Assembly: GCA_003551215.1 (NCBI GenBank)
Contig: PUMD01000133.1
Coordinates: 2,494 to 66,493 of the forward strand
Length of the DNA: 64,000 bases
Source: Clostridia bacterium
GTDB lineage: Bacteria > Bacillota > Sulfobacillia > SLMV01
Reading direction: 5' to 3'
A model generated the notes under the pieces. The model did no database searches and was not told where the DNA came from. It was given only the letters and a program-made list of their open reading frames with translations. Position 1 is the first letter of the stretch. Each line of letters opens with the position of its first letter. Made by a program: the position numbers and the translations under genes. Shown piece after piece: positions 1 to 64,000 of the stretch.

Positions 1-986
1 AGGAGGCTCACTCCATGGGGCTGACTGGCCTGGTGAGTATGGAAGGTCCCCGTGCATTCAGCACTCTCAGCCGGTTGAACTCGCGTGGACAGCTTACTTT
101 GAGGGTGCGCTCGACGGTGGCTGATGAAGTGCTTACTTCCGCAAAGGAAGTGGGTGTCACCGGTGGCCTCGGAGACGGGCACCTCCGTATTGTGGGGGTC
201 AAAGTGTTGGCCGACGGTGCTTTGGGCTCACAGACTGCATACATGAAACAACCTTACTGCGGGCGCCAGGACAGCTATCGCGGAATCCTTGTTACTCAGC
301 CACAGAAGATGGATGAGGTGGTTGAGACAGCCGTACAGCTTCAGCTTATGCCGGTGATTCATGCCATTGGCGATGCTGCATGTGAAAAAGTCCTGGAGGT
401 TTTCTCCCGTGCCAGGGAAAAAGGGGCGGACCTGAGAATGCGCATGGAGCACGCACAGCTTCTGTCCTCAGGGCACTTCGACCGCATGTCCGAGCTTGGG
501 GTTATTGCTTCTGTGCAGCCGATGCATGCCGTGTCTGACCGCGATCTGGTGGATGATTACTGGGGTGAACGTGGTAAGAGAGCCTACGCCTTTCAGTCGC
601 TGCTAGATGCCGGGGTTAATCTGGCCTTCGGTTCCGATGCACCGGTGGATACCCTCGATCCGGTACAGGGAATACGTGCAGCAGTATTTCGGCGAGCCAG
701 CCGTGGCGAACAGCCATGGTACCCGGGGCAGTGCCTGTCGCCTCAGCAGGCCGTTTATGCTTACACCCGCGGTTCGGCGTACGCGGTGCGTGAAGAGAAC
801 CTGTGGGGGACACTGCGTCCGGGCTATCTCGCCGACTTCACCGTGTTGACGGAGGATTTTCTCACCGGGGAGGGTGATGTTGATAGGCTGTGGGAGTGCG
901 GCGTTCGCATGACGGTAGTCGGCGGGCGTGTGGTATATGATGCAGAGCAAACCGTCCCCACAGACAGCGAGGATACACCCAACTGA
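1..986 (+). CDS. Amidohydrolase-family protein (metal-dependent hydrolase, YtcJ-like); C-terminal part, 5' end lies outside the window
   Basis: The ORF is open from the window edge. It has the GSDAPV motif and the His/Asp pattern typical of amidohydrolase-3 C-terminal halves. Confidence 0.55.
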   Translation, partial: EAHSMGLTGLVSMEGPRAFSTLSRLNSRGQLTLRVRSTVADEVLTSAKEVGVTGGLGDGHLRIVGVKVLADGALGSQTAYMKQPYCGRQDSYRGILVTQPQKMDEVVETAVQLQLMPVIHAIGDAACEKVLEVFSRAREKGADLRMRMEHAQLLSSGHFDRMSELGVIASVQPMHAVSDRDLVDDYWGERGKRAYAFQSLLDAGVNLAFGSDAPVDTLDPVQGIRAAVFRRASRGEQPWYPGQCLSPQQAVYAYTRGSAYAVREENLWGTLRPGYLADFTVLTEDFLTGEGDVDRLWECGVRMTVVGGRVVYDAEQTVPTDSEDTPN

Positions 987-1070
987 GGGTCATCTTCCGG
1001 TTTGAGGCTGGAGTTTGGGGTAAGCTAGCGGATCGAATCATCCAATCTATCTGCAGGGAGCGGTCCGCTT

Positions 1071-1820
1071 GTGAGCACACTGTTGCTCCGGGTCCTCAAA
1101 TTTACAGCTGCTGCGGGAGCCATGAGTGGTGTGGGTGCCTTATTCCTCTCACTGTATGGTGAGGTGTCGCGGCGGATATACTGCAGCATTTTGGGTTTTT
1201 CCGCCGGAGTTATGATGGGCGTATCGACAGTCATTCTGCTTCCTCACGCACTGCAAATTGGCTCCCTGCCGGTAGTGCTGGTGGGTATGGTTGCCGGAGG
1301 ACTTTTTGCCACTTTGCTGGAGGTCGGCATTCCGCACATGGAGCCGCACTTCGGTGCAGACGAGTTTTCTCCAGGTTTGGGAGATGCTGTGGCCCTGGCG
1401 CTGGCGGTGGCGATTCACAACATTCCTGAGGGACTGGCCATGGGATTGGGTTTTGCTGCCGGGAATGGGCTCGGCCCACTGCTGGTCGTTGCTGTTGGCT
1501 GCCAGAACATCCCGGAAGGCCTGGCCATAAGCCTGCCGCTGCGGCGTAACGGTGTAGACCGGTGGAAGAGCGTCGCTTTTGCCACCCTGTCGGGTATGAG
1601 CGAAATGATAGGAGCCGCATTGGCGGTGGCAGCATCCAGATGGGCGGAGTCAATCCTGCCGGTTGGACTGGCATTTGCCGCCGGGGCATTGATTTACGTT
1701 ACTGCCGAACAGCTGATTCCGGAGAGCCATCACCGCGAGATGGGGATAGTTCCCAGCTGGGGCTTGGTGTTGGGGTTTGCCATGGTAATGGTCATCAGTG
1801 AGATGGGCATCGACTTCTGA
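1071..1820 (+). CDS. zupT: ZIP-family zinc transporter ZupT
   Basis: Polytopic membrane protein with HNIPEGLAMG and QNIPEGLAISLPL signature motifs of ZupT/ZIP. GTG start. Confidence 0.7.
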   Translation: MSTLLLRVLKFTAAAGAMSGVGALFLSLYGEVSRRIYCSILGFSAGVMMGVSTVILLPHALQIGSLPVVLVGMVAGGLFATLLEVGIPHMEPHFGADEFSPGLGDAVALALAVAIHNIPEGLAMGLGFAAGNGLGPLLVVAVGCQNIPEGLAISLPLRRNGVDRWKSVAFATLSGMSEMIGAALAVAASRWAESILPVGLAFAAGALIYVTAEQLIPESHHREMGIVPSWGLVLGFAMVMVISEMGIDF

Positions 1821-1960
1821 TGATCCTTCCTGATGCGGGCCGCTGCATGATATACTGTTGTCGTGCTTGATTGAGAGCCAACCGGGGTTTTGGGAGATCT
1901 GCCACAGGCTGAGCATTACCCCGGTAGATGGGCAGATGTGGGAGGTACGATATATTGCGA

Positions 1961-3130
1961 ATGTCAACCATGACAACAGGGGTCGCATGGACGATCAGGA
2001 GGGTTCTATGCCCCCTTTTGCTCGTTGCTTTAATGGTCTTTTTCGGGCGTGGAGTATCTGCCTCGCAGTCCGATAGTTCCTGGTGGATTCCTAATGAGCA
2101 GGAAATCGCAGCCGCCGTAGATTTTATGCAGCGCGATTTCGATCGAACGGTTCGGGGGCTTTATGTGCCCACGACCGTTATGCAGGATCCGGCAGGCCGG
2201 GAGAACATACTGGAGCTGGTGCGGAGCACGGAGATTAACTCGTTGGTCATAGATGTTAAGGATGACAACGGATGGATTACCTATGACAGTTCGCTTGAGG
2301 CGGTGCAGCAGGCCAGAGCGCGGGACAATCGGTTGGGCGATCTGGAGCAGCTGGCACGCGAACTTGAATCGGAAGGGATCTATGCCATTGCTCGACAGGT
2401 GGTATTTAAGGATTCCCGGCTGGCTGCTGCCCGACCGGAGCTGGCCATTCAGAATCGGGCTGGAGAAATATGGCGTGATAGCCTCGGTACCGGGTGGGTT
2501 GATCCGCACAGCAGGGAGGTTTGGGAGTACAATCTACAGGTCGCCTCCGAGGTGATCGAAGCCGGTTTCCCCGAGGTTCAGTTCGATTACATCCGGTTTC
2601 CCACCGATGGTCAGGTGGAGGCGGCAGTGTTTCTGTGGGAAGATGAATCGGCGAGCAAGTCTCAGGTTGTCGAAGGATTTTTGCGCAGAGCACGCTGGGA
2701 GCTTGCTGCCGAGGGGGGATGGATTTCTGCTGATGTTTTTGGGCTGGTGCCGTCCGTGGTTGATGACATGGGCATAGGTCAGCACTGGGAAGGTGTGGCC
2801 GCTGTAGTGGATTACATCTCGCCCATGATATATCCTTCGCATTACGGGCCGAATATTTACGGGTTGCCCGTTCCTGAAGCCGATCCATACTCAACTACCT
2901 GGCACTCAGTGCAGGATGGCATGCGGCGCCTTGAGGAGCCCGGCGCTGCGAAAATACGGCCGTGGCTGCAGGATTTTTCCGACGCCTACACTTATGGACC
3001 TGCCGAGGTACGGGCTTCCATCGAGGCCTCCTACGACTGCGAAGTGCACAGCTGGATGCTTTGGAATGCGCGAGGCACTTATACGTCCGAGGCGCTTGAG
3101 CCGCTTTGGCAGGAGTGGGAGGATGAGTGA
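1961..3130 (+). CDS. Secreted putative glycoside-hydrolase-like TIM-barrel protein (DUF4015/GHL-type)
   Basis: Signal peptide (RRVLCPLLLVALMVFFG...VSAS). Conserved DVKDDNG, FDYIRFP and WLQDF blocks typical of the uncharacterised GH-like family. Start ambiguous (TTG 1955 / ATG 1961 / ATG 1928). Confidence 0.45.
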   Translation: MSTMTTGVAWTIRRVLCPLLLVALMVFFGRGVSASQSDSSWWIPNEQEIAAAVDFMQRDFDRTVRGLYVPTTVMQDPAGRENILELVRSTEINSLVIDVKDDNGWITYDSSLEAVQQARARDNRLGDLEQLARELESEGIYAIARQVVFKDSRLAAARPELAIQNRAGEIWRDSLGTGWVDPHSREVWEYNLQVASEVIEAGFPEVQFDYIRFPTDGQVEAAVFLWEDESASKSQVVEGFLRRARWELAAEGGWISADVFGLVPSVVDDMGIGQHWEGVAAVVDYISPMIYPSHYGPNIYGLPVPEADPYSTTWHSVQDGMRRLEEPGAAKIRPWLQDFSDAYTYGPAEVRASIEASYDCEVHSWMLWNARGTYTSEALEPLWQEWEDE

Positions 3131-3247
3131 GATAAGCTGTCAAATGGGTAATGGTAATTTTGAATTTGCAGATAAAGATTGCGTCCGTCCGGACTGCGGC
3201 GGACAGTCCGACATCACTGTGACATTGGACAGAGGAGGAGATCGTGG

Positions 3248-5323
3248 GTGAATGGCTATAAGGTGGAGGACATCCGGAACATCGCTCTAATCTCGCATAG
3301 CGGAGCTGGTAAAACCAGCCTCGCTGAGACCATGCTTTTCCTTTCGGGGGGCCGTTCTCGCTGGGGCAGAGTTGACGAGGGCAGCAGCATACTGGACCAT
3401 GACCCGGAGGAAAAGGAAAGGCAGGTCAGCATCAACACAGCTATTGCTCCAGTGAAGTGGAATGGCTGCAAGATCAACCTGCTTGATACGCCAGGATATT
3501 TTGATTTCGTGGGAGAAGTTAAAGTGGCGCTTCGCGCTGCTGACGTTGCACTGGTTACTGTCGAGGGAGTCTCGGGGGTAGAGGTCGGTACCGAGCTGGT
3601 CTGGGGCTATACCGACGAGCTCAATCTGCCGCGCGTAGTGTTTGTCAACAAACTGGACCGGGAGAATGCGGATTTTTTCAAGGTGCTGGGGCAGCTGCGC
3701 GAGCACTTTGATAAAAAGCTGGTCCCCCTCCAGATTCCCATAGGTAAAGAGGACAATTTTTCAGGTATCGTCGACCTGCTTTCTGAGAGCGCCTTTTCCT
3801 TTGATGAGGAGGGGAATTCAGAACAAATTGCTATACCTGATGATTTGGCCGAGGACGTCGAGCAATATCGAGAGGAGCTGCTCGATGCTGTTGTAGAGCG
3901 CGATGATGAATTGCTGCTGATGTACCTCGAAGGGGAGGAGCTTGATCCGGAGGCTCTCAAAAAGGTTCTGAAAGAGGCGGTTGTTGAACAGGATATTGTT
4001 CCTGTTCTTTGTGGCTCGGCTATGACTGCCACCGGCATTACCGCTTTTATGGACTTTGTCGTCGACTATCTTCCTGCTCCATCTGAGCTGCCTGCCATTG
4101 GAGGAGAAGACCCGGAGAACAATGATGAGACAACCCGTGATCCTTCAGTCGAGGAGTCCTTCAGCGGGTTGGCATTCAAGACGATGACCGACCCCTATGT
4201 GGGCAGACTTACCCTGACCCGTATTTACTCAGGCCGGATCACTCCCGGGATGCGGATTCTTAACTCGGTAAAGGGAGAATCCGAGGAAATAGACCGCATA
4301 TTCGTACCAAAAGGGGATGACCAGGAAGAACTGTCTGAAGCTGTCGCCGGCGAGATTGTAGCTATTCCCAAGCTGCAGGTAAGCACTACCGGTGATACCC
4401 TGTGCAGCCTGGATGCTCCGATCGTCTATCCCAGTATTGAGTTCCCCGACCCGGTGTATTCAGTGGCAGTCCGTCCCGAAAGCAGAGGCGATGAGGATAA
4501 ACTGGGTTCTGGTCTGAGCCGCGTGGCCGAAGAGGATCCGACCTTCCATACTGAGAGAAACAGTGAGACTAATGAGCAAATTGTCTCCGGTATGGGAGAG
4601 ATGCATGTATCAGTCATGACTCAGCGGTTGAAGCGGAAATTTGGTGTCAGTCTCAAGTTGTCACCACCGAAGATTGCCTACCGGGAGACAATACGGAGAG
4701 CATCTGAGGCCCACTATCGTCATAAGAAGCAAAGCGGAGGGCGTGGCCAGTTTGGTGAGGTTGACATTCGCCTTGAGCCCATGGAGCGCGGTGGCGGTTT
4801 CGAGTTTGTTGATGACATTTTCGGTGGTGCTGTGCCCAGGCAGTTTATACCAGCGGTGGAAAAAGGTATAATCGAGTCCATGCAGGAGGGGCCTTTGGCT
4901 GGCTATCCGGTGACTGACATAAGGGCAACGCTGTTTGATGGCGGATATCATCCAGTGGACTCCTCGGAGATGGCATTCAAGATAGCTGCCTCCAGAGCTC
5001 TGACACAGGCCTTTATGGATGCCGCACCCGTTTTGCTGGAGCCCATTGTGCAAGTAACTGTGCAGGTTCCGGAAGAGTTTATGGGTGATGTCATCGGGGA
5101 TCTGAACCGAAAGCGTGGCCAGATCTTGGGAATGGAACCACGCGGCAAGTTCCAGGTGATCAAGGCCAGGGCTCCAGCTGCTGAGATGGTACGTTATGCC
5201 ATAGACCTGCGCTCTATAACTCAGGGACGCGGAACGTTTACCTCAGAGTTTGCTGCCTACGAAATGGTACCGGAACAGGAAGCCGAAAAAGTCATTGAAC
5301 AGGCCCAAAGCGAAGAAGAGTAG
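3248..5323 (+). CDS. Elongation factor G paralog (EF-G2-like translational GTPase)
   Basis: G1 motif AHSGAGKTSL, DTPGYFDF, NKLDR; full EF-G five-domain length (about 690 aa), but not the canonical fusA N-terminus. GTG start 7 nt after GGAGGAG. Confidence 0.7.
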   Translation: MNGYKVEDIRNIALISHSGAGKTSLAETMLFLSGGRSRWGRVDEGSSILDHDPEEKERQVSINTAIAPVKWNGCKINLLDTPGYFDFVGEVKVALRAADVALVTVEGVSGVEVGTELVWGYTDELNLPRVVFVNKLDRENADFFKVLGQLREHFDKKLVPLQIPIGKEDNFSGIVDLLSESAFSFDEEGNSEQIAIPDDLAEDVEQYREELLDAVVERDDELLLMYLEGEELDPEALKKVLKEAVVEQDIVPVLCGSAMTATGITAFMDFVVDYLPAPSELPAIGGEDPENNDETTRDPSVEESFSGLAFKTMTDPYVGRLTLTRIYSGRITPGMRILNSVKGESEEIDRIFVPKGDDQEELSEAVAGEIVAIPKLQVSTTGDTLCSLDAPIVYPSIEFPDPVYSVAVRPESRGDEDKLGSGLSRVAEEDPTFHTERNSETNEQIVSGMGEMHVSVMTQRLKRKFGVSLKLSPPKIAYRETIRRASEAHYRHKKQSGGRGQFGEVDIRLEPMERGGGFEFVDDIFGGAVPRQFIPAVEKGIIESMQEGPLAGYPVTDIRATLFDGGYHPVDSSEMAFKIAASRALTQAFMDAAPVLLEPIVQVTVQVPEEFMGDVIGDLNRKRGQILGMEPRGKFQVIKARAPAAEMVRYAIDLRSITQGRGTFTSEFAAYEMVPEQEAEKVIEQAQSEEE

Positions 5324-5346
5324 CCAGAGAAACTGCATTTCGAAGT

Positions 5347-5387
5347 GGGCACTGAGGGGGAAAACAAAGGACTCTTCAGTGCCCTTT
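5347..5387. terminator. Bidirectional rho-independent terminator between the EF-G paralog and the GGDEF gene
   Basis: Perfect 9-bp stem GGGCACTGA/TCAGTGCCC with a 19-nt loop, followed by TTTGTCTCC. Sits between the convergent genes. Confidence 0.5.
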
Positions 5388-6494
5388 GTCTCCTCCCTTG
5401 ATACGCCCATTTTCGGCCTTGCTTCTGTACATATCCATATCAGCCCGGTGAAAGAAGGTATGCAGGTCATCGTTTTGGCGAATCTCAGCAGTTCCGAGGC
5501 TGCAGCTTGCCGCCGGCGTGAAATCCTGCAATGCGGTTGAAATGGCCCTGTCGATCCTCTTTGCCATCTCCTCTGCCTCATCTTTGGGGGTGTGGGGCAG
5601 CAGTACGGCGAATTCATCGCCTCCCCACCTGGCCAGTGTGTCATCTGTGCGTATTGTTTGCTTGGTGATTCGGGCGAACTGTTTGAGCACTTTGTCACCG
5701 GCGAGATGGCCCAGGGAATCATTTATCTTCTTCAGATCATCAATGTCGAGAATCAGAATAGAGAGGGGAGAGCCCTCCTCCTTGGCCCTTTTCATCCACT
5801 GTCGTGCCTCCTGGTTGAATTTTCTGCGATTGTATAGGCCGGTAAGCTCATCTCGGGTCCAGGTCTGCATCAATTCGGAATTTTGCGCAAACTGAAGACG
5901 GGCCAGCCTTTCTTTTTGGTAAGAGCCTGCAGTCGTAATTACGACTGCCAGGTTGAGATAAATGGCTGCTGCAAGAAGCTGCATACTGTCGGTACCGCCG
6001 ACCATCCAGGTCGCCAGACCCAGAAAACCCAGCGTCAGCGCAAGGCAAACCGCTGTCCTGTAAATCCAGCGATTGGGCACAAGAGAAAACGCAAGAATCA
6101 GTGCCAGAACGCCGAAAGACTGCATGATAACATCGGGCGACTCGTAAACGGCAAAAATAGCGAGGAATGTAATGGAGGCCAATACCTTGTAGCCTGTTAA
6201 GACAGACACCAGTGTACAGTAATCATTGAGGTTATCCAACTGCAAATGCAGGGCAACAACCAGAACAAGGAATGACGAGCGCAGAAAAAGAGTGAAGCGG
6301 AAGATACGCAGGCTTTCTATGACGAAGTAGTCAGCGATTGAGAACAGAAAAAATAGAGAGCCAAATATCAAAAGGAGAGCCTTGGTATAATCGAAGATGC
6401 GGTGAAATTCGCGATTCCGGTACCGATCTTCCCGTCTGTGATCTGCCAGCTCCGGCAGCGGGAATCGGAACAGTCTGCTGTCAGGTGAAGCCAT
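5376..6494 (-). CDS. Membrane-anchored GGDEF diguanylate cyclase
   Basis: About 6 N-terminal transmembrane helices, then a GGDEF domain (LAGDKVL...RWGGDEFAVLL). ATG at 6494 has a GGAGGT RBS 7 nt upstream; the listed ORF extends to GTG 6524. Confidence 0.7.
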   Translation of the reverse strand: MASPDSRLFRFPLPELADHRREDRYRNREFHRIFDYTKALLLIFGSLFFLFSIADYFVIESLRIFRFTLFLRSSFLVLVVALHLQLDNLNDYCTLVSVLTGYKVLASITFLAIFAVYESPDVIMQSFGVLALILAFSLVPNRWIYRTAVCLALTLGFLGLATWMVGGTDSMQLLAAAIYLNLAVVITTAGSYQKERLARLQFAQNSELMQTWTRDELTGLYNRRKFNQEARQWMKRAKEEGSPLSILILDIDDLKKINDSLGHLAGDKVLKQFARITKQTIRTDDTLARWGGDEFAVLLPHTPKDEAEEMAKRIDRAISTALQDFTPAASCSLGTAEIRQNDDLHTFFHRADMDMYRSKAENGRIKGGDKGH

Positions 6495-6853
6495 TGTATT
6501 ACCTCCAGCTACTCTGAATTTCACAGTGGTGCCTCTGCGGTGTGTTCAAAGGATCAGACCGGTAGACCGAAGCCTCATCAATCAGTCTTGTGAAGGACAC
6601 ACTCAGCACCGAACGGACAGATGAAGGGTCGACCGACTGCGAAATTCCTCCATTATCTCATCCACCCAATCATACTTATACAGAACCAAGCAAGGTGAAA
6701 CAAGGCTGACTCATTGCCCGGCAGCGCCATTGCGATTGCTTGGGCATCCGTGCGCATGACAGATGAGCCTTCATATCTCACTCGGAGCCGACCAGAAATC
6801 TGCGGAAAGAAAGACGCTTTTTGTGATAATAGATGTTTACTTTTGTGTGGTTG

Positions 6854-6885
6854 TGCTATAATAATGATGGTCAGAGAACATCAAA
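6854..6885 (+). promoter_or_regulatory. ctsR operon promoter (-10) with overlapping CtsR operator
   Basis: Extended -10 TGcTATAAT (6854-6862). Immediately downstream is GGTCAGA-GAA-CATCAAA (6869-6885), matching the CtsR heptad direct repeat (A/GGTCAAA N3 A/GGTCAAA). Confidence 0.5.
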
Positions 6886-6913
6886 CACGTAAGGGTTATG
6901 GGGTGGCGATACA

Positions 6914-7375
6914 GTGGCCAACCTCAGTGATTACATTGAGAGATATCTGCGCAAACTGCTGCGGGAGGCAAACCGCAGCATGATTGAGGTTCAGCGAGCG
7001 ACGCTGGCCAATCGCTTCCGGTGCGTACCGTCTCAGATCAACTACGTACTGAAGACCCGGTTCACTCCGGAACGTGGTTACCTGATCGAAAGCAGGCGGG
7101 GAGAAGGTGGATACATACGCATAATCAAGATCTCCTCCGACTCTGAGCGAGACCTTCTGCTCAGCATGTTTCAGTCAGCCCAGGAGGGGGTGAGTCCGCA
7201 GAAGGCGGCAGGTTATGTGGACCGTCTCCGCGATGAGCGAGTCATTACCGCGCGGGAAGCAGATCTTATGAAAGTGGCACTTGGCGTTCGCGGAAGACGA
7301 GACTTGGATGACAGGCGGCGTTCAGAGATACTACGTGGATTGCTGAAAGTCCTGATGCGAACTGGTTCAGATTGA
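6914..7375 (+). CDS. ctsR: Class III stress-gene repressor CtsR
   Basis: Conserved VPSQINYVLKTRFTPERGYLIESRRGEGGYIRI block. GTG start. First gene of the ctsR-mcsA-mcsB-clpC operon. Confidence 0.85.
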   Translation: MANLSDYIERYLRKLLREANRSMIEVQRATLANRFRCVPSQINYVLKTRFTPERGYLIESRRGEGGYIRIIKISSDSERDLLLSMFQSAQEGVSPQKAAGYVDRLRDERVITAREADLMKVALGVRGRRDLDDRRRSEILRGLLKVLMRTGSD

Positions 7376-7400
7376 ACTTAATGCTGATGAGGAGGTGAGG

Positions 7401-7955
7401 GTGGTGCTGTGCGAGCGCTGCGAAAACAAAGAGGCCACGGTCACCATCAGTCGAATCACCAATGAGAAGAAGCACAAGATTCATCTGTGCAGCGATTGTG
7501 CGGCTGAGGAGGGATATTTCGCCTGGTCCTTCGAGCCGCAGTTCCCTGTGCACAGCCTCCTGAAGAGTCTGCTCAATGATATGTCTGGAAAAGCAGCAAG
7601 TCAGCGTCTTACTCCCGGGAGGACTGTTAGCTCGGATTGTCCGAACTGTGGTCGCAGCTACAGCGATTTTTCCCGCACCGGTTTTCTGGGGTGTGGACAA
7701 TGCTATGAGACATTCTCTGACACCATAAAGCCGCTGCTGCGTCGAATCCAGGGTGGGACCGTTCACCGTGGAAGCCGTCCCGGGGAGCAGTCCGAGGCTG
7801 CCCGGTCTGATATTCGGCAGCAAATGTCTGACACCAAGCATAGAATCAAAAAACTGAAACGGCAGCTGAAAGAGGCTGTGGATATGGAAGAATATGAACG
7901 TGCGGCTGAACTGCGGGATATGATCGCACAGCTGGAGGGCGAGGACCATGAGTGA
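7401..7955 (+). CDS. mcsA: Protein-arginine kinase activator McsA
   Basis: Two CxxC zinc-finger pairs (CERCENK...CSDCAAE; CPNCGRS...CGQCYETF) and a C-terminal UvrB/C-like motif (EEYERAAELRDMIAQLE). RBS GGAGGTG. Confidence 0.8.
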   Translation: MVLCERCENKEATVTISRITNEKKHKIHLCSDCAAEEGYFAWSFEPQFPVHSLLKSLLNDMSGKAASQRLTPGRTVSSDCPNCGRSYSDFSRTGFLGCGQCYETFSDTIKPLLRRIQGGTVHRGSRPGEQSEAARSDIRQQMSDTKHRIKKLKRQLKEAVDMEEYERAAELRDMIAQLEGEDHE

Positions 7956-9018
7956 AAAGCAGGCCCCCTTTGCAGAAAGAAGCAGCTTCTGGATGCGGGG
8001 GGGCGGACCTTCTGCAGACGTAATAGTATCAACCCGGGTTCGCCTGGCCAGAAACCATAAAAACGTGCCTTTTCCGCCGGAGATGGCCAAAGAGCATGCG
8101 GAGCAGGTCCTCTCACTGGCCAGAGACCTGAATGATTGCCTGCGGCGGGATTCGGAAGGCGAGTATGTGTTTGACTTTTGGCCCCTTTCCGAACTGGACG
8201 AGACGGACCGCTGGGTGCTGGTGGAAAAGCACTTGGTTAGTCCACAGCTGGTAAAGACTGCAGCACTAAGCGGTGTTATTCTGCGGTCTGATGATGCGGT
8301 CAGTATCATGATCAACGAAGAAGATCACTTTCGCATTCAATGTCTGTTTCCCGGGTTGAATCTCACCCATAGCAGAGAACTTGCTCAGCAGGTCGATCAC
8401 ATTCTGCATGAAGTGGTCAACTGCGCCTTTGATGAGCAGCTGGGTTATCTGACCACCTGCCCGACCAATCTGGGAACAGGCATGAGGTCTTCGGTGATGG
8501 CGCATCTTCCTGGGCTTGTTATGCTCAACAGGTTGGAGGATGTGATATCTGGGCTGAGTGAGATAGGTGCCACTGTACGCGGCTTATATGGTGAAGGCAC
8601 AGAGAGTCGAGGAGACCTGTTTCAAATATCCAATCGCATCACCCTCGGGCAATCAGAGTCCGAGATATGTGCCAATCTGCAGGCGGTTATCGGTGAAATA
8701 GTCAGAAAGGAGCGGTCAGCCCGGGAAGAAGCATACGGGCGCCGGCGAGATGAGCTGGAGGACAAAGTCTTCCGGGCTTACGGTATTCTGACCAATGCAC
8801 GGATGATCGAGACAAAAGAGGCCATGAGGCTGCTTTCGGCTCTCAAACTTGGCAGAGATCTCAATATAGTGACTCACGTCTCGCAGGATTTGTTTTCTCA
8901 GATGATGATACGTATGCGCCCGGCGCTGATTCAAAGCCGGGCGGGGACATCACTCGACCCCCGGCAGCGGGATATTCGCAGGGCATCCCTGATACGCAAT
9001 GCATTGCTGGATAGCTGA
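7948..9018 (+). CDS. mcsB: Protein-arginine kinase McsB
   Basis: Phosphagen-kinase-like core ([18 protein letters not shown]). Overlaps the mcsA stop (ATGAGTGA). Confidence 0.85.
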
Positions 9019-9071
9019 GATCAACGGAGAGTGAAGCTGCGCCGAACTACTCAACCAAGGAGGGAAGGATA

Positions 9072-11669
9072 GTGTTTGGAAGATATTCAGCAAGAGCACA
9101 TAAGGTGATAGTGTTGGCGCAAGAAGAAGCGCGGCGCCTGAATTACAACTACGTGGGAACCGAGCACCTTCTTCTAGGTCTCATCAGAGAGGGAGGGGGT
9201 GTGGCCGCACGCACCCTGGAGAACGTAGGAATTGATCTGGAGCAGGTGCGTGAAGAGGTTGAAGATATCATTGGAGAGGGCAATACTCCGGTTTCCGGTC
9301 AGATCGGCTTCACACCCCGCGCCAAGAAGGTTGCACTGGAGCTTGCTCCCGAGGAGGCCCGTCGTATGGGCAATAACTACGTGGGAACAGAACATCTCCT
9401 ATTGGGTCTCATAAAGGAAGGAGAGGGAGTGGCGGCGAAAGTCCTGGAGAAGATGGGAGCCGATCTGGATGAGGTCAGGTCCGAGGTAATGGAGCTGCTC
9501 GGGGGACAGGGACAGGAGGCTCCTTCCGGTGGAGAACAACGCCAGCGCAAGTCTGGCAAAACCCCCGCACTGGACACTTATGGTCGGGATCTCATCGAGA
9601 TGGCGAAGGAAGACAAACTGGATCCTGTCATAGGTCGTGAAGCCGAGGTTCAGCGGGTCATTCAGATTCTGAGTCGTAGAACCAAGAATAACCCGGTGCT
9701 GATTGGCGAACCTGGAGTAGGGAAGACTGCCATAGTTGAGGGGTTAGCCCAGCGTATAGTCGAGGGTAATGTACCCGAAATGCTCAAGGGGTGCCGCATC
9801 ATAGGCCTTGATATGGGAAGCCTGGTGGCCGGTTCCAAGTACCGCGGTGAGTTCGAAGAAAGACTGAAGCGAGTCATGGGCGAGATAAAGGAAGCCGGCG
9901 ACGTCATCCTCTTTATCGATGAGATGCATACGATTGTTGGAGCCGGCGCTGCAGAGGGTGCCATCGATGCGTCCAGCATAATAAAGCCCGCCCTGACCCG
10001 CGGCGAGCTGCAGGCCATAGGTGCCACCACTATAGATGAGTACCGAAAGCACGTTGAGAAGGATGCAGCCCTGGAGCGACGCTTCCAGCCGATAATGGTG
10101 GAGGAGCCCTCCGTGGTGGAGACGGTGCAAATACTGCAAGGGCTGCGAGACAAGTATGAGGCCCATCACCGGGTGGAAATCACCGATGAGGCGATAAAGG
10201 CGGCTACAAAGCTTAGTAACCGCTACGTCACTGACCGTTTCCTTCCGGATAAGGCGATTGATCTGGTGGATGAGGCGGCTTCGCGCGTGCGGCTGGATGC
10301 ATTTGTTGCGCCCGCTGGCCTTAAGGAGCTGGAGGATCAGCTGGAAGAAGTGCGAACTGAGAAGGAAGCAGCAGTGCAGGGACAGGAATTTGAAAAGGCG
10401 GCTGAACTACGCGATCAGGAGCGCAAAATAAAGGAGCAGTTGAAGGAACGGAAAAAGGAATGGGAAAAGGAACAGATGACCGATAAATGCGTTGTGTCCG
10501 AGGAAGAGGTAGCGTCTATAGTCTCCGACTGGACAGGTGTACCGGTTTCAAGACTGACAGAGACGGAAGCAGAACGTCTCATGAAGCTTGAAGAAGTGCT
10601 GCACGAACGTGTGGTGTCCCAGCAGGAGGCTGTCAACGCCGTATCGCGAGCTGTGAGACGAGGGCGCACCGGCCTGAAGGATCCGAGAAGGCCAATAGGC
10701 TCCTTTATCTTCCTGGGACCAACCGGGGTGGGTAAGACAGAGCTCAGCAAGGCCCTGGCGGAGGCTCTGTTTGGTGACGAGGACGCCATGGTAACCATCG
10801 ATATGTCCGAGTATCAAGAACGTCACACCGTCTCTAGGTTGTTTGGAGCGCCTCCTGGATATGTGGGTTATGAGGAGGGCGGCCAGCTTACCGAGGCCAT
10901 CAGGCGGCAGCCCTACAGCGTGGTGTTGTTTGACGAAATAGAGAAAGCTCATCCCGAAGTATTCAACACCCTGCTGCAGGTGCTCGAAGAAGGACGTCTT
11001 ACCGAAGCCCAGGGTCGTACGGTAGATTTCCGCAACACAGTGATTATAATGACCTCAAATGCGGGTGCAGAGCTAATTCGTCGGGAGACCGCGGTCGGCT
11101 TCCGCGCTGGTGATGAAGATGGTCCGATGGACTACGAGAGAATGAAGGACAAGATCATGGAGGAAGTCAAAAAGACCTTCCGACCGGAGTTTCTCAACCG
11201 GGTTGACGATATCATAGTGTTCCACGCTCTGACGCAGGAAGACCTGCAGCAGATACTGGAGCTGATGCTGCGGGAAGTACAGGAGCGTCTTGGAGACAAG
11301 ATTCATCTGGCACTGACGGATGCAGCCAAGGAAGTCGTGCTGGATGAAGGCTATGATCCGGTGTATGGAGCCCGTCCGCTCCGTCGGTCCATTGTTCGCC
11401 TTCTCGAGGATCCACTTTCGGATGCCATTTTGGAAGACAGATTTGCAGAAGGTGACCGCGTGGTAGTGGACGCCTCCGACGGCAGCGTAGAGCTGTTGAG
11501 CTGGGAAGAGGCTCAAAAGAGACAGTTAGATGCGGAACTGCTTCCCCTTCCCAAGGAGTCAGAAACCGAGACAGAAGGACAACAGGCAACCTCAAGCGAG
11601 TGCGAGGAGGAAGGTGTAGACTCCGGACCGCGAGCTGCTGACTCCGATAGGCCAGCTGATGAGGGTTGA
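9072..11669 (+). CDS. clpC: ATP-dependent Clp protease ATP-binding subunit ClpC, with a roughly 55-aa acidic C-terminal extension
   Basis: Two Clp-N repeats, two AAA+ modules (GEPGVGKT; GPTGVGKT) and a UVR motif. GTG start after AAGGAGGGAAGG. Confidence 0.9.
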
Positions 11670-11683
11670 ATCCAGATCTTAAA

Positions 11684-11707
11684 GGCCCCGGCGATCCCGC
11701 CGGGGCC
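11684..11707. terminator. Bidirectional hairpin terminator between clpC and the convergent small gene
   Basis: Perfect 10-bp inverted repeat GGCCCCGGCG-atcc-CGCCGGGGCC. AAA on the plus side gives a T-tract for the minus-strand transcript. Confidence 0.55.
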
Positions 11708-11733
11708 TGACAATCAACTGTGCACAGCGGAAC

Positions 11734-12129
11734 TCAAGACAGCCGGTAGACACCCAGAGTATCCATCTTCTTTTGCTCTTTTTGCAGGATTTTATGCAGA
11801 TTCATGTCGAAAGCGTTGCAAAGAGAAGCCAGGTAAAAAAAGTGCATGCCGATCTCTGATTCTATAGTTTCGCGACACTCGTCACACAGCTTACCTTCAA
11901 TGTGATGACTCATGTATTCTGGAAGCTGCTGCAGGGAGATGTCCTCTGGGATGGCAGGTTTCTGAGCATTTACGCTTATGCAGCCACAGCTGGTTGTGGC
12001 CTTGGCGACGGCCCTGTTTACCCGTGCCCCTGCTTCGTGGCACTTGGCCAATATGTCCAGAATGCTTCTGTGCCGTATGGTGCATTCATCTACCATGTGT
12101 TGAAAATTGTCGGTTAGAAGCTCTTTCAT
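11734..12129 (-). CDS. Hypothetical Cys/His-rich small protein (131 aa), possible metal-binding
   Basis: ATG preceded by GGAGG. Motifs HxxxC, SCGCIS, HHIEGKLCDEC. No family confidently recognised. Occupies the slot where radA/disA normally follow clpC, on the opposite strand. Confidence 0.4.
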   Translation of the reverse strand: MKELLTDNFQHMVDECTIRHRSILDILAKCHEAGARVNRAVAKATTSCGCISVNAQKPAIPEDISLQQLPEYMSHHIEGKLCDECRETIESEIGMHFFYLASLCNAFDMNLHKILQKEQKKMDTLGVYRLS

Positions 12130-12444
12130 AGTCAGCCTCCATTCTCCCTGTAGCGAGTATGTGCAATGAAACGAACGCTGCGGCAAGTCAAGCTGAATTA
12201 TATCTCTTTGCGATACCTACTGTCAAAGTTTGCCCCGGATACAGGCCGAAGTGCCAAAGACTTGAGCAGCTGCCGCCACAAACCGATTATAACCATAGAA
12301 GGTTGCGAATTGGAACAGAAAGCTTTAATGTGAGTCAAAGATGCCGCAAGCATAGGAAGGTCAGCGCTGTGGTGCATTAAACTTCCAAACTGCGGGCAGT
12401 ATAAGTAGGAGTACAGATGAATCAGGTGAGGGGAGGTGACAAAC

Positions 12445-13626
12445 GTGGCTGAGCATGAACAGGGCAAAGTTGAGGAATCCGACAGGATACTGCGGATATC
12501 CGGGACTGTCAGGTTGTGGTTGGCCATCGTGGGTTTCATTGTGGGCGGGATCGGCACCTTTTATGGGCTTGACTCCATCGAAGTCCTGCTGGGGTTTTCC
12601 CTCATTCTCGTCCAGGCTGCAGGAGCTATAGCCTTCGGCGGGCTGCTGGGAGCTTTGCTGGTTGCGCTGCTTGCTCCATTTTTGCTTACCTGCGTGATCC
12701 GGTTGGGGATATGGATGGAAGGCAAGCTGGTGTCAGTGCCCCTCAGCGATATACTGGTCGGGGCGGTTGGACTCATATTTGGACTCATAATTGCTAATCT
12801 CTTGGGATCTGCGTTTTCCGAGCTCCCCTGGCTGGGTGGGATTGTTCCCACGGTTGGAGCCATTGTGCTGGGTTACTCCGGATGGGTTGTAGCCGTCAAC
12901 AAAAAACCTGACCTGATAGCCTGGGGGCGTACCGCCTGGCAAAACACCCCCTTGTTCTCTGGCTCTTCGGACAGTGGCGAAGAGGGTGGTGGGCATTCAG
13001 ATGCAGACGTTCCCAAAATTGTGGACTCCAGTGCGATCATTGACGGCCGCATAGCAGATGTCTGCCGGACTGGTTTTCTCGAAGGACCTCTGGTCATACC
13101 GTCGTTTGTGCTGCAGGAAGTTCAGCACGTGGCGGATTCATCTGATGAAATAAGACGCAATCGTGGTCGTAGGGGCCTGGATATTCTGAATACCATCCGT
13201 GATGAACTTGATATCGAGGTTGAGGTTTATCAGCAGGACCCGGAAAAGGATAGCGGCAATGGTGATGTGGACACGAAGCTTCTACAGCTGGCCAGACAGC
13301 TGGACGGTAAAGTCATCACCAATGACTACAATCTGAACAAAGTAGCCGTGCTTCAGGGAGTTGAGGTGCTCAATATCAACGATCTGGCCAACGCACTCAA
13401 GCCCATGGTTATTCCCGGCGAAAGGATGGAGATCCAGCTGATCAAGGAAGGGAAGGAACCGGGGCAGGGAGTAGGGTACCTCGATGATGGTACCATGGTG
13501 GTGGTAGACGATGGCAGATCGCACATCGGAGATGTGATATCGGTGGTCGTAACCAGCGTATTGCAGACTTCTGCCGGACGGATGATATTTGCACGTCCCG
13601 AAGATCTGGCCAACGCAGCTCCCTAA
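12445..13626 (+). CDS. PIN- and TRAM-domain membrane protein (YacL-like)
   Basis: N-terminal transmembrane segments, a PIN domain (VDSSAIIDGR...TNDYNL) and a C-terminal TRAM-like beta-barrel (GQGVGYLDDGTMVVVDDG). Conserved after clpC in Firmicutes. Confidence 0.7.
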   Translation: MAEHEQGKVEESDRILRISGTVRLWLAIVGFIVGGIGTFYGLDSIEVLLGFSLILVQAAGAIAFGGLLGALLVALLAPFLLTCVIRLGIWMEGKLVSVPLSDILVGAVGLIFGLIIANLLGSAFSELPWLGGIVPTVGAIVLGYSGWVVAVNKKPDLIAWGRTAWQNTPLFSGSSDSGEEGGGHSDADVPKIVDSSAIIDGRIADVCRTGFLEGPLVIPSFVLQEVQHVADSSDEIRRNRGRRGLDILNTIRDELDIEVEVYQQDPEKDSGNGDVDTKLLQLARQLDGKVITNDYNLNKVAVLQGVEVLNINDLANALKPMVIPGERMEIQLIKEGKEPGQGVGYLDDGTMVVVDDGRSHIGDVISVVVTSVLQTSAGRMIFARPEDLANAAP

Positions 13627-13657
13627 GCCAGCTGGAGGATTGGGAGAGGTAACCGCA

Positions 13658-14860
13658 ATGGAATCATTTTCAGTGATAATAGCCGCCGCCGGTCGCGGTC
13701 GTCGTATGGGGGGCGTAGACAAGGCGCTGTTGCCGCTGGCAGGGAAACCGCTTCTGACGCACTGTCTGTCATGCTTTGCTGCCATGGAGGAGGTCAGTGA
13801 AGTTGTTGTAGCCGGACGCGGGGCGATTCTTCCTGCCTTGCGCAGGCTGATGGCAGCCCATCAGCTGCCGGGCAGGGTTGTTCGCGGGGGCATTACCCGC
13901 CGGGAATCTGTATATCGTGGATTGGCTGCCCTGACAGGGCAAAGCCAGCTGGTGGCTGTTCACGATGTTGCCCGGCCGCTGATTACGCCGAAGCTGACCC
14001 GTGATGTTGTGTCAGCCGCCGCAAGCAGGCAGGCCGCAGCTGCAGCCGTACCAATATCAGATACTGTAAAAGAGATACATCCAGGGTCACAAGGAGCTTC
14101 TGAAGAGGAAGTTGCATCCACTCTGGCGCGTCAGTTTTTGCGCAGGGTGCAAACACCTCAGGTATTTTCTCATAAGTTACTACTAGAGGCTCATCGCTCC
14201 CTGGATGATGAAGAAGAGAACCAACTGACAGATGATGCTTCCATGGTGGAAGCCCTGGGGCATCCGGTATATCTGGTAAAAGGACAGAGCAGCAATCTGA
14301 AAATAACAACCTGGCATGACAAGACGGTGGCTGAGGCGTTGCATGCGCAGAGAGAGGAAGGTGCGCCCTGCCCCACCGGGGCGGGGGCATTGAGATGTGG
14401 AATCGGTTACGACATACACCGTTTTACCGACGAAGGCACCCTGACACTGGGTGGTGTACAGATCCCCGGGTCACCTCAGTTGGAGGGTCACTCTGATGCG
14501 GATGCCTTGCTTCATTCGGTTGCAGATGCGTTGCTTGGGGCATGTTCACTTGGGGATATTGGAGAGCACTTCCCTCCTGATGACCCGGAGTTTGAAAATG
14601 CCTGCAGCAGGCTTTTGCTGTCCCGGGTTGTCGCCATCCTGCGGGAAGCTGGGTACAGGCCGAGCAATGTTGATGCAACTGTCATAGCTGAGACGCCTCG
14701 GCTGGCCCCTCATGTGATGAGGATGCGGGAGAGTCTGGGTGGAACCCTGGATCTGCCGCCGGGCTCTGTCTCAATCAAGGCCACGACCAATGAGGGGCTC
14801 GGACCGGTGGGTGAGGGAAAAGCGATCGCCTCGCTCGCGGTCTGCACTGTAGTCAAGTAG
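13658..14860 (+). CDS. ispDF: Bifunctional IspD/IspF (MEP cytidylyltransferase fused to MEcPP synthase)
   Basis: N-terminal IspD (IIAAAGRGRRMG, VHDVARP). C-terminal IspF (GIGYDIHRF, GHSDADALLHSVADALLGA) joined by a Gly/Pro linker with no intervening stop. RBS GGAGAGG before ATG 13658. Confidence 0.8.
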   Translation: MESFSVIIAAAGRGRRMGGVDKALLPLAGKPLLTHCLSCFAAMEEVSEVVVAGRGAILPALRRLMAAHQLPGRVVRGGITRRESVYRGLAALTGQSQLVAVHDVARPLITPKLTRDVVSAAASRQAAAAAVPISDTVKEIHPGSQGASEEEVASTLARQFLRRVQTPQVFSHKLLLEAHRSLDDEEENQLTDDASMVEALGHPVYLVKGQSSNLKITTWHDKTVAEALHAQREEGAPCPTGAGALRCGIGYDIHRFTDEGTLTLGGVQIPGSPQLEGHSDADALLHSVADALLGACSLGDIGEHFPPDDPEFENACSRLLLSRVVAILREAGYRPSNVDATVIAETPRLAPHVMRMRESLGGTLDLPPGSVSIKATTNEGLGPVGEGKAIASLAVCTVVK

Positions 14861-14871
14861 GGAGCGGTGGG

Positions 14872-14895
14872 CCTCCTTTCGACCACGAAAGGAGG
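14872..14895 (+). promoter_or_regulatory. Hairpin that sequesters the RBS of the RlpA-like gene
   Basis: CCTCCTTTCG-acca-CGAAAGGAGG. The 3' arm is the AGGAGG Shine-Dalgarno located 9 nt before GTG 14905. Confidence 0.3.
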
Positions 14896-14904
14896 TTGGT
14901 CGCC

Positions 14905-15708
14905 GTGTCATCTGACAATTGCACCAAAGTTCAGCTTCACATCATCTGCCTCGGGTTGATCCTGAGCCTGGTCATGTCTGTGTGCATGACGCTGGGGACA
15001 CAGGGCCTGCTTGAGGCTTCTGATTTGTGCGCAGAGAGCAGGCCAGATTTCCGGCTCAACTGGTACGACGACAGCGAATATCCAGTGGCAGAGCTGACCT
15101 GCCAGGGACAGGCGGTTTTCCGGATCAGGGCTCCTCTGGGTCGATGGACCGTCAATCATCGGGGACGTAAGGTACTGCAGCGTCTCCGGGCTCGAACCTG
15201 GTGCGCCGAGGAAATCGAATCCGTCCGGCCCGGTGAAGTCAACGGATATTCTGTGGTGCTGGTTGCTGATGAGGTTCTGGTGACAGTTGATGCGCAGACT
15301 TCCAGTATTAACAAGTCTACCCCGGAAGATCTGGCAGCCATTTGGGCCAACAATTTGAGGGAATCTCTGGGCCTGCGGGCGGAAGATTTCTCCGCGGAAA
15401 GTGAGGAGAGCGAGGAGGTCGTGACCATGGTGGCTTCCTGGTACGGTGATTCATTTGCCGGCCGCCGTACGGCCAGTGGAGAGATATTCGACCCTGATCG
15501 TCTTACAGCTGCTCACCGCTGGTTACCGTTCGGAACTACACTGGAGGTGCTTTGCCCAAAGACTGACCGTTCTGTAGTTGTAGTAGTCAATGATCGCGGT
15601 CCTTTTGCTGAAGGAAGGGACCTGGATCTGTCCCGGGCAGCAGCAGAGCATCTGGGAATGGTCAGACGAGGTGTGGCTCAGGTTAAGGTATTCGTACACG
15701 GAAAATAG
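14905..15708 (+). CDS. RlpA-like double-psi beta-barrel (DPBB) lipoprotein/membrane-anchored protein
   Basis: N-terminal hydrophobic anchor. C-terminal DPBB block VASWYGDSFAGRRTASGEIFDPD...VVVNDRGPF. Confidence 0.55.
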   Translation: MSSDNCTKVQLHIICLGLILSLVMSVCMTLGTQGLLEASDLCAESRPDFRLNWYDDSEYPVAELTCQGQAVFRIRAPLGRWTVNHRGRKVLQRLRARTWCAEEIESVRPGEVNGYSVVLVADEVLVTVDAQTSSINKSTPEDLAAIWANNLRESLGLRAEDFSAESEESEEVVTMVASWYGDSFAGRRTASGEIFDPDRLTAAHRWLPFGTTLEVLCPKTDRSVVVVVNDRGPFAEGRDLDLSRAAAEHLGMVRRGVAQVKVFVHGK

Positions 15709-15796
15709 GGTACCAATATGGGCATATCAGCAGCCTGCCGTTCGCTGTGAACTGCAGTATGGTATAATGGGATTGTTGCAATGGGAGGTGAAGTGG

Positions 15797-17281
15797 TTGG
15801 TTCTAAGAGCTTTTAACACTCTGACCGGCCGCAAGGAGGAGGTTGACCTTCCCAAAGATCGACCGGTCAGAATATATGTTTGTGGAATCACACCGTACAG
15901 CAGCACTCATCTCGGACATGCCCGTCCGGCGGTGTTTTGGGATACTGTGGCCAAGTACCTTGAGTACAGGGGAAATGAAGTATACATGGTACAGAATGTT
16001 ACCGATGTCAATGAAAAGGTGTGGACAAGATCTCAGCTGGAGGGAGTCGGTGAAAAGGAACTGGCTCGACGTTACAACCGCGAATACGAGGATGTGTTGG
16101 AGGACCTCGGGATCACAACGATAGATGAGTATCCATGGGTGTCAGATCACATAGATGAGATTATTGATATGGTTGAGGCACTTATCGAGCAGGGACACGC
16201 CTATCAGGTAGACGAAGACGTATTTTTTGATGTATCCACCTTCGAACGTTACGGTCAGCTTTCGGGGCAGAGCCCGGACGAACTCGTGGCAGGAGCCCGG
16301 GTCGAAGTTGATGAACGCAAGAAGCATCCAGCAGATTTTGCCCTGTGGAAGTCTCCCACCGAGAACCAGCCCAGCTGGCCCAGTCCCTGGGGACAGGGAA
16401 GGCCTGGCTGGCATATTGAATGCTCTGCCATGGCCATCAAGTTCCTAGGTTTCGGTTTCGATTTTCACGGCGGCGGTACAGATCTCATATTCCCACATCA
16501 CGAAAACGAAATCGCGCAAAGTGAGGCTTACGCCGATGATTCTCCGTTCGTCAGGTGCTGGATTCATCACGGAATGATTACGGGAGAGGACGGGAAGATG
16601 TCAAAATCGCTGGGCAACTTCGTCACTGCCGATGAACTTCTGTCCGAGTACCGTCCAGAAGTCGTGCGGCATTTTTTGCTCAGTGCCCATTACTCTACAC
16701 CTCTCAAGTACAGCGAGGAGATAATGAAGAAGTCTCAGAGGGCCTTCGACAGGCTCATTTCTTGCGTGCAGTCGCTCGATCAGCTGCTGGACAGCAACCC
16801 CGAGGAAGATGTTCCACTGGCTGATAGCGAAGCTGAGGAGGTATATGCGGTGGCTGATGAGATGAAGCGCGAGTTCTGTTCAGCCATGGATGATGACTTC
16901 AACACAGCTCGAGCGCTGGCTGCGCTGTTTGGAGGAGTGCGTAAGGTTAACGGGTTTATCAATACCCCCGATTTTGCGCTAAGCGCTGACGTCAAACAGG
17001 CTCTCGCTGATGTTAAAGACCAGCTGGAAATCTGCAGCAGGATTCTGGGAGTATGGCCGGAGAAGGGAATCTTGCAGGATGATGCAGGGCCCGATACTGT
17101 GGGCCTGGAGTCTGAAGCGCAGCAAGAGTTGGTGCAGCTTCTGATCGAAGTGCGCCAGGAGGCACGGGAAAAGAAGTTGTGGGGAATTGCTGACAAGATA
17201 CGCGACGGCCTGGCGGAGTTGAATATTCGCTTGGAGGATACTCCGCAGGGTACCAGGGTGCGAAGTACTCGCGAGGGTTGA
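15797..17281 (+). CDS. cysS: Cysteinyl-tRNA synthetase
   Basis: HLGHARP (HIGH), KMSKSLGN (KMSKS), zinc-binding CGITPY/HIEC. N-terminus FNTLTGRKEE. Start is TTG 15797 or GTG 15788 after GGGAGGTG. An extended -10 TGgTATAAT lies at 15760-15768. Confidence 0.85.
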   Translation: MVLRAFNTLTGRKEEVDLPKDRPVRIYVCGITPYSSTHLGHARPAVFWDTVAKYLEYRGNEVYMVQNVTDVNEKVWTRSQLEGVGEKELARRYNREYEDVLEDLGITTIDEYPWVSDHIDEIIDMVEALIEQGHAYQVDEDVFFDVSTFERYGQLSGQSPDELVAGARVEVDERKKHPADFALWKSPTENQPSWPSPWGQGRPGWHIECSAMAIKFLGFGFDFHGGGTDLIFPHHENEIAQSEAYADDSPFVRCWIHHGMITGEDGKMSKSLGNFVTADELLSEYRPEVVRHFLLSAHYSTPLKYSEEIMKKSQRAFDRLISCVQSLDQLLDSNPEEDVPLADSEAEEVYAVADEMKREFCSAMDDDFNTARALAALFGGVRKVNGFINTPDFALSADVKQALADVKDQLEICSRILGVWPEKGILQDDAGPDTVGLESEAQQELVQLLIEVRQEAREKKLWGIADKIRDGLAELNIRLEDTPQGTRVRSTREG

Positions 17282-17306
17282 ACCGGGGCTAAAGGGCTTT
17301 GAGGGG

Positions 17307-18053
17307 ATGAAGACCTTGCAGGTACAGCTAATCCGGTACACCGAAGATCCGGACAAGACTGTGGCCATGGCGGCAAGACTTTGCTACTCGCCATCCACGA
17401 TAGATCAGCTGAGTGATAACCTCGACGAGGAGGCTGAGGTTGGCCGCATAATCAAGATGCTGGTTGACCGCGGCCATCTGTCACCATTTGAACACGCCTA
17501 TTTCACCGTGGGAATAGAAGGGCTGAGCCGAGTGGCATCTCATCAGTTGGTGCGGTCTCGCATTGCAAGCTATTCTCAGCAGTCGCAGCGGTACATAGAG
17601 CACAGGGACTTTGACTATGTTGTACCGCCCAGTATCGCCGCCAGCAGCGAACTGCAGGAGGAGTTTGATGCGCATTTGCGCCGGTCGCGACAGCTTTACC
17701 GTCGCCTTCGCGAGGGGGGTGTTGCTAAAGAGGATGCCCGGTTTGTGCTGCCGCAGGCCACCGCTAGCAGCATAGTCATGTCGAAGAATGCACGTGCGTG
17801 GCTCGAATGGATCCAGCTACGAACCTGCAACCGCTCCCAGTGGGAAATACGGCAGCTGGCACGGAGTATTACTCAGCTGTTGAAAGAAGTAGCGCCTCAT
17901 ATTTTCGCTTTCGCAGGACCCCCCTGTGTGAGTCAGGGGTTTTGCCGGGAGGGCGATGATAGTTGCAGCCGAATTGATGGAATCGACGTTGATTCTTTGC
18001 CTTTCAAGACCGCCACAGTCAGGCAGCAGGACAGCACCTGCTCTGAGGAGTGA
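17307..18053 (+). CDS. thyX: Flavin-dependent thymidylate synthase ThyX
   Basis: ThyX motif RHRIASYSQQSQRY. Confidence 0.8.
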   Translation: MKTLQVQLIRYTEDPDKTVAMAARLCYSPSTIDQLSDNLDEEAEVGRIIKMLVDRGHLSPFEHAYFTVGIEGLSRVASHQLVRSRIASYSQQSQRYIEHRDFDYVVPPSIAASSELQEEFDAHLRRSRQLYRRLREGGVAKEDARFVLPQATASSIVMSKNARAWLEWIQLRTCNRSQWEIRQLARSITQLLKEVAPHIFAFAGPPCVSQGFCREGDDSCSRIDGIDVDSLPFKTATVRQQDSTCSEE

Positions 18054-18065
18054 CACAGTCTCCAG

Positions 18066-18803
18066 ATGAAGCGCGATCGCATCGAAGGAAAACAGCCGGT
18101 CAGAGAAGCGCTGCGGTCCAACAGACGCCGCATTCACCATCTGCAGATTTCCCAACGGGTAAGCAGAAGCGATGTTGAAGATTTGCTGCAGGAGGCCGCC
18201 CGTCAGGAGATCGAGGTATCATGGGTGCGCGAGAGCACCGTGCAAAAGCAGTCCAGAATTGACTCCCACCAGGGAGTGGTGGCTATATGTGAACCTTTCC
18301 GCTATGGTTCCGTCGAAGAAGTGTTGAGTCGGGCAAACCGGGAAGGCGTGCCCCCCATGATACTTGTGGCTGCCCACATACAGGACCCACAGAACTTGGG
18401 TGCTCTGATCCGGACTGCCGAGGTTGCAGGAGCGCACGGGGTGATTATTCCGCGTAGGCGCGCGGCCGGAGTAACTTCCGCTGTAGTGAAGGCATCGGCC
18501 GGGGCAACGGAGCACATGCCGGTGGTAAGGGTTACCAACCTGGTCAGGACGGTCAAGCAGCTGAAGGACAGGCGGATCTGGTTTTATGGTGGAGACGTTG
18601 AGGGGCGATGTCTTTATGATGTGAGGCTTGACGGGGCAGTGGGTTTGTGCGTCGGCAGCGAAGGAACTGGACTACCCCGACTATTGAAGGAGACATGTGA
18701 CGGACTGGTCAGGATACCTCAGAAGGGTCAGATAGAGTCGTTAAATGTTTCTGTTGCGGGTGCCGTACTAATGTATGAAGTGGTCCGCCGAAGAATGGGA
18801 TGA
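18066..18803 (+). CDS. rlmB: TrmH/SpoU-family 23S rRNA 2'-O-methyltransferase (RlmB/YacO-like)
   Basis: SpoU methylase motifs (QDPQNLGALIRTAEVAG; GSEGTGL; SLNVSVAGAV). Confidence 0.75.
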   Translation: MKRDRIEGKQPVREALRSNRRRIHHLQISQRVSRSDVEDLLQEAARQEIEVSWVRESTVQKQSRIDSHQGVVAICEPFRYGSVEEVLSRANREGVPPMILVAAHIQDPQNLGALIRTAEVAGAHGVIIPRRRAAGVTSAVVKASAGATEHMPVVRVTNLVRTVKQLKDRRIWFYGGDVEGRCLYDVRLDGAVGLCVGSEGTGLPRLLKETCDGLVRIPQKGQIESLNVSVAGAVLMYEVVRRRMG

Positions 18804-18906
18804 GATTATATCGGACGGTACCGCGCATGGCTTCAACCGTTTTGCTTTGCATAAATACCCAACGACATGTCTTCAGTGGAGCTTGTAGACGTTGTGACGA
18901 TAGTGG

Positions 18907-18936
18907 TTGACCTGCATGCAGTACTGTCAGTATAAT
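18907..18936 (+). promoter_or_regulatory. Near-consensus sigma-A-type promoter upstream of sigH
   Basis: TTGACC, an 18-nt spacer, then TATAAT. The spacer contains the palindromes TGCATGCA and CAGTACTG. It would give a roughly 200-nt leader before sigH. Confidence 0.4.
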
Positions 18937-19151
18937 ATGCAATGTGCTAATAGTTTATGAGGTTAATCCTTCGTCGAAGATCGGTTGTCGGCCTGTTCAT
19001 ACAGCGCAAGGATAGGTTTCTGAGCCACAGTATATGTAGTTTTCTAACCAGCAGACATAAGTTTGCTGCGACCATCATACTTTTATCTTGTGTACATGTT
19101 CGAGTTTCTCCACAACCAGAATGACCCCCAAGGAAGTGGAGGAGAAAATAA

Positions 19152-19805
19152 GTGAGCACGTTTCCTCAGCCTGATCTTTATCCGACGGAATACGAGGCAA
19201 TGGGTGACGAGGATCTGGTAGAAGTTGCTCGGTCGGGTAGCAAAAGAGCCCTGGATTTCTTGATGCTGAAATACAGACATTTTGTGAAAGCCAAAGCAAG
19301 AAGCTACTTCCTGGTTGGTGCAGATCGCGAGGACATAATCCAGGAAGGGATGATAGGTCTTTACAAGGCCGTACGAGACTTTCGTCCAGAGAAGCTGTCG
19401 TCGTTCAAGGTATTTGCAGAACTGTGCATACAGAGGCAGATCATAACTGCCATAAAGACGGCCACGCGCCAAAAACATATACCGCTGAACTCCTATGTCT
19501 CACTGAATAAACCCATCTATGACGAAGATTCTGATCGCACGCTGATGGATGTTTTAGCCGGAAGTCATATATCCAATCCCGAACAGCTCATTATCTCGCG
19601 CGAGGAGTTCAACCAGATTGAAAAGAGAATGGGCGAGATGCTAAGCGAGCTGGAATGGCAGGTCCTTATGGCTTACCTGGACGGCAAGTCATATCAGGAG
19701 ATTGCCGACCAGATAGGCCGGCACGTCAAATCGGTAGACAACGCTTTACAGAGGGTAAAGCGGAAGCTTGAGCAGTATCTGCTGGAGGCGGAGGACAAAA
19801 GGTAG
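19152..19805 (+). CDS. sigH: Sporulation/transition-state sigma factor SigH
   Basis: Sigma-70 regions 2 and 4 (DIIQEGMIGLYKAVRDF; SYQEIADQIGRHVKSVDNALQR). GTG start after GGAGGAG. Confidence 0.85.
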   Translation: MSTFPQPDLYPTEYEAMGDEDLVEVARSGSKRALDFLMLKYRHFVKAKARSYFLVGADREDIIQEGMIGLYKAVRDFRPEKLSSFKVFAELCIQRQIITAIKTATRQKHIPLNSYVSLNKPIYDEDSDRTLMDVLAGSHISNPEQLIISREEFNQIEKRMGEMLSELEWQVLMAYLDGKSYQEIADQIGRHVKSVDNALQRVKRKLEQYLLEAEDKR

Positions 19806-19885
19806 GATGATCTTCTGCAGGACTATACATAAAGGCCAAGTTGTCGCCGGGCGATAGCGTTGGGTCAAGATATTATTTCAACCTG

Positions 19886-19914
19886 GCAGGGCGGGGTTTC
19901 CGTCCTGCTTTTTT
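19886..19914 (+). terminator. Rho-independent terminator of sigH
   Basis: 9-bp stem GCAGGGCGG/CCGTCCTGC (one G-U pair), loop GGTTT, followed by TTTTTT. Confidence 0.65.
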
Positions 19915-19975
19915 GAATTTTCGGGGTCGGCGGATACATCCCATGCAAATGCTGCTGAGCATGTCTGCGGATATG

Positions 19976-20446
19976 TTACACTACCTGCCCGCCGTTTCTG
20001 CTGATCGCCTGACGCACCCGGGGCAGCTGCGGTCTTGATGTGAATACGATCAGCAGACGCGGCTCGGTTGGTAGGGGGCGGTGGGGGGTTGTCAGACAAT
20101 AAATGGAGGCCAGGGTGGCGGTTATAAGTGCGAAGGAACCTCCCACCGCGAGGTAGGCTGGATATCTGCCGCCTGCGAATAGAGGGGCGAAAAAAGCCAG
20201 AGGAAGGAACCCGGCATGATGAAGATAAAGCAGAGTGATGCCCAGCAGTGCCCCTAGTAGCCCGCCCACGGCTGTTTTTTGCGCTTCACCGCGGCTGAGG
20301 AACAGCTGCTGGGATATCAATCTCTGGGTGTCCTCTGTCGGACCAAGAACCTGTCCGCTGCCCCACTGCTGAGATTCAATCTCCTCAAGCGCGGCGAGTG
20401 CCTGTTCCTCGGTGGCAAAAGTGGCTGCCAGCTTACTCATTTTCAT
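19976..20446 (-). CDS. YflT/general-stress-protein-17M-like domain membrane protein
   Basis: N-terminal KLAATFATEEQALAALEEI resembles the YflT (DUF1269) domain. Followed by two transmembrane helices. GGGAGGA RBS. The 3' part may be over-extended. Confidence 0.4.
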   Translation of the reverse strand: MKMSKLAATFATEEQALAALEEIESQQWGSGQVLGPTEDTQRLISQQLFLSRGEAQKTAVGGLLGALLGITLLYLHHAGFLPLAFFAPLFAGGRYPAYLAVGGSFALITATLASIYCLTTPHRPLPTEPRLLIVFTSRPQLPRVRQAISRNGGQVV

Positions 20447-21656
20447 CCTCCCGTTTTCTAAGAAGTCTCACCAGTTGATTGGTCAGTTGCTCAGGAACCT
20501 GGTCTGGTCCACCTATTACCCAGCCGCGGTTGAATCTGCTGACCAGGTGGGAGGTCGCTTGCGGCTGCAGCTGTCTCAGAAGCCTTTGTGTGGGCTCTGG
20601 TAGGTTGCCCTGTCTGAGCCATAGCAGGGGGCCAGCGTTCCCCCGGTGGGCCAAAGCGGCGGAAACCATCGCCTGCAAAGGACTCTCCTCATCTGCGAAA
20701 ACTGGGCTCAATCCAGGGCCCGAAGCTGCCCATCCCATATCGCGGGGGATTGCATCCAGCCACCAGCGCAGCTGGTCACCGCTGTCGGAGTACATTGCGA
20801 AAGAGGCAGCAAGTTCAGCTGCGTCCTCACCTGGTATTCGCTGAACATGTCCAAAATTGGCCAAGTCCCTGATCGCATCAGGTCCGATCGCGCCGGCAGG
20901 AGCCATAACATATATGAAGGCACCGCGAGGTCTGAGGTCTAACGCGCGCTTGGTTGCTTCAGGTAGCGAATCCTGATGGCTGAAAAGGATGGGCTGTCCC
21001 CTGCGAGCGGCCCAGAAGGCTCCAGTAGCTGCCAGCTGAGGGTCATCGACGGGTACTATAACTGTCTCGCTGCGATGATCACCCAGAAGAATCGAAAGGT
21101 AGTGATCTATTTTCTCGGCTAGTTCTTCTGGTGATGATGCTTTCAACCAGCGGAAACGGAATCCTTCGTCCTGCAGGGTACGTTGCACACCCGACGGAAG
21201 GTCCCCACAAAGCAATACCTGTGCGCCAGCATCACGCAGTATGCCCAGGGGGTTCAAGCGTCTTATCTCTCTCAGTACCAACTCAGGAAGGGGGGCGGAG
21301 GGTATGGGGATTACCGGCGCATCTACTGGTAGAGCGCTCAGCCGTGCAGCAGCAGCTGCGGTCCGCCAGTCATCATCAGGTACCAGTACTACGGCATTGG
21401 GTCTGGCCGAGCCTCCCGTTGCTGGGTATATGGTCTGTGATACGGTCAGCCCTACTGTCAATGGATCATCGCAGGGTATCTGTCGAATAGTCCCGAACTC
21501 CCTTTGGGCTCTGACGGATTGCCTGCTCGCATCTGGATACTGATAGGCAGCGGGAAGCAGGTAAGCGGCAAGAATTGCCGCCAAAAGTAATCCACCGGCA
21601 AGATAACACGCTATTTTCAGCTTGCGTTGCGACTTCTGGTAATCATTCGAGGGCAT
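20433..21656 (-). CDS. Membrane-anchored protein with three CWB2-like cell-wall-binding repeats
   Basis: N-terminal transmembrane anchor. Three repeats of the pattern vvLVpdDd..aAaAarLSA...aPvipi / QPILFS..SLPEATKRALDL...FIYVMAPAGAIGPDAIRDL..VQRIPGEDAAELAA, matching the CWB2 (PF04122-type) consensus. AGGAGGA RBS. Confidence 0.55.
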   Translation of the reverse strand: MPSNDYQKSQRKLKIACYLAGGLLLAAILAAYLLPAAYQYPDASRQSVRAQREFGTIRQIPCDDPLTVGLTVSQTIYPATGGSARPNAVVLVPDDDWRTAAAAARLSALPVDAPVIPIPSAPLPELVLREIRRLNPLGILRDAGAQVLLCGDLPSGVQRTLQDEGFRFRWLKASSPEELAEKIDHYLSILLGDHRSETVIVPVDDPQLAATGAFWAARRGQPILFSHQDSLPEATKRALDLRPRGAFIYVMAPAGAIGPDAIRDLANFGHVQRIPGEDAAELAASFAMYSDSGDQLRWWLDAIPRDMGWAASGPGLSPVFADEESPLQAMVSAALAHRGNAGPLLWLRQGNLPEPTQRLLRQLQPQATSHLVSRFNRGWVIGGPDQVPEQLTNQLVRLLRKREDENE

Positions 21657-21668
21657 AGGGTAATCCTC

Positions 21669-23558
21669 CTAAAATCTATCATACTGCGGCAGTGCGGCTG
21701 CCCAATAGAGACTGAGCGGGTAAGTGGTCAGCAGGGCGAATGCAGCACCAATTGAAGCGCTTCCCCACCAGGCAGTACGTCCCACAACCGGCGGCCAGCT
21801 CAGATACAGGTACTCCAGCAGCCACACTGCAAGAGAAAAGGCCAAAGCTGCTGAGGTCACCATGGACAGGGTTACCGGCCAGCGAGCCCCCAGGTCTTTG
21901 CTGTAGCTGATACTGGAATCCATGCTCGGATCCAGAACAAATATCACCACAGCAGCGGCAACCGCATAGCCGACCATCAGCGACCATATTCCTGGATTAC
22001 CCAGCCAAAATATCGAACCGGTCGTCATAAGCAATGCTGCACCACCGCCCTTGATTACTAGGCGGGTGACTATCATCAGCGCCGAGGTTACCCCCACCAC
22101 CACGACTGCCCCAGCGACGGCCTGAGTAAGGGGCGTCCGACTCGAACTATCAGCCGCTACCAAAGGGCGCTCTCCCCGGTAGCTCAGGTAGTACCCCAGC
22201 AGACCGAGAGGTCCGGTGGTGAGCACCGCCGTCACCCAGGCCAGCCGCTTCACCTGACCCACGGTTCTTCTTCGCATTGTCGAGTGACACCAGGTCCATA
22301 CCCCTCCCAGCCAGCTGGCCGTCATCCACAGTAAAAGGAGGGATTCCAGGCCACTGCTGGCCCGGGATGTTTGCGTCAGATAGGGTCCTGCCGTATTTAT
22401 GTAATCTATGCGAGCCTGCAGGGGCCAGCTGATGATTGCCTCCCCACCTGCGATCCATGTGTAGTTGAAAGGAGCTCCGGCAGAGCTATCCGTCCAGCTT
22501 GGACGTATGCTCCATAGATAAGTCTCCACTGATGGGCAGATGGCTTCAGATTGAGTCAGCAGGGTCGGACCTGCCCATATGTCGGAAAATACCTGAGCAG
22601 AAGCTATCAGGTGCTCCGGGTATTCCGGGTTACCCACCAGATGTACGTGGTCTTTGTGGGGTGTGTTTTCACTGTACCAGCCGAAATGAGTTCCTCTATC
22701 ATAATACCGCGCCATTGCCAGGGCATGCTGCTCCGGGTTACGCCCGGCAACCCTGGTGATCTGTCCGATTTTGCCCAGTTCTTCTACCACCGCCGTACCG
22801 GCTATGTGAAGGGGACTGGCGAGGTATATATTCAATTTCTTATCCCCAAGCTGTTTCTGCAGGCTCTGAAGACGGGAGACCACGTCCTTGCTTGGCCCGT
22901 TGCTGTCTATCGGGTAAACATGATCTGCCGTACGGGACAGCCAGGTAGCCAGAGGTAGCGCATATCTGGAATCCTCACTGCTTACCAGGATGACCCGTTC
23001 GTCATTTACTGTCGAATTCAGCTCCGAAACCAGCTCGTCGACGGCAAGGGCAAGGGGGGGACCTGAGCTGTCCACACACCGAATGCGGAACCTTCTGGCC
23101 AGCTTCGTCCTGATTTGCTGAGAGAACTCGCCGACAAGGATGATCTGCTTTCTCCGTTGTCCGATTCCTCGGGGCGACAGCTGTTTCATCTCGGCGAGCA
23201 CCTCTTTTGAAGGCTCCTCATCTGCGTCCAGAAGCACAAGTCCTGCTCCTACGGGTGGCGCAGTGAGCCGCAAAGCGTAAAGGGCAGCCAGTGGGTCTGC
23301 AGCGGGAGCCACCACCAGCCCGGGGACAGCACCACTGTGGGCGTACCGCACACGGACGGCCTGCAGGCTCAGGTCGGTGATGTTGTCCCCCGATAGTCTC
23401 GTGGTGTGTGCCGTCAGGGGCACAGCATCTTCCGCATAATCGCCTGAAGCAGATCTTCTCATGCACATCACGTGATCATATGTCAGGTAAAAGGGAGTGG
23501 CCAGAAGAACAACTATAAGGCCATACAGAATTATTCTTGCTGCCGTTTTCACCCGCAT
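21669..23558 (-). CDS. Large membrane protein: N-terminal anchor, three CWB2-like repeats, C-terminal roughly 6-TM domain of unknown function
   Basis: Repeats GLVVAPAADPLAALYALRLTAPP.., ERVILVSSEDSRYALPLATWLS.., HLVGNPEYPEHLIASAQVF.. Hydrophobic C-terminal third. Weak RBS; start ATG 23558 or GTG 23561. Confidence 0.5.
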   Translation of the reverse strand: MRVKTAARIILYGLIVVLLATPFYLTYDHVMCMRRSASGDYAEDAVPLTAHTTRLSGDNITDLSLQAVRVRYAHSGAVPGLVVAPAADPLAALYALRLTAPPVGAGLVLLDADEEPSKEVLAEMKQLSPRGIGQRRKQIILVGEFSQQIRTKLARRFRIRCVDSSGPPLALAVDELVSELNSTVNDERVILVSSEDSRYALPLATWLSRTADHVYPIDSNGPSKDVVSRLQSLQKQLGDKKLNIYLASPLHIAGTAVVEELGKIGQITRVAGRNPEQHALAMARYYDRGTHFGWYSENTPHKDHVHLVGNPEYPEHLIASAQVFSDIWAGPTLLTQSEAICPSVETYLWSIRPSWTDSSAGAPFNYTWIAGGEAIISWPLQARIDYINTAGPYLTQTSRASSGLESLLLLWMTASWLGGVWTWCHSTMRRRTVGQVKRLAWVTAVLTTGPLGLLGYYLSYRGERPLVAADSSSRTPLTQAVAGAVVVVGVTSALMIVTRLVIKGGGAALLMTTGSIFWLGNPGIWSLMVGYAVAAAVVIFVLDPSMDSSISYSKDLGARWPVTLSMVTSAALAFSLAVWLLEYLYLSWPPVVGRTAWWGSASIGAAFALLTTYPLSLYWAAALPQYDRF

Positions 23559-23986
23559 CACCCGGGAAACAGTGTTCCCGAAATGACGGATTATATTATC
23601 GGCGGTTAACCTGACTTCTGCTGGTGTTAGCGTAAAGTCTTGGCAGGTAGAGTGAGGTTAGACGTAAAATAAGGACCTCACCCGGCGTTGCAAATGTTGG
23701 GTATGCTGCATTGCAGCTGACAGCATCTGTATTATGTGTTCATCCTCGAGTCCGGCATGGTACACTTAGCTGACTGGACTTGGTGAGGTTCGTTTTTGCC
23801 CAGGCTCATTGTATCATCGAGGTCAGACCCGTGCAGCCTTGCGCCTTGAGATTCAACCAAAAGCGGGTGGACACAAAGGAGATCGACTGTCGCCTGCTGA
23901 ACCTAGCTGATTGCGGACGTCAATGATCATCTTTGGAGTGTCCCCATCGTGGGGGACACCATTTCAGCATATGAGGAGCTGATCAA

Positions 23987-24976
23987 GTGAGCAGGATAGA
24001 GGAATCTATATTTGTGCCTGACCGATTGCGTGCTCGGGTACGGCAGACCATTTACCGCGTGCTGGGCCCGCACCTGGACAAACGACAGGAGCCTCACTGC
24101 GAATACAGCTATGCAATCCAGCCCTGTGATGACAGCAAACTGGTAGTGAGGCAGTTTTACACCGGGACCCTGCAAATACAGGGCAACAGCACAGAACTGT
24201 ACGGCAGACTCCTCAGGGAATTGGACAGACTGCTGGACAGCTGTGAAAAGAATGAGAGTGAAAGCTGCGACAACAGGTTCGCACTATGTCCGTTTCCTCA
24301 TGTGGGCAGCGACGAAGCGGGAAAAGGTGATTACTTCGGACCGCTGGTGGTGGCTGCCTTGTTCGCCGACCGGCAGCAGGCAGAAACGCTGCGAGCCTGG
24401 GGGGTATCTGACTCCAAGAGCATAAGCGATTCACGCTGCCGTGCCCTGTGCCGTCGTATACGGGATCGATTCGAAGAGGTCATAGCGGTGAGAGTGGTGC
24501 TTCCCTCAGAGTACAATGTGCTTTACAGCAGATTCAGTAGCAGTGGGGATAATTTGAACGACCTTTTGGCTGCCTGCCACCTGCAAGTCATAAAGCAGTT
24601 GATCGACCGGACTAACGCCTATGAACAGCCTATTGCCGTCCTGGTGGACAAATTTGCTCGCGATTCGCTTCTTCTCGACCGGCTGAAAGCTGCTGAGTTG
24701 GAGGGGTATGATCTTGAGTCTAAGCTGTCGATTCGACAGATGGTTAGAGCCGAAGAGGATCCGGTGGTTGCAGCGGCGTCGGTTGTGGCGCGGGGCGTCT
24801 TCCTCGAATCACTGCAGGATCTGTCTGATGAGTTCGACATTGAACTTCCCAAGGGTGCTGGAGATCAGACTATTTCCGCGGGTAAGAATCTAACAGAGTC
24901 CTGGGGGGCGGAGATGCTGCAGCAGGTAGCCAAATTACACTTTGCCAACACCGATAGGATACTTGAGGATAGCTGA
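23987..24976 (+). CDS. rnhC: Ribonuclease HIII
   Basis: N-terminal TBP-like domain (FYTGTLQIQG). RNase HII/HIII catalytic motif GSDEAGKGDYFGPLVVAA. GTG start after GAGGAG. Confidence 0.75.
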   Translation: MSRIEESIFVPDRLRARVRQTIYRVLGPHLDKRQEPHCEYSYAIQPCDDSKLVVRQFYTGTLQIQGNSTELYGRLLRELDRLLDSCEKNESESCDNRFALCPFPHVGSDEAGKGDYFGPLVVAALFADRQQAETLRAWGVSDSKSISDSRCRALCRRIRDRFEEVIAVRVVLPSEYNVLYSRFSSSGDNLNDLLAACHLQVIKQLIDRTNAYEQPIAVLVDKFARDSLLLDRLKAAELEGYDLESKLSIRQMVRAEEDPVVAAASVVARGVFLESLQDLSDEFDIELPKGAGDQTISAGKNLTESWGAEMLQQVAKLHFANTDRILEDS

Positions 24977-24994
24977 CTGCGGGAGGGGAGTGCA

Positions 24995-25954
24995 ATGAGC
25001 AAAAAGATGTGGCGTCTTTTGAAAATAATGCATCTGGCAGCCGGCAATGAGAAACTCAAAGCTCCGGAGATGGCGGAGCGTCTGGGAGTATCGGTGCGAA
25101 CTTTTCACCGGGACAGACAACTGCTCGAGGAAGCGGGCCTGGGAGTAGTCTTCGACGGAGAAGGGTACTCTCTTGCCGGGGAGCCCTTTCTTCCCTCGGT
25201 GAAGCTGAGGCGTGACGAAGGCCTGGCGCTGATGCTCACTGTACAGAGTGTTTTGGATGCTGACTCGATCCCCTATTCAGAAAGCCTGCGCGGCGCTTTC
25301 GAGAAGATCGTATCCGGAATTCCTCCACACATGCGCAGAAACATAAGCAGACTGGGTCGCGAGATTCAAATAAGGCAGCAGCCCATGGTGAACATGTCAC
25401 CCTACCAGGAGGCTTTTGACGTGTTACGTGTTGCCATCGAAGAACAACAGGTTGTTCGCGCTGACTACATGGGACGTAGTGATGAGGAACCCCTCAGCAG
25501 AGAAATCGAGCCGTTGGGGATATTCCAAAGATGGCGCGCCTGGTACGTAGTAGCTCACTGTAGGCTGCGCGACGATCTGCGAGTATTCCGTATAGACCGC
25601 ATGTCGAATGTTTCTATGACCGAAGGGGAGTTTGTGCCCCGGAGGGATTTTGATCTCGATCGTTTCCTGCAGGAAGCCTGGCTCGTGGAACACGGAGATG
25701 TTCAGGAGGTGCGCATACGGTTCAGCGGAGAGGCCGCCCGGCTGGTAAGAGAGCTCACCTGGCATCCCTCGCAGCGGATAGAAGAGCATTCAGAAGATAG
25801 CCTGATTATGGTCTTCTGCACCGGAGGCAAAAGAGAGGTGGCTGACTGGGTCATGAGTTATGGTTCAAAAGCAGAAGTGCTAGAACCTCCCAGTCTTCGT
25901 TGCCTTGTGGCGCAAAAATCTGCCGAGATATCGTCCGTCTACAAGAGTGATTAA
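24995..25954 (+). CDS. WYL-domain transcriptional regulator (HTH-WYL-WCX, PafBC/YafY-like)
   Basis: N-terminal HTH (MAERLGVSVRTFHRDRQLLEEAG). WYL core (WYVVAHCRLRDDLRVFRIDRM). C-terminal WCX-like region. GGGAGGGGAG RBS. Lies 18 nt after rnhC. Confidence 0.7.
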   Translation: MSKKMWRLLKIMHLAAGNEKLKAPEMAERLGVSVRTFHRDRQLLEEAGLGVVFDGEGYSLAGEPFLPSVKLRRDEGLALMLTVQSVLDADSIPYSESLRGAFEKIVSGIPPHMRRNISRLGREIQIRQQPMVNMSPYQEAFDVLRVAIEEQQVVRADYMGRSDEEPLSREIEPLGIFQRWRAWYVVAHCRLRDDLRVFRIDRMSNVSMTEGEFVPRRDFDLDRFLQEAWLVEHGDVQEVRIRFSGEAARLVRELTWHPSQRIEEHSEDSLIMVFCTGGKREVADWVMSYGSKAEVLEPPSLRCLVAQKSAEISSVYKSD

Positions 25955-26392
25955 GACTGACAAACAACTGACTCCCTGCCGCATGAACCCCTTTCATGAT
26001 GTGGCGCATTCTGATGAGCAGGTTAGGAATCACCTTGATGGCTGGTGTCCTGTCAGTCGCCTTTGCAGCTTCCTGGATTCCCACTAATACGACCTGTGGA
26101 AGGAATGCTGTCGCGTCGGAAGGATATTGGTTCCACCATATAGAAAACAAATAGTACCAAGCACGCAAATTCAATGAAGCAGTATCCGGTTGCATCTGGT
26201 CTGCGCTCGGACACACATCGGAGTTCACCTATTCAGAAAAACTCGCCCAATTAGCAAGATTGATTCAATGTCAGCACATATCGCAGATCTGTTGTCTATA
26301 CACCCACAGCACAATTCAGCCGTATCAGCCGTCTGCGCTCCTGTTGTATCGATGGTGTTGATTTTTGCATTGAGGAGTGGGGGAAGGATCAT

Positions 26393-27112
26393 ATGTTTTC
26401 CTCAGGCAGCATTGCCAGGTGGGCAAAAATAATGCTGGTCGGGCTTCTGTTTGGCCTGGTTATTTGGTATTGTGCGCCTCCCCTTATGCTCTGGTTTGTA
26501 CCCACTCGGGTTCCCGAAGAAATAGCCAGACACTCCGAGGAACAGCTGCCAGACTCCTTCAACAAGATATCAAGGCATCAGGCGGTCAGTCCACTGCAGT
26601 GGAGGGTAACCCACATAGGACATTTTGCCGATGAATTGCATCCCCGCTATCAGGTGGTGTATCTTCAGAACCGTCTGACCGGCAGGGCAGAGGTCTCCGT
26701 CGATTACGTCCAGGGGAGACATCAGCTTTTTCCCTGGCTACAGCCGGTTTCATTTACTGCAGCCTTCTTTCTGTTTATATACCTGGCTGCCCCCAGATTA
26801 CTGGGGCAGCCCTGTCCACACTGCGGCAGCAAACCCTTTTCACTCATCAGTGAAGAGCCGCTGAAACAGGAACCTGGTCCAGCGTTTGCTACTTACCGGG
26901 GCCACTACAGGTGTTCAAAGTGTGGGCTGAACAAGATAACGGTGTACACTGGTTCACGCAAGAGAAATATCATGATGTCCGGGGATCTTGTGCGGGAAAT
27001 GGGTTTCGGGTCGTTGTTTTATGATGAGTCAGATGAGGAAGACCTCTCAGCTTGGGGGCACATTAGCTGGTTGCGAAAGAGTGAAGACGAGGAGTGGTTT
27101 GAGGACTCCTGA
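26393..27112 (+). CDS. Hypothetical membrane protein with a cytoplasmic zinc ribbon and acidic C-terminal tail
   Basis: Two transmembrane segments. CPHCGS...CSKCG zinc-ribbon pair. Tail DESDEEDLSAW...EDEEWFEDS. RBS GGGGGAAGGA. No family recognised. Confidence 0.4.
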   Translation: MFSSGSIARWAKIMLVGLLFGLVIWYCAPPLMLWFVPTRVPEEIARHSEEQLPDSFNKISRHQAVSPLQWRVTHIGHFADELHPRYQVVYLQNRLTGRAEVSVDYVQGRHQLFPWLQPVSFTAAFFLFIYLAAPRLLGQPCPHCGSKPFSLISEEPLKQEPGPAFATYRGHYRCSKCGLNKITVYTGSRKRNIMMSGDLVREMGFGSLFYDESDEEDLSAWGHISWLRKSEDEEWFEDS

Positions 27113-27231
27113 AACACCTGTGCGGCGCTGCGCTACGCAGCATTTTAAGGGCGTCCAGTCTGCCGATAGCTGCGGTCGGCAGCTGGCGCCCAATCTGTCT
27201 TCCTGGCTGATCCCTTGCTTTCAAATGCACA

Positions 27232-28002
27232 TCAATCTTTTTTGAGCAGTTTTTCAAGCACCTGGCTGACCATGGCGCGTCGGAAGCTGGGTATGTCAAA
27301 CTCCTCTGCGAGAGCCTCGGTGGCCTCCTCGTGTGATTTTTGCGCGATCAGCTGCCTGCTGCGCTCGTTGAACCTGCGTAAAAACTCACCCTGCTGTGCC
27401 AACAGCTCTTTTCCTCCCGGCTTACCATGTCCGGGAATTACGTACTCCACATCATATTCCAGCAGGTTTTGCAGGGTGGAGATCCAGAGATCTATGTCTG
27501 CGTCAAGCATGAAAGGGAAGCGTCCTGAAAAGACCAGGTCGCTTACTATCAGAACTGATCTTTGCGGGATATGCACCACGGTTGTTCCCGGAGCATGGCC
27601 ACCCACTTCAATCACTTCCAAGGTAATGTCCGAAAAACGAAGTGACAACTCATTGTCAAAGGTGATATCCGGAAGTGGTAGCGGTATATCCTGGTCAACG
27701 AGTTCTTTCCAGCTTTCTTCAAGGCGTTCTTTCATCAAGTTGTAAGTGGTTTTTGTAGACATGGTAGGGACATCAAAGGCCTGATTACCGAAAGTATGAT
27801 CCGCATGATAGTGCGTGTTTATGAGCATGTAGATGGGTTTCGCCGTGCTGGCGGATATGTGTCCGAACAGCAGTTCACCGTCGGCCGGTGTTCGCATCGT
27901 ATCCACAACCACGGTTCCTGTGTCTGTGGAGATGAATGCTGAGTTGACCGTCTCTTCTGCGTCGCTGACCATAAATACCCCGTCGGTGACTTTCATTTTC
28001 AT
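27232..28002 (-). CDS. MBL-fold metallo-hydrolase
   Basis: HYHADHTFGN (HxHxDH) motif and downstream His/Asp ligands. GGGAGGA RBS before ATGAAAATG. Confidence 0.65.
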   Translation of the reverse strand: MKMKVTDGVFMVSDAEETVNSAFISTDTGTVVVDTMRTPADGELLFGHISASTAKPIYMLINTHYHADHTFGNQAFDVPTMSTKTTYNLMKERLEESWKELVDQDIPLPLPDITFDNELSLRFSDITLEVIEVGGHAPGTTVVHIPQRSVLIVSDLVFSGRFPFMLDADIDLWISTLQNLLEYDVEYVIPGHGKPGGKELLAQQGEFLRRFNERSRQLIAQKSHEEATEALAEEFDIPSFRRAMVSQVLEKLLKKD

Positions 28003-28239
28003 TCCTCCCGCATACAGGATTTCTGACGGCATGCCGAATCGGTCGCACGTATTATCCTATTCTCGAAGCGAAGTCGAAAACCTGTATATGTTCTCACCTG
28101 GTGTCAGATCAAGGCTTGAGCAGCTTTATCTGGCCGATGAGACCGGATTTGCTTGATTTTTATGTTAGATGTGCTGGAGGATTTCCAGCATAGCGGCTTG
28201 ACACACAAACCATCATATCTCATGGAGGAGGTGAGCTAC

Positions 28240-28536
28240 TTGACCACCGGAACCAAGCTCCATCAGACCATCAGCCAGCTGAAGGCTGCAGCCGGTAACC
28301 TGCAGAGTTTCGCTCTGGATACAGATGATCCGCAGGCGAAGCAGATGTTCACCAGTGCATCCCAGCAGCTGGATAAGATAGTCGATCAGGTGAGTGCCCG
28401 CACCAACTATGTGGAGCAGCAGGAACCAGCGTACAAGATGACCCAGATGGCTCAGTCTGCTCAGCAGCAGAATCAGGGACAAGGCCAGGGACAGGGCCAG
28501 CGGCAAGGACGACCAAGACAGAATAGGCGCCGCTGA
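28240..28536 (+). CDS. DUF1657-family small protein (sporulation-associated) with a Gln/Gly-repeat tail
   Basis: MTTGTKLHQTISQLKAAAGNLQSFALDTDDPQAKQMF...QEPAY matches the DUF1657 pattern. TTG start 7 nt after GGAGGAGGTGA. Tail QGQGQGQGQRQGRPRQNRRR. Confidence 0.5.
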   Translation: MTTGTKLHQTISQLKAAAGNLQSFALDTDDPQAKQMFTSASQQLDKIVDQVSARTNYVEQQEPAYKMTQMAQSAQQQNQGQGQGQGQRQGRPRQNRRR

Positions 28537-28567
28537 ACGCCCCGCTGTCAAGCCGGAGTCAAAGTAG

Positions 28568-28602
28568 CAAAAAGCCCGGCCCCCGAGACATCGGGCCGGG
28601 CT
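28568..28602. terminator. Bidirectional terminator between the DUF1657 gene and prsA
   Basis: AAAAA, then a perfect 10-bp inverted repeat AGCCCGGCCC / GGGCCGGGCT. Gives a T-tract on the minus strand for prsA. Confidence 0.6.
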
Positions 28603-28629
28603 AACTTCAATGGAAATGGCTGCAGATGT

Positions 28630-29532
28630 TCAGAACTGCAGGTCCTGGTATCTCTCCCAGCGTATTTCAATCTGAGCTTCTTCGCGGATTTCGTTGAGGA
28701 TTTCCTGGGCGTCCGGACCGTGTTCATCCTGATAGTGACGGATAACATCTTCCCTTACGTCTTCGAATTCTGGCATCTCTTGATCATGCATTTCAGTTAC
28801 CTTGATGATGTGGAAACCATGTTCGGTTTCAACTGGTTCACTTACCTCATCCAGGTCCAGCGTAAAGGCGACATCCTCAAATTCAGGCGACATCATTCCA
28901 CGCCCGAAAGCCCCCAGGTCCCCACCTTCTTCTGCCGAGGCAGTATCGATGGAGTAGCGTTTTGCCAGGTCGGCGAAGCTTTCTCCTTCGTCCAGCTCAC
29001 CTAATACTTCAAGGGCTTTCTCTTCGCTGCCCAAAAGTATATGGGAGGCTCTGACCTGTTCAGGTCTCTCGAAAAGCTCCTGATTCTCCTCATAATACTC
29101 AATGAGGTCTTCCTCGGTGTAGTCAACACGCTGCCGTCGAAGTTCATCCAGTGCCATGTTGATCATCAGGTTCGTCCTCAGACTACCCATAGTCATGCCT
29201 TGCTGCTCCAGCATCTGTTGAAGTCCGGCTTCTCCAAACTGAGCTACCAGGCCTTCGATTTCCTGGTCTACGTCCTCTTCGTCAGGAGCGGCATCGGCCC
29301 GTTCTGCAGCATCGATTACCATGGCCTGCATTATCAAGGATTGAAGTGCCTGACGACCAAATTCATCTTCCAGGTGGTCGTGGAAGTCGTCCTGTGTTAT
29401 GGTAGTGTCATTGATAACTGCCACCACATCACCGTTTCGGGGGCCCGGACGTGCGTACCACACAAAACTTGCGCCCGCCAGGGCGACAGCACAGACTATT
29501 GCCACTATCCACTTAACCGTACTCCTTCTCAT
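28630..29532 (-). CDS. prsA: Foldase PrsA-like parvulin-type peptidyl-prolyl isomerase
   Basis: N-terminal anchor, a SurA-like domain, and a PpiC domain (ASHILL...GDLGAFGRGMMSPEFEDVAF...GFHIIKV). GGGGAGGGA RBS. Confidence 0.7.
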   Translation of the reverse strand: MRRSTVKWIVAIVCAVALAGASFVWYARPGPRNGDVVAVINDTTITQDDFHDHLEDEFGRQALQSLIMQAMVIDAAERADAAPDEEDVDQEIEGLVAQFGEAGLQQMLEQQGMTMGSLRTNLMINMALDELRRQRVDYTEEDLIEYYEENQELFERPEQVRASHILLGSEEKALEVLGELDEGESFADLAKRYSIDTASAEEGGDLGAFGRGMMSPEFEDVAFTLDLDEVSEPVETEHGFHIIKVTEMHDQEMPEFEDVREDVIRHYQDEHGPDAQEILNEIREEAQIEIRWERYQDLQF

Positions 29533-29818
29533 AGAATGGTCCCTCCCCGTATTAAAACGAAAAAGGTGAAAAAGACATCACCTTTCGCTCATTGCTTTAC
29601 TGTCAACGTTTTATTTGCATCATTTAGTTTAGTATGCTGAAGGCAGGAGGGCAAGTCTAAGGGAGTGGAGTTTTGTGCCGGTGATGTAAGCTTGCTGTGA
29701 TTCTTACACGTCTGGCCAGCAGCCTGCAGACAAGGCTTTTGCTGAGTCCACGGAGAAAAGATAAATGTGGAGGTTGACAAAGCATATTTGATTTGCGGTA
29801 AGGGGCAGGTGTTCAAGC

Positions 29819-30220
29819 GTGCATTTTAACGTCGATGTTATCTATCTTTGGATGGGGGCGCTCGTTTTCATCGGATCCGGGCTGATAGGTTTGGTCCGGG
29901 GCACTTTCGAGGAGACCATTGTAGCTGCAGTTGTCGGTATTGTTATGCTGGCCGTAGGAGCAGTTGGCCCAGAAAGTCGGGAAGAGATGTCCGAGGAACA
30001 GGAGCAGCGCCTGTTTGACCAGTATAAGCTGGCTGGTTACTATTCCTTTCTTTTCGCCAGCTTTGCAGGCGGTGTGGTGCTGCTCTGGCTCGTCTGGGAT
30101 GCAAGACCACTTGCCACGGTTGCTGCCTTTGTGGCAGTGATCCAGATTCCCTATCTGGTGACCCGCATATATCTGCGCAGACACAGCCGAGATGAAATCG
30201 GAGAGGAGGAAGATGCTTAA
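29819..30220 (+). CDS. Hypothetical small membrane protein (4 predicted TM)
   Basis: Hydrophobic ORF with a GTG start 7 nt after AAGGGGCAGGTG. No family recognised. Confidence 0.35.
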   Translation: MHFNVDVIYLWMGALVFIGSGLIGLVRGTFEETIVAAVVGIVMLAVGAVGPESREEMSEEQEQRLFDQYKLAGYYSFLFASFAGGVVLLWLVWDARPLATVAAFVAVIQIPYLVTRIYLRRHSRDEIGEEEDA

Positions 30221-30287
30221 TGGCAAGCTACTAGCAAAATAAAACATAAAAGGATATAATTAACTGAACACGTAATCTGGACTGTGC

Positions 30288-30941
30288 ATGGGGCGGAAAA
30301 AAGTGAAACCACCATCGGTGCAAATACAGCATCGTGTCCTTGCCGTCTGTGTTTTGATCGGGGCCCTGGTCATGCTTATGCACATCGATCAGCACCTGCC
30401 CGATGTAACTCTTTGGCGGTCGGGCCCTTTTCGATATCCTGCGGAAGAAGTTGCGCCTTCAGATAGTACCTGTGATTCGCAGGGCGTGGCTGGTTCCAAA
30501 GTAACGGTCATCGATCCTGATGGGATTTGGGTTCATATAGAGGGGGAAATCGAATCACCCGGTGTCTACCAGGTTCCACCGGGAACCAGAATAATGGCCC
30601 TAGTGGACTTCGCAGGAGGACTGACTGCTGAGGCGGATAGCGAAGCCCTTAATCTGGCTGCAGTAGCAGTTGATGGCGACAGGATATCAGTTCCAGCGGT
30701 CGGCAGAATTGAAGATGCAGAACCATCCAGGGCAGATCCCACCACTTCCCGAATCAACATAAACACAGCCGACGGAGATAAGCTGCAGACGCTCCCGGGG
30801 GTGGGACCGGTTCTTGCTGAACGGATAGTCGATTATCGAAGGCGGCACGGGCGTTTTTACTCTGTTTCAGAACTCGTTCGAGTGAAAGGAATAGGTAAAA
30901 AGACACTAAAAACGCTTGAGCCCCTTGTTTTGGTGGACTGA
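30288..30941 (+). CDS. comEA: Competence protein ComEA (SLBB plus tandem helix-hairpin-helix DNA-binding domain)
   Basis: C-terminal NINTADGDKLQTLPGVGPVLAERIVDYRRRHGRFYSVSELVRVKGIGKKT. The start may be the internal GTG at 30303. Confidence 0.75.
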   Translation: MGRKKVKPPSVQIQHRVLAVCVLIGALVMLMHIDQHLPDVTLWRSGPFRYPAEEVAPSDSTCDSQGVAGSKVTVIDPDGIWVHIEGEIESPGVYQVPPGTRIMALVDFAGGLTAEADSEALNLAAVAVDGDRISVPAVGRIEDAEPSRADPTTSRININTADGDKLQTLPGVGPVLAERIVDYRRRHGRFYSVSELVRVKGIGKKTLKTLEPLVLVD

Positions 30942-30958
30942 TTGATGTCAAAGCCTGG

Positions 30959-32239
30959 TCAGATAAGATGCATAAGCGCTATCCCTGTTGCTGCAACCAG
31001 CAACACCACCGGCATATATATGCGGTAGACTTCGCCAAGGGATACCTCAAAGTAGCGGTTAGTCAATATCTGACACAGGTGAAGCGGTGAAATCAGATAA
31101 GCGATGAATCCAAAGCAGTAAATGAACATAACGTAGGGGAGGACAGGTTCTCCTGAGGCCTGGATCACCGGAAGGATTATGGGCAATACGACTGCCAGCG
31201 TGCTCGAATGCGAGGCCGATACGTAGCCGACTATAAAGGCCAGCCCGCCTGCCACTGCATACAGGGGAACCCCTGCCTGCAGCAGCGTGGTCATAAGGTC
31301 TCCAAATGCAGTGGTCTGATCCACGCCTGCGCGGAAGACCATAATACCTGCCATTGCTCCCACAATGTTGTAGTCTATTTTCTGCAGGATCATACCGGGT
31401 GCCGATGATGGTTTGAACCCTTGCTTTTCGAGGTTCGAAACCAGTATCACGGTCAGCAGCAGGCCGCACAGCAGGGCCAGTGCCAGATGAAGGCGAAATC
31501 CGATGGACAGCACCAGGCTGACAATTATAGGAGACGCGTATTTGCCAAAAGATGCAGCGGCAGCAGGAAGGGATTGATAGGTGGCTTCGCTTTCTGCATT
31601 TGCGGATTGCTGTGTTGTCTGCGTTGAATCATCAGCCCTGACCTCAACAAGGTTCCCCCCGCGAAGTATGAAGAAGTAGCCAGCCGCCAGCATCACTGCA
31701 GTAAGCGGCCACTGCAGCCTGATTAGATCCAACACCTCGATACCGGAGAGCCGGGCAGCCAGAATATAGGTGGGCAGGAAAGGAAAAATGAAATACCAGC
31801 TGTGACGAAACATCAGATTGGCTGCCGAACGACGTGCCGGGGGAAGACTTATATGTTCGCCGAGGGTATCGACCATAGGAGCGGAGACTATTGCTCCCCC
31901 CACCATGGGCATGCAACCGACTAACCCGGGCACAAGCATGAGGGTGATGCGGTCGCTTCTGAGTACTTGCCTCAGCGCGTTTACCATGTGTTTGAAAAAA
32001 TCGAACTCCTGCAAAAAGCCTGCGAGGGCGGTAATTGTTGCTACTATAAGGACCAAATCTATAGTGTCTTGGTCCTTGAGGGCACTCCATATGACACCGA
32101 TGATCTCTCCAACTGTTCCGCCAGCTGCAGCAAGGACGATCAAGGATGCCAAGAACATGACAAGGCCGAGGGGTTTTTTGCGGCTTATCAGCACAACGAT
32201 AATTACAAAAGCGAGGGCAATCCCTGCTATCTCCTGCAA
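30959..32239 (-). CDS. DUF401-like polytopic membrane protein (putative transporter)
   Basis: About 12 transmembrane helices with a central soluble loop. TTG start after GGAGTGA. Family call is tentative. Confidence 0.4.
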   Translation of the reverse strand: MQEIAGIALAFVIIVVLISRKKPLGLVMFLASLIVLAAAGGTVGEIIGVIWSALKDQDTIDLVLIVATITALAGFLQEFDFFKHMVNALRQVLRSDRITLMLVPGLVGCMPMVGGAIVSAPMVDTLGEHISLPPARRSAANLMFRHSWYFIFPFLPTYILAARLSGIEVLDLIRLQWPLTAVMLAAGYFFILRGGNLVEVRADDSTQTTQQSANAESEATYQSLPAAAASFGKYASPIIVSLVLSIGFRLHLALALLCGLLLTVILVSNLEKQGFKPSSAPGMILQKIDYNIVGAMAGIMVFRAGVDQTTAFGDLMTTLLQAGVPLYAVAGGLAFIVGYVSASHSSTLAVVLPIILPVIQASGEPVLPYVMFIYCFGFIAYLISPLHLCQILTNRYFEVSLGEVYRIYMPVVLLVAATGIALMHLI

Positions 32240-32265
32240 GCTATCACTCCATAAACGTCTCTATA

Positions 32266-33957
32266 TCAATCAAGCCACCAGTTAACTGTTATTCTCGCAC
32301 CAATCCAGCTGGTCACCAGACCCAGTATCGCCGCCTGGCCTATACCAACGACGAAGCACAGCGAGGCGAGCGAGACACCCCACAAGCTATGTGGAAGAAG
32401 AATATGAGGACTATCCAGTCCCCAGGCGAAGACTCCTGCTGCGACAACTGCCAACAAAGTTATCATACTGGTCAACAGAATGTGAAGGGTTCCACCGAAC
32501 AGATTCTCCAGCGAGTATTCTCCGCTTCTTGCGATCATCAAGCCCGACAGCATTCCCAGGGCAATTGCCAGCAGATAACCGTGACCCCGGAAGCTTTCAA
32601 CCCACATGGGAAAGTTAACTATGGTGTGAAAGTCACTGAAGCTGAACCGTGCACCAAGCACATACAAAAGACCGTGCGCGAGAAACAGGGTGAACGGTAT
32701 TCCCAAGAGGGCTGTCCGCAGATATTCACTACGGAGCAGAATTACCGCCCATACACCGATTATCAGCAGCATGACCAGCGGAATGAAGATGCGCTCCGAG
32801 CGGTCCTGCTTTATGTGTAGGGTTTCTGCTTCCGCCGTCGCTTTCTCGTAGCTGTTGGCCAGCTCTCTGAGGGCGACCATATCTGAAGCTTCGGGAGCGG
32901 GAATCGAGATATCTGAGCCCAAAGCTGTCAGGTAGCTAGAGTATACAGAATGCTGTGTGCTTGCAGTGGCGGATATGCTGGCAAGCTGGGCGTCATCATC
33001 AAGGTCCATTCCGCCCAGAAGCGGCAGGCCGGTGCTGTGTGACGGCAGTTCCACACCGAGCAGAGTCGCGAGGGTTGGAGCGATATCGCGGGTTTGAGCC
33101 TCTCCTGCAGACTCAGCAGCGATTCCCGCACCGGCCATCACCATAGGTACAAGGCGAGCCTCGCTTTCGGGACCTCCCCATCCTCCTCGCGGTATGCTGC
33201 CATGCGAGCCCACAACCATCAGGGCCTCTTTAGACAGGTCTACTTCATCCAGCACATCCCCCACCAGCTCGTCTAATGCAGCGAGACGCCGTGTGAAGGT
33301 GCTCTCGCGGTGAACATGAGCCCCTGCTCGGAGTGCCGTATTGGTGGCGGTGTTCAGGTTCAAAACAAACAGACCCCGGGGGGAGGCACTATACTCAGCC
33401 AGAATGGCCTTGGTGGACTCCTCGTCCGCAGCGATTCCTGGGTCCTTGTCTCGGGGGGAGAAATGATATTTAGTCCAGGTGGCGGACCTGTCAACCAGAG
33501 CCTCCCACTCGCGATTGCCTGAGAAGAAAACGGGATATCCGCCCCGATCGGCCGCATCCAAAATAGTATCGACATGAGGAGATGGCTGATGCATGCCGGT
33601 GACCGAACCATGTATTTTGGGATCAGTACCAGTCAGCAGTGTGGTCCAAACTGGGAGCTGCTGGGTGGGTACGGGGCAGGTGAGCGACCAACCCGAATAT
33701 TCCTCATGCAATCGTTCGACAGTGGGCATATAACTGAGACCGTCGTATGGAAGGGCATCTATGACTATGACCATAATCTTCTCTGCTTCGCCATGTTCCA
33801 CCCCGAAGGCGGTCAATTCGTCCAGTTGTGGTGTCTGATAATCGGTCAGCTGCTGCCACTTTGCATCTACCAGTTGGTTCCCCAGGTAAGCCATCCCCGT
33901 GACGACGATGAATAATATAACTGCCGTCGCCCAAGCCTGCACTTTCCGTCTTGTCAT
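32266..33957 (-). CDS. Alkaline-phosphatase-superfamily (type I phosphodiesterase/nucleotide pyrophosphatase-like) membrane protein
   Basis: N-terminal transmembrane segment. VIVIDALPYD and LTGTDPKIHG metal-site motifs, with GSHG further on. C-terminal roughly 5-TM domain. RBS GGGGGGTACGAG. Confidence 0.55.
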   Translation of the reverse strand: MTRRKVQAWATAVILFIVVTGMAYLGNQLVDAKWQQLTDYQTPQLDELTAFGVEHGEAEKIMVIVIDALPYDGLSYMPTVERLHEEYSGWSLTCPVPTQQLPVWTTLLTGTDPKIHGSVTGMHQPSPHVDTILDAADRGGYPVFFSGNREWEALVDRSATWTKYHFSPRDKDPGIAADEESTKAILAEYSASPRGLFVLNLNTATNTALRAGAHVHRESTFTRRLAALDELVGDVLDEVDLSKEALMVVGSHGSIPRGGWGGPESEARLVPMVMAGAGIAAESAGEAQTRDIAPTLATLLGVELPSHSTGLPLLGGMDLDDDAQLASISATASTQHSVYSSYLTALGSDISIPAPEASDMVALRELANSYEKATAEAETLHIKQDRSERIFIPLVMLLIIGVWAVILLRSEYLRTALLGIPFTLFLAHGLLYVLGARFSFSDFHTIVNFPMWVESFRGHGYLLAIALGMLSGLMIARSGEYSLENLFGGTLHILLTSMITLLAVVAAGVFAWGLDSPHILLPHSLWGVSLASLCFVVGIGQAAILGLVTSWIGARITVNWWLD

Positions 33958-34155
33958 CTCGTACCCCCCGCAATGCTTTGCTGTGGCTTATAGTTGTGTA
34001 TCAATGTTATTATAACTCTACAGTGTCCTGAAGCGAACGACCCCATCTTGAGGTTTCGGTAGATTGAGGACTGGGTCCTGCCTGAGCTGGTGAGATGTCC
34101 ATAGATATGCCGATGATTTCCGAGCAAGGGAGTTGAGAGAGGGATAAACTGCGCT

Positions 34156-36381
34156 ATGAGTCAAAGGCCTTCACAGAAGGACACAAGCATTTCTGCCCGG
34201 GTCCTGCGAGTAAGGTATGAAGCCGACGATTCTCCGTGGAAGGTGCTTGAGGTTGAGACGGATGACGGCCTGACCACTGTGGTAGGAGAGCTTCCGGAGA
34301 TAGAGGGCGGTCTGGAATATGAGTTTCAGGGTCGCTGGCAGGTGCATAGTCGTTATGGTGAGCAGTTCCGTGCGCAGAGCTGCTATCCAAGGCCTCCTGA
34401 GACTAGACGGGGAATGATAGCCTACCTGTCCAGCGGTCTCATCAAGGGGATAGGCCCCAAAACCGCCCGCAAGATAGTTGATAAGTTCGGTGGTGAGACT
34501 TTTGAGGTCATAGGGAATACCCCGGAGCGCCTGCTGGAGGTGCAGGGGATAGCAGAGGGCAAGAAAAAGCAGCTGGTGGAGTCCTTCGAGAAACATGAGA
34601 ATCTTCAGCAGGTAGTTACTCACCTCACCGGGTTGGGTTTGAGCGCAAACCTGGCCGTCCGGCTTTACGAGGAGTATGGAGACCGGACTCTGGCGGTACT
34701 GGAAACCAACCCCTATCGCCTTACCAGCGACATCTTCGGTATAGGTTTCAAAAGGGCAGATGAGATTGCCCGAGCAACCGGAGTGGATCCGCGCTCGCGT
34801 CACCGCATAGAGGCGGCCATCATTTACGTGCTCAGACGGGCGGCTCAGCGCGAAGGACACACATATCTGCCGGAGGATGAGCTGCTTGCTGAGGCACATG
34901 AGCTTCTATCGGAGCATCTGAATAAGCCGGATGCCCTCACCCGGGAAGATATACGAGGCGTAATGCTGATGGCCGAAAGCAGCGGGCAGCTGCGGATGGA
35001 ATCCGACTCTGGCGCTGTCTATCTGGCCAAGCATTACCGGTGTGAGACTTACGTGGCGCAAAAGCTGAGCCAGATCTGCCACACCGGAACAGTCACCGCC
35101 CCACCTGACGATATAATGGAGGGTGTTTTGGATCGGGTGGAACGTACGTTGAATATCCGCTACGCCTCTGAGCAGAAGGAGGCCGTACAGAACGCATTCG
35201 CCAACGGCATTATGGTCATAACCGGTGGTCCGGGTACAGGAAAGACGACAATCGTCCGGGGAATTCTCGAGGCTTCCGAGATCCTGGGAGGCGGGCTCAG
35301 AGTGCTGCTGGCTGCGCCCACCGGGCGGGCAGCGCGGAGGCTCAGTGAGGTCACTGACCATCCTGCACAAACCATTCATCGCCTGTTGGGTTACACGTAT
35401 GTAGATGGTGCCCCCAGGTTTCAACACAACGAAGATGAGCCCCTGCAGGGGGACGTGCTGATAATCGATGAGACTTCCATGGTGGACATTGAGTTGGCGT
35501 ATCATCTACTACGCGCGGTTCCGGAAACGATGAGGGTAATTTTCGTGGGTGATGCCGACCAGCTTCCCTCAGTGGGACCGGGTAACTTCCTGCGCGACCT
35601 TGTTTCATCAGAGTTTTTGCCTGTGGTCAGGCTGACTCAAATATACCGCCAGGATCAGGTCTCTGACATCGTTCTCAATGCTCACAGGATAAACCGGGGA
35701 GAGATGCCTGAGTTCTCCGCTGATGAAGCAGACAGTCATTTTGTCAAAAGGAAATCTCCTGAAGACATGTGTGAGTACGTCGTCAGTCTCTTTGACAGGA
35801 TGATGCGCAGCGGTCGTTTTGATGTAGATGAGGTTCAGGTGTTGAGTCCAATGCACCGGGGACCAGCCGGCGTAGCCAACCTCAATGCCCAGCTGCAGAA
35901 GCGGCTGAACCCGCCTTCCCGGGAAAAAAGGGAGATCAAATCAGGCAGCAGTACGTACCGCACAGGGGACAAAGTGATGTGTCTGAGGAACAACTACGAA
36001 AAGGGACAGGAAGGTATCTTCAACGGCAATCAGGGTATTGTTCTGGATGTACTTTCGTCTGATGAACCAGGTGTAGAAGAGCCTTCTTTAAAAATTGATT
36101 TCGATGGTGAGATTGTCCTGTATGGGCGCAGCGAGCTGCAGGAACTGACGCTTGCCTATGCCAGTACGGTTCACAAGGCACAGGGGAGTGAGTTTCCCTC
36201 AGTCATTATGGTGCTTTCTACCAGTCATTACATTCTTCTGCAGAGGAACCTCTTTTACACTGCAGTTACCCGGGCAGAGGATATGCTGGTGCTGGTGGGT
36301 CAGCCTAAAGCCATGTACATCGCCGTACAGAACAATGCCGTCGAGGAACGTTACTCCAGATTGGCTTCCCGCCTCAACTGA
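34156..36381 (+). CDS. recD2: RecD2-type ATP-dependent 5'-3' DNA helicase
   Basis: N-terminal OB/HhH region. Walker A ITGGPGTGKTT. Motifs IIDETSMVD, VGDADQLPSVGPG, C-terminal SH3-like, VHKAQGSEF. Confidence 0.85.
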   Translation: MSQRPSQKDTSISARVLRVRYEADDSPWKVLEVETDDGLTTVVGELPEIEGGLEYEFQGRWQVHSRYGEQFRAQSCYPRPPETRRGMIAYLSSGLIKGIGPKTARKIVDKFGGETFEVIGNTPERLLEVQGIAEGKKKQLVESFEKHENLQQVVTHLTGLGLSANLAVRLYEEYGDRTLAVLETNPYRLTSDIFGIGFKRADEIARATGVDPRSRHRIEAAIIYVLRRAAQREGHTYLPEDELLAEAHELLSEHLNKPDALTREDIRGVMLMAESSGQLRMESDSGAVYLAKHYRCETYVAQKLSQICHTGTVTAPPDDIMEGVLDRVERTLNIRYASEQKEAVQNAFANGIMVITGGPGTGKTTIVRGILEASEILGGGLRVLLAAPTGRAARRLSEVTDHPAQTIHRLLGYTYVDGAPRFQHNEDEPLQGDVLIIDETSMVDIELAYHLLRAVPETMRVIFVGDADQLPSVGPGNFLRDLVSSEFLPVVRLTQIYRQDQVSDIVLNAHRINRGEMPEFSADEADSHFVKRKSPEDMCEYVVSLFDRMMRSGRFDVDEVQVLSPMHRGPAGVANLNAQLQKRLNPPSREKREIKSGSSTYRTGDKVMCLRNNYEKGQEGIFNGNQGIVLDVLSSDEPGVEEPSLKIDFDGEIVLYGRSELQELTLAYASTVHKAQGSEFPSVIMVLSTSHYILLQRNLFYTAVTRAEDMLVLVGQPKAMYIAVQNNAVEERYSRLASRLN

Positions 36382-36430
36382 GTCAGGTTTGTCTTTTTAC
36401 CTACCGTGTGGAGCATATCTTTGAAATATT

Positions 36431-36540
36431 TGTGAATCTCATCACATACCTCTTGTTATACATATCACATACCACAGCATATGCGAGTTAATCGCATTTA
36501 ATCACATTATCAGGCCATATATCGGAAAATATGCGATTTG
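36431..36540. repeat. Array of six ATC(A/G)CAT motifs in both orientations upstream of the ThiW-like gene
   Basis: ATCACAT at 36441, 36464 and 36501. ATCGCAT at 36491. Inverted copies ATGCGAG at 36481 and ATGCGAT at 36531. Palindrome ATGCGA-gttaa-TCGCAT at 36481-36497. A hairpin CCCGCAC-gcg-GTGCGGG follows at 36542-36558. Confidence 0.35.
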
Positions 36541-36605
36541 ACCCGCACGCGGTGCGGGCTTAGAATGAGGGCGGCAATGAGGAGGCGCAAGGGAAGGGAG
36601 AAGTC

Positions 36606-37100
36606 GTGACCTCATCTCGCGGCAACACAATCTGGATAGCGCGAACCGCACTGATGTTGGCGCTTACCGTGGTGATACAGATGTTTGGATTGCCCCAGTG
36701 GTTCACGGGACCGGCGGTCAACGCCATGTTGCTTCTGGCAGCGGGACTGATCAATCCAGCCGCCGGAGTAATGGTAGGTCTGTTCACTCCGGTTATCGCG
36801 GTCTGGCGTGGGATATTGCCTCCCATGCTTACGCCTGTAGTTCCGTTCATCGCCGCGGGTAATGCAATATACGTCCTGGTCTTTGTGATGCTTGAGCGTT
36901 GGCACCCCTACATTGGAGTCGCGACGGCGGCATTTGCTAAGTTCGCGCTGCTGGCGGCGGCAGTTCGCCTGGTAGTAGAGGTTCCCGCAGCGATTGCCCA
37001 AATGATGCAGCTGCCGCAGCTGGTGACAGCGCTGGTGGGAGGAGCAGGGGCCCTGGCCATCTTGTGGCTACTGGAAGATAGAGTGGATTTGCGCGAATGA
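36606..37100 (+). CDS. Small 5-TM membrane protein, ThiW/ECF-S-component-like
   Basis: 164 aa with the five-helix pattern and length of ThiW-type S components. GTG start after GGGAAGGGAGAAG. No riboswitch in the leader. Confidence 0.35.
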   Translation: MTSSRGNTIWIARTALMLALTVVIQMFGLPQWFTGPAVNAMLLLAAGLINPAAGVMVGLFTPVIAVWRGILPPMLTPVVPFIAAGNAIYVLVFVMLERWHPYIGVATAAFAKFALLAAAVRLVVEVPAAIAQMMQLPQLVTALVGGAGALAILWLLEDRVDLRE

Positions 37101-37309
37101 TCGGTATCGGTGCTTATGCGGTCCTCCAGTCTGCTGCAAACCTGGACAATGCACGATGCGGACAGGACTATTGCAGCAAATATAAGGTTCGGCCTAGAAA
37201 TGGGGAGCCTGCAGAAGGAACGGTGGCTGATGCTTTGTGAAGCAAATCTCATGCAGGTGTTAAAGTTAGATAAGCGTTTTAAGCACTCGAAATCGGTCTT
37301 TAGTCATGC

Positions 37310-37348
37310 TTGATAAAATTATATGGTCTTCTTAGAATGTATATGGTC
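37310..37348 (+). promoter_or_regulatory. Candidate promoter of the hydrogenase structural operon, flanked by TATATGGTC direct repeats
   Basis: TTGATA (37310-15), a 17-nt spacer, then TAGAAT (37333-38). TATATGGTC at 37320-28 and 37340-48. Upstream imperfect palindrome GTGTTAAAG-N8-CGTTTTAAGCAC (37257-37286). Confidence 0.3.
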
Positions 37349-37484
37349 GTTGTTTGGTGTAAACGGTTGAGATGTATCGGTCGCCTGTTGGAGTTTGCGG
37401 CCTCTAGCATCGCGCCTTCAGCGACTCCGTATTGTCTTGTCGGCTATGATCTGAAGTTTCGATTTGGAAAGGGGTGCAAAGGTA

Positions 37485-38075
37485 GTGGACAAACAAGGCT
37501 TCGGAGGCCCCAGTGAAGATGGCGAAAGAACCGCTTGGTACGAGCGGCAGATCGACTGGGATGCCGTCGGGGATCGCCAGGAAAGTGCTGATTACGAAGA
37601 GGATATAGACTGGGATGCCGTCGAGGAGAAGGTGGACGAGATAATCAATGAATACGACGGAGATTCCGGCGCCCTGATCGAAGTGCTGCACGAAGTTCAG
37701 GAGCTGGTCGGGTATCTGCCGCAAAGGGTGCAGGTGCGGGTGGCTGACCGTCTCGGTCTATCGGTGAGTGAAGTCTACAGTGTGGTCACCTTTTACTCAC
37801 TGTTTTCTCTGAAACCCAAGGGCGAAAACCACATAACGGTATGCAAGGGTACCGCCTGTTACGTTCGCGGTGCAGCCCAGTTAATTGAAGAACTGGAAAA
37901 TCAACTGGGTATCTCTGTGGGCGATACCACAAGCGATGGAAAGTTTTCCCTGGAAGTGGTGAGGTGTCTGGGGGCGTGCGGGCTTGGTCCGGTAGCGATG
38001 GTTAACAACGAGGATGTTTTCGCGCGAATAACCGTCGATCAGGTTTCCGATATGCTGCAGCAGTACGAGGACTAG
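37485..38075 (+). CDS. hydC: NuoE-like [2Fe-2S] subunit of a multimeric [FeFe] hydrogenase (HydC/HndA-like), with an acidic N-terminal extension
   Basis: Thioredoxin-like 2Fe-2S motifs CKGTACYVRG...CLGACGLGP. N-terminus carries a duplicated IDWDAV segment. Start uncertain (GTG 37485 or TTG 37464). Confidence 0.7.
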   Translation: MDKQGFGGPSEDGERTAWYERQIDWDAVGDRQESADYEEDIDWDAVEEKVDEIINEYDGDSGALIEVLHEVQELVGYLPQRVQVRVADRLGLSVSEVYSVVTFYSLFSLKPKGENHITVCKGTACYVRGAAQLIEELENQLGISVGDTTSDGKFSLEVVRCLGACGLGPVAMVNNEDVFARITVDQVSDMLQQYED

Positions 38076-38085
38076 GCGGGCAATT

Positions 38086-38736
38086 ATGGAAGAGATATCG
38101 CTTCATGTGCTGGACATAGCAGAAAACTCCATAAATTCGGGAGCCACTGAACTGGCCATCACTATAGAGGAGCTGCCAGGTGACGGTCTGCTGTCGGTGA
38201 GTATCGCCGATGACGGGGGCGGTATCGCGTCCGATATGCTTCCAAAAGTGGCGGACCCTTTTACTACCAGTAGGACTACGCGAAAAGTCGGCCTGGGGCT
38301 GGCCTTTTTGCAGGAAGCCTGCTGTTCTGCTGGTGGCAACCTTCAGGTCCGTTCCGATTGCCGGGGTACCGTGGTTGCTGCTACCTTTCAGTACGGACAT
38401 ATTGACCGTCCTCCGCTCGGGGATATGGCCTCCACATTGGTGGTACTGGTGGCAACAAAGCCGGGCTTGCGGGTTTCGTATCGGCACGACGTGGGGGACA
38501 GAACGTTCGAGTTCGATACCAAGCAGCTGGACGAGTGGTTTGGCGACCTGGGCGAAAAACAGCAGCGCAGTCCGGTCGTGCTCCAGTGGCTGAGGCGGTA
38601 TCTTGAGGATAACTTGGAATCGCTGCGCGAGGGAGTACAGACGGATGTTCATAATCAAGGACACGCAGGCGACCAAGACCAAAGCCTGATCCGTCGGTCG
38701 CCGGCGGGGAGCATTGATCAACAACAGACTGACTGA
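38086..38736 (+). CDS. Histidine-kinase-like ATPase domain protein (HATPase_c only) embedded in the hydrogenase operon
   Basis: N box HVLDIAENSINSG. G boxes DDGGGI and GLGLAF. No HisKA/phospho-acceptor domain. Confidence 0.6.
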   Translation: MEEISLHVLDIAENSINSGATELAITIEELPGDGLLSVSIADDGGGIASDMLPKVADPFTTSRTTRKVGLGLAFLQEACCSAGGNLQVRSDCRGTVVAATFQYGHIDRPPLGDMASTLVVLVATKPGLRVSYRHDVGDRTFEFDTKQLDEWFGDLGEKQQRSPVVLQWLRRYLEDNLESLREGVQTDVHNQGHAGDQDQSLIRRSPAGSIDQQQTD

Positions 38737-38754
38737 GCGAAGGGGGAGACAACG

Positions 38755-41700
38755 ATGAGCAAACAGCGCGCTCATGTTTTGGTGTGTGCGGGAGCAGGCT
38801 GCATATCTTCCGGTTGCCGGGAGACGGCGGCTGAACTCAGCAACGCACTCAGAGAACACGGCCTGGAAGATGAGATTCGCGTGGTGGAGACCGGGTGCAT
38901 GGGGCCATGCGATCTGGGGCCTGTGGTGGTAGTTTATCCCGAAGGCGTGCTTTATCAGCAGGTTAAGCCGGAAGATGCTCAACTGATTGCCGAAGAACAT
39001 CTGCTCAAGGGACGGGTAGTCGAAGAGTTAACCTATCGATTGCCCGGCGTCGGGGAATTCATCCCGAGCCAGGAAGAGATGCCGTTTTTTGGTCACCAAA
39101 ACCGGATTGCCCTGCGCAACGCGGGCTTGATTGATCCGGATTCCATAGAAGAGTACATAGCCCGCGATGGTTACGCCGGCTTGGCCAAAGTGCTTTCGTC
39201 CATGCAGCCAGGAGAGGTAATCGACGCTATAAAAGAATCTGGCCTGCGGGGGCGCGGGGGTGCTGGTTTTCCCACCGGCCTCAAGTGGCAGTTTACCAAA
39301 GATGCTGAAGGGGATACCAAATACGTAGTGTGCAACGCCGATGAGGGAGACCCAGGAGCGTTCATGGACCGCAGTATTCTGGAGGGTGATCCCCACAGCA
39401 TCTTGGAAGCGATGGCAATTGCCGGGTACGCGGTCGGTGCCGGTCAGGGTTACGTTTATGTGCGTGCGGAATACCCGCTGGCTGTCGAGCGTCTCCGGCG
39501 GGCAATAGCCAAAGCTCGAGAATACGGACTGCTCGGTGAAAACATCTTCAGCGCGGATTTCTGCTTTGACATCGACATACGAGTAGGCGCCGGGGCGTTC
39601 GTGTGTGGAGAGGAAACTGCACTTTTGGCCTCTATAGAGGGTCGGACCGGACAGCCCAGACCCCGTCCGCCGTTTCCGGCGAATGAAGGCCTGTGGGGCA
39701 AACCTACGCTCCTTAACAACGTGGAGACCTTTGCCAACGTGGCTCCCATAATTCTCAACGGTGCAGACTGGTTCGCCGGAATAGGTACTGAGGACAGCGC
39801 TGGAACCAAGGTGTTTGCCCTTGCCGGTGATGTTATCAATACCGGTCTTGTTGAGGTTCCCATGGGCACTCCGCTGAGCGATATTGTCTTTGACATAGGC
39901 GGGGGAGTACCAGATGGAAGGAAATTCAAAGCTGCTCAGACCGGCGGCCCTTCGGGAGGATGTATCCCCGCGGAATATCTGAATACTCCGGTTGATTACG
40001 AGTCGCTGACAGAACTGGGCACCATTATGGGGTCAGGCGGCCTGATAATTGTTGATGAGGACACCTGTATGCCCGACTTCGCCAAGTTCTTCTTGGAATT
40101 TGTTCAGGATGAGTCTTGCGGTAAGTGTCATCCGTGTCGTATAGGTACCAAGCGCATGCTGGAAATACTTGAGCGCATAACTGCCGGTGAAGGAGAAGAA
40201 GGGGATATCGATCGCCTGGTTGAGCTGGGGGAGCAGATAAAAGAGCTGGCTCTCTGCGGGCTAGGTCAGTCTGCCCCCAATCCGGTGCTGACCACCATCG
40301 AGTACTTCCGTGAAGAGTACGAGGCACACGTAAGGGACAAGGAATGTCCCGCCTCGGTGTGCGCCTCTCTGTTTACTTCTCCCTGTCAGAACGCCTGCCC
40401 GGCAGATGTGGACGTCCCACTTTACATCGACCTGGTGCGGCAGGGTCGTTTCGAAGAAGCCTACCGTGTGATCAAGACTGAGATGCCGCTGCCTGGAGTC
40501 TGCGGATACGTTTGCAACCATCCCTGCGAGGGTAAGTGTCAGCGGGTGCAGATCGATGAATCGATTGCCATCAGATCCCTGAAGAGATTTGCCACCGATG
40601 CCGTACTGCAGGACAGCGGTGAGCTGCCCGCCCTCGAACGTCTGGCAGAGCGGGAAGGGAAAGTGGCTGTTGTGGGTTCCGGTCCAGCCGGGCTCTCTGC
40701 GGCTCACTTTTTGGCGCGAGTCGGATACTCGGTCACCGTTTTCGAAGCCATGCCGGTATTGGGCGGTACTCTGGCTGCGGGAATCCCTGAGTATCGCTTG
40801 CCAGAAGATGTTCTGGAAGCGGAGATTGAAACGGTGAGCAAGCTGGGAGTCGAGTTCAGAACCGGCGTCTGTGTGGGTAGCGACATTACGCTTGATGAGC
40901 TCAAACAACAGGGTTATGAGGCCATATTCCTGGGAGTTGGTGCTCACAAGAGCCGACGGCTGGGTATACCCGGCGAGGATCTCGACGGCGTGACCCACAG
41001 CATCGAGTTTCTGCGTGACGTAAACGTAGGTCAGCAGACCGACCTCAGTGGTGCTTCCGTGGCGGTAATCGGCGGTGGTAATGCAGCAGTCGATGCAGCC
41101 CGTACGGCTGGTCGTTTGGGGGCCCGAGATGTGAAAATCGTCTACCGGCGCCGAGAAGAAGATATGCCGGCGCTGGATGAGGAAATAGAAGATGCCCTGG
41201 CCGAAGGCATAGAGCTGATAACTCTGGCTAACCCGACGAAGGTGATAGGCCGTGACGGTAGAGTAAGAACCCTCAAATGCCAGCAAATGCAGCTGGGCGA
41301 ATACGATCAGAGCGCCCGGCCCCGACCGATTCCTGCAGAAGGCTCCACCTTCGACCTGGACGTGGATGTGGTGATCGTGGCCATCAGCCAGCAGCCAGAA
41401 GGTGAGTTCACTCTGGAGGGTAAACAGGTGGAGACCACCGATTGGGATACTTTCCCGGTGGATGAAGACACTCTGGCCACCAACGTTCGGGGAGTATTCG
41501 CAGGCGGTGACTGCGTAACCGGCCCCGATACTGTGATCGAAGCCGTTGCAGCTGGTAAGAGGGCGGCCGCGGCCATTGACGTATATCTCGGAGGCGACGG
41601 ACAGATCGTACGCAAGCCTGCCATGGATCGAGTGATCGGTCACGAACTGCTGGAAACCAAGACCGAGCGCGTGGCCATGCCGAAAGTTGCCGCTGACGGG

Positions 41701-41823
41701 CGAAAGGGATTCTCGGTTGTCGAGTTAGGGTATTCCCCAGAGCAAGCAGTGGCGGAGGCCAGAAGATGCCTCAGGTGCGATGTTGAAGACGTGTCTCAGT
41801 CGTCGGGCGAGGCTGCGAATTAA
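38755..41823 (+). CDS. hydB: NuoF-like flavoprotein subunit (HydB/HndC-like) fused to a GltD/NfnB-like NAD(P)H oxidoreductase domain
   Basis: N-terminal thioredoxin-like 2Fe-2S (CAGAGC...CMGPC). NuoF FMN/NADH site ([16 protein letters not shown]; [12 protein letters not shown]). Two ferredoxin-like CxxCxxC clusters. Then a GltD-type module ([19 protein letters not shown]...; [17 protein letters not shown]). 1022 aa single ORF. RBS GGGGGAG. Confidence 0.8.
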
Positions 41824-41842
41824 ATGACCGGAGGTGAGTGCA

Positions 41843-43576
41843 GTGAGTGAAGTTTCTTTAACCATAAACGGACGTGACGTATCTGCGGCTCCCGGGACAA
41901 CGATTCTTGAGGCAGCCAAGCAGATCGATGTTGATATACCAACCCTGTGCTATCTCGAGGGGATCAACGAGATAGGCGCCTGCCGGGTCTGTGTTGTCGA
42001 ATGTGAGGGCAGCCTGCTGGCTGCCTGTACGACCCCGGTGACTGATGGAATGTCCGTGGTCACTAACAGTCCGAAGGTGAGAGCTGCCCGTCGAACCAAT
42101 GTTGAACTCATCCTCTCAGACCACGATGGCGACTGTCTATCCTGCAGCCGCAGCATGAACTGTGAGCTGCAGACCATTGCCCGCAACCTCGGAATTCGGG
42201 AAATCAGATATGAGGGAGAGATGTCCAGCCACCCTCGAGATGAGTCCAGTCCTTCACTGGTCCGGGATCCAGACAAATGCATTCTCTGTCAGCGGTGCTC
42301 AAGTGTCTGCAAGCAGGTTCAGGACGTGGAGGCCATCGATACCGTGGGACGCGGTTTTCAGATGCAGGTCGGTCCGGCCTTTGAGCAGACCATGGACGAG
42401 ATAGCCTGTGTCAATTGCGGTCAATGCATTCTCGTGTGCCCCACTGGTGCAATCACTGAGAAGGATTACAGAGAGGAAGTCTGGGGTGCTCTGAGCGACC
42501 CTGACAAACACGTAGTGGTTCAGACTGCTCCCGCTGTCCGGGTGTCCATTGGTGAAACTTTGGGCATGGAGCCTGGCAGTATTGTAACCGGACAGATGGT
42601 GGCCGGGCTGCGTCTTTTGGGCTTCGACAGGGTGTTTGACACTGATTTCGCAGCTGATCTGACTATAATGGAGGAAGGGAGCGAACTGCTGGCCCGCCTG
42701 AACGAAGGCGGTACGGTCCCGCTGCTGACCTCCTGTAGCCCCGGGTGGATAAAATACGTGGAGCATTTCTATCCGGAATTCACGGATCATCTCTCTACGT
42801 GCAAGTCTCCGCAGCAGATGTTCGGGGCACTGGCCAAGACTTTCTACGCGGAGAAGGCGGGAATCAAACCGGAAGATATTTTTGTGGTATCGGTAATGCC
42901 GTGCACCGCGAAGAAATTTGAGGCCCAGAGGCCGGAAATGGGAGCCAGCGGTTACGCCGACGTGGATGTCGTTCTGACCACCCGCGAGATGGGGCTGATG
43001 TTTTCGGAAGCCGGAGTAGACCTGAGACATCTCGAGGAGGAAGAGTTCGACGATCCTCTCGGGATATCAACTGGTGCCGCGGCTGTTTTCGGCGCTACCG
43101 GTGGCGTGATGGAAGCGGCTCTTCGCACGGTGTACGAGCTGGTTACCGGAGAGGAGCTTGAGGAGCTGGACTTTCACGATGTCCGTGGGTTGCAAGGAGT
43201 CAAGGAAGCCGAAGTTGATCTGCAGGGTACCACGGTTAAAGTGGCGGTGGCCCACGGCCTGAGCAAGGCACGCGGTGTCCTTGACGCCATTAAAGAAGGA
43301 AAAGCCGACTACACGTTTGTGGAAGTGATGTGCTGTCCGGGAGGTTGCATTGGCGGTGGCGGTCAGCCCCTACCCACGGATGACGAGATCAGACAGAAGC
43401 GGATCGACGCCATCTATCAGGTTGATAGAGACATGCCCCTGCGTAAATCGCACGAGAACCCGGCCGTGCAGGCTCTGTACGAGGAATATCTAGGTGAACC
43501 TCTCAGCGACAAGTCACATGAGCTTCTGCACACCGATTATTTGAGGCGCGAGGCGCACGCCGGGTATATCGGCTGA
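41843..43576 (+). CDS. hydA: [FeFe] hydrogenase catalytic subunit HydA (HndD-like), with an L1 motif variant
   Basis: N-terminal plant-type 2Fe-2S and 4Fe-4S ferredoxin domains. H-cluster motifs L1 TSCSPGW (canonical TSCCPxW), L2 MPCTAKKFE, L3 EVMCCPGGCIGGGGQP. GTG start after GGAGGTGA. Confidence 0.85.
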   Translation: MSEVSLTINGRDVSAAPGTTILEAAKQIDVDIPTLCYLEGINEIGACRVCVVECEGSLLAACTTPVTDGMSVVTNSPKVRAARRTNVELILSDHDGDCLSCSRSMNCELQTIARNLGIREIRYEGEMSSHPRDESSPSLVRDPDKCILCQRCSSVCKQVQDVEAIDTVGRGFQMQVGPAFEQTMDEIACVNCGQCILVCPTGAITEKDYREEVWGALSDPDKHVVVQTAPAVRVSIGETLGMEPGSIVTGQMVAGLRLLGFDRVFDTDFAADLTIMEEGSELLARLNEGGTVPLLTSCSPGWIKYVEHFYPEFTDHLSTCKSPQQMFGALAKTFYAEKAGIKPEDIFVVSVMPCTAKKFEAQRPEMGASGYADVDVVLTTREMGLMFSEAGVDLRHLEEEEFDDPLGISTGAAAVFGATGGVMEAALRTVYELVTGEELEELDFHDVRGLQGVKEAEVDLQGTTVKVAVAHGLSKARGVLDAIKEGKADYTFVEVMCCPGGCIGGGGQPLPTDDEIRQKRIDAIYQVDRDMPLRKSHENPAVQALYEEYLGEPLSDKSHELLHTDYLRREAHAGYIG

Positions 43577-43604
43577 TATGGAAGAGCCTGGAGGTGAAGC
43601 TGAC

Positions 43605-43970
43605 ATGAAGATTGAGTCTCTGGATGATCTCCGCAAAGTCCGGGAGCAGGCCAAGGAAGGCATCAGCGTGCGGGAAGGCGGCGATGTCAAGATAGTAGTG
43701 GGCATGGGCACATGCGGCATCGCTGCTGGCGCGCGTGAGGTACTCTCGGCGGTACTGGAGGAGCTGGCGGAGAGAAACATTGTTGGAGTTGATGTTACAC
43801 AGACCGGTTGTGCTGGCTTGTGTGAACATGAACCCCTCCTTGAAGTCATCACCGAGGACCAGCCGCGCGTAGTGTACGGAAAGGTGACACCAGATCGGGC
43901 CAGGAAAATAGTGGTACAGCACCTGATCAATAGGCAGATAGTAGGTGAATGGGTACTCAAGAAGGATTGA
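43605..43970 (+). CDS. Stand-alone thioredoxin-like [2Fe-2S] ferredoxin (14-kDa HndB/HydD-like)
   Basis: GMGTCGIAAGAREV...TGCAGLCEHEPLLEV motifs. ATG 7 nt after GGAGGTGA. Confidence 0.65.
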   Translation: MKIESLDDLRKVREQAKEGISVREGGDVKIVVGMGTCGIAAGAREVLSAVLEELAERNIVGVDVTQTGCAGLCEHEPLLEVITEDQPRVVYGKVTPDRARKIVVQHLINRQIVGEWVLKKD

Positions 43971-44006
43971 GTTGGTTGTGCGAGAAGCCCATACGAGGGA
44001 ATCGTC

Positions 44007-44600
44007 GTGTCGGGCGGCGTAGCGATATTCTCGCTCCGGCACGACGATAGCCCTCCGATATCGCCCATTGTATATGCGGGGCTGGACCTTTTGTCCCGGG
44101 TGGTTGTCGGGCAATTCGATACGGAAGAAGGTGTCCTCTTGCAGCTGGAATATGAAGTAAAGGGGATGGATTTCCGGAATGCAGGCAAGGCTTCAACTAG
44201 AGTCCGGAAGAGGCTGCAGCAGCTGGGCCTCGACTCGACAACCCTCAGAAGCGTTGCGGTTATCTGTTATGAGGCGGAGATGAACATCGTAATACACGCC
44301 TATGAAGGACGCCTTATAGTGGATATAGATACGACCATGATCGAGATAACAGCCCGGGACCGGGGACCAGGGATTGAGGACATAGAACGTGCCATGCAGG
44401 ACGGGTTCTCTACGGCGCCCGAGCACGTGCGCGAAATGGGTTTCGGTGCGGGTATGGTCCTCACAAACATCAAGAGGCTGGCTAATTCCCTGCAGTTGGA
44501 ATCCACTGAGGGTGAGGGTACATGTTTGAAAGCGGTAGTCTACTACGGCTACCCACAGAAAGGTGGTGTTCAGTCGTGCCAGGGAAGTTTCACTCCGTGA
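44007..44600 (+). CDS. RsbW/SpoIIAB-type serine-protein kinase (anti-sigma-regulatory-factor-like HATPase)
   Basis: HATPase_c_2-like boxes (EAEMNIVIHA; ARDRGPGI; GFGAGM). GTG start after GAGGGA. Confidence 0.55.
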   Translation: MSGGVAIFSLRHDDSPPISPIVYAGLDLLSRVVVGQFDTEEGVLLQLEYEVKGMDFRNAGKASTRVRKRLQQLGLDSTTLRSVAVICYEAEMNIVIHAYEGRLIVDIDTTMIEITARDRGPGIEDIERAMQDGFSTAPEHVREMGFGAGMVLTNIKRLANSLQLESTEGEGTCLKAVVYYGYPQKGGVQSCQGSFTP

Positions 44601-46258
44601 AGCTGATAGAAGACGAGTGTGAGGGCTGTACCAACTGTATTCAAAATTGTCCTACCGAGGCCATTCGGGTACGGGACGGCAAAGCACAGATATTTGAGGA
44701 ACGTTGCATCGACTGCGGCGAATGCATAAGGCATTGCCCGAATCAGGTCAAGACGGCGGTTACGGATGATCTGAAGGCGCTCGGACGCTTTCAGTATAAC
44801 GTCGCTATACCAGCTCCCGCTTTTTTTGGGCAATTTGATCAGGGAGTAACGGCGGATGACATCCTCGCGGGTCTGCTTAACGTGGGCTTTGACGATGTGT
44901 TTGAGGTGGCAGTTGGTGCTGAAGCGGTAACCCTGGCGATTCGCCGATACATTGAAGGAGCCGCCTGCCGTTCACCGCTTATATCTTCGGCATGTCCGGC
45001 TATTGTACGCCTCATCCAGATCCGGTTCCCTGATCTGCTGGATCAGATAATACCCATTCACACTCCGATGGACATGGCTGCCAGACTGGCCAAAAGGAAA
45101 GTGGCCGATGAGCGAGATCTAGCCCTTGAGGATATAGGAGTGTTTTTTGTCAGTCCGTGCCCGGCGAAGGTCACCGCTGTCAAGGAACCGCTGGGAACCA
45201 GCGAGACAGATGTGGACGGGGCAATAGGTGTCGGCGAAATTTACGGCCAGGTGCGTTCCAAGACCGGGCGCGGCGAAGAGAAAAACCTGAGCAGAGCATC
45301 CGGTTTGGGGGCTCAATGGGGGTTTTCCGGTGGTGAAAATCAGGCCATCAACTCAGGAGTCCTTCTGGCGGTAGATGGGATTCAGAGTGCCATTTCAGTC
45401 CTGGACGGCGTGGAAAAAGGCGAGCTGCAGTCAGTAGATTACATTGAGTGTCAGGCCTGCATCGGTGGCTGCGTGGGTGGGGCTTTGATGGTTCAGAACC
45501 CGTTTTTGGCGCGCTCGCGGGTGGAGCGCATGGTGGAACAGATGGATCCGGGCAAAAGATACGAGCCTAGTGTGGACATGGCAGAAGCTACCCAGCTGTT
45601 TGACCGCGGGGAATTCGATCTTACCGAACCCATCCTCGCTCGCCCAGCCATGCGCCTGGATGAGGATGTCAACGTAGCTATGGACAAAATGGCCCGGTTG
45701 GATGAATTGAGCGAGGAACTGCCTGGTTACGATTGCGGTTCCTGTGGAGCTCCTACCTGTCGTGCCCTGGCTGAAGATATCGTTCAGGGGTTGTCAGTCC
45801 GAACCGACTGCATTTTTGAACTGCGAGAAGAGGTCTCTACCCTGGCTGAACAGATAAGCACAATTGTCCAGAGGCGCATGCCGATGATGAGCACCGAGGA
45901 GGAGCGGAAAGTGTTTGATGAGCTCACTCTCAGCCATGTTGCAGACGAGCTGGAGCTCTGGGCAGTGGCATTTGAAGATGTCCTGGACTCCCGTGTGATC
46001 CGAGGAGCTTACTGCTCAGACCTTCTCAGCGATGTAATGGCTAACGCTGGGGAGGGGAGCCTGTGGATTACCATTCAGACCCACCAGAATATTGTGGCGG
46101 TGGCCCTCATGGTTTCGCTTGGAGCCATAGTGGTCTGCGGAGGACGCGAACCCAGCCCGGGAACTGTGGTGAGGGCTGAAGAGGAGAACATCCCACTGCT
46201 GATTGCCGAGGATGATTCGTACACAGTGGCGGCCAAACTGCACAGCTTGACAATGTAG
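44576..46258 (+). CDS. hydS: Putative sensory [FeFe]-hydrogenase-like protein (HydS/HfsB-like) with a C-terminal Fe-S (CGxCGxxxC) and DRTGG-like domain
   Basis: Two 4Fe-4S ferredoxin motifs. H-cluster-like L1 SSACPAIV (proton-relay Cys replaced by Ala), L2 SPCPAKV, L3 ECQACIGGCVGG. C-terminal CGSCGAPTC and ...VCGGREP. Start uncertain (GTG 44576/44597 or ATG 44522). Confidence 0.65.
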   Translation: MPGKFHSVKLIEDECEGCTNCIQNCPTEAIRVRDGKAQIFEERCIDCGECIRHCPNQVKTAVTDDLKALGRFQYNVAIPAPAFFGQFDQGVTADDILAGLLNVGFDDVFEVAVGAEAVTLAIRRYIEGAACRSPLISSACPAIVRLIQIRFPDLLDQIIPIHTPMDMAARLAKRKVADERDLALEDIGVFFVSPCPAKVTAVKEPLGTSETDVDGAIGVGEIYGQVRSKTGRGEEKNLSRASGLGAQWGFSGGENQAINSGVLLAVDGIQSAISVLDGVEKGELQSVDYIECQACIGGCVGGALMVQNPFLARSRVERMVEQMDPGKRYEPSVDMAEATQLFDRGEFDLTEPILARPAMRLDEDVNVAMDKMARLDELSEELPGYDCGSCGAPTCRALAEDIVQGLSVRTDCIFELREEVSTLAEQISTIVQRRMPMMSTEEERKVFDELTLSHVADELELWAVAFEDVLDSRVIRGAYCSDLLSDVMANAGEGSLWITIQTHQNIVAVALMVSLGAIVVCGGREPSPGTVVRAEEENIPLLIAEDDSYTVAAKLHSLTM

Positions 46259-46282
46259 GGGTCGATAATCTTGCGGTCCTGG

Positions 46283-47017
46283 ATGGTGGATCTGCACATC
46301 CATACCGCCCTATCGCCGTGTGCCAGTGATGATATGACACCGGACAACATTGTGGCTGCTTCTCGAGAACGCAATCTCGACGTCATAGGAATAGCTGATC
46401 ATAATTCAGCGGCGAATGTGCGGGCGGTGGTGGCGGCTGCCGACAGCTTTGACCTGGTCGTGCTGCCTTGCTTGGAAGTTCAGACTTCCGAAGAGGTACA
46501 TGTGCTGTGCGTCTTCGATGATCTGGAGAGCGTTGCGGCATGGCAAGAGCATGTCTACCGGCACCTGCCAGATCGGGCCAATGATGAGGAGATTTTCGGG
46601 CGCCAGCATCTGTACGACGAATCGGGTATACTGTCGGGCAGCGAAAACCAGCTGCTATTGGTGAGCGCGGATTTGACCCTGGAATCAGTTTTTGAGGTGG
46701 TTTCGGTGCTGGGAGGGGTGTGTATTCCGGCCCATGTTGACCGTCGCAGCTTCGGACTTCTGGGAGTGTTGGGATTCGTCCCGGAGTCGTTGGACATATC
46801 AGCAGTCGAGGTGTCGCCCAATTTTCCGGGTGATGATGGTTTGAGCATACCGGACTCGGCCGCTACCGTACGTTTTTCTGATGCCCACACTCTGTCAGAT
46901 CTGGGGAACCAGTTTACAACTATGTGGATGGAAGCCCCGACTGTTGAGTGCCTGATGCAGGCCTTCAGGGGAGATGGAGGGAGAAGGGTCAAACCGCGGT
47001 TCGCCAGGGGGGATTAG
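46283..47017 (+). CDS. PHP-domain phosphoesterase
   Basis: HIHTALSP...ADHNS...PAHVDR His/Asp motifs of the polymerase and histidinol-phosphatase fold. Confidence 0.6.
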   Translation: MVDLHIHTALSPCASDDMTPDNIVAASRERNLDVIGIADHNSAANVRAVVAAADSFDLVVLPCLEVQTSEEVHVLCVFDDLESVAAWQEHVYRHLPDRANDEEIFGRQHLYDESGILSGSENQLLLVSADLTLESVFEVVSVLGGVCIPAHVDRRSFGLLGVLGFVPESLDISAVEVSPNFPGDDGLSIPDSAATVRFSDAHTLSDLGNQFTTMWMEAPTVECLMQAFRGDGGRRVKPRFARGD

Positions 47018-47043
47018 CAGCCCTACAGAAAGGAGGAGGTGAC

Positions 47044-49152
47044 GTGGCACAGCAGGTAGTTTACACGGTCTTGGATCAATGCCGTCGCTGTTATCACTGC
47101 GTGCGTGAATGCCCGGTGAAAGCGATAAAGGTGGAAGAAGGTCAGGCCTGGGTGATTGAGGAGCTGTGCATCTCATGCGGAACTTGTGTTAGAAACTGTC
47201 AGCTGCGGGCCAAGACTTACCTCAATGTGGTTCCAGAGTGTGAAAAAGAGCTGGGAGCCAGCCGTCACTCCGTGGCCATGCTTGCACCCTCCTTTGTTGC
47301 CTCATTTACCGAAGTGCAGCCCGGTCAGGTGGTAGCAGCCCTCAAGCGCCTGGGCTTCGATCAGGTGGTGGAAGTGGCCTATGGAGCCGAGTTGACGGCT
47401 TTGGCGTATGAGCAGTTTATCAATGAAGTCATGAACAACGGTGCGGGAGCAAATCAGAATGGCCACACGCAACGTCCACCGTTCCTCAGCAGCGCCTGTC
47501 CGGCGATAGTCAATCTGGCTCAGATTCACTACCCTCAGCTGCTGGAGCATCTGGTGCCGATTGTCTCTCCCATGGTTGCCCTGGCCCGTTTTCTTCGCTG
47601 GCGCGCCGACAGGAGCGAAGAGCCGCAGCCGTTTGTGGTGTTCGTGGGTCCCTGCGTGGCGAAAAAAAGCGAAGTTGACGACCCTAATCTGCGCGGTGAC
47701 GTCGATCTGGTTTTGACCTTCGCAGAACTCCGTCAGATGTGCGAGGAGAAAGATATTGATATCGAAGCGCTACAGCCGGCCGAATTCGACCCTCCCCATC
47801 CTTCGGTAGCCCGAATTTTTCCTCTTTCCGGGGGACTGTTGCGTTCGACGGGGGAACGTACGGATCTGATCAATCCTGATTTCGAAGTGGTTGAAGGTAA
47901 AAACGACGTGGTTGAGCTCTTTGATTCGTTGACCAATGGTGAGTCGGTAGACACCTCCCTGGTTGATATCCTGCTGTGTGAAGGATGCATTGCCGGTCCG
48001 GTGATAGACAGTGACTTGCCCTATATAAAACGACGCGAACAGGTGGTCAACTACACGCGTAGCACGGTAGGAAGCAGTGAACTGAGGCGTGGTAGTCCAC
48101 CGGAAAGCTGTTTTCCCTTGGAGCACCTTAGAAGGACTTTCGAGCCGCAGGCACAGCATCTTGCGGTCCCATCAGAGGAGGAAATACGTTCAATACTGCA
48201 ACGTGTGGGGAAGTCAGAGCCCGAAGATGAGCTGAACTGCGGGGCTTGTGGTTACGGTACCTGCCGGGATAAGGCGGTAGCTGTCCACCGGGGACTGGCA
48301 GAGGCGGAAATGTGCCTTCCTTATATGCTCGAGAAAATGCAGGAGACAGTAAAGCAGTTAGAAGAATCCTATGAAGAGCTGCATGAAATGTACCATGAGC
48401 TGCAGGAGACGCAGAAAGAGCTGGTGCAGGCGGAAAAGATGTCCTCCTTGGGGCAGATAGCGGCGGGAGTGGCCCATGAGATTAACAATCCGCTCAGCGG
48501 CATCCTCCTGCACGTCGACCAGGTAGAGCGGAACGATGACCAACACGTACAGACCATCAGGAAGGAAGCTGCCCGCTGCAAAGATATAGTTCAAAATCTG
48601 TTGAACTTCGCCAGACAATCAAGACTTCGAAAGCAGCCAGTCGGGTGGAATTCGTACGTGCAACAGGTGGTAGAGCAGTATCGAGGCCAGATGTCAAAGC
48701 AAGTGGAGGTTGAGCTCGACCTGCATGCCAGCGCCGACCGCCAGATACAGTTGGACCCCGAGCAGATGAAGAGGGTGCTGACAAACCTTCTGGACAATGC
48801 TGTGGATGCAGTGGATGAATCGGGCAGAGTGACAGTGGCAACTCACTATAATCAGTACACCAAGGAGGTCTCGGTGGTCGTCCAGGATGATGGTGAGGGC
48901 ATATCGGAAGAGAACCAACAGCGGTTGTTTACCCCATTTTTCACAACCAAAGAGCCAGGTAAGGGAACTGGTCTGGGGCTGCCTATGGCCCATGGCATTG
49001 TGAAGATGCACCGGGGTGATATTGAAATTGACTCTGAGGTGGGAGCGGGCACAGAGGTCAAGGTAACGCTGCCTAGGGACACTGAGGGAGCTGCGGCAAT
49101 CGTCGGCGCAGGTGAACCACGCAAGGAAGGTTCATCCGACGTAATTTCGTAA
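47044..49152 (+). CDS. Sensory [FeFe]-hydrogenase-like domain fused to a histidine kinase (HisKA plus HATPase_c)
   Basis: Two CxxCxxC ferredoxin motifs. L1 SSACPAIV, L2 GPCVAKKSE, L3 CEGCIAGP. Then H box AHEINNPLSG and G boxes (DDGEGI; GTGLGLPMAHGIV). GTG start after GGAGGAGGTGA. Confidence 0.7.
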   Translation: MAQQVVYTVLDQCRRCYHCVRECPVKAIKVEEGQAWVIEELCISCGTCVRNCQLRAKTYLNVVPECEKELGASRHSVAMLAPSFVASFTEVQPGQVVAALKRLGFDQVVEVAYGAELTALAYEQFINEVMNNGAGANQNGHTQRPPFLSSACPAIVNLAQIHYPQLLEHLVPIVSPMVALARFLRWRADRSEEPQPFVVFVGPCVAKKSEVDDPNLRGDVDLVLTFAELRQMCEEKDIDIEALQPAEFDPPHPSVARIFPLSGGLLRSTGERTDLINPDFEVVEGKNDVVELFDSLTNGESVDTSLVDILLCEGCIAGPVIDSDLPYIKRREQVVNYTRSTVGSSELRRGSPPESCFPLEHLRRTFEPQAQHLAVPSEEEIRSILQRVGKSEPEDELNCGACGYGTCRDKAVAVHRGLAEAEMCLPYMLEKMQETVKQLEESYEELHEMYHELQETQKELVQAEKMSSLGQIAAGVAHEINNPLSGILLHVDQVERNDDQHVQTIRKEAARCKDIVQNLLNFARQSRLRKQPVGWNSYVQQVVEQYRGQMSKQVEVELDLHASADRQIQLDPEQMKRVLTNLLDNAVDAVDESGRVTVATHYNQYTKEVSVVVQDDGEGISEENQQRLFTPFFTTKEPGKGTGLGLPMAHGIVKMHRGDIEIDSEVGAGTEVKVTLPRDTEGAAAIVGAGEPRKEGSSDVIS

Positions 49153-49342
49153 ACAGCCTGCGGTGGGCAGTTGTGTTATTCTGCGGTTACGTATTTTGGA
49201 CGCTGTTGGTAGGTTTGGAGATTTCCTGAGCTGGTCAGAGACATTCTGGCAGTGAGGGGTAGTTTTCAGTACAACATACCTCCTGAGTCGAGGGTGGTGC
49301 AAAGGACACCTGAACCACAGGGAGGCACCATGCATACCAAGG

Positions 49343-49374
49343 GCCTACCTGTGTTTCTGCATGGGTAGGCTTTT
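49343..49374 (+). terminator. Rho-independent terminator, about 190 nt downstream of the hydrogenase-kinase fusion gene
   Basis: GCCTACC, a 13-nt loop, GGTAGGC, then TTTTT. Confidence 0.5.
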
Positions 49375-49458
49375 TACGTCAATCGCCGGTGTTGCCAGTC
49401 AACTAAGACAACGTGACGAGAGCGAGTGAGCAAAGGCTTCGGGAATGGGAGGCAAACC

Positions 49459-49737
49459 ATGGATCAAAGGATTGGCGTGGTGGGGATCGTGATAGAAGAC
49501 CGAGAGTGCATCGCACCTGAGGTTAACCGAATACTGAGCCAGTTTGGGGATGTTATCGTCGGCAGAATTGGGGTGCCGCGTCCGGACCATGACTTGGCGG
49601 TGATCGCGCTTATCGTACAGGGCACTGCAGATCAGATGGGAGCTCTTACTGGTCGGTTGGGGAATCTACCTTCGGTTCAAGTGAAGTCCGGAATGACCTC
49701 AAAGAGAGTGAAGACAGACGGGGAGGGATGCAGGTGA
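49459..49737 (+). CDS. Small ACT-like putative iron-only-hydrogenase system regulator (TM1266-like)
   Basis: About 92 aa, MDQRIGVVGIVIEDRE... Typical size and position immediately upstream of hydG. RBS GGGAGG. Confidence 0.5.
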   Translation: MDQRIGVVGIVIEDRECIAPEVNRILSQFGDVIVGRIGVPRPDHDLAVIALIVQGTADQMGALTGRLGNLPSVQVKSGMTSKRVKTDGEGCR

Positions 49738-51137
49738 AGCAGCTGCAGGAGGTGATTTCGGAGGAGAGAATATTCAATGTGCTTTCGGATGCTGCCGGAT
49801 CCAGCCGGCAGGAAGCCGGACGCATCATAGACAAGGGCCGCAACCTACAAGGTCTGAGCCCCAAAGAGGCGGCAGTTCTGCTGACCATCGACGAAGAGGA
49901 TCTGCGGCAGCTATTGCTGCAGGCAGCTCGAGAGGTAAAGGAACAGATTTACGGAAAGCGGCTGGTGATCTTCGCTCCGCTTTATCTGGATAATATCTGC
50001 CATAACAGCTGTCTTTACTGCGGTTTCCGAAAAGAGAACCAGAAAATAGAACGACGGCGGTTGTCGATGGAGGAAATAAAAAAAGAAGTCTCTGCTTTGC
50101 AGAAGGAAGGACACAAGCGGCTGTTGATTCTTACCGGCGAGAAGCGGGATGCGGATCTGGACTATCTGCTGGATGGAATAGCTGCTGCATACCAGGTGCA
50201 GACCAAAAAGGGAGGACAGACTCGCAGGATCAACGTCGAGGTCGCTCCCATGACCGACAAAGAGTTTGAGTCTCTTGCGGAAGCGAATATAGGTACGTAT
50301 ACCTGTTTTCAAGAGACCTACCACCGCCCCACCTATAAGAGAATGCACCCGCGAGGGCGGAAGGCAGATTTCGACTGGCGTCTGACGGTTATGGATCGCG
50401 CTCAGCGTGCTGGTATAGACGATGTGGGTATCGGAGCGCTTTTTGGTCTTTATGATTACCGCTATGAGGTGGTGGCAATGCTCCTGCACGCTCAGTATTT
50501 GAGTGAAACCTACGGAGTCGGACCGCACACTGTATCTGTCCCGCGGTTGCAGCCCGCTGCCGAGGCACCGATACGCAAGTCCCCTTACCCGATTTCCGAT
50601 GAGGATTTCAAGAAATTGGTCGCCGTGCTCCGATTGGCTATCCCTTATACCGGGATAATCCTGAGCACCCGGGAACCGGTTTCCCTGCGTAATCAGCTAT
50701 TTATGCACGGTGTTTCTCAGATCAGCGTCGGCTCCCGGACTGCCCCCGGTGCCTACCAGCAAGACGAGCAGGGCTGCGGCAAGCGAGCGCAGTTTACTCT
50801 GCACGATAGTCGTCCTATGTCCGAAGTGGTGGCTGAAGTCGCCAAGGCCAACTATATTCCCAGTTTTTGCACTGCCTGCTACAGAGAAGGGAGAACCGGT
50901 GAGGCTTTCATGGATCTGGCCATACCGGGCAAGATTAGCAACTACTGCAAGCCGAATGCCATGTTGACCTTCAAGGAATATCTCACGAACTATGCCGATG
51001 AAGTGACCACAAAGGCAGGAGAGGCCTGTCTCAACCACCATCTGCGGGAAATCAAGAGCGGAGATAAACAGCTAGCCCAATGGATTGAGCGGGCCTTCGA
51101 CCGCATGCAACGGGGGGAACGCGACATTTACCTGTAG
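49728..51137 (+). CDS. hydG: [FeFe] hydrogenase maturase HydG (radical SAM tyrosine lyase)
   Basis: Radical-SAM CHNSCLYCGF. C-terminal auxiliary cluster motif C-x2-C-x22-C (FCTACYREG...ISNYC). 469 aa. Confidence 0.85.
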   Translation: MQVKQLQEVISEERIFNVLSDAAGSSRQEAGRIIDKGRNLQGLSPKEAAVLLTIDEEDLRQLLLQAAREVKEQIYGKRLVIFAPLYLDNICHNSCLYCGFRKENQKIERRRLSMEEIKKEVSALQKEGHKRLLILTGEKRDADLDYLLDGIAAAYQVQTKKGGQTRRINVEVAPMTDKEFESLAEANIGTYTCFQETYHRPTYKRMHPRGRKADFDWRLTVMDRAQRAGIDDVGIGALFGLYDYRYEVVAMLLHAQYLSETYGVGPHTVSVPRLQPAAEAPIRKSPYPISDEDFKKLVAVLRLAIPYTGIILSTREPVSLRNQLFMHGVSQISVGSRTAPGAYQQDEQGCGKRAQFTLHDSRPMSEVVAEVAKANYIPSFCTACYREGRTGEAFMDLAIPGKISNYCKPNAMLTFKEYLTNYADEVTTKAGEACLNHHLREIKSGDKQLAQWIERAFDRMQRGERDIYL

Positions 51138-51140
51138 GAG

Positions 51141-52445
51141 GTGATCGCCATTCAGAAAACACCGAGAGCAACTCGTCCACATATAGCAGTTTTCGGCAGG
51201 CGCAATGTTGGTAAATCCACCTTGGTCAACGCGCTGGCAAACCAAAACGTAGCAGTGGTTTCGTCGGTACCGGGTACCACAACTGATCCGGTTTACAAAT
51301 CAATGGAACTTCACCCGTTCGGACCGGTTGTGCTGATTGATACTGCCGGAATAGATGATGCGGGCGACCTGGGGGAAGTACGGGTGAACCGCACCAGGCG
51401 TGTGCTTCGCCGGACCGATCTGGCTTTATTGGTGGTCGATCCGCGGCAGGGAATCGGCGAGTGGGAAACGGACTTTCTGTCAGAGGTTAACCGCGATAAA
51501 GTTTCTGTGCTGGCAGTCATAAACAAAATTGATCGAGCGGAAAGAAAGGATCTAAGAGGTATCCGGCGAGAAGTCAGAAACGGGCTGGATCTCCCGGTAG
51601 TCCGGGTCAGTGCCGAGCAGCATAGGGGCATTGATGCACTGCGGGATGAGATAGTGGCCCATCTTCCCCGCAGGGCGAAGGCAGATACCATCGCTGCGGA
51701 CCTTGTATCGGAGGGGAATCTGTGCCTGCTGGTCACTCATATCGATGAGGCTGCTCCCCAGGGCCGGCTGATTTTACCTCAGGTGCAGACGCTGCGCGAT
51801 CTGTTGGACCATGGCTGTCCTGCGCTGGTGACGAAAGAAAGCGAACTACCTCTGGCCCTCAGCAGATTATCGTCGCCGCCGGGTCTGGTTATATGTGATT
51901 CGCAGGTGTTTCCCCGGGTACAGGAGTGCTTGCCGGGGGATGTTTCATTGACCAGCTTCTCCATTTTATTTGCGCGACTTAAAGGGGATTTTCAATTCTA
52001 CCTGCGGAGCCTGCAACAGTTGGAGAGACTTGCCCCCCAAACGAGGATCATCGTAGCCGAGGCATGTACGCATAGGGTTACGCACGAGGATATAGGGCGC
52101 GTCAAGATCCCGCGCATGTTGTGCAGCCGATACCCCGATCGAGCATTTATATTTGATTACTGCTCCGGCAGCGATTTTCCCGATGACCTCGATCCCTACG
52201 ATCTAATGTTGCACTGCGGCGGGTGCATGTTGAATCGCACAGAAGTTCTGTCGCGTCTCGGCGAAGCCCAGGAGGCCTCACTTCCAGTAATAAACTATGG
52301 TATGCTCCTCGCCTACCTCAACGGTATCCTTGGACGAGCCCTTCAACCGATACTGGGCAAACAACCTGCTTATCAATATTGTGGCATCGGGGATGATGTG
52401 CGCGTTGGTGACGATGCAAGGCGAGGTGAAGATGATGTCAGTTAG
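51141..52445 (+). CDS. hydF: [FeFe] hydrogenase maturation GTPase HydF
   Basis: GRRNVGKSTL (G1), DTAG (G3), NKID (G4). C-terminal CxH...HCGGC cluster motif. Start codon uncertain (GTG 51141 abuts the GGAGG). Confidence 0.8.
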   Translation: MIAIQKTPRATRPHIAVFGRRNVGKSTLVNALANQNVAVVSSVPGTTTDPVYKSMELHPFGPVVLIDTAGIDDAGDLGEVRVNRTRRVLRRTDLALLVVDPRQGIGEWETDFLSEVNRDKVSVLAVINKIDRAERKDLRGIRREVRNGLDLPVVRVSAEQHRGIDALRDEIVAHLPRRAKADTIAADLVSEGNLCLLVTHIDEAAPQGRLILPQVQTLRDLLDHGCPALVTKESELPLALSRLSSPPGLVICDSQVFPRVQECLPGDVSLTSFSILFARLKGDFQFYLRSLQQLERLAPQTRIIVAEACTHRVTHEDIGRVKIPRMLCSRYPDRAFIFDYCSGSDFPDDLDPYDLMLHCGGCMLNRTEVLSRLGEAQEASLPVINYGMLLAYLNGILGRALQPILGKQPAYQYCGIGDDVRVGDDARRGEDDVS

Positions 52446-53526
52446 TGAGACAGCATACAGTCACGAGTATATCCACAACATCTTAAAACGGGCACACTGC
52501 CAGGGCCCGGAACTATCCGTAGGGGAGATCGAGGCGCTGCTCAGCATAGGTCATCCCGACGGGCTCGAATCTCTCTACGCTATTGCTGATAAGGTTCGGA
52601 AAGATACGGCAGGTGATGGGATTCACCTGCGAGGACTGATAGAGTTTTCCAATTACTGTCGCAGAAATTGCCTGTACTGCGGGCTGCGCAGGGCTAACCG
52701 TCGTCTGACCCGGTATCGGATGGATCAAACAGAGGTTTTGGGAGTTGTGCAGGCCATGGCGGAGCGGGGTATAAAGACCGTGGTATTGCAGTCGGGGGAA
52801 GATCCGCACTTCACACAGGCGCGGATGGTTTCCCTCGTTGAAAAGATAAAATCGCGTTTTGATATAGCCATTACCCTGAGTGTGGGTATACGATCTCAAA
52901 AGGATCTGATCGCTTTCCGGGCGGCGGGTGCTGACCGCTATCTACTGCGCCATGAAACTGCAAACCGCCAGCTATACTCTCAGCTGCACCCAGATTCCCG
53001 ACTCGGCGACCGAGTAGAAATGCTGCATGCGCTCAGCGAATTGGGATATGATATCGGCACTGGACCCATGGTGGGGCTTCCCGGACAGACTTACCGAGAT
53101 CTGGCCTTGGATATTGATCTGGCCCGACGACTCAAAGCCGATATGTTTGGCGTTGGTCCGTTCATCCCTCATCCGGATACTCCCCTGAGTGAGGCACAGG
53201 AGGGTACAGCAGAGGACACTTTCAAGATGATTGCGCTGGCACGTATAGTTTTAAGGGAGGTTCACATACCTGTGACTACCGCCCTGACCACCCTGGATGC
53301 CGAGGCCCGGGAGAAGGGATGGAACAGAGGGGCAAACGTAGTTATGCCGAACGGCACGCCAGCTCCTTATCGCGAGCAGTATGAATTATATAAGGATAAG
53401 AGATGCCTGCAGGATTCGCTGAAGCGATGTGCGGTTTGTCTGCAGATGCGGGTTCAGTCCGTTTCACGCCATATCAGCTCAGGTTATGGTGATTCCCTGC
53501 GCAGTGACAGACAGAGGTCTTCCTGA
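52432..53526 (+). CDS. hydE: [FeFe] hydrogenase maturase HydE (radical SAM)
   Basis: CRRNCLYCGLRRAN radical-SAM motif, about 364 aa. ATGATG start after GGCGAGGTGAAG, overlapping the hydF stop. Confidence 0.8.
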   Translation: MMSVSETAYSHEYIHNILKRAHCQGPELSVGEIEALLSIGHPDGLESLYAIADKVRKDTAGDGIHLRGLIEFSNYCRRNCLYCGLRRANRRLTRYRMDQTEVLGVVQAMAERGIKTVVLQSGEDPHFTQARMVSLVEKIKSRFDIAITLSVGIRSQKDLIAFRAAGADRYLLRHETANRQLYSQLHPDSRLGDRVEMLHALSELGYDIGTGPMVGLPGQTYRDLALDIDLARRLKADMFGVGPFIPHPDTPLSEAQEGTAEDTFKMIALARIVLREVHIPVTTALTTLDAEAREKGWNRGANVVMPNGTPAPYREQYELYKDKRCLQDSLKRCAVCLQMRVQSVSRHISSGYGDSLRSDRQRSS

Positions 53527-53596
53527 TAACGTTGGAGGAAAGTCCTCCTATCTAAAGATTGCGGGCATCAAGATCTGGCGATTGTGATTGATCGAA

Positions 53597-53631
53597 CAAG
53601 ATTGAGTTGCAAGATTGAGACATAGTATAAT
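53597..53631 (+). promoter_or_regulatory. Promoter-like region with tandem CAAGATTGAG repeats upstream of the stand-alone receiver gene
   Basis: CAAGATTGAG at 53597 and 53610 (13-nt period), further GATTG copies upstream, -10 TATAAT at 53626. Confidence 0.3.
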
Positions 53632-53749
53632 TGCATTGCTGACCAGCAGCCAGTAAGAAAACCGATTGTAACGATCTTCTGCTCGGTCTGCAGGGTCGTT
53701 TGCATCTTCTAACATAGACCGAGTCCTTACGGGAAGGGAGGTCAAATCG

Positions 53750-54154
53750 ATGACAGAAGGAAAGACTGTTCTCCTGATTGATGATGATGCCGATTTCGTA
53801 GACTTGAACAAAAAGGCTCTGGAGGATGCTGGTTACGAAGTGGAGACTGCTTATGATGGAGAAGAGGGCATGCAGAAAGCCAAAGATATCAAGCCGGATG
53901 CAATAGTCCTTGACGTTATGATGACTACCTCCACAGAAGGGTTTGAAGTGGCGCGGGATATGCGCAATGATCCCAAGACCAAGCACACCCCGATCATCAT
54001 GCTTACGTCCATAAATGCACCTGAGCACGGGCTGCCCCGTGCCCTCGGAGAGTATGACAAGGACGAGACTTGGAACCCGGTGGACGTATTCCTCAACAAG
54101 CCAGTGTCTCCTGAGGAGCTGCTAGAAAAGATAGAAGATGCCCTCAAACGGTAG
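53750..54154 (+). CDS. Stand-alone response-regulator receiver (CheY-like)
   Basis: LLIDDD, D in IVLDVMM, TPIIMLTS, NKP motifs. 134 aa with no output domain. Confidence 0.75.
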   Translation: MTEGKTVLLIDDDADFVDLNKKALEDAGYEVETAYDGEEGMQKAKDIKPDAIVLDVMMTTSTEGFEVARDMRNDPKTKHTPIIMLTSINAPEHGLPRALGEYDKDETWNPVDVFLNKPVSPEELLEKIEDALKR

Positions 54155-54169
54155 CATCTGACAGAACTG

Positions 54170-54432
54170 ACTTGGCGTCGCACAGACTCAGCAGACGATG
54201 ACGCAGGCTTTGCGGGAGTAAAGAGGAGAGCACCTGGGGCATCCGGTAATGAGGTCTCGAGTATGAGCAGTCTGACGATATCCAGCTGGATTTGATGATG
54301 GCGCACAGTGATGCAGGTTTCCACTATGCATGCGAGATCAAATCCCGAAATCAGGAAGTACCGGTGATGATGTTGACCGGAGCCGCATTGAACACGCAAC
54401 ATGGGGTCAGGCTTTTTAGATGCTGGCGAGCC
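54170..54432 (+). pseudogene. Frameshifted, degenerate remnant of a second receiver domain
   Basis: One frame reads ..DDDAGFAG... A +1 frame reads YEQSDDIQLDLMMAHSDAGFHYACEIKSRNQEVPVMMLTGAAL, matching the PDLILLDLMMPG...PIIMLTA receiver signature. No intact ORF. Confidence 0.45.
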
Positions 54433-54544
54433 AGGGATGGATAGCAGTGGCGCTTATTCGAAGACCCTCATTTCCAGGAGCGTCCTGCTGGAGACGTCCG
54501 ACGCTTGCTGGATCAGGCCTATGAGCGGTGCGACTTAGTGCTGT

Positions 54545-54574
54545 GGAGACCGGGTGGAATTCCACCCGGTCTCC
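54545..54574. repeat. Perfect 30-nt palindrome 20 nt upstream of the hybrid kinase gene
   Basis: GGAGACCGGGTGGAA|TTCCACCCGGTCTCC, exact reverse complement over 15+15 nt. Confidence 0.6.
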
Positions 54575-54593
54575 GTGTTAGAGGGGCGATAAT

Positions 54594-56114
54594 GTGACAA
54601 AACCTGAGGATCCCCAAAAATACGTACAGAACATCCTTGATGAGCAAGACGGTTCTCCTCAGATAATTGTTCTTGATGACGAGGAATCGATACGCTCGGG
54701 GTGTAAGAAAGCGCTGGAGGGTGAGGGCTTGGAGGTAGACGTTGCCGCCGATGGTGTGCAAGGTTGGGAGATGCTCAATCGCAAGGAGTATGATCTGGCA
54801 CTGGTGGATCTGAGGATGCCAGGTCTGGACGGTATATCAGTTCTCGAAAGGATGCAGGATGCGATGCCAGATGTGGTGACGATAGTGATCACCGGCTACG
54901 CTTCCTTTGAGACTGCCGTTGAGACCGTCAAGCTTGGGGCCTATGACTATATACCGAAGCCGTTTACTCCCGAGGAGCTGCGGAATGTGGTCAACCGGGG
55001 ACTGGAACGGCGATTTCTCCAGCTTGCCAACCGGCGATTGCGGGAAGAAAGAGAACGGAACCTCCTAACCCTCACTGAAGAAAGAAGCCGCCTGATAACC
55101 GTTCTGAACGCTATGTCTGACGGAGTACTGGTGATCAACCGATCGGGACAGCTGGTACTTTTCAACCCGAGCGCCCTGCATTGGGTGCTGAAGGACAGAC
55201 AAGTCAATGAAGAACAGCCCCCAGTAGCGCTGGAGGAAGCCGTCAGGGAGGAGGCCCTTTTGCAGCTTGTTGAGGCGATAGAACAGGATGAACAGCTGGA
55301 CCAGCAGGATGTTGAGCTAGAGATAGATGGTGAGCGGTTCATCCATGCCGCCGGGGCTGCCGTTCGGGACGAAAATGACCGTTACCTGGGCGTGGTGATT
55401 GTGCTGCGTGACATCACCGAGCGCAAGGAAATTGAGAAAATGAAGACAGCGCTGGTGAGGACGGTTTCACATGAGCTGAGGTCTCCGCTGGCAGCGGTAG
55501 AGGGTTATCTGAACTATCTTGATGATGAAGATCAGGACCCCTCCGAGCGGAGCCACATGGTGCACAGATGTCGCGAACGCATTCAGGGACTGCAGCAGAC
55601 CATAAATGATTTGCTTGACCTCTCCAGACTGGAAAGCGGACAGGTTCATCGGGAGCTAAGGAAGCACAACCTGACAGATATCCTCGATGAAATAGTGCAG
55701 CTGCAGAAAGGGGTTGCCGCAGAGCGAAATATTTCCATTGATCTTCATGCACCTGAGGATCTGCCGGTGCTGGCTGACAAGCGCGAACTGTCCGAGATAT
55801 TTGGCAATCTCATTTCGAATGCAATTAAGTACAATCAGGATGATGGGCAGGTATGGGTCAAGGCCGGAAGCGACGGCGAGTATATCGTCGTAGAGGTATC
55901 TGACACCGGTATCGGGATCAAGCCTGAGGCGCTGGATAGCATTTTTGATGAGTTCTATCGCGTTCGTGGCCGTCAGACGGCAAAGATCAGCGGGTCTGGC
56001 CTGGGACTGGCAATCGTTAAGCGGCTGGTGGAGCAGTACCAGGGCCGCATCTTAGTCGAAAGCGAGTTGGGCGAGGGCTCCACCTTTGAGGTGAATCTGC
56101 CCATTCGCCCCTAG
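54594..56114 (+). CDS. Hybrid sensor: N-terminal receiver plus PAS plus histidine kinase
   Basis: REC (IIVLDDEE; LALVDLRMPG; TIVITGYA; YIPKPF). PAS-like (LNAMSDGVLVINRSG). H box VSHELRSPLAAV. N/G boxes (NAIKYN; DTGIGI; GSGLGLAIV). GTG start after GAGGGG. Confidence 0.75.
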   Translation: MTKPEDPQKYVQNILDEQDGSPQIIVLDDEESIRSGCKKALEGEGLEVDVAADGVQGWEMLNRKEYDLALVDLRMPGLDGISVLERMQDAMPDVVTIVITGYASFETAVETVKLGAYDYIPKPFTPEELRNVVNRGLERRFLQLANRRLREERERNLLTLTEERSRLITVLNAMSDGVLVINRSGQLVLFNPSALHWVLKDRQVNEEQPPVALEEAVREEALLQLVEAIEQDEQLDQQDVELEIDGERFIHAAGAAVRDENDRYLGVVIVLRDITERKEIEKMKTALVRTVSHELRSPLAAVEGYLNYLDDEDQDPSERSHMVHRCRERIQGLQQTINDLLDLSRLESGQVHRELRKHNLTDILDEIVQLQKGVAAERNISIDLHAPEDLPVLADKRELSEIFGNLISNAIKYNQDDGQVWVKAGSDGEYIVVEVSDTGIGIKPEALDSIFDEFYRVRGRQTAKISGSGLGLAIVKRLVEQYQGRILVESELGEGSTFEVNLPIRP

Positions 56115-56701
56115 GACTGCGGCAGGTTCGGCTGCAATGCCATGCAGCACGCAAAAGAAATGCGGTGTGACGAGAATAAACATGACGATGCTGGTATAGG
56201 GAGACCATGCCGGTGGAAGTCATCATCTGCCAGCAGCCGGCTGGATAGATCTTTGGCAGGAAAATAAGCTATGAGTTTATGTCTATTACCTCATTGGTGG
56301 CGATATATTTGGCCTGTGCTCAGCAGCATAGACCAGGCGCATTAGTTTACGTAAAGAGGAGTTCTTCCTCTGCGTGAGGTGTGAGCAGCGTTGAATGCGT
56401 CAGGTTATCCCTGGGTGGTTTACGGATCAACAGCCTCGCGATGAGAGCTCACCTGCCAGGCCGGATGTGGCCCTGGTGTTGAATCAGGGAGTGCCGGTGC
56501 AAAACAGCATACGCCAGGGATTTGTCCTCAGAGCGCAACATTCTCACGCGAGAAGTTGGGTCACTGAGGAACAATACGGAGAAGCAGCAACTACCCGGAA
56601 ACCGTCGCTTGGAGTTCATTGTCCATAGACCCCCTGACAACTGCAAAGCTAACCCACTATTTTGTCAACCATGACAACTACAAGATGCGGGGGAGATATA
56701 T

Positions 56702-57550
56702 GTGCAAAAAGTATTTTTCAATGGTGAATTTATGCACTACGGAGAAGTGAACATATCGCCCGAGGATAGAGGGTTTAACTTCGCTGATGGGCTGTATGAG
56801 GTCATTAGAGTCTACAACGGCCGACCGTTTTGCATGCGAGAGCACCTCGACCGCCTGTACAGCGGGGCAGAAGAGCTGGAAATAAGCATCCCTTACAGCA
56901 GGACGGATTTTGCCGACATAACCGACCGTCTTTTGCAGTCCAACGACCTGCAGGAGGCCATGATCTACATGCAGGTCACTCGTGGAGCGGCTCCCAGGTC
57001 TCACCCCTTTCCTGATAGCTGCGAGCCTACTGTTTTTGTGTTTGTGCGCAGCGTATCTCCGCCGGCAAGAGAGAAAGTAGACCGTGGGGTATCAGTCATA
57101 ACTCAACCGGACAATCGGTGGGGCCTTTGTCACATCAAGACGATTGGTCTGCTGCCCAATTGCATAGCTCGCACGAAAGCGGAGCGCCAGGGAGCCTTTG
57201 AGGCCCTGCTGGTCCGTGACGGTTTTGTGACTGAGGCCACCGCACGTACCGCATTTTGCGTCAGAGACGACGTCATGTACACCCATCCTCTGGCCAATAT
57301 ACTGCCCAGTGTAACCCGGTTGTGTGTCCTGCGTCTCGCCGAAGAAAATGGTTGGCCGGTGCAGGAGCAGGCTTTGCCGGTGGCGCAATTTCTGGGAGCC
57401 GATGAGATCTTCATCGGGGGAACGGTAGCCGAAATACTGCCGGTAGTTCGGGCAGACGGTCGCGAAGTGGGAGACGGAAAACCGGGTCCGATCTTCCGTT
57501 CCGTTTATCGGGCGTATCAGGAATTGATAGACCACCAGTGCGAAAGATGA
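56702..57550 (+). CDS. dat: D-amino-acid (D-alanine) aminotransferase, class IV PLP enzyme
   Basis: 282 aa. EDRGFNFADGLYEVIRVYNG...EHLDRLYSGAEEL...QVTRGAAPRSHPFP closely parallels Bacillus Dat. GTG start 7 nt after GGGGGAG. Confidence 0.7.
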   Translation: MQKVFFNGEFMHYGEVNISPEDRGFNFADGLYEVIRVYNGRPFCMREHLDRLYSGAEELEISIPYSRTDFADITDRLLQSNDLQEAMIYMQVTRGAAPRSHPFPDSCEPTVFVFVRSVSPPAREKVDRGVSVITQPDNRWGLCHIKTIGLLPNCIARTKAERQGAFEALLVRDGFVTEATARTAFCVRDDVMYTHPLANILPSVTRLCVLRLAEENGWPVQEQALPVAQFLGADEIFIGGTVAEILPVVRADGREVGDGKPGPIFRSVYRAYQELIDHQCER

Positions 57551-57771
57551 GCCAGATCAATGCCGTCGGAAGGGCCTTTCATCTTTGAGATGGCCACTCC
57601 GTCGGCATCTGCTGTGTATGATAAGCTGCACAATTTGCGTCTCTTACCGGAGCAAATCCCGCCTACCTGTGGACGGCCCCCATTGTATTCCATATAATGG
57701 TACAAAACAAATCAAATCATCTGACCCTATGAAAGACTGATTCTTCAATTCTGCGGCGTCCGCTTTACTAC

Positions 57772-60204
57772 ATGTCGGTTTCTTTTGCAGCCGGTATCCT
57801 GGCAGCCAGCACCTGGACCGTCCTGCCTCGCTGGTTTGCAGCGGTGACCGTTGGTGCCCCGTGTATCGCTATGGTACTCTGTTGGGCCGCCCGCAGACAG
57901 GTTAACTGCAGCTGCAGGCGTGTCAGGCGTGTTGTGTGGGGCCTGCTTCTGCTGGGAGTGTTCTTCTGTGGATCACTGCGATATCTTATGCACGTCTCTT
58001 CTGTGGCTGGAGGACCGCTGCTGTGCGATGAGGAGCGCGCAGCAGAAGTAGTAGTCACGGCTGCAGGCAACCCTGAACCCACCTCTGCAGCAGGGGGGCT
58101 GCGGTGGGAGGCGGAGATTCTCCCCAGTGAGGACCGGCAGCCAGCTGCAGAAAGCGGATTTAAGCGTGACCTCATCGGACATAGTGTCATGGTCTTTTCC
58201 GACCGGCAGTCGATCAAGGCCGGAGGAGTTTACCGGGTGCAGGGAACAATAACACGTCCGCGTGCAGCCAGGAACCCGGGTGTTTTCGATTATCGTCAGT
58301 ACCTTTTACATCAGGGCGTCGGCTATGTCTTGTACGCGGAGGACGTCTCTCAGCTGAGGGCTCCGCCTGCATGGAGCATAGCACGACTCAGGCAGCAGCT
58401 CGGCAGGCGGATTTACTCGTCGCTGACTCCTGCTGCAGAAGAGTCCATCGTCGGTATTGTGCTGGCACTCACTCTCGGTATACGCGACAGCATACCTCAA
58501 TCTCTCCTGCAGGATTTCCGTACGGTCGGCCTGGGCCATTTGCTAGCCGTCTCTGGAATGCATCTGGCCATTTTTGGCATGGGCATGCTTCATCTTTGTT
58601 ATCTTGTGATGTCAAAACACCACACACCTGTGGTAGCCATCCCCGCCCTAGTGATATACTGCTGCCTGGTGGGAGGTAGGCCCTCCGTCTGGCGTGCTGC
58701 CGCAGTATTTGCCGGGTGGTTGTGTTCGCAGCTTGCGGCACATCGGATAGAGCCGCTTAACACCCTGGGTGGGGCAGCCCTGCTGCTTCTGGTGGCGAAT
58801 CCAGGCACCCTGTTTGATATCGGGTTTCAACTGTCCTTTGCTGCATGCTGGGGGCTGGTATGTATCGGCCCCAGAATCAATGCCTGGATGTCCCATTTGA
58901 TTGGCAATGGTCCTCTTCAGTCGTATCTCGTGCCGGCGATGTCTGCATCAACTGCCGCCTACCTGACTACTGTTGGCTTGATCCTGTATCACTTCGGTGA
59001 AAGCTCCCTGCTGGCGTTGATGATTAATCCGCTGTTTGTTCCGCTGCTGGCTCCCATGATGATAGGTGCCTGGATCGCGGCGTTGTGGGCATCGTTCGGC
59101 CTGCCAGCAGTTGTTCCTTATGTCGCCACGCGGCCTCTGGCCTTTCTGACGGCGGTGGTGCGCTGGCTTGCCGGTGCATCGACTGGCTACACGGTAACCC
59201 TGCGGCCCATGATGCTGCTGTTTGTATACTCATCCCTGTGGGCTTCCTTTCCTCCTCCGCGGGAGGTTCTGCTCGAGGATCAGGTCACAAAGCTGCAGAC
59301 CGGCAAGCTCCGCTTCTTAAGGACTGCCAGGCTCCTGCTGCTGTGGCTGGTGGTTTTGTTGCTGGTCTGGACGGCCCCGCACCCTGGCGGGGGCTTTTTG
59401 CGGGTGACGCTCTTTGATGTTCGCCAGGGAGACTGCCTTTTGATTGAGGAACCCGGGGGAAAAACAGTGCTGATTGACACCGGTCCCCCTGATTGGAGCG
59501 GCGATGATTCCATACTGCAGCGGGAAGTGCTGCCTTATCTTTTGAGCAGGGGGATAAGTTCCATTGATTACCTGTTGTTGACCCACAGTCACCTCGACCA
59601 TATAGGAGGGGCGGATGATCTCCTTTGTGCAGTGGATGCAGAGAATATCTGGCTGCCTACAGCTGACAGGGGCAGGAAAGCCGATGGGGTGTGCCCCGAC
59701 GTGTGGGGGCAGTGGGCTGAGGAGTATTCTGATAGGATCAGGTGGGTGTATGCTGGTGATGATTTCGAGGTCGGCTGTGTCAATGTGGAGGTTTTATGGC
59801 CGCCCAGCGAGGTGGACCCGCGCCTCGATCTCAATGAGAGGAGTATGGCGGTACGGATCAGCTATGGAGATTGGACCATGCTGGCCATGGGGGATGTCGA
59901 GGGGTTAGGAGAACATATGCTGGTGCACAAGCTGCGGGGACAGCTGTCCGCCTCAGCTCTCAAGGTTGGTCATCACGGGGCGAGACGTTCAAGCGGCGAG
60001 GATTTCCTCGGTCAGGTTAGGCCCCAGGTGGCACTGATCCCGGTCGGTGTAAACCCTTACGGCATGCCCTGCGCGGACACAATCAGGCGGCTTGAGGCCT
60101 CTGGAGCCCGCGTTCTCAGTACCAAGCGTGCCGGAGCCATAATCCTTCATACAGATGGAACTCGTTGGTGGCTGCAGACGATGCTTTATGCAGCCGCGGA
60201 CTGA
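57772..60204 (+). CDS. comEC: DNA internalization competence protein ComEC/Rec2
   Basis: N-terminal OB/DUF4131 region, the polytopic competence domain, and a C-terminal MBL domain (LLLTHSHLDHIGG). Start uncertain. Confidence 0.85.
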   Translation: MSVSFAAGILAASTWTVLPRWFAAVTVGAPCIAMVLCWAARRQVNCSCRRVRRVVWGLLLLGVFFCGSLRYLMHVSSVAGGPLLCDEERAAEVVVTAAGNPEPTSAAGGLRWEAEILPSEDRQPAAESGFKRDLIGHSVMVFSDRQSIKAGGVYRVQGTITRPRAARNPGVFDYRQYLLHQGVGYVLYAEDVSQLRAPPAWSIARLRQQLGRRIYSSLTPAAEESIVGIVLALTLGIRDSIPQSLLQDFRTVGLGHLLAVSGMHLAIFGMGMLHLCYLVMSKHHTPVVAIPALVIYCCLVGGRPSVWRAAAVFAGWLCSQLAAHRIEPLNTLGGAALLLLVANPGTLFDIGFQLSFAACWGLVCIGPRINAWMSHLIGNGPLQSYLVPAMSASTAAYLTTVGLILYHFGESSLLALMINPLFVPLLAPMMIGAWIAALWASFGLPAVVPYVATRPLAFLTAVVRWLAGASTGYTVTLRPMMLLFVYSSLWASFPPPREVLLEDQVTKLQTGKLRFLRTARLLLLWLVVLLLVWTAPHPGGGFLRVTLFDVRQGDCLLIEEPGGKTVLIDTGPPDWSGDDSILQREVLPYLLSRGISSIDYLLLTHSHLDHIGGADDLLCAVDAENIWLPTADRGRKADGVCPDVWGQWAEEYSDRIRWVYAGDDFEVGCVNVEVLWPPSEVDPRLDLNERSMAVRISYGDWTMLAMGDVEGLGEHMLVHKLRGQLSASALKVGHHGARRSSGEDFLGQVRPQVALIPVGVNPYGMPCADTIRRLEASGARVLSTKRAGAIILHTDGTRWWLQTMLYAAAD

Positions 60205-60321
60205 ATTACCGCATGAGGGGAAGGAACTTGCGGTCCTGTGCGGAAATCTACAGTTAGGCGGCATTTTCCGTTTGCATGTAAGAAAGGGGGATAGGCGGTA
60301 GGGCCTTGCCCACCGCGCGAC

Positions 60322-62007
60322 ATGTCAAAACCTCAGTTTGAGTTTTCAGGCTACTACACCTATGAACAGATTACCGAGGAGCTGCATGACCTGTCTGAGC
60401 AAAATCCATCGCTGGTTTCGGTGGAATCGATAGGGAAAAGCCACGAGGGCCGAGACGTATGGCTGGTGACCGTAACTGATCGGGAAACCGGATGTCCGGA
60501 CAGCAAACCGGCTCACTACCTTGATGCCAACCACCATGCCGGCGAGGTGACTGGCTCTATGGTCATCCTCTACCTCATCCGCTACCTGGCCGACAACTAC
60601 GGCATCGATGAATCCATCACTCGCCTGCTGAGACGCTGCACCCACTACTTGGTACCCCGGGTGAGCCCGGATGGTTCCGAAAAGTACCTCAACACGCCGC
60701 ATGCCCTCCGTTCGAGCGTAAGGCCCTGGCCCAAAAATCACAGCACAAAAGGACTGCAGCCTGAGGATATAAACGGAGACGACCTGATACTGCAGATGCG
60801 CGTACCCAACCCCGACGGCGCCTGGCGTATATCCGACGAGGACCCGCGGTTGATGGTCCGCAGAGATCCCGACGAGGAAGGCGGCGAATACTACGACCTG
60901 CTGACCGAAGGCATTATTGAAGGTTATGACGGCGTGACGGTTGATAGTGCTCCTCCCCGTTGGGGATTGGACTTCAACCGCAATTATCCAGCCAACTGGA
61001 AGGATGCCCGTCAGCAGAGGGGAGCTGGACCGTATCCCCTCTCTGAACCGGAGACACACAACATTGCCGGGTTTTTCTCTCAGCACCCAAATATCGCTGC
61101 CGCAACCTCATATCACACAACCGGCGGGATATACCTGCGTCCGCCCTGTATTCATCCAGACGGAGAGATGAACTACGGAGACCTTCGCCTTTTTGCCGAG
61201 CTGGGTAGGCTTGCAGCAGAGCATACCGGGTATCCCTGCGAGTCGGTCTTTGATGCCATGACTCTGGACAAAAGCAGGCCGCATTGTGGGAGTTTCATCG
61301 ACTTCGCCTATGAGATGCACGGGCTGGTGGCCTTTGCTCCGGAGCTTTGGAATCTGCGGCAAAGAGCCGGGATTCCTCAGAGATCGCCGAAGGACCGTTA
61401 CCTGATGTCGCCCGCCGAAAAAGAGACCGACGACCTGAAAACTCTTCAGTGGCTCGATGAACACGCTCCCGGTTCCTTTCATCCATGGACCCCTTTCGAG
61501 CACCCCCAGCTGGGTCAGGTAGAAATCGGCGGGGTTGAAGGAAAATTCACTCTGGTTAATCCTCCGGTTGACTTTCTGTCGCAGGAGTGTCACAAAAATG
61601 CAATGGCTGCGCTGACTCTCAGTAAAGCCCTTCCCCGGCTGGCTATAGACGATTTCACATGTCGTCGGGTGTCTGATACTGTTGTTTATGTGCTGTCAGC
61701 GGCGGTGAGCAACAGAGGTTGGCTGGGAACCTGGGTGACCAGCAAGGGGCGTCAGCAGGGAGACGACATGCAGTACAGGCTGTACCTGCCTGATGCAGTG
61801 GAGGTAATAAAGGGCAAAACTCAGGGCCCATTACCCCATCTGGCCGGCCGCAGCAGCGCCAGTGAACGACGCGCTATTGCCAGCTCCGAGAAGCTCGAAT
61901 GGGTGGTAAAGGGCCCACAGAGGGCGCTGGGTGAACTGCGGCTGGAGATTCGCGGCAGACGAGCAGGCGTATGCACCGGACAGCCTGCTGTTATGGAGGA
62001 TAATTGA
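60322..62007 (+). CDS. M14-family zinc carboxypeptidase
   Basis: Zinc ligands HAGE (HxxE) and the downstream His. DFNRNY motif. 561 aa. Confidence 0.6.
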   Translation: MSKPQFEFSGYYTYEQITEELHDLSEQNPSLVSVESIGKSHEGRDVWLVTVTDRETGCPDSKPAHYLDANHHAGEVTGSMVILYLIRYLADNYGIDESITRLLRRCTHYLVPRVSPDGSEKYLNTPHALRSSVRPWPKNHSTKGLQPEDINGDDLILQMRVPNPDGAWRISDEDPRLMVRRDPDEEGGEYYDLLTEGIIEGYDGVTVDSAPPRWGLDFNRNYPANWKDARQQRGAGPYPLSEPETHNIAGFFSQHPNIAAATSYHTTGGIYLRPPCIHPDGEMNYGDLRLFAELGRLAAEHTGYPCESVFDAMTLDKSRPHCGSFIDFAYEMHGLVAFAPELWNLRQRAGIPQRSPKDRYLMSPAEKETDDLKTLQWLDEHAPGSFHPWTPFEHPQLGQVEIGGVEGKFTLVNPPVDFLSQECHKNAMAALTLSKALPRLAIDDFTCRRVSDTVVYVLSAAVSNRGWLGTWVTSKGRQQGDDMQYRLYLPDAVEVIKGKTQGPLPHLAGRSSASERRAIASSEKLEWVVKGPQRALGELRLEIRGRRAGVCTGQPAVMEDN

Positions 62008-62029
62008 CCTGTGACTCCGGAGGGATACC

Positions 62030-63082
62030 ATGAGTTTTGAAAGCATCCTTTCAGAAGTGAATGAAGGCCACGTGGCCGCAGTCTATCTCCTGTACGGTGA
62101 GGAATACGAGCGAAGGCGTGAATTTCTGCATCGTCTTCGGCGCAGGCTGGGCATTGATGATGATACATCTTCGTTGAACTATCAGAAGTTCGTCGGCGAC
62201 AGTGCCACTGCTGATGCTGTCCTGTCCGCCTGCAGTACCCGTACATTTGATGGAAGAAGCCGGCTGGTGGTTGCTGTTGATCCGCCCGATCTTGAAGGTG
62301 GGGATCAGGAGGAGGCCCGCAAGTGGGTTTCTTACGTGGAAAACCCCAACCAGAGCAACTGCCTGTGTATCGCAGTTGCCAAGGTAGATAAGCGGCGCAG
62401 GCTGTATCGACGGGTCAGTTCAGCGGAATATCAGCATGCTCGGGCTGTGCCCTGCGAACGACCACAGGGGAAGCAGCTCAAAAAGTGGATAAAGAGTACG
62501 CTCTCACGCCGGGGCAAGGACATCTCCGCCCGGGCGTTGGAGATGCTGAGCGACTACGACGTCCCCCTGAGCCTCCTGCGGCAGGAACTGGACAAGATGT
62601 GCACGTACGTTGGTGACCGAGGAACCATCTCGGCAGACGACGTGTCAGCTCTGGCCTGCCTCCCTCCACAGCAGAACATTTTCGATCTGGTGGATGCTGT
62701 CGGTGAGAGGGACTCAAAAAAGGCAGTTATGCAGACCGAGAGAATGCTACAAGACGGGGCAGAACCTCTGATGCTACTGGGCATGATAGCACGCCAGATA
62801 AGGCTGATCTGGCACACTCAGCATTACCTGAGCAGGGGTTATACCGTCAGCAAGTTAGCTTCGCGGATGCAGCTGCCCGACTGGGTGGTGCGCAAGTACG
62901 TGAGGCAGAGCCGCAATTTTACTCCCAGGCAGCTGGAAACAACTATGGAGGTTATGCGGGAATGCGATCTGGGCATAAAGCAGGGGCGCTGGCCAGCAGA
63001 GATGGCTATTGAGCGCCTTGTGGTTATGCTGGCTAATCCCGAGGTCAGAACAGAGAAGGCCGGCCTGGGACCAGATGGTTAG
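62030..63082 (+). CDS. holA: DNA polymerase III delta subunit HolA
   Basis: YLLYGEE N-terminal motif and delta-subunit length. Conserved position after comEC and before rpsT. RBS GGAGGGA. Confidence 0.8.
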   Translation: MSFESILSEVNEGHVAAVYLLYGEEYERRREFLHRLRRRLGIDDDTSSLNYQKFVGDSATADAVLSACSTRTFDGRSRLVVAVDPPDLEGGDQEEARKWVSYVENPNQSNCLCIAVAKVDKRRRLYRRVSSAEYQHARAVPCERPQGKQLKKWIKSTLSRRGKDISARALEMLSDYDVPLSLLRQELDKMCTYVGDRGTISADDVSALACLPPQQNIFDLVDAVGERDSKKAVMQTERMLQDGAEPLMLLGMIARQIRLIWHTQHYLSRGYTVSKLASRMQLPDWVVRKYVRQSRNFTPRQLETTMEVMRECDLGIKQGRWPAEMAIERLVVMLANPEVRTEKAGLGPDG

Positions 63083-63165
63083 AAATCTACCTGGCCCCTT
63101 TGCTCGGCGACGGCACACAATAGATCACTGAATCTTCGCCGAAGGGACGCAGAAGACCCTGGCCT

Positions 63166-63450
63166 TCAATCTTCCTCCGACTGTCTTTCGGCAAACTCGT
63201 TGTACCTCGTGTGAAGCTGGGATTTCTTACGGGCAGCGTTGTTCCGATGAAGGACGCCTTTGGATACAGCACGGTCGATGCAGCTTACCGCATTCCGAAG
63301 GGCCCGGGAAGCCTCGTCCAGTTCTTCATCCTGCAGCGTTTGCATAAACTGGCGGATGGCCGTCTTCATGCGGGTCTTTACCCGCTTGTTGCGCAGGCGC
63401 CGCTTCTCAGAAGACCTCGCCCGTTTGGCAGAAGACTTGAGCTTGGGCAA
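63166..63450 (-). CDS. rpsT: 30S ribosomal protein S20
   Basis: MPKLKSSAKRARSSEKRRLRNKRVKT... RBS GGAGGTGA. Confidence 0.9.
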   Translation of the reverse strand: MPKLKSSAKRARSSEKRRLRNKRVKTRMKTAIRQFMQTLQDEELDEASRALRNAVSCIDRAVSKGVLHRNNAARKKSQLHTRYNEFAERQSEED

Positions 63451-63500
63451 TTAATTCACCTCCTAGAGCATATTAGCACACAACCGGCCCGGCTTCAACG

Positions 63501-64000
63501 CTACTGGACAGCATCAGGAACCAGGTCCCTTTTCAGGGCAACAGCGAGAACCTTGGCCATCATGCGGGCACTCTTGAGGGCTTCGTCCATGGTGTTCTCC
63601 ACGCCTCCCACCTCCAAAAGTAAAGCTGCGGGCGATAGGTGCTGGTTGTAGCGGTAATCTTTTTGCATTATTCGCAGAAACAGGCCGGGGAACTCCTCTT
63701 CCATGATTTCCGACAGGCCTTCGGCAAACTGCAGATTCAGGTGGTGATGAGGGTGGTCAAGATGCCGGTCGGAGCCCACAACCATCATGATCCTTGCCCC
63801 AGTATCTCCACTTTCTGTGTCCTGAAACGCTGTTATTTCCCTGGGGGTGGCGTCGCGGTGAACATCAAGCAGAATCTGAGCTGAGGGGTATTCCTTCTGC
63901 AGGGCGGTTATCCTTTCACCGGATCGGGCGTAGGCACCCACTCGGTTCATGCCCCGCCCGTCAGGAAGCGTGTCAAAATAATCCCGGACGTGAATGGTGG
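63501..64000 (-). CDS. spoIIP: Stage II sporulation protein P, C-terminal part (5' end beyond the window)
   Basis: LLDVHRDA and YNQHLSPAALLLEVGGVENT align with the SpoIIP blocks IDIHRDS and YNQDL..ALLLEFGGVDN. Conserved neighbour of rpsT/holA. Confidence 0.75.
   Translation of the reverse strand, partial: TIHVRDYFDTLPDGRGMNRVGAYARSGERITALQKEYPSAQILLDVHRDATPREITAFQDTESGDTGARIMMVVGSDRHLDHPHHHLNLQFAEGLSEIMEEEFPGLFLRIMQKDYRYNQHLSPAALLLEVGGVENTMDEALKSARMMAKVLAVALKRDLVPDAVQ

Follow-up and report, generated by a model that had tools for sequence, protein, structure and literature searches.

A three-gene membrane cassette with CWB2-type ectodomains and a divergent DUF4396 domain, possibly linked to metals, beside sigH in a Clostridia genome

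The stretch of DNA analyzed here, 64,000 nucleotides from the genome of a Clostridia bacterium (contig PUMD01000133.1) and referred to below as the window, carries three minus-strand genes in the order C-B-A, tightly coupled and convergent with sigH (Table 1). All three ORFs were found where a preliminary description of the DNA had placed them. In the database, A is represented by P0001, a 100% identical protein of 629 aa that starts from the ATG at 23558. For C, the second ATG (20440) is probably the true start, because a GGGAGG precedes it by 6 nt and P0054, which is 99% identical, is 154 aa in length; C would then overlap B by 8 nt, instead of the 14 nt proposed in the preliminary description. 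The ribosome-binding site of B, AGGAGG, overlaps the stop codon of A and lies 8 nt before the ATG of B. By its T-run, the GC-rich hairpin between the convergent genes is read as terminating sigH and may serve the minus-strand operon in the same way.

Table 1. Features of the cassette locus (positions in the window; residue numbers are those of the encoded protein).
Feature	Position	Strand	Description
sigH	19152-19805	+	NCBIfam SigH, 382.6 bits against a cut-off of 208
GC-rich hairpin	19885-19909	.	between convergent sigH and C, followed by a T-run on the + strand (terminator scan)
gene C	19976-20446	-	156 aa as longest ORF; probably 154 aa from ATG 20440
gene B	20433-21656	-	407 aa; N-terminal membrane anchor and triple CWB2-like ectodomain; paralog of the A ectodomain
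gene A	21669-23561	-	630 aa from GTG 23561, 629 aa from ATG 23558; N-terminal membrane anchor, triple CWB2-like ectodomain and C-terminal six-helix DUF4396-type membrane domain
A, C-terminal membrane domain	21693-22352	-	helices 404-430, 436-461, 477-505, 523-546, 553-586 and 596-623; divergent DUF4396, first two helices PLDc_N-like
A, triple CWB2-like ectodomain	22392-23405	-	residues ~53-390; membrane-tethered at both ends
ArsR/SmtB-family regulator remnant	23691-23750	-	last 20 codons, reading LEDEHIIQMLSAAMQHTQHL
DUF1657 gene	28240-28536		~4.7 kb from the cassette

Up to and including sigH, the window shows the usual Firmicute order: mcsA/mcsB-type genes, clpC, ispDF, cysS, thyX, rlmB and sigH. 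Beyond sigH the preliminary description had reported a synteny break, with the operon standing in for the block that contains nusG; the break is real, but nothing shows that the cassette "replaced" that block. No look-alike of nusG, rplK, rpoB or rpoC was found among the larger ORFs of the 64 kb, the scan covering ORFs above the size of rpmG and secE. A mis-assembled join, which had been raised as a possible source of the arrangement, is excluded because an independent Clostridia MAG (L001) has the same order, cysS-thyX-rlmB-sigH followed by C-B-A and then rnhC-WYL. In L002 and L003 about 5.5 kb separate sigH from the cassette, the contexts of the cassette in L004-L014 are unrelated, and among the compared loci adjacency to sigH is limited to the window and L001. 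Judged from these gene orders, the break on the sigH side is a lineage-level arrangement common to related genomes.

The ectodomains of A and B are related to each other (BLASTP E = 7e-14; hhalign of the B family against the A family, E = 3e-67 over 346 columns), and their assignment to CWB2 (PF04122) in the preliminary description is supported by family profiles, though not by the Pfam model itself: B scores 23.6 bits, under the cut-off of 24.9, and A has no PF04122 match, whereas the A-family profile reaches the solved CWB2 proteins Cwp8 (E = 6e-15), Cwp6 (2e-12) and SlpA-HMW, and the B-family profile reaches Cwp6 (E = 2.8e-13) and SlpA-HMW. Distant relatives do pass the CWB2 model (P0004, 49.6 bits; P0007, 69.5 bits). 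The cassette ectodomains have three tandem repeats and the triple-module prism fold, and by all these comparisons they are identified as true CWB2 triple modules. B has one N-terminal hydrophobic helix ahead of its ectodomain. In the AF2 model of A (pLDDT 85.1), an N-terminal membrane helix, three alpha/beta units and six membrane helices follow one another, and short linkers join the ectodomain to the membrane on either side; the triple module is thus held against the outer membrane face at both ends. The CWB2 proteins of C. difficile (SlpA HMW subunit, Cwp6 and Cwp8; PDB 7ACY, 5J72 and 5J6Q) are only 11-15% identical to the cassette module, and, as secreted proteins associated with the wall, they carry functional or S-layer domains, whereas A is doubly anchored, is fused to a six-helix DUF4396 domain and is paired with an anchored paralog and a small hairpin protein. 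Unlike them, too, the cassette occurs in archaea, and its main family has an invariant set of His residues.

The six-helix topology of the C-terminal domain of A was likewise confirmed, but the domain is not an orphan, because 35 of the 42 relatives retrieved by a profile of the A C-terminus match PF14342 (DUF4396; best E = 3.4e-41). Six of the relatives match PLDc_N, and one of the DUF4396 relatives also matches three multicopper-oxidase families. Searched with Pfam, A of the window has no PF14342 match and the relative P0003, at 26.5 bits, stays below the cut-off of 27; the membrane domain has no significant match to solved structures. On the profile evidence we assign it to DUF4396 as a divergent member. 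Stand-alone members of DUF4396, a family with no described function, likewise have a six-helix domain with a PLDc_N-like first hairpin. Those sampled are ~245-300 aa in length, and their third helix contains an HCVAGD-type motif. At this place the cassette subfamily reads RPxWxQxxxAT, and neither motif is present in the window clade; in the alignment the HC(V)AGD-type motif is absent from A of the window, which reads RTPLTQAVAGA. Multicopper oxidases occur as partners of stand-alone members or fused to them: a multicopper oxidase gene begins 4 nt after one canonical DUF4396 gene, and a MerR gene lies alongside.

Protein C has a split ferredoxin-like domain, probably cytoplasmic, which is interrupted by a glycine-zipper two-helix membrane hairpin. 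The earlier label "YflT-like" may be tenable as a remote relationship, in that the C-family profile reaches two proteins bearing PF11181 (E = 8e-11 and 2.4e-7), but C has no Pfam YflT (PF11181) match. DUF1269 (PF06897) matches two of five C members in Pfam (best E = 0.098), and some C relatives are labeled DUF1269 in UniRef. Shared with YflT/DUF1269 are the initial beta-alpha-beta element and the glycine-zipper membrane helices; C differs in having no direct Pfam match at usable E-values and in the splitting of its ferredoxin-like fold by the hairpin. In some lineages the C hairpin is fused onto A: residues 38-135 of C from the window align with the N-terminus of the L013 A protein, which has 724 aa (E = 2.7e-6), and where A is long and sequence extends beyond B, a separate C was not found.

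The order A-B-C is found in more than 40 loci with a GC content of 27-69%, including Haloarchaea. The cassette loci comprise L001-L004, L007-L014 and 36 further metagenome loci of the same GC range, and in the latter A precedes B wherever upstream sequence exists; orthologs of A are present in L001-L004, L007-L014 and L018-L049. The haloarchaeal cassette, in a 4.8-Mb NCBI genome, has HVO/TRASH/DUF7521-type neighbors, and relatives of C bear the names Haloarcula, Halosimplex, Halobacterium, Natrinema and Halobonum. The window has the A, B, C order together with translational coupling, which places it in the cassette family. The constant order, the same lineage groups in the A and B subtrees, and the fusion of the C hairpin onto A show by comparison that A, B and C belong together. 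We infer that they form one complex, and A-B-C appears to be a previously undescribed three-protein membrane cassette of bacteria and Haloarchaea.

This distribution bears on the model put forward in the preliminary description, in which A and B are CWB2 wall-binding proteins gripping a secondary wall polymer and the membrane domain of A ties the wall to the membrane. The CWB2 nature of the ectodomains speaks for the model, and the C. difficile module binds the anionic polymer PSII (Willing 2015 and Usenik 2017, as cited in PMC8881574). The idea of an S-layer-style tether specific to Clostridia is nevertheless not supported, given the presence of the cassette in Haloarchaea and beside genes for an RND adaptor and an outer-membrane factor, and metal genes or DUF1657 as recurrent neighbors instead of secA2 or S-layer genes. 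Haloarchaea, to our knowledge, have neither peptidoglycan nor teichoic-type polymers, and their possession of the cassette argues against polymer binding as the general role of the family. The A ectodomain, lying on the membrane by its two short linkers, has no reach into the wall; no S-layer, secA2 or polymer-synthesis gene was found in the 64-kb window, and SLH accounts for one of the 100 ORFs that flank related loci, as counted over the 25 commonest families. The model also leaves unexplained an invariant Met/His signature and the recurrent metal-gene neighbors, and we consider it unlikely.

The signature was counted outside the window clade, which has four members (the window and L001-L003), in 22 A and 24 B proteins. 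In A, Met is present in 22/22 at window positions 496, 524, 568, 575, 579 and 584, in 21/22 at 547 and 576, and in 20/22 at 590. In B, all 24 proteins have His at 108, 218, 316, 337 and 341; to these five invariant columns are added four in which at least 20 of the 24 have His, among them 194 (23/24) and 270 (22/24). The window proteins keep M496 and M547, two of the nine best-conserved Met columns, and H194, H270 and H337, three of the nine best-conserved His columns; L001-L003 are equally poor in Met and His, with other residues at most signature positions. These alignments show that nearly all the invariant Met and His residues have been substituted in the clade, so that a polymer role would be possible for the window copy. 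In the B tree (NJ, no bootstrap) the window clade is basal to all other B proteins; taken by itself, this tree would also allow the His set to have been gained later instead of lost.

The window clade is also informative upstream of A. In L001 and L003, intact ArsR-family genes with the motif ELCVCD immediately precede A in the same orientation (HTH_5, 64.6 and 62.8 bits), whereas the window has no intact ArsR-family regulator next to the operon and retains the last 20 codons only. This remnant was recognized by tblastn, with 11/20 identities (E ~1e-3 against all loci and 7e-8 against the region alone), and by a frameshift-tolerant alignment which scores 74 against 29.1 +/- 3.5 for shuffles (z = 12.6) and does not extend further. 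It indicates that the window genome deleted an ArsR-type regulator gene which two close relatives have kept. The arrangement in L001 and L003 resembles cadCA of S. aureus pI258, a metal-resistance operon under CadC/ArsR control, in its ArsR/SmtB-family gene, an N-terminal Cys and ELCVCD; it differs in that the genes regulated do not encode a P-type ATPase and in the reduction of the window regulator to 20 codons. No operator was identified, and ArsR-family proteins can also sense non-metal signals.

The loss of the regulator gene, added to that of the Met/His signature, might suggest that the window copy is a decaying relic with no function left. This is very improbable: none of the three ORFs is interrupted, their ribosome-binding sites are good and their translation is coupled. 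At least four other genomes retain the ligand-poor form at full length (38-48% identity), many of its structural columns being conserved, and it therefore seems to be under continued selection.

The recurrent neighbors of the cassette are Csp/DUF326, multicopper oxidases, YHS, HMA P-type ATPases, CopB and regulators of the TRASH, MerR and ArsR types. A multicopper oxidase and Csp adjoin it in L007; Csp, a TRASH regulator, ferritin, and HMA and P-type ATPase genes are near it in L010; genes for a Cus/Czc-type RND efflux-pump adaptor, an outer-membrane factor and BlaI/BlaR-type proteins are near it in L013; and YHS and DUF326/Csp are the immediate upstream genes in L033 and L043. Among 100 flanking ORFs of 18 loci, as raw counts with no background set, there are three E1-E2 ATPases, two HMA, three YHS, two DUF305 and one CopB. 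In the only paper found to mention DUF4396, the family is located at a heavy-metal-resistance island (PMC7760498). Many loci, however, have no metal gene nearby (the window, L002, L004, L008 and L012).

In low-GC Bacillota the immediate neighbor is usually DUF1657 (L004, L007, L008, L014, L020, L022 and L025), which raises the question of whether the cassette of Bacillota is a sporulation or spore-envelope module, supplying copper to coat oxidases or serving a structural role in the spore membrane, with the proximity of sigH and DUF1657 as its reflection. The DUF1657 gene of the window, a weak Coat_F match at one of the seven loci (L014), and the multicopper oxidase and Csp beside the cassette of L007 would fit such a module; in B. 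subtilis, Csp3 has been proposed as the source of Cu(I) for CotA, the laccase of the spore coat (PMC9484137). Yet DUF1657 is a family with no assigned function, no sporulation-type promoter was identified upstream of A, adjacency to sigH is not kept outside the window and L001, and the cassette is equally kept in non-sporulating Haloarchaea and high-GC bacteria. A spore-specific role therefore seems improbable to us.

We favor, at a probability of about 0.55, the reading that the cassette is a metal-linked membrane complex in the main family, and that the window clade represents a diverged copy which no longer has the ancestral mechanism and is intact with a changed ligand or role. A metal function for the family is inferred from residues and neighbors. 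The main-family complex would handle copper or another soft metal at the membrane: the invariant His residues of B would capture the metal outside the cell, the invariant Met residues of A, among them a helix-5 MxxxM pair and a Met ladder along helix 6, would bind Cu(I) or conduct it across the membrane, C would supply a cytoplasmic acceptor or regulatory domain, and expression would be under metal-sensing regulators. The window copy would no longer handle metal in this way and would persist as an intact complex, for which another metal or an envelope polymer could serve as ligand. Copper systems of the CopC-CopD and B. subtilis YcnJ types combine a His- or Met-rich extracytoplasmic metal-binding domain with a polytopic membrane domain and have metal-sensing regulators nearby. 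No sequence or fold relationship to them was found; the likeness is a functional analogy drawn from the residue signature and neighbors of the main family, and the window copy is without the signature.

A narrower reading, which we put forward tentatively and hold to be rather doubtful as it stands, is that A-B-C is an unrecognized copper-handling system of Bacillota, other bacteria and Haloarchaea, in which B, a repurposed CWB2 triple module, captures the metal outside the cell by its His sites and the Met-lined DUF4396 domain moves or holds Cu(I), working with Csp and multicopper oxidases, the window clade being a ligand-null offshoot with another role. Were this copper-handling reading true, it would provide the first function for DUF4396, and the CWB2 fold would not be only an anchor for wall polymers.

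Downstream of sigH lie three minus-strand open reading frames, designated A, B and C and together referred to as the cassette; they are present exactly as the three-gene unit of the preliminary description. P0001, the database copy of A, is 629 aa long and starts at the ATG at 23558. An AGGAGG sequence overlaps the stop codon of A, 8 nt before the ATG of B, and GGGAGG is found 6 nt ahead of the second ATG of C; the positions of these ribosome-binding sites show A, B and C to be translationally coupled. Given this spacing, and the length of P0054 (a database protein of 154 aa, 99% identical to C), the start of C is most likely at 20440, which would make it a protein of 154 aa. Measured from the likely start, the overlap of C with B is 8 nt and not the 14 nt first reported. 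A sigma-70 scan upstream of A gave nothing convincing (a TATAAT about 70 nt upstream, with a weak -35), and no operator common to A and the arsR homologues came out of inverted-repeat searches of their upstream DNA. Horizontal transfer was considered on the basis of composition and rejected: the GC content of the cassette (~0.57) is only slightly above that of its flanks (~0.53), and there are no tRNA genes in the 64-kb window.

Features of the window, with positions, strand and evidence or description
Feature	Position	Strand	Evidence or description
EF-G-type GTPase gene	3179-5323	+	full-length, 714 aa
thyX-like ORF	17307-18053	+	between cysS and rlmB; label is a reading of the sequence
sigH	19152-19805	+	NCBIfam SigH equivalogs, up to 382.6 bits; certain
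Hairpin and T-run after sigH	19885-19909		terminator scan and sequence
Gene C	19976-20446	-	longest ORF, 156 aa
Gene B	20433-21656	-	ORF, 407 aa
Gene A	21669-23561	-	ORF, 630 aa
arsR remnant, last 20 codons	23691-23750	-	syntenic, between rnhC and A; 11/20 identities
Zinc-ribbon protein	26393-27112	+	239 aa
DUF1657 gene	~28240-28536	+	
NuoF/GltD-like fusion	38755-41823	+	1022 aa
[FeFe] hydrogenase	41834-43576		580 aa
Second hydrogenase-like gene	44522-46258		
Hydrogenase/kinase-domain protein	46948-49152	+	734 aa
Maturase genes	49728-52445		

The genes before sigH follow the usual Firmicute order (mcsA/mcsB-type genes, clpC, ispDF, cysS, thyX, rlmB); on the other side of the operon are genes for RNase HIII, a WYL regulator, a zinc-ribbon membrane protein, a metallo-beta-lactamase-fold protein and DUF1657, and farther on a PrsA-type isomerase, comEA, recD2 and a large [FeFe]-hydrogenase cluster. 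In Bacillus, sigH is followed by rpmG-secE-nusG-rplK, so the break in synteny is real; among the larger ORFs scanned over the 64 kb, a set above rpmG and secE in size, there was no likeness to nusG, rplK, rpoB or rpoC. What was described as the cassette “replacing” the nusG block is a lineage-level rearrangement and carries little weight. Mis-assembly can be rejected, because the order cysS-thyX-rlmB-sigH / C-B-A / rnhC-WYL is reproduced in L001, a locus from an independent Clostridia MAG in which sigH is 93% and A 48% identical to the genes of the window. Firmicutes often carry a T-box upstream of cysS; Rfam at gathering threshold gave zero matches in the 64 kb, including this region.

Several other genes of the window were recorded in passing. 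The thyX-like ORF has counterparts in the same place in L001 and L003, at 60-72% identity, and the 239-aa protein encoded just downstream of the WYL gene has hydrophobic segments and CxxC...CxxC zinc-ribbon motifs, with no family match above threshold. The EF-G-type gene stands outside a ribosomal-protein/str-operon context, flanked by a DUF4015 glycosyl-hydrolase-like gene and a GGDEF gene, and probably encodes an EF-G paralogue. The hydrogenase cluster also encodes, immediately upstream of the 580-aa [FeFe] hydrogenase, a 1022-aa fusion protein in which a NuoF-type FMN/NADH module (Complex1_51K, NADH_4Fe-4S) is linked to a GltD-like Fer4_20/Pyr_redox_2 module; the 734-aa protein, which combines an [FeFe]-hydrogenase large-subunit domain, an Fe-S motif, HisKA and HATPase_c, has the appearance of a histidine kinase joined to a hydrogenase-like sensor, and its gene adjoins the second hydrogenase-like gene and the maturase genes.

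Scanned directly against Pfam and NCBIfam, A, B and C gave nothing above threshold; for CWB2 (PF04122) there was no match to A, and B scored 23.6 bits against a cut-off of 24.9. Family profiles and distant relatives nevertheless support the three CWB2-like repeats that had been read in both proteins. The A-family profile (24 members) matches solved CWB2 proteins (Cwp8, E=6e-15; Cwp6, 2e-12; SlpA-HMW), as does the B-family profile (Cwp6, 2.8e-13), and two more distant database relatives exceed the Pfam threshold (P0004, 49.6 bits; P0007, 69.5 bits, with three repeats). In the AlphaFold2 model of A (pLDDT 85.1), a membrane helix at the N-terminus is followed by three alpha/beta units (53-390) and then by six membrane helices (404-623). 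The model recovers the triple CWB2 fold: in the PDB, Foldseek matched it significantly to the nine C. difficile CWB2 triple modules and to nothing else (best E=1.5e-9, target TM-score 0.71). The ectodomains of A and B are paralogous to each other, by BLASTP (E=7e-14) and by hhalign of the two family profiles (E=3e-67 over 346 columns), and are CWB2 modules by fold and profile, although they fail the Pfam threshold directly.

The six-helix C-terminal domain of A, previously noted as having no known function, is borne out by the model and belongs by profile to DUF4396 (PF14342). Among 1.84 billion representative proteins, a profile built on residues ~395-630 found 42 relatives: 35 match DUF4396 (best E=3.4e-41), six match PLDc_N over the first helical hairpin, and one also matches the three multicopper-oxidase families. 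Some two dozen are proteins of 546-757 aa with the DUF4396 domain C-terminal, which is the architecture of A. Here too the Pfam threshold was missed directly, and on these grounds the window proteins are outliers of both families. Stand-alone DUF4396 proteins have an HCVAGD-type motif in the third helix, whereas the cassette subfamily has RPxWxQxxxAT there. No solved structure resembling the membrane domain of A was found. The searchable literature gives no function for DUF4396, with one passing mention at a heavy-metal-resistance island, and contains no paper describing CWB2 fused to a polytopic membrane domain. One stand-alone DUF4396 gene is followed after 4 nt by a multicopper oxidase gene, with a MerR regulator alongside; in locus L017, the gene upstream of the stand-alone DUF4396 is no multicopper oxidase.

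The A-B-C order is kept well outside the sigH context. Cassettes are found in Clostridia/Bacillota MAGs (L001-L003), in other assemblies (L004, L007, L008, L012, L014), in L013 with RND efflux-adaptor and outer-membrane-factor genes alongside, and in two 4.8-Mb NCBI genomes (L009, L010) with HVO-type, TRASH and DUF7521 neighbours typical of Haloarchaea. A metagenome scan seeded on B added 36 further loci, ranging from 27% to 69% GC, with A before B wherever upstream sequence exists. In a neighbour-joining tree of A ectodomains and B proteins (no bootstrap), A and B are reciprocally monophyletic and the same lineage groups occur in each half, so that the duplication is old and A and B have been inherited together. 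The notion of an extremely rare family came from a word-indexed search, which gave only three or four relatives each for A and B, and was discarded when the exhaustive profile search and the metagenome scan found more.

Protein C shows no direct match to YflT, to which it had been likened; the resemblance is a remote one by family profile, and does not amount to membership. From 10 members, the C-family profile found 59 relatives, the two weakest informative matches bearing PF11181 (YflT; E=8e-11 and 2.4e-7); named relatives come from Haloarcula, Halosimplex, Halobacterium, Natrinema and Halobonum, and some carry the UniRef label DUF1269. In the AlphaFold2 model of C (pLDDT 77.9), a glycine-zipper two-helix hairpin interrupts a ferredoxin-like beta-alpha-beta / beta-alpha fold. 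Long variants of A (714-769 aa) occur in L011 (296-2569), L013 (6001-8175), L033, L041 and L047, with the hairpin of C fused at the N-terminus and the ferredoxin-like domain absent. The N-terminus of A from L013 matches the hairpin (BLASTP E=2.7e-6), and that from L011 is similar to it by eye; no separate C gene was found in the long-A loci where sequence downstream of B exists. As read from these sequences, the fusion argues that C packs against A. The basic residues beside the hairpin, and its place before the anchor helix of A in the fused proteins, point to a cytoplasmic location for the soluble part of C.

The window, L001, L002 and L003 (with the database protein P0015 for A) form one clade, the window clade; outside it, in what we call the main family, the proteins share a set of conserved residues (numbered on the window proteins) that is the clearest result of the analysis. 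In 22 A proteins, methionine is invariant at positions 496, 524, 568, 575, 579 and 584, and present in 21 at 547 and 576 and in 20 at 590; positions 524 and 528 make an MxxxM pair where helix 5 begins, and helical periodicity puts 568, 575 and 579 on the same side of helix 6. Among 24 B proteins, histidine is invariant at 108, 218, 316, 337 and 341, and present in 23 at 194, 22 at 270, 21 at 191 and 20 at 377, several of these being at the equivalent loop of each of the three repeats. As the columns are kept across archaea and bacteria, and from 27% to 69% GC, they are not compositional. Membrane methionines and extracytoplasmic histidines are ligand chemistry of copper transport and binding (Ctr1, CusA, CopC/CopD). 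We infer that this chemistry applies to the cassette columns, with CopC/CopD or YcnJ-type arrangements as the closest functional likeness, by analogy only.

Genes for metal handling are found around main-family cassettes: a multicopper oxidase and a Csp copper-storage protein in L007; Csp directly upstream, a TRASH-domain regulator, ferritin, and HMA and P-type ATPases in L010; a Cus/Czc-type RND adaptor and BlaI/BlaR-type genes in L013. The immediate upstream gene encodes YHS in L033 and DUF326/Csp in L043, and 100 flanking ORFs from 18 non-redundant metagenome loci include E1-E2 ATPase (three), HMA (two), YHS (three), DUF305 (two) and CopB (one). Two family-less flanking proteins in L013 could be further metal-binding partners: one of 455 aa (4599-5966) is His/Met-rich (19 His, 4.2% Met), and one of 151 aa (10090-10545) has a signal-peptide-like N-terminus and HAGHGAH and HEAHPNHPG stretches.

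Our overall reading, at a probability of roughly 0.55, is that the main family forms a complex handling copper or a soft metal, and that a different ligand or role has been adopted in the window clade. In this scheme, metal would be captured outside the cell by B and then bound, or passed through the membrane, by the Met-lined domain of A, while C would serve as a cytoplasmic acceptor or regulator. CWB2 is commonly treated as a wall-polymer anchor of Clostridia, and the preliminary description proposed a wall-membrane tether; we regard this as improbable, the ligand-null window clade being where it might apply. Such a tether is not supported: it is weakened by the archaeal members, by an A ectodomain tied to the membrane at both ends, and by the lack of wall or S-layer genes among the neighbours (no S-layer/secA2 locus was seen in the 64-kb window), and it is silent on the Met/His pattern. 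In low-GC Bacillota the immediate neighbour is DUF1657 (L004, L007, L008, L014, L020, L022, L025), and in B. subtilis Csp3 is proposed to supply Cu(I) to the spore-coat laccase CotA (PMC9484137); both suggest a spore-related role, which is compatible with metal handling but, given the cassette in Haloarchaea, cannot be general, and which we consider doubtful.

In the window clade, other residues stand at nearly all signature columns: M496 and M547 are the only signature methionines left in window A, H194, H270 and H337 are the histidines left in window B, and a TPxEGP motif adjoining the membrane has gone as well. In the A tree the clade groups with the low-GC Bacillota as neighbours, so that the Met/His loss would be derived; in the B tree it is basal, which may be due to long-branch attraction (neither tree has bootstrap values). 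L001 (4562-4975) and L003 (1808-2251) have an intact ArsR/SmtB-family gene immediately before A and in its orientation (HTH_5, 64.6 and 62.8 bits); the product has an ELCVCD motif and an N-terminal Cys and is closely similar to the Cd/Pb/Zn sensor CadC. The ArsR-type gene is gone from the window genome save for a 20-codon remnant: with frameshifts allowed, the alignment reaches a score of 74 (shuffles, 29.1 +/- 3.5) and extends to nothing beyond these C-terminal codons. That the window copy is itself a dead relic is very unlikely, as its ORFs are intact and coupled and the ligand-poor form is kept at 38-48% identity in several genomes, which indicates selection and not decay. The window also has a DUF1657 gene, 4.7 kb from the cassette and ~50% identical to those beside the cassette in the seven low-GC Bacillota loci, which suggests that it once adjoined the cassette and was separated from it by the rnhC-WYL-zinc-ribbon-MBL genes.

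The interest of the cassette rests on the family rather than on its position after sigH. The three-gene system, its archaeal spread, the Met/His signature and the ligand-null clade appear undescribed, the parts being already catalogued. Here the CWB2 triple module is joined to a membrane domain, has a duplicate as its obligate partner and occurs in archaea, all of which points to a second, undescribed use of the fold, and for DUF4396 the Met/His columns and copper-gene neighbours provide a first concrete, testable functional hypothesis. For the question, open in the literature (PMC9484137), of how copper is delivered to cytosolic Csp3 storage proteins and to spore-coat oxidases, the cassette, found beside Csp and multicopper-oxidase genes, is a candidate entry system. 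The window clade offers a natural control: it shares the scaffold and lacks the candidate ligands, and the genome studied here has lost the regulator as well.

Follow-up and report, generated by a model that had tools for sequence, protein, structure and literature searches.

A predicted rnhC-WYL operon in a small clade of uncultured Clostridia/Bacillota and its possible regulatory role

Described WYL regulators and the rnhC-WYL locus

RNase HIII is the main enzyme of Bacillota for dealing with R-loops and for the removal of primers. No regulator dedicated to this enzyme is known to us, nor any dedicated regulator gene adjoining rnhC in the model Bacillota. A search of the accessible literature found no paper joining WYL proteins with RNase HIII, rnhC or ribonuclease H in a regulatory sense.

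DriD of Caulobacter crescentus is a homodimeric activator of an SOS-independent damage response, with didA and other damage genes as its known targets. It shares the three-domain HTH-WYL-WCX architecture with the regulator described here, aligns with it from end to end and is likewise encoded by a single gene, while most of its core ssDNA-contact residues are retained. However, the two proteins are only about 25-30% identical and have different recognition helices, R176, K202 and Y240 of DriD are replaced here, and no RNase H is encoded alongside DriD. PafBC, an ssDNA sensor and the top profile match among PDB entries (6sj9, 3.6e-26), shares an operon with an enzyme gene, pafA, as the present regulator does with rnhC, but is a heterodimer or a fusion of two HTH-WYL-WCX chains instead of a single chain, and acts by sigma adaptation at RecA-NDp promoters, a promoter motif that is not recognisable here. 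CapW and BrxR, which are WYL proteins repressing the CBASS and BREX defence operons, also have the HTH-WYL-WCX architecture and control their adjacent operon locally, as is proposed for the present regulator. In contrast to it, their genes lie upstream of the targets or diverge from them, and the proteins recognise a clear palindrome of ~20-30 bp, whereas no shared palindrome was found here; their similarity to the regulator is much weaker (2.6e-5 and 6.5e-4, respectively), and no defence genes are present at the locus. Regulators of the CapW/BrxR type have ssDNA as ligand (PMC11662680).

The locus belongs to a 64-kb stretch of DNA which is referred to as the window (Table 1). The pairing of rnhC with the WYL gene marks a small clade of uncultured Clostridia/Bacillota MAGs.

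Table 1. Features at and around the rnhC-WYL locus, with positions counted in the window
Feature	Position	Strand	Description
Upstream spacer	23562-23986	.	425 nt, between divergent 630-aa membrane-protein gene and rnhC; 50.4% GC
Perfect 8-bp palindrome GTGTCCCC-N6-GGGGACAC	23938-23959	+	28-49 nt 5' of rnhC start
rnhC	23987-24976	+	329 aa, GTG start; predicted canonical RNase HIII with N-terminal TBP-like domain and RNase HII-fold catalytic domain
Intercistronic spacer	24977-24994	+	18 nt, Shine-Dalgarno GGGAGGGGAG for WYL gene
WYL regulator gene	24995-25954	+	319 aa, ATG start; HTH_11-WYL-WCX transcription factor, PafBC/DriD (YafY) type by profile
Downstream spacer	25955-26392	.	438 nt, 48.2% GC, no recognisable content
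Orphan-family membrane protein (zinc-ribbon gene)	26393-27112	+	TM1, PepSY/cystatin-like ectodomain, TM2, cytoplasmic CPxC...CxxC zinc ribbon, acidic tail
Metallo-beta-lactamase-fold (MBL) gene	27232-28032	-	Convergent; synteny anchor

RNase HIII and the WYL regulator

As judged by its sequence and structural model, the rnhC product is a catalytically intact canonical RNase HIII, translated from a gene with the ribosome-binding site GAGGAG 8 nt 5' of its start. Residues 106-322 match the Pfam domain RNase_HII (PF01351; 4.6e-30) with the full model covered, and the DEDE tetrad (D109, E110, D221 and E256), which aligns with D97, E98, D202 and E232 of the Bst enzyme, is invariant in a 21-sequence alignment. 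A phmmer comparison with Bst RNase HIII (2d0a) gave 1.7e-30, while the NCBIfam rnhC model TIGR00716 was matched at 154.7 bits, 6.5 bits short of a cut-off (161.2) which is an annotation threshold and no biological feature; two orthologues (P0041 and P0046) bear the NCBI name 'ribonuclease HIII'. The AF2 model (pLDDT 90.8) has the Bst RNase HIII structures 3asm and 2d0a as its best Foldseek matches (E 2e-21, full length), in alignments of 345-347 columns spanning the N-terminal and catalytic domains. The N-terminal domain is modelled as beta-alpha-beta4-alpha with a pLDDT of about 90 and aligns to homologues bearing PF11858; in a Pfam search the window protein itself gave no match to PF11858, and a weak match to the related RnlA N-domain instead. 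The protein has the two-domain fold, the DEDE active site and the GKG/DYFGP motifs in common with Bacillus/Geobacillus RNase HIII (PDB 2D0A, 3ASM), but is only ~26% identical to these structures and has an N-terminal domain lying beyond the detection of Pfam PF11858.

The adjoining gene encodes a protein which the first-pass annotation had called an HTH-WYL-WCX regulator, and all three Pfam domains are indeed matched: HTH_11 (27.6 bits, residues 7-57; cut-off 25), WYL (75.3 bits, residues 139-207) and WCX (66.6 bits, residues 236-308). By its profile, the regulator belongs to the ssDNA-sensing PafBC/DriD type, not to the defence-repressor type, as it lies ~20 orders of magnitude nearer to PafBC and DriD (1e-23 for the latter) than to CapW and BrxR. 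Residues 3-311 align with residues 8-323 of DriD (E 5e-20; structures 9pfq and 8tp8), on which the ssDNA-contact residues listed in PMC9186387 were mapped. The DriD contacts Y168, S172, R178, Y192, R204, W206 and R207 correspond to Y158, S162, R169, Y184, R196, F198 and R199, where only S162 is not invariant in the clade. Seven of the 11 mapped contacts are thus kept, with R280 additionally in the window regulator only, while the other three are replaced (R176 by L167, K202 by D194 and Y240 by E232). This pattern is compatible with nucleic-acid binding, as suggested earlier, and is in itself no proof of ligand identity. Encoding by a single gene would imply a regulator of the homodimer type. 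Its recognition helix, RTFHRDR (R35-R41), is identical clade-wide.

Conservation of the pair and its variable flanks

The 18-nt separation and the strong ribosome-binding site of the regulator gene, both pointed out in the first-pass annotation, were verified at their exact coordinates, with the GGAGG core of GGGAGGGGAG ending 8 nt 5' of the regulator ATG, and no terminator was found in the 18-nt spacer. The linkage of the two genes, for which a comparison of gene neighbourhoods across genomes had been proposed, extends to the relatives as well. When WYL lineages are counted as distinct at <90% mutual identity and only those with upstream DNA are taken in, rnhC lies immediately 5' of the WYL gene in 12/12 lineages, under differing flanks. 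A genome scan gave only seven loci and a metagenome scan five, the sampling being the extent of public data. The junction varies across orthologues between 14 nt of overlap and a gap of 38 nt (-14 to +38 nt), and in four lineages the rnhC stop and WYL start codons overlap, which implies co-translation. The two genes are predicted to form a conserved operon, often translationally coupled.

The pair has been kept despite insertions and losses on both of its flanks, and none has occurred between the two genes. Its 5' flank carries either membrane-protein/ArsR genes or ABC transporter/tRNA synthetase genes, while on its 3' flank are found the MBL gene directly, as in most relatives, or Fer4-SucCD-POR, the zinc-ribbon gene or DUF4870. 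Clade orthologues are 46-59% identical for the WYL protein and 37-46% for RNase HIII. Neither of the nearest outgroup proteins is paired: the RNase HIII gene P0049 (36% identity) lacks a WYL gene beside it, and the WYL gene P0016 (33% identity) lacks an RNase H gene.

Downstream of the pair, the long spacer had been described as unusually AT-rich, which is overstated: its GC content lies in the 3rd percentile for 438-nt windows (mean 54.4%, sd 3.0) and is close to that of the upstream spacer, as for mildly GC-poor intergenic DNA. An Rfam scan of this spacer gave no match at E<=1, its five ORFs gave no Pfam match, and its RNA fold was no better than shuffles (z-scores +2.4 and +0.7). Searches of the spacer found no repeats, no similarity to related loci or to the remaining window and no remnant of the N-terminal extension of the zinc-ribbon homologues. 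The zinc-ribbon protein beyond it has the features first ascribed to it, namely two hydrophobic segments (at about 10-37 and 115-137), CPHC...CSKC and an acidic tail. Its suggested role as a target or partner finds no counterpart among the relatives, as the gene is missing from every related rnhC-WYL locus, with another gene (DUF4870) holding its position in the closest relative, and the nearest homologue has unrelated surroundings, on a contig of 59% GC from the same sample. A conserved operon partner from this tiny orphan family was accordingly rejected, and a comparison of the protein with phage sequences gave no match. The spacer and the zinc-ribbon gene are a separate lineage-specific insertion at a variable site, outside the rnhC-WYL module.

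Possible control of rnhC and alternative readings

The operon promoter is presumably located within the upstream spacer, on the + strand of which no sigma-70-like site was found. A decayed ArsR-family remnant is present there at 23691-23750 on the minus strand (20 aa, 55% identity, E 2.5e-4), and the matching ArsR/HTH_5 gene is intact in the loci L002, L013 and L020. The palindrome close to the rnhC start (Table 1) may serve as a protein-binding site or form a 5'-UTR hairpin; it is lineage-specific, being not conserved in the rnhC upstream regions of the other lineages. It is the sole exact copy in the window, where a repeated site was rejected as no second convincing copy exists within 64 kb; an exceptional RNA hairpin was rejected as well, since the hairpin, though present in the fold, lies in a region with a z-score of only -0.96. 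An operator search upstream of rnhC, as proposed in the first-pass annotation, was carried out by visual comparison, MAFFT of two sub-clades, dyads (k=4-6, spacer 0-16) and (l,d) motifs (7,0; 8,1; 10,2). It returned only lineage-specific palindromes and, in the 160-200 nt 5' of rnhC, no shared motif above shuffled controls, the power of the search being low with just 9-11 diverged sequences (one per lineage). A GACAC/GTGTC theme in the window, L013 and L010 was dropped, as its orientation and spacing differ between lineages. The palindrome TGACA-N6-TGTCA of L013 and L020 may belong to the adjacent ArsR gene.

The preferred reading, to which we give about even credence, is that the regulator is ssDNA-responsive, is co-expressed with the RNase HIII gene and, as we infer, probably controls rnhC. 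By analogy with Bacillus subtilis, RNase HIII would remove R-loops and the RNA of Okazaki primers, and short ssDNA would build up when replication or hybrid removal fails. Binding of this ssDNA by the WYL/WCX module may switch the HTH domains to a DNA-binding, probably activating, state, in which the regulator would boost the transcription of its own operon, so that the supply of RNase HIII would track the ssDNA/hybrid load; genes elsewhere in the genome may be controlled as well. A bolder version, which is speculative and rather unlikely, would make the WYL factor the first regulator dedicated to a bacterial RNase H. It would sense the ssDNA of R-loops or of Okazaki primers left unprocessed, or perhaps what hybrid cleavage yields, and its feedback on RNase HIII synthesis would constitute a self-contained 'hybrid-load' homeostat distinct from SOS/LexA.

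It is possible, if on the doubtful side, that the two genes are co-transcribed while rnhC is no regulatory target, the WYL protein being a global PafBC/DriD-like DNA-damage regulator with its targets elsewhere and the shared mRNA providing basal co-expression only. The invariant recognition helix leads to the expectation of a conserved operator site, none of which was found 5' of rnhC, and the closest characterised relatives of the regulator are global activators; the window palindrome, having no second convincing copy in 64 kb, is uninformative on targets. PafBC itself offers a precedent, as it is co-transcribed with pafA with little functional connection between them. On the other hand, the adjacency is strict in all 12 lineages, overlaps included, and persists through local rearrangements, the low power of the operator search weakens the argument from the missing site, and control of adjacent genes is described for many characterised WYL regulators (e.g. 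CapW, BrxR and SiwR).

Inherited gene order without functional meaning, in a small clade with a long syntenic backbone, is an improbable explanation of the adjacency. All loci come from one MAG lineage, and the order Thy1-SpoU-sigma...MBL-DUF1657-PrsA-ComEA-DUF401-RecD2 is likewise common to the window and its relatives, so that part of the conservation of the pair is simple descent. However, the proteins have diverged down to 37-59% identity, indels have accumulated on both flanks with none between the two genes, and overlapping stop and start codons are found in four lineages.

That the WYL protein mainly binds RNase HIII and, for example, guides it to ssDNA/hybrid sites or gates the enzyme, with coupling serving matched stoichiometry, is very unlikely. 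An overlapping or very short junction in most lineages and the better conservation of the WYL protein than of the enzyme would fit such a role, but the protein has the complete HTH-WYL-WCX architecture of a transcription factor with an invariant recognition helix, and neither fusion proteins nor other hints of contact were seen.

That the pair is a defence module against phages, built on a nuclease under WYL control, is hardly credible, even though WYL regulators often accompany defence systems and the generic 'WYL' (Cas-associated) models of PADLOC match the regulator: PADLOC gave no match for rnhC, the zinc-ribbon protein, the MBL or the two upstream proteins, the enzyme is of the canonical housekeeping type, the similarity to CapW/BrxR is weak, and the locus is part of the core chromosome and not of a mobile island, surrounded by housekeeping genes (Thy1, SpoU, sigma factor, PrsA, ComEA and RecD2). 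A mobile origin was rejected likewise; no relatives were found on viral contigs, and the plasmid matches were only generic WYL factors, about 28-30% identical.

The association described here is a modest, clade-restricted one between two known components. Its impact is limited: it is confined to about a dozen uncultured lineages, both components are ordinary members of their families, and the regulatory link between them is putative. The rnhC-WYL operon offers the testable hypothesis that hybrid removal can be under ssDNA-responsive control, which, if true, would extend the outputs known for the growing WYL damage-regulator family by one more.

Organisation and conservation of the rnhC-WYL pair

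The window encodes an RNase HIII (rnhC), an HTH-WYL-WCX regulator and a zinc-ribbon membrane protein, whose three ORFs were confirmed exactly as placed by the first-pass annotation, as was the 18-nt gap between rnhC and the WYL gene, which holds GGGAGGGGAG and in which no terminator-like site was found. The WYL orthologues form a compact group (51–59% identity), and among 5.8 billion proteins searched the next relative falls sharply to 33%.

Features of the rnhC-WYL locus and its surroundings (window positions)
Feature	Position	Strand	Description
Sigma-70 family factor	19152-19793	+	r2 and r4_2; 93% identical to its counterpart in locus L002
407-aa protein gene	20433-21656	-	Paralogue of the adjacent 630-aa protein
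630-aa protein gene	21669-23561	-	C-terminal multi-TM region
Upstream spacer	23562-23986		425 nt, 50.4% GC
ArsR/SmtB-family (HTH_5) remnant	23691-23750	-	20-aa C-terminus; 55% identity, E 2.5e-4
Palindrome	23938-23959		GTGTCCCC-N6-GGGGACAC
rnhC	23987-24976	+	329 aa; putative GTG start, GAGGAG 8 nt upstream
Alternative rnhC start	24014	+	Second in-frame GTG, preceded by AGAGGAA
WYL regulator	24995-25954	+	319 aa; HTH_11, WYL and WCX matches, each over cut-off
Downstream spacer	25955-26392		438 nt, 48.2% GC
Zinc-ribbon protein	26393-27112	+	239 aa; two hydrophobic helices, CPHC...CSKC, acidic tail
DUF1657 protein	28153-28536	+	Gln/Gly/Arg-rich low-complexity tail QQQNQGQGQGQGQRQGRPRQNRRR

Loci were drawn from exact protein look-up, GTDB representative genomes, JGI metagenomes and an RNase HIII-side search, and clustering of the WYL proteins at 90% identity gave 12 distinct lineages with upstream DNA. 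Conservation in relatives was the test that the annotation had set for its own proposal of linkage, and rnhC lies immediately upstream of the WYL gene on the same strand in 12 of the 12, with junctions of +18, +34, -11, -1, +29/+38, +5, +4, +19, +4, -14, -14 and +4 nt. Two kinds of upstream flank occur: one has two CWB2-like or membrane-protein genes, joined in some lineages by an ArsR-family gene, and the other has genes for an ABC transporter and a tRNA synthetase. Downstream, a convergent metallo-beta-lactamase-fold gene (MBL) follows directly or behind an inserted Fer4-SucCD-POR cluster, and further variants are the zinc-ribbon gene (window only) and a DUF4870 gene in L016, the window's closest relative. 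Genes have been inserted and lost on either side of the pair and never within it in the lineages compared; that the two genes stay together through inherited synteny alone is a less likely explanation.

The next outward RNase HIII (P0049, 36% identity) lies beside no WYL gene, and the next outward WYL protein (P0016, 33%) adjoins DUF2130 and HIRAN genes and has no RNase H neighbour; the rnhC-WYL association defines the clade. The MAGs that supplied the loci are all labelled Clostridia bacterium or Bacillota bacterium. At the P0016 locus (L007 8001-11677), the genes that come after the WYL gene encode a 53-aa protein, a DUF2130 protein, a product with weak likeness to DnaJ and a protein with a HIRAN domain, a type of domain that binds 3' DNA ends. 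These surroundings are possibly another DNA-damage-type WYL neighbourhood, here without RNase H.

The nuclease and the regulator

The rnhC product covers the Pfam RNase_HII model in full (4.6e-30), and its top NCBIfam match is rnhC TIGR00716 (154.7 bits, 6.5 bits under the curated cut-off). It aligns with the RNase HIII of Geobacillus stearothermophilus (2d0a; 1.7e-30), whose catalytic residues D97, E98, D202 and E232 correspond to D109, E110, D221 and E256; none of these four varies across the aligned set of 21 relatives, which takes in canonical RNase HIII with the Pfam N-terminal domain PF11858. The confident AlphaFold2 model built from this alignment (pLDDT 90.8) has full-length Bst RNase HIII as its best Foldseek match in the PDB (E 2e-21, ~345 columns aligned), followed by the RNase H3 structures of Thermovibrio and Aquifex, with RNase HII entries ranked below these. 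The protein is a canonical RNase HIII, apparently active, whose N-terminal domain has diverged somewhat. Position 23987 was retained as its start over 24014, as protein alignments reach residue 1; a nucleotide block, TAGAGGAA(A/T)C..T.TTT, is kept in loci L013 and L020.

A profile of 15 regulator orthologues matches PafBC (3.6e-26) and DriD, the Caulobacter crescentus activator (1e-23), in the PDB, and only weakly the defence repressors CapW (2.6e-5) and BrxR (6.5e-4). The alignment with DriD runs end to end, and the published ssDNA-contacting residues of DriD (PMC9186387) were transferred through it, 11 being compared. Y168, R178, Y192, R204 and R207 are kept as the clade-invariant Y158, R169, Y184, R196 and R199, and the aromatic W206 is represented by an equally invariant F198; S172 is kept as S162 and R288 as the clade-variable R280, while R176, K202 and Y240 are replaced by L167, D194 and E232. 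These comparisons make the regulator a DriD-like HTH-WYL-WCX factor of a single chain; its ligand pocket looks fit to bind a nucleic acid, which by analogy would most likely be ssDNA.

Flanking sequences and genomic setting

The downstream spacer, described in the first-pass annotation as unusually AT-rich, is mildly GC-poor (window mean 54.4%, sd 3.0 in 438-nt windows; 3rd percentile) but not strikingly AT-rich, and the upstream spacer is similar. It gave no Rfam match, no Pfam match among its ORFs, no repeats, no similarity to related loci, and RNA folding on both strands no better than that of shuffled sequence. The zinc-ribbon protein beyond it had been proposed as a target or partner of the pair, which the data do not bear out, as the gene is absent from all the related loci compared and its family showed no connection to WYL or RNase H. 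Its zinc-ribbon matches are all sub-threshold, and a search of 1.84 billion cluster representatives gave just nine relatives; the family shares WYMPxxVP and SPLHWRV motifs in the inter-TM loop and a CPxC...CxxCG ribbon C-terminal to TM2, followed by an acidic REREW-type tail. The nearest homologue (32% identity; L031 1343-2170), on a different contig (59% GC) of the same sample, SRR490150, lies among Peptidase_M42, NTPase_1 and TldD/PmbA genes, and has one more TM helix than the window copy, at its N-terminus. The gene is a lineage-specific insertion, and its site holds a different gene in L016, where a DUF4870 membrane-protein gene (970-1362) follows the WYL gene (product 77% identical to the window's) after a ~290-nt spacer; the position just 3' of the WYL gene looks like an insertion hot spot for small membrane-protein genes.

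The wider gene order (Thy1, SpoU, sigma factor, the locus, MBL, DUF1657, PrsA, ComEA, DUF401, RecD2) is syntenic with relatives and housekeeping in character. Neither the nuclease nor its neighbours drew a PADLOC hit, no relatives of the pair were found on viral contigs, and plasmid matches are generic WYL factors only (~28–30% identity). A defence or mobile module was rejected on the synteny, PADLOC, viral and plasmid results, a defence role is less likely, and the pair is a chromosomal operon. Among the surrounding genes, the sigma-70 family factor is unusually constrained, as neighbouring proteins reach only 45–65% identity, and the DUF1657 protein has a core 85–89% identical in relatives, with adjoining genes conserved. 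The 630-aa protein is similar to the 407-aa protein over its residues ~100-388 (23–29% identity in relatives); the sole family match of these paralogues is sub-threshold, to CWB2 cell-wall-binding repeats, and both genes are retained side by side in synteny class A.

Proposed control of the operon

The recognition helix of the regulator (R35-T-F-H-R-D-R41) is invariant throughout the clade, so a conserved operator was expected. Upstream of rnhC, one of the places where the annotation had suggested looking for an operator, no shared site rose above shuffled controls in 9–11 lineages, whether by alignment or by dyad and (l,d)-motif searches. Individual lineages carry palindromes 30–85 nt upstream of the rnhC start that differ in sequence, orientation and spacing; that of the window recurs nowhere convincingly in the 64 kb, and that of L013 and L020 may serve the divergent ArsR gene. 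Sub-clade B has a plausible sigma-A promoter candidate (TTGTCN-17-NANAAT) conserved ~30 nt ahead of the start; the + strand of the window showed no sigma-70-like site ahead of rnhC. The upstream spacer there is long because this lineage lost the ArsR/SmtB-family gene, which L002, L013 and L020 keep whole and in divergent orientation to rnhC.

The locus comprises two intact genes of known families in a tight, conserved bicistron. By its likeness to DriD, PafBC and CapW, the regulator would sense ssDNA, and it probably activates transcription, as it is much nearer in sequence to activators. In the simplest model it would act on its own promoter, and RNase HIII output would track ssDNA or hybrid stress. 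We give this autoregulation only an even chance, as no shared operator was found, the palindromes differ between lineages, and a promoter candidate is seen in sub-clade B and not in the window. The main alternative, given a lower probability, is that the regulator travels in the rnhC transcript yet controls other genes; PafBC, encoded in the pafA operon while regulating other genes, is a precedent. A role of the regulator as a physical partner of the nuclease is less likely.

In arrangement, the closest likeness is to the locally acting WYL regulators CapW, BrxR and SiwR, and in sequence the regulator is closest to DriD and PafBC. Taken singly, each protein is an ordinary member of a known family; what is new is that the two are strictly associated in one operon, an arrangement that was not found in the searchable literature. 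The locus thus offers a new pairing of known parts, restricted to one clade and joined by a putative regulatory link.

Follow-up and report, generated by a model that had tools for sequence, protein, structure and literature searches.

Gene content and boundaries of the locus

The DNA analysed here (the window, 64 kb) carries, between recD2 and comEC on the chromosome of an uncultured Bacillota bacterium, 16 intact genes and one receiver pseudogene, all on the plus strand (36606–56114, a 19.5-kb stretch); every feature described below lies on that strand. The sequence comes from a metagenome assembly. An independent Logan contig spanning 38082–44787 makes mis-assembly unlikely; the right half lies outside that contig. 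Gene calls and Pfam/NCBIfam profiles recovered all of the genes named in an earlier sequence-only reading, in the order and on the strand that it gave, and its view of one functionally coherent hydrogenase locus is upheld. The stretch really does place side by side the genes for a predicted enzyme of hydrogen metabolism, for the factors that assemble it and for two putative hydrogen-sensor systems. All of these parts are already known at the level of annotation. Gaps between genes range from −25 to +36 nt, apart from four longer ones: 384 nt ahead of hydC, 306 nt ahead of the TM1266-family gene, 223 nt ahead of the first receiver gene and 439 nt containing the pseudogene.

The gene hydC is present as had been claimed, but it starts at 37485 and not at 37101. 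The 384-nt spacer 37101–37484 was rejected as hydC: it is non-coding, contains a σ70-like promoter match (TTGATA-17-TAGAAT, 37310–37338; consensus match only) and is not conserved even in the closest relative, locus L111. It also contains a weak Rex-like box (37235–37252; consensus match with three mismatches). The left boundary is better placed at the conserved features further upstream, namely a gene for an ECF-transporter S-component-like membrane protein (36606–37100, 164 aa; Pfam ECF_trnsprt, E = 6.9e-4, below cut-off), the orthologues of which adjoin hyd genes in L026, L028, L030, L031 and L111, and the Rex-like boxes at 36430. These are two tandem Rex-operator-like boxes, TTGTGAATCTCATCACAT followed by a degenerate TTGTTATACATATCACAT (36430–36473), between recD2 and the ECF-S-like gene. 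The first differs from TTGTGAA-N4-TTCACAA at two positions, and no other match at ≤2 mismatches occurs in the 64 kb (0.16 expected); at ≤3 mismatches there are four matches in the window versus 1.9 expected, a count that is not significant alone. Rex-like boxes occupy the same intergenic position in L028 (one mismatch), L030 and L031, and lie 60–110 bp upstream of the sensor-kinase gene (HydS-HK, see below) in four other loci. The boxes are thus likely to provide a redox input, weak as they are alone, because their position is conserved in relatives. The Rex operator and its hydrogenase and hydG targets are treated in passages of PMC2883068 and PMC6391272.

The enzyme module begins with HydC, a NuoE-like, thioredoxin-like [2Fe–2S] subunit of 196 aa (37485–38075; PF01257, E = 1.9e-51; NuoE profile NF005722, 144 bits against a cut-off of 141), the start of which was chosen by a conserved ribosome-binding site, GGAAAGGRGTG, common to L111. 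It is followed by a GHKL ATP-binding protein without a DHp/His domain (38086–38736; HATPase_c, E = 1.3e-12), whose best PDB matches are histidine-kinase catalytic domains. This HATPase-only gene had been taken as an oddity of the locus, a view that does not hold, as orthologues occupy the same position in L022, L024, L026 and L111, that is, in every HydB–GltD-type operon examined; a histidine-kinase-like gene beside bifurcating hydrogenase genes was also noted earlier in Thermoanaerobacter (PMC3608648, PMC8163306). The next gene encodes a HydB(NuoF)–GltD fusion of 1022 aa (38755–41823; Pfam Complex1_51K, NADH_4Fe-4S, Fer4_20 and Pyr_redox_2), in which a NuoF-like FMN/NADH module precedes an NfnB/GltD-like module with two [4Fe–4S] clusters and an FAD/NAD(P)H site. 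Residues 2–541 match HydB of A. woodii (7q4v_B) and residues 542–1012 match NfnB-type chains (4ylf_B, 9n5u_A, 9bov_A). The fusion has at least 8000 homologues, all candidates having scored at E ≤ 1e-20, with at least 96% query coverage in 118 of 120 among the matches listed. The usual HydB ends in a C-terminal ferredoxin domain; here the FAD module stands in its place, pointing to a possible second site for NAD(P)H. HydA, the catalytic subunit of a trimeric (HydABC-type) [FeFe]-hydrogenase (41843–43576), scores 920 bits against a cut-off of 765 with NF040763 ('[FeFe] hydrogenase group A6'), matches 7q4v_A with E = 2.6e-208 and contains the motifs TSCSPGW, MPCTAKKFE and EVMCCPGGCIGGGGQP. The last gene of the module had been labelled a ferredoxin; its product is instead a small thioredoxin-like [2Fe–2S] protein (43605–43970; PF01257, E = 1.2e-4, below cut-off), with orthologues 55–71% identical in L022, L024, L026 and L111. 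The module as a whole is predicted to be a HydABC-type hydrogenase together with the HATPase-only and small [2Fe–2S] proteins.

The maturation genes lie further to the right. A TM1266-family putative iron-only hydrogenase system regulator, ACT-like (49459–49737; TIGR03959, 98 bits against a cut-off of 61; PF21699, E = 1.7e-28), precedes the radical-SAM H-cluster maturase HydG (49728–51137; TIGR03955, 506 bits against 312), the maturation GTPase/scaffold HydF (51141–52445; TIGR03918, 516 bits against 326; Pfam HydF_dimer and HydF_tetramer domains) and the second radical-SAM maturase HydE (52432–53526; TIGR03956, 349 bits against 255). This set would make the [2Fe] subcluster needed by HydA, and the two sensors may need it as well.

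Two putative sensors, the receivers and a hybrid kinase

Directly after the enzyme module lies a cassette of three genes. The first encodes a SpoIIAB/RsbW-like serine-kinase-type HATPase_c_2 protein (44007–44600; PF13581, E = 6.8e-9), the sole PDB matches of which are four chains of the anti-σF factor SpoIIAB (best E = 3.7e-7); such a gene also sits ahead of the HydS gene in L022, L024 and L026. The second encodes a putative sensory hydrogenase, group-D (M2e)-like, with a fused DRTGG domain (44576–46258; Fe_hyd_lg_C, E = 2.3e-33, with PF04060 and DRTGG), whereas in L022, L024 and L026 DRTGG is a separate gene. Its translation shows SSACP (no proton-relay Cys), SPC (Met353 to Ser) and Cx2Cx4Cx16C, and it falls below every NCBIfam hydrogenase cut-off. 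The third is a PHP-family phosphoesterase-like protein (46271–47017; PF02811, E = 1.3e-4, below cut-off) with no PDB sequence match and with orthologues 44–47% identical at the same relative position in L024 and L026. This cassette is the usual companion of the enzyme module. It may couple H2 or redox sensing to protein phosphorylation; no STAS-type substrate for it is encoded.

The second sensor, HydS-HK (47044–49152, 702 aa), comprises by Pfam and motif layout two [4Fe–4S] clusters, an H-domain, a C-terminal FeS motif, a coiled coil, HisKA and HATPase. A database copy (P0242, 702 aa) is 100% identical over its full length and fits the start at 47044. Across 84 HydS-HK sequences, 16 metal-binding Cys and His478 are 98–100% conserved, among them the eight Cys of the two N-terminal clusters and C152, C204, C312 and C315 of the H-site, as are the motifs GPCxAKKxE, APSF and Cx2Cx4Cx16C.

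Downstream of hydE, a σ70-like promoter match (TTGAGT-18-TATAAT, 53602–53631; consensus match only) precedes an intact stand-alone receiver of 134 aa, REC_A (53750–54154; PF00072, E = 3.2e-19), in which D12/D13, D55, T86 and K117 are all present. REC_A shares 68% identity with the REC that follows HydS-HK in L031, 51–53% with those in L032, L034 and L038 and only 35–39% with those in L028–L030. The receiver pseudogene reported previously, REC_B (about 54185–54530), is real: an alignment with the L028 REC needs three or more frame changes, across three reading frames, the sequence has in-frame stops, and its start is lost (Pfam Response_reg, E = 0.0036 on the longest fragment, 57 aa). Its core, DDIQLDLMMAHSDAGFHYACEIKSRNQEVPVMMLTG, is identical to L028 at 25 of 36 positions; the dead copy is orthologous to the receiver that relatives carry between HydS-HK and REC-HK, and the intact REC_A is a paralogue. 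The degraded receiver does therefore mark remodelling, as had been proposed. A perfect 14-bp hairpin (GGAGACCGGGTGG-AATT-CCACCCGGTCTCC, 54545–54575) without a U tract lies 19 nt before the next start codon (minimum free energy of the enclosing 71-nt segment 54530–54600, −35.6 kcal/mol). The last gene encodes a hybrid kinase of 506 aa with the Pfam architecture REC–PAS–HisKA–HATPase (REC-PAS-HK, 54594–56114), 59–70% identical to orthologues directly after HydS-HK and REC in L028, L029 and L030. No DNA-binding response regulator, Hpt protein or σ54 promoter was found in the locus or in the 64-kb window.

Conserved linkage and mosaic history

Four relatives (L028–L031) share recD2 (63–74% identity), the ECF-like gene, AT4 and comEC, and carry between these flanks HydC, HydB (615–616 aa), HydA and an orthologue of HydS-HK. 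REC and REC-HK follow HydS-HK in L028–L030 with gaps of at most 80 nt, and the L031 contig ends inside REC. These syntenic relatives thus have a canonical HydCBA followed by the sensor kinase, receiver and REC-HK, whereas the present locus has a HydB–GltD-type enzyme and, only here, maturase genes between HydS-HK and its receivers. HydC, HydA and HydB are 54–69% identical to those of the Moorellales/Thermanaeromonas-type loci L022, L024 and L026 versus 42–54% to those of the syntenic relatives; among the loci compared, only the syntenic relatives give full-length matches of HydS-HK (50–54%) and REC-PAS-HK (59–70%). By these comparisons the locus is a mosaic of four modules that are also found separately or in other orders elsewhere. 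The HydS-HK, REC and REC-HK trio is the conserved core at the recD2/comEC site, because relatives sharing the flanks carry it after a canonical HydCBA, and the enzyme was swapped for a Moorella-type unit. The mosaic origin and the Rex-like operators had both gone unnoticed in the earlier reading.

We surveyed 82 loci encoding HydS-HK, the smaller denominators below being the loci with enough flanking sequence. A stand-alone REC lies within 1.2 kb downstream in 42 of 71 loci, and a full-length REC-PAS-HK homologue within 2.5 kb downstream in 29 of 55. Shorter matches add a further 18 of the 55; eight inspected were six REC-HK without PAS and two NtrC-type σ54 activators (L062, L067). A REC-kinase or NtrC-type partner thus follows HydS-HK in 47/55 loci. 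In 27/56 loci HydA is found no more than 1 kb upstream of HydS-HK, 20/82 carry maturase genes, and L057, L059 and L088 likewise combine two sensors. The rarity once ascribed to such tight co-localisation is not borne out by these counts.

A candidate H2-sensing scheme and its alternatives

We read these genes jointly as a composite [FeFe]-hydrogenase locus of four modules with an H2-sensing signalling scheme, with a probability of roughly 0.72. H2 would react at the H-cluster of HydS-HK and reduce the accessory clusters, including the C-terminal Cx2Cx4Cx16C site that abuts the coiled coil, which would alter autophosphorylation at His478. The phosphate may then pass to REC_A, to the receiver of REC-PAS-HK or to both, and the hybrid kinase would integrate a second signal through its PAS domain. 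We infer that the final output would be control of hydrogenase and maturase expression, and Rex probably brings in a further control by NADH/NAD+ at the left end.

The three receiver and kinase genes might instead form an unrelated two-component system that merely adjoins the hydrogenase genes, as their 223-nt distance from hydE with its own promoter-like site, the absence of an output domain linking them to hyd genes and the spread of REC-PAS-HK homologues (about 45% identity, annotated PhoR-like) across many phyla would allow. The close linkage in L028–L030 and the partners counted in 42/71 and 47/55 loci largely refute this reading, and with it the supposed rarity; rather than being tied to other targets, these genes come directly after HydS-HK in L028–L030 and in most of the metagenome loci. 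We regard this alternative as very improbable. Transfer of the whole 19-kb block as a recently acquired genomic island is the least probable of the explanations considered. An enzyme module nearer to Moorellales/Thermanaeromonas-type genes, an IS (DDE_Tnp_1) located at the junction that follows the [2Fe–2S] gene in L111, and spacers 37101–37484 and 49153–49458 that match nothing in the loci compared (the former also unconserved with L111/L112) would fit it. However, GC content (0.52–0.57) and GC skew run on into the flanks without a break, and neither direct repeats at the ends nor an integrase, a tRNA or an Rfam match was seen. Because the ECF-like gene, HydS-HK, pseudo-REC_B and REC-PAS-HK have orthologues at this same chromosomal site in relatives, only part of the locus was replaced or inserted.

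It is unlikely, though less so, that the two HydS-like proteins are low-activity catalytic hydrogenases, or generic Fe–S sensors of the ferredoxin or NAD(P)H redox state, rather than H2 sensors. Like HydS-DRTGG, HydS-HK has SSACP without the proton-relay Cys, and both score far below every NCBIfam hydrogenase cut-off; motif 3 of HydS-HK, LLCEGCIAGP, has CxxC and not CxxxC spacing. The group D enzyme TamHydS still catalyses slow H+/H2 interconversion (PMC8163306), and a paper on Hydrogenedentota questions H-cluster binding by those group C1 proteins that contain a HATPase (PMC11406978). Given these altered motifs and this doubt, HydS-HK could be a redox sensor instead. On the other hand, the four H-site Cys, the Lys358 equivalent and the APS motif are 98–100% conserved (84 sequences), Met353 is replaced by Ser or Gly as in the characterised putative sensors TamHydS and TmHydS (PMC8163306), fusions to HisKA–HATPase or σ54 activators indicate signalling and not catalysis, and the HydS-like genes are linked to HydEFG. 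We found no biochemical test of an HK-fused HydS in the searched literature.

The locus belongs to a well-populated kind, the same modules recurring together in many other anaerobes, and the H2-sensing reading agrees with the sensory role proposed for group C/D enzymes (PMC8163306, PMC5037454). Lineages elsewhere connect this sensor to σ54 activators: in T. toyohensis the sensor domain is fused to a σ54 AAA+/HTH_8 output.

Gene content, boundaries and upstream elements

The locus was annotated from an ORF listing together with Pfam and NCBIfam scans, and start codons were set by comparison with gene calls in databases and with ribosome-binding sites that are conserved. Every gene named by the sequence-only reading is present, in the order that it had given, and all of them lie on the plus strand. 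The structural genes encode HydC (37485–38075), a HATPase-only protein (38086–38736), a HydB–GltD fusion of 1022 aa (38755–41823), HydA (41843–43576) and a thioredoxin-like [2Fe-2S] protein (43605–43970). The sensing cassette that follows encodes a SpoIIAB-like HATPase_c_2 protein (44007–44600), a HydS-like protein fused to DRTGG (HydS-DRTGG; 44576–46258), a PHP protein (46271–47017) and a HydS-like protein fused to HisKA–HATPase (HydS-HK; 47044–49152). Next come the TM1266-like gene (49459–49737; TIGR03959, 98 bits for a cut-off of 61), hydG (49728–51137; TIGR03955, 506 bits for 312), hydF (51141–52445; TIGR03918, 516 bits for 326) and hydE (52432–53526; TIGR03956, 349 bits for 255), then a stand-alone receiver (REC_A; 53750–54154) and a REC–PAS–HisKA–HATPase hybrid (REC-PAS-HK; 54594–56114). 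The curated NCBIfam cut-offs are passed by HydA, HydG, HydF, HydE, TM1266 and HydC, the HydE/HydF/HydG maturation set having equivalog-level matches for three of three maturases.

All intergenic gaps but four lie between −25 and +36 nt. The longer ones precede hydC (384 nt), TM1266 (306 nt) and REC_A (223 nt), and the fourth (439 nt) holds a receiver pseudogene. The first of these, 37101–37484, had been taken for part of hydC; this was wrong, the stretch being a spacer without conservation in which a sigma-70-like promoter match lies at 37310–37338. A decayed DRTGG gene at the same position was also considered and dropped, the spacer comparisons giving it no support. The 384, 306 and 223 nt spacers resemble neither the relatives' sequences nor any other part of the window, and the hydC leader is not conserved even with L111, a relative's locus that is 79% identical in HydB–GltD (L numbers denote the relatives' and metagenome loci that we compared). 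No direct or inverted repeats were found at the module junctions by a repeat search, and an Rfam scan of the window gave no match. The N-terminal extension of HydC (37524–37640) carries a short acidic direct repeat (IDWDAVGDRQES.. / IDWDAVEEKVDE..) before the NuoE-like domain, which was not found in the aligned parts of the relatives.

The locus is flanked by ctsR, cysS, thyX, a sigH-like sigma factor, comEA, recD2, a class IV aminotransferase, comEC and holA, a housekeeping neighbourhood typical of Bacillota. Upstream, a WYL/WCX-domain HTH regulator (24995–25954) and an RNase HII-like protein (23987–24976), the N-terminus of which weakly matches an RnlA-like toxin, are both unrelated to the hydrogenase locus. 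Exact copies of the HydB–GltD, HydS-HK, REC and REC-PAS-HK proteins also occur in the Logan assemblies of SRR490150. To the left of hydC, an ECF-transporter S-component-like membrane protein (164 aa, 36606–37100) is a conserved hydrogenase-cluster neighbour in L026, L028, L030, L031, L111 and L102; that it imports a flavin or another cofactor precursor is only a guess.

Rex-operator-like boxes, seen via the repeat search, are located at 36430–36473 and 37235–37252, upstream of the ECF-like gene and of hydC. Compared with the operator TTGTGAA-N4-TTCACAA (PMC2883068), 36430–36447 has two mismatches and 37235–37252 has three; the 36430 box is the only match with at most two mismatches in the 64 kb (0.16 expected), and is weak taken alone. 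Equal or better boxes are found in the same recD2/ECF-like spacer of relatives (L028:2464, L030:2601 and L031:4215), others lie 60–110 bp upstream of HydS-HK in L032, L034, L038 and L094, and one precedes the cassette in Thermanaeromonas toyohensis (L022:6323); the boxes with coordinates, those of the window included, have 1–3 mismatches. The window has no rex gene. Elsewhere in the Bacillota, Rex is an established regulator of hydrogenase genes and of hydG (PMC6391272). The boxes, together with the Rex control known elsewhere, suggest that the functional unit begins at the ECF-like gene, outside the interval first proposed. A search for sigma-54 promoters (TGGCAC-N5-TTGCW) found none between the genes of the locus, with matches below chance level, and no DNA-binding regulator was found in the window.

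The enzyme and the two sensors

HydA (NF040763, 920 bits for a cut-off of 765; N-terminal 2Fe-2S/4Fe-4S domains and the H-cluster motifs TSCSPGW, MPCTAKKFE and EVMCCPGGCIGGGGQP) has its nearest counterparts in HydA1 of the Acetobacterium woodii and Thermoanaerobacter kivui complexes of known structure (7q4v_A, E = 2.6e-208). Its TSCSPGW motif (42728–42748; TSCCPGW in the textbook form) is the P1 variant of A. woodii HydA1 and might have been read as the loss of a cluster ligand; we rejected this reading, as the motif is found in 7q4v HydA1 and in 33 of the 47 HydA homologues from the fetched loci, and is therefore normal for the clade. HydC is NuoE-like and HydB NuoF-like, the latter with the domains for an FMN/NADH site and a [4Fe-4S] cluster (PF01257, PF01512 and PF10589). 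Residues 2–541 of HydB match A. woodii HydB (7q4v_B, E = 1.3e-243); the match to the latter ends at residue 543 of 599 and is followed by the Fer4_20 2×[4Fe-4S] part of a GltD/NfnB module. Residues 542–1012 match NfnB/GltD-type modules (4ylf_B, 9n5u_A and 9bov_A), which replace the C-terminal ferredoxin domain. The canonical ferredoxin-type 2×[4Fe-4S] domain of HydB (clusters B3/B4) is held to be necessary for bifurcation (PMC11406978, PMC9304861); in the fusion two clusters are present in its place, but from another family. Judged from database matches the fusion is very common, the best 120 all being full-length fusions from Moorella, Thermanaeromonas, Pelotomaculum and others, and no biochemical study of it was found in the searched literature. 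A paper on Vallitalea guaymasensis describes this substitution as well and suggests that it provides another NAD(P)H site (PMC6163223). The enzyme may tie H2 to both the NADH and NADPH pools.

HydS-HK (702 aa) has two N-terminal [4Fe-4S] clusters, an H-domain and a C-terminal FeS motif (to Cys424), then a coiled coil and HisKA from about residue 469. Among 84 HydS-HK sequences, the eight cysteines of the two N-terminal clusters, the four H-cluster-site cysteines (Cys152, Cys204, Cys312 and Cys315), the GPCxAKKxE and APSF motifs, the C-terminal Cx2Cx4Cx16C and the phospho-acceptor His478 are 98–100% conserved. The proton-relay cysteine is absent from both sensors (SSACP), and Pfam finds no PAS domain on either. 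At the position of Met353, HydS-HK has Gly, like TmHydS, and HydS-DRTGG has Ser, the latter being a group D/M2e hallmark seen in TamHydS (PMC8163306). Group D (M2e) is defined by 2×[4Fe-4S], no Cys299, Met353 replaced by Ser/Thr, a C-terminal Cx2Cx4Cx16C and no PAS (PMC8163306). The product of 44576–46258, with its Fer4 domains, SSACP, SPC, CGSCGAPTC-x16-C and lack of PAS, has the features of this group, and we classify it as group-D-like by these sequence criteria. HydS-HK lacks the PAS domain after the C-terminal FeS motif that characterizes group C (M2f); its HisKA and HATPase_c fusion fits the idea of the HydDB class C1, 'histidine kinase-linked'. The searched literature contains no experiment on the HK-fused form of HydS, and a search combining DRTGG and hydrogenase returned nothing about hydrogenases by title or abstract.

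Receivers, conserved linkage and mosaic origin

The degraded receiver postulated earlier is genuine: about 54185–54530 aligns with the relatives' receivers only through three reading frames. It has in-frame stops and no start codon, its longest fragment being a weak Response_reg match, and its core (DDIQLDLMMAHSDAGFHYACEIKSRNQEVPVMMLTG) is identical to the receiver of the syntenic relative L028 at 25 of 36 positions, much as the kinase beside it is 70% identical. At its 3′ end, 54545–54575 forms a perfect 14 bp GC-rich hairpin with an AATT loop and no U tract, 19 nt before the REC-PAS-HK start codon (MFE of −35.6 kcal/mol for the surrounding 71 nt segment); it could be a leftover terminator or a processing/attenuation element. 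The intact REC_A is only 35–39% identical to the receivers of L028–L030, compared with 51–53% for those of L032, L034 and L038 and 68% for the one that follows HydS-HK in L031. Both receiver types stand in tandem in five loci (L057, L064, L072, L078 and L099). Tandem occurrence and identity pattern therefore indicate that the module has two old receiver paralogues; by sequence identity, this genome has kept type A and lost type B, and L028–L030 carry type B only. Translation of REC_A shows Asp12/Asp13, Asp55, Thr86 and Lys117, and the kinase H-boxes read AHEINNPL in HydS-HK (His478 100% conserved) and SHELRSPL in REC-PAS-HK. No response regulator with an output domain is encoded in the locus or elsewhere in the 64 kb window; NtrC-type partners occur only in other loci (L062, L067 and L022).

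To see how widely the linkage holds, we used aligned HydS-HK orthologues as the query for a scan of JGI metagenome contigs, which yielded 600 candidate stretches, 574 of them encoding relatives; 80 loci were kept and, with three syntenic relatives, annotated using the window proteins. A full-length HydS-HK was found in 82 of the 83, and these are the loci counted, the denominators being the loci with enough flanking sequence. A stand-alone REC lies within 1.2 kb downstream of HydS-HK in 42/71 loci, and within 2.5 kb downstream a full-length REC-PAS-HK is found in 29/55 and a shorter REC-containing match in 18/55; among eight of the shorter matches inspected, six are REC–HisKA–HATPase proteins that lack PAS, and the other two are sigma-54 activators of the NtrC type. 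These counts make the two-component genes conserved partners of the hydrogenase sensor and, with the syntenic relatives, bear out the earlier assignment of these genes to the hydrogenase; that they belong to unrelated regulons is very unlikely. The claim that such co-localization is rare is contradicted, since HydA lies within 1 kb upstream of HydS-HK in 27/56 loci, maturase genes are present in 20/82, and near-whole superclusters recur in several loci, for example L036, L104 and L088 (HydS-D, PHP, HATPase, HydC, [2Fe-2S], HydB–GltD, HydA, REC, HydS-HK, HydG and HydF). The HydS-HK family comprises 2977 clusters at E ≤ 1e-30, and its best 120 bear generic names and come without exception from MAGs or metagenomes. 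T. toyohensis has this sensor core joined to a sigma-54 AAA+ domain and HTH_8; such an exchange of output domain speaks for a role in signalling that ends in transcription. The main rival explanation concerns what is sensed: the sensors might report the redox state and not H2, which we regard as unlikely.

The relatives also bear on whether the locus is a single island acquired as a unit. Homologues of REC-PAS-HK (59–70% identity) lie on contigs L028, L029 and L030, whose flanks are common with the window: recD2 and the ECF-like gene in L028 and L030 (recD2 identity of 74 and 63%, respectively), and the class IV aminotransferase gene and comEC in L029 and L030. Between these flanks are only HydC, a canonical 616 aa HydB, HydA, HydS-HK, one REC and REC-(PAS)-HK, and the left half of L031 is the same; HydS-HK and its receivers are therefore a conserved resident of this chromosomal site. 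The window differs from the syntenic relatives first in its enzyme genes, which are not the orthologues of theirs. Identities to L028–L030 are 42–47% for HydC, 52–54% for HydA and 51–52% for HydB (first half only), compared with 54–63%, 63–66% and 64–69% (full length) to L022 (T. toyohensis), L024 (a Moorellales MAG) and L026. The window and these three loci also have in common the HATPase-only, small [2Fe-2S], HATPase_c_2, group-D-like HydS and DRTGG genes, and L024 and L026 share PHP as well. A second difference from the syntenic relatives is the maturase block between HydS-HK and the receivers. A closer relative (L111/L112, from the same sample; HydB–GltD 79% identical) has the ECF-like, HydC, HATPase, HydB–GltD, HydA and [2Fe-2S] genes, followed immediately by a DDE_Tnp_1 transposase (L111:9692–11377) where the window has its second sensing cassette, which hints at IS-mediated rearrangement at this junction. 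A single-protein scan of genome contigs gave only histidine-kinase-domain matches (26–37% identity, residues ~400–685), of no use for synteny. The differing gene sets of the relatives thus make the locus a mosaic of modules, and acquisition as one island is highly improbable. In six loci (L049, L053, L054, L060, L063 and L070) the HydS-HK/REC/REC-PAS-HK trio stands between two different hydrogenase operons, a canonical HydCBA upstream and, downstream, REC followed by HydC, a short HydB of ~400 aa and a HydA of ~640 aa.

A proposed wiring and its counterparts in known systems

This locus bears on how anaerobes sense H2 and tune [FeFe]-hydrogenase synthesis. Spectroscopic work exists on the 'sensory' hydrogenases of groups C and D, but to our knowledge they have yet to be tied to a demonstrated signalling pathway. 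The scheme proposed here goes beyond the observed gene content, residue conservation and linkage in three points that we infer: H2 as the signal, the sequence of phosphotransfer steps and what is finally controlled. HydS-HK would sense H2 at its H-cluster, and the C-terminal cluster and coiled coil would relay the signal to its kinase part. Phosphate would then go to REC_A and/or the receiver domain of REC-PAS-HK, which may bring a second input, the end effect being expression of the hydrogenase and maturase genes, with Rex possibly adding NADH/NAD+ control. The SpoIIAB-like kinase, HydS-DRTGG, PHP and the HATPase-only protein may form a second, possibly post-translational, branch tied to the HydB–GltD enzyme.

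A more novel reading, to which we assign a probability of about 0.3, is that HydS-HK, two paralogous receivers and REC-(PAS)-HK form a widespread four-component H2-responsive module (~3000 clusters, the best matches all from uncultured lineages). In this genome it would stand beside a second, post-translational H2/redox pathway of the SpoIIAB-like kinase, HydS-DRTGG, a PHP phosphatase and the HATPase-only protein, both acting on one NAD(P)H-linked HydABC variant, and the loss of REC_B would mean that the two receivers either overlap in function, at least in part, or have separate wiring. The initial observation is correct and its functional grouping sound, and the locus is of a common, known kind. 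Each of its elements has been noted before in genome papers (PMC3608648, PMC5037454, PMC6163223, PMC8163306, PMC11406978). Its value lies in the map of modules, the conserved HydS-HK/REC/REC-HK partnership and a natural receiver loss. The kinase-fused sensor has fixed partners: a REC-kinase together with one small receiver or two, or a sigma-54 activator in other lineages, and the sensor module has been swapped between different hydrogenase operons. The locus and its relatives thus offer a concrete, testable wiring diagram with candidate proteins for phosphotransfer; they define modules and candidates, not a new principle, and do not overturn current views.

By sequence comparison the enzyme is a variant of the HydABC of A. 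woodii and T. kivui (PDB entries 7q4v and 8a6t), which it resembles in HydA, HydB 2–541 and the NuoE-like HydC. It differs in that HydB has an NfnB/GltD-like 2×[4Fe-4S] plus FAD/NAD(P)H module and no C-terminal ferredoxin domain, and the operon adds the HATPase-only protein and an extra [2Fe-2S] protein. Vallitalea guaymasensis L81 has the same GltD substitution in its β subunit, known there from annotation only (PMC6163223). In the Stn/Nfn-Bfu transhydrogenases (PDB entry 9n5u) a GltD/NfnB NAD(P)H module is likewise added to a NuoE/NuoF/HydA-type core; the Nfn-Bfu structure has this module on chain A (NfnA), whereas in the window HydB carries it and the HydA beside it is a complete hydrogenase. 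In Stn, the GltD module is reportedly on the HydA-like subunit, which is said to have no H-domain.

HydS-DRTGG is closest to TamHydS of Thermoanaerobacter mathranii (PMC8163306, PMC3608648): both have 2×[4Fe-4S], no relay cysteine, Met353 replaced by Ser, a C-terminal Cx2Cx4Cx16C and no PAS, and both are linked to a trimeric group A hydrogenase and have a gene for an HK-like ATPase next to theirs. The TamHydS gene is upstream of the bifurcating hydrogenase, whereas that of HydS-DRTGG is downstream of the structural genes, and the DRTGG fusion with PHP next to it contrasts with an AraC regulator in T. mathranii. HydS-HK shares its core (2×[4Fe-4S], an H-domain with Met353 replaced by Gly as in TmHydS, and the C-terminal FeS motif) with the group C TmHydS, Ruminococcus albus HydS, HfsB of Thermoanaerobacterium and HydDB C1 (PMC5037454, PMC5707799, PMC11837493, PMC11406978), and is similarly linked to signal transduction and group A3 hydrogenase genes. 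It has no PAS, however, the FeS motif leading through the coiled coil directly to HisKA–HATPase, and its partners are REC and REC-HK instead of a PP2C phosphatase or Ser/Thr kinase. In hfsABCD of Thermoanaerobacterium, HfsB has a PAS domain, HfsC is a Ser phosphatase and HfsD is a ferredoxin-linked catalytic hydrogenase (PMC11837493). We rejected hfsABCD as the identity of the sensing cassette because its composition differs (PMC11837493, PMC5707799): neither sensor has a PAS, PHP stands in place of PP2C and the fourth gene is a kinase fusion.

Finally, the [NiFe] HoxBC–HoxJ–HoxA system of Ralstonia eutropha is unrelated in metal centre and protein family. The window differs from it in uniting sensor and kinase in one polypeptide, in having no DNA-binding regulator in the locus and in its two receivers and second hybrid kinase. 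The logic is nevertheless the same: in that system, as summarized in PMC5707799 and PMC5665086, a low-activity hydrogenase senses H2 and acts through a histidine kinase on hydrogenase expression.
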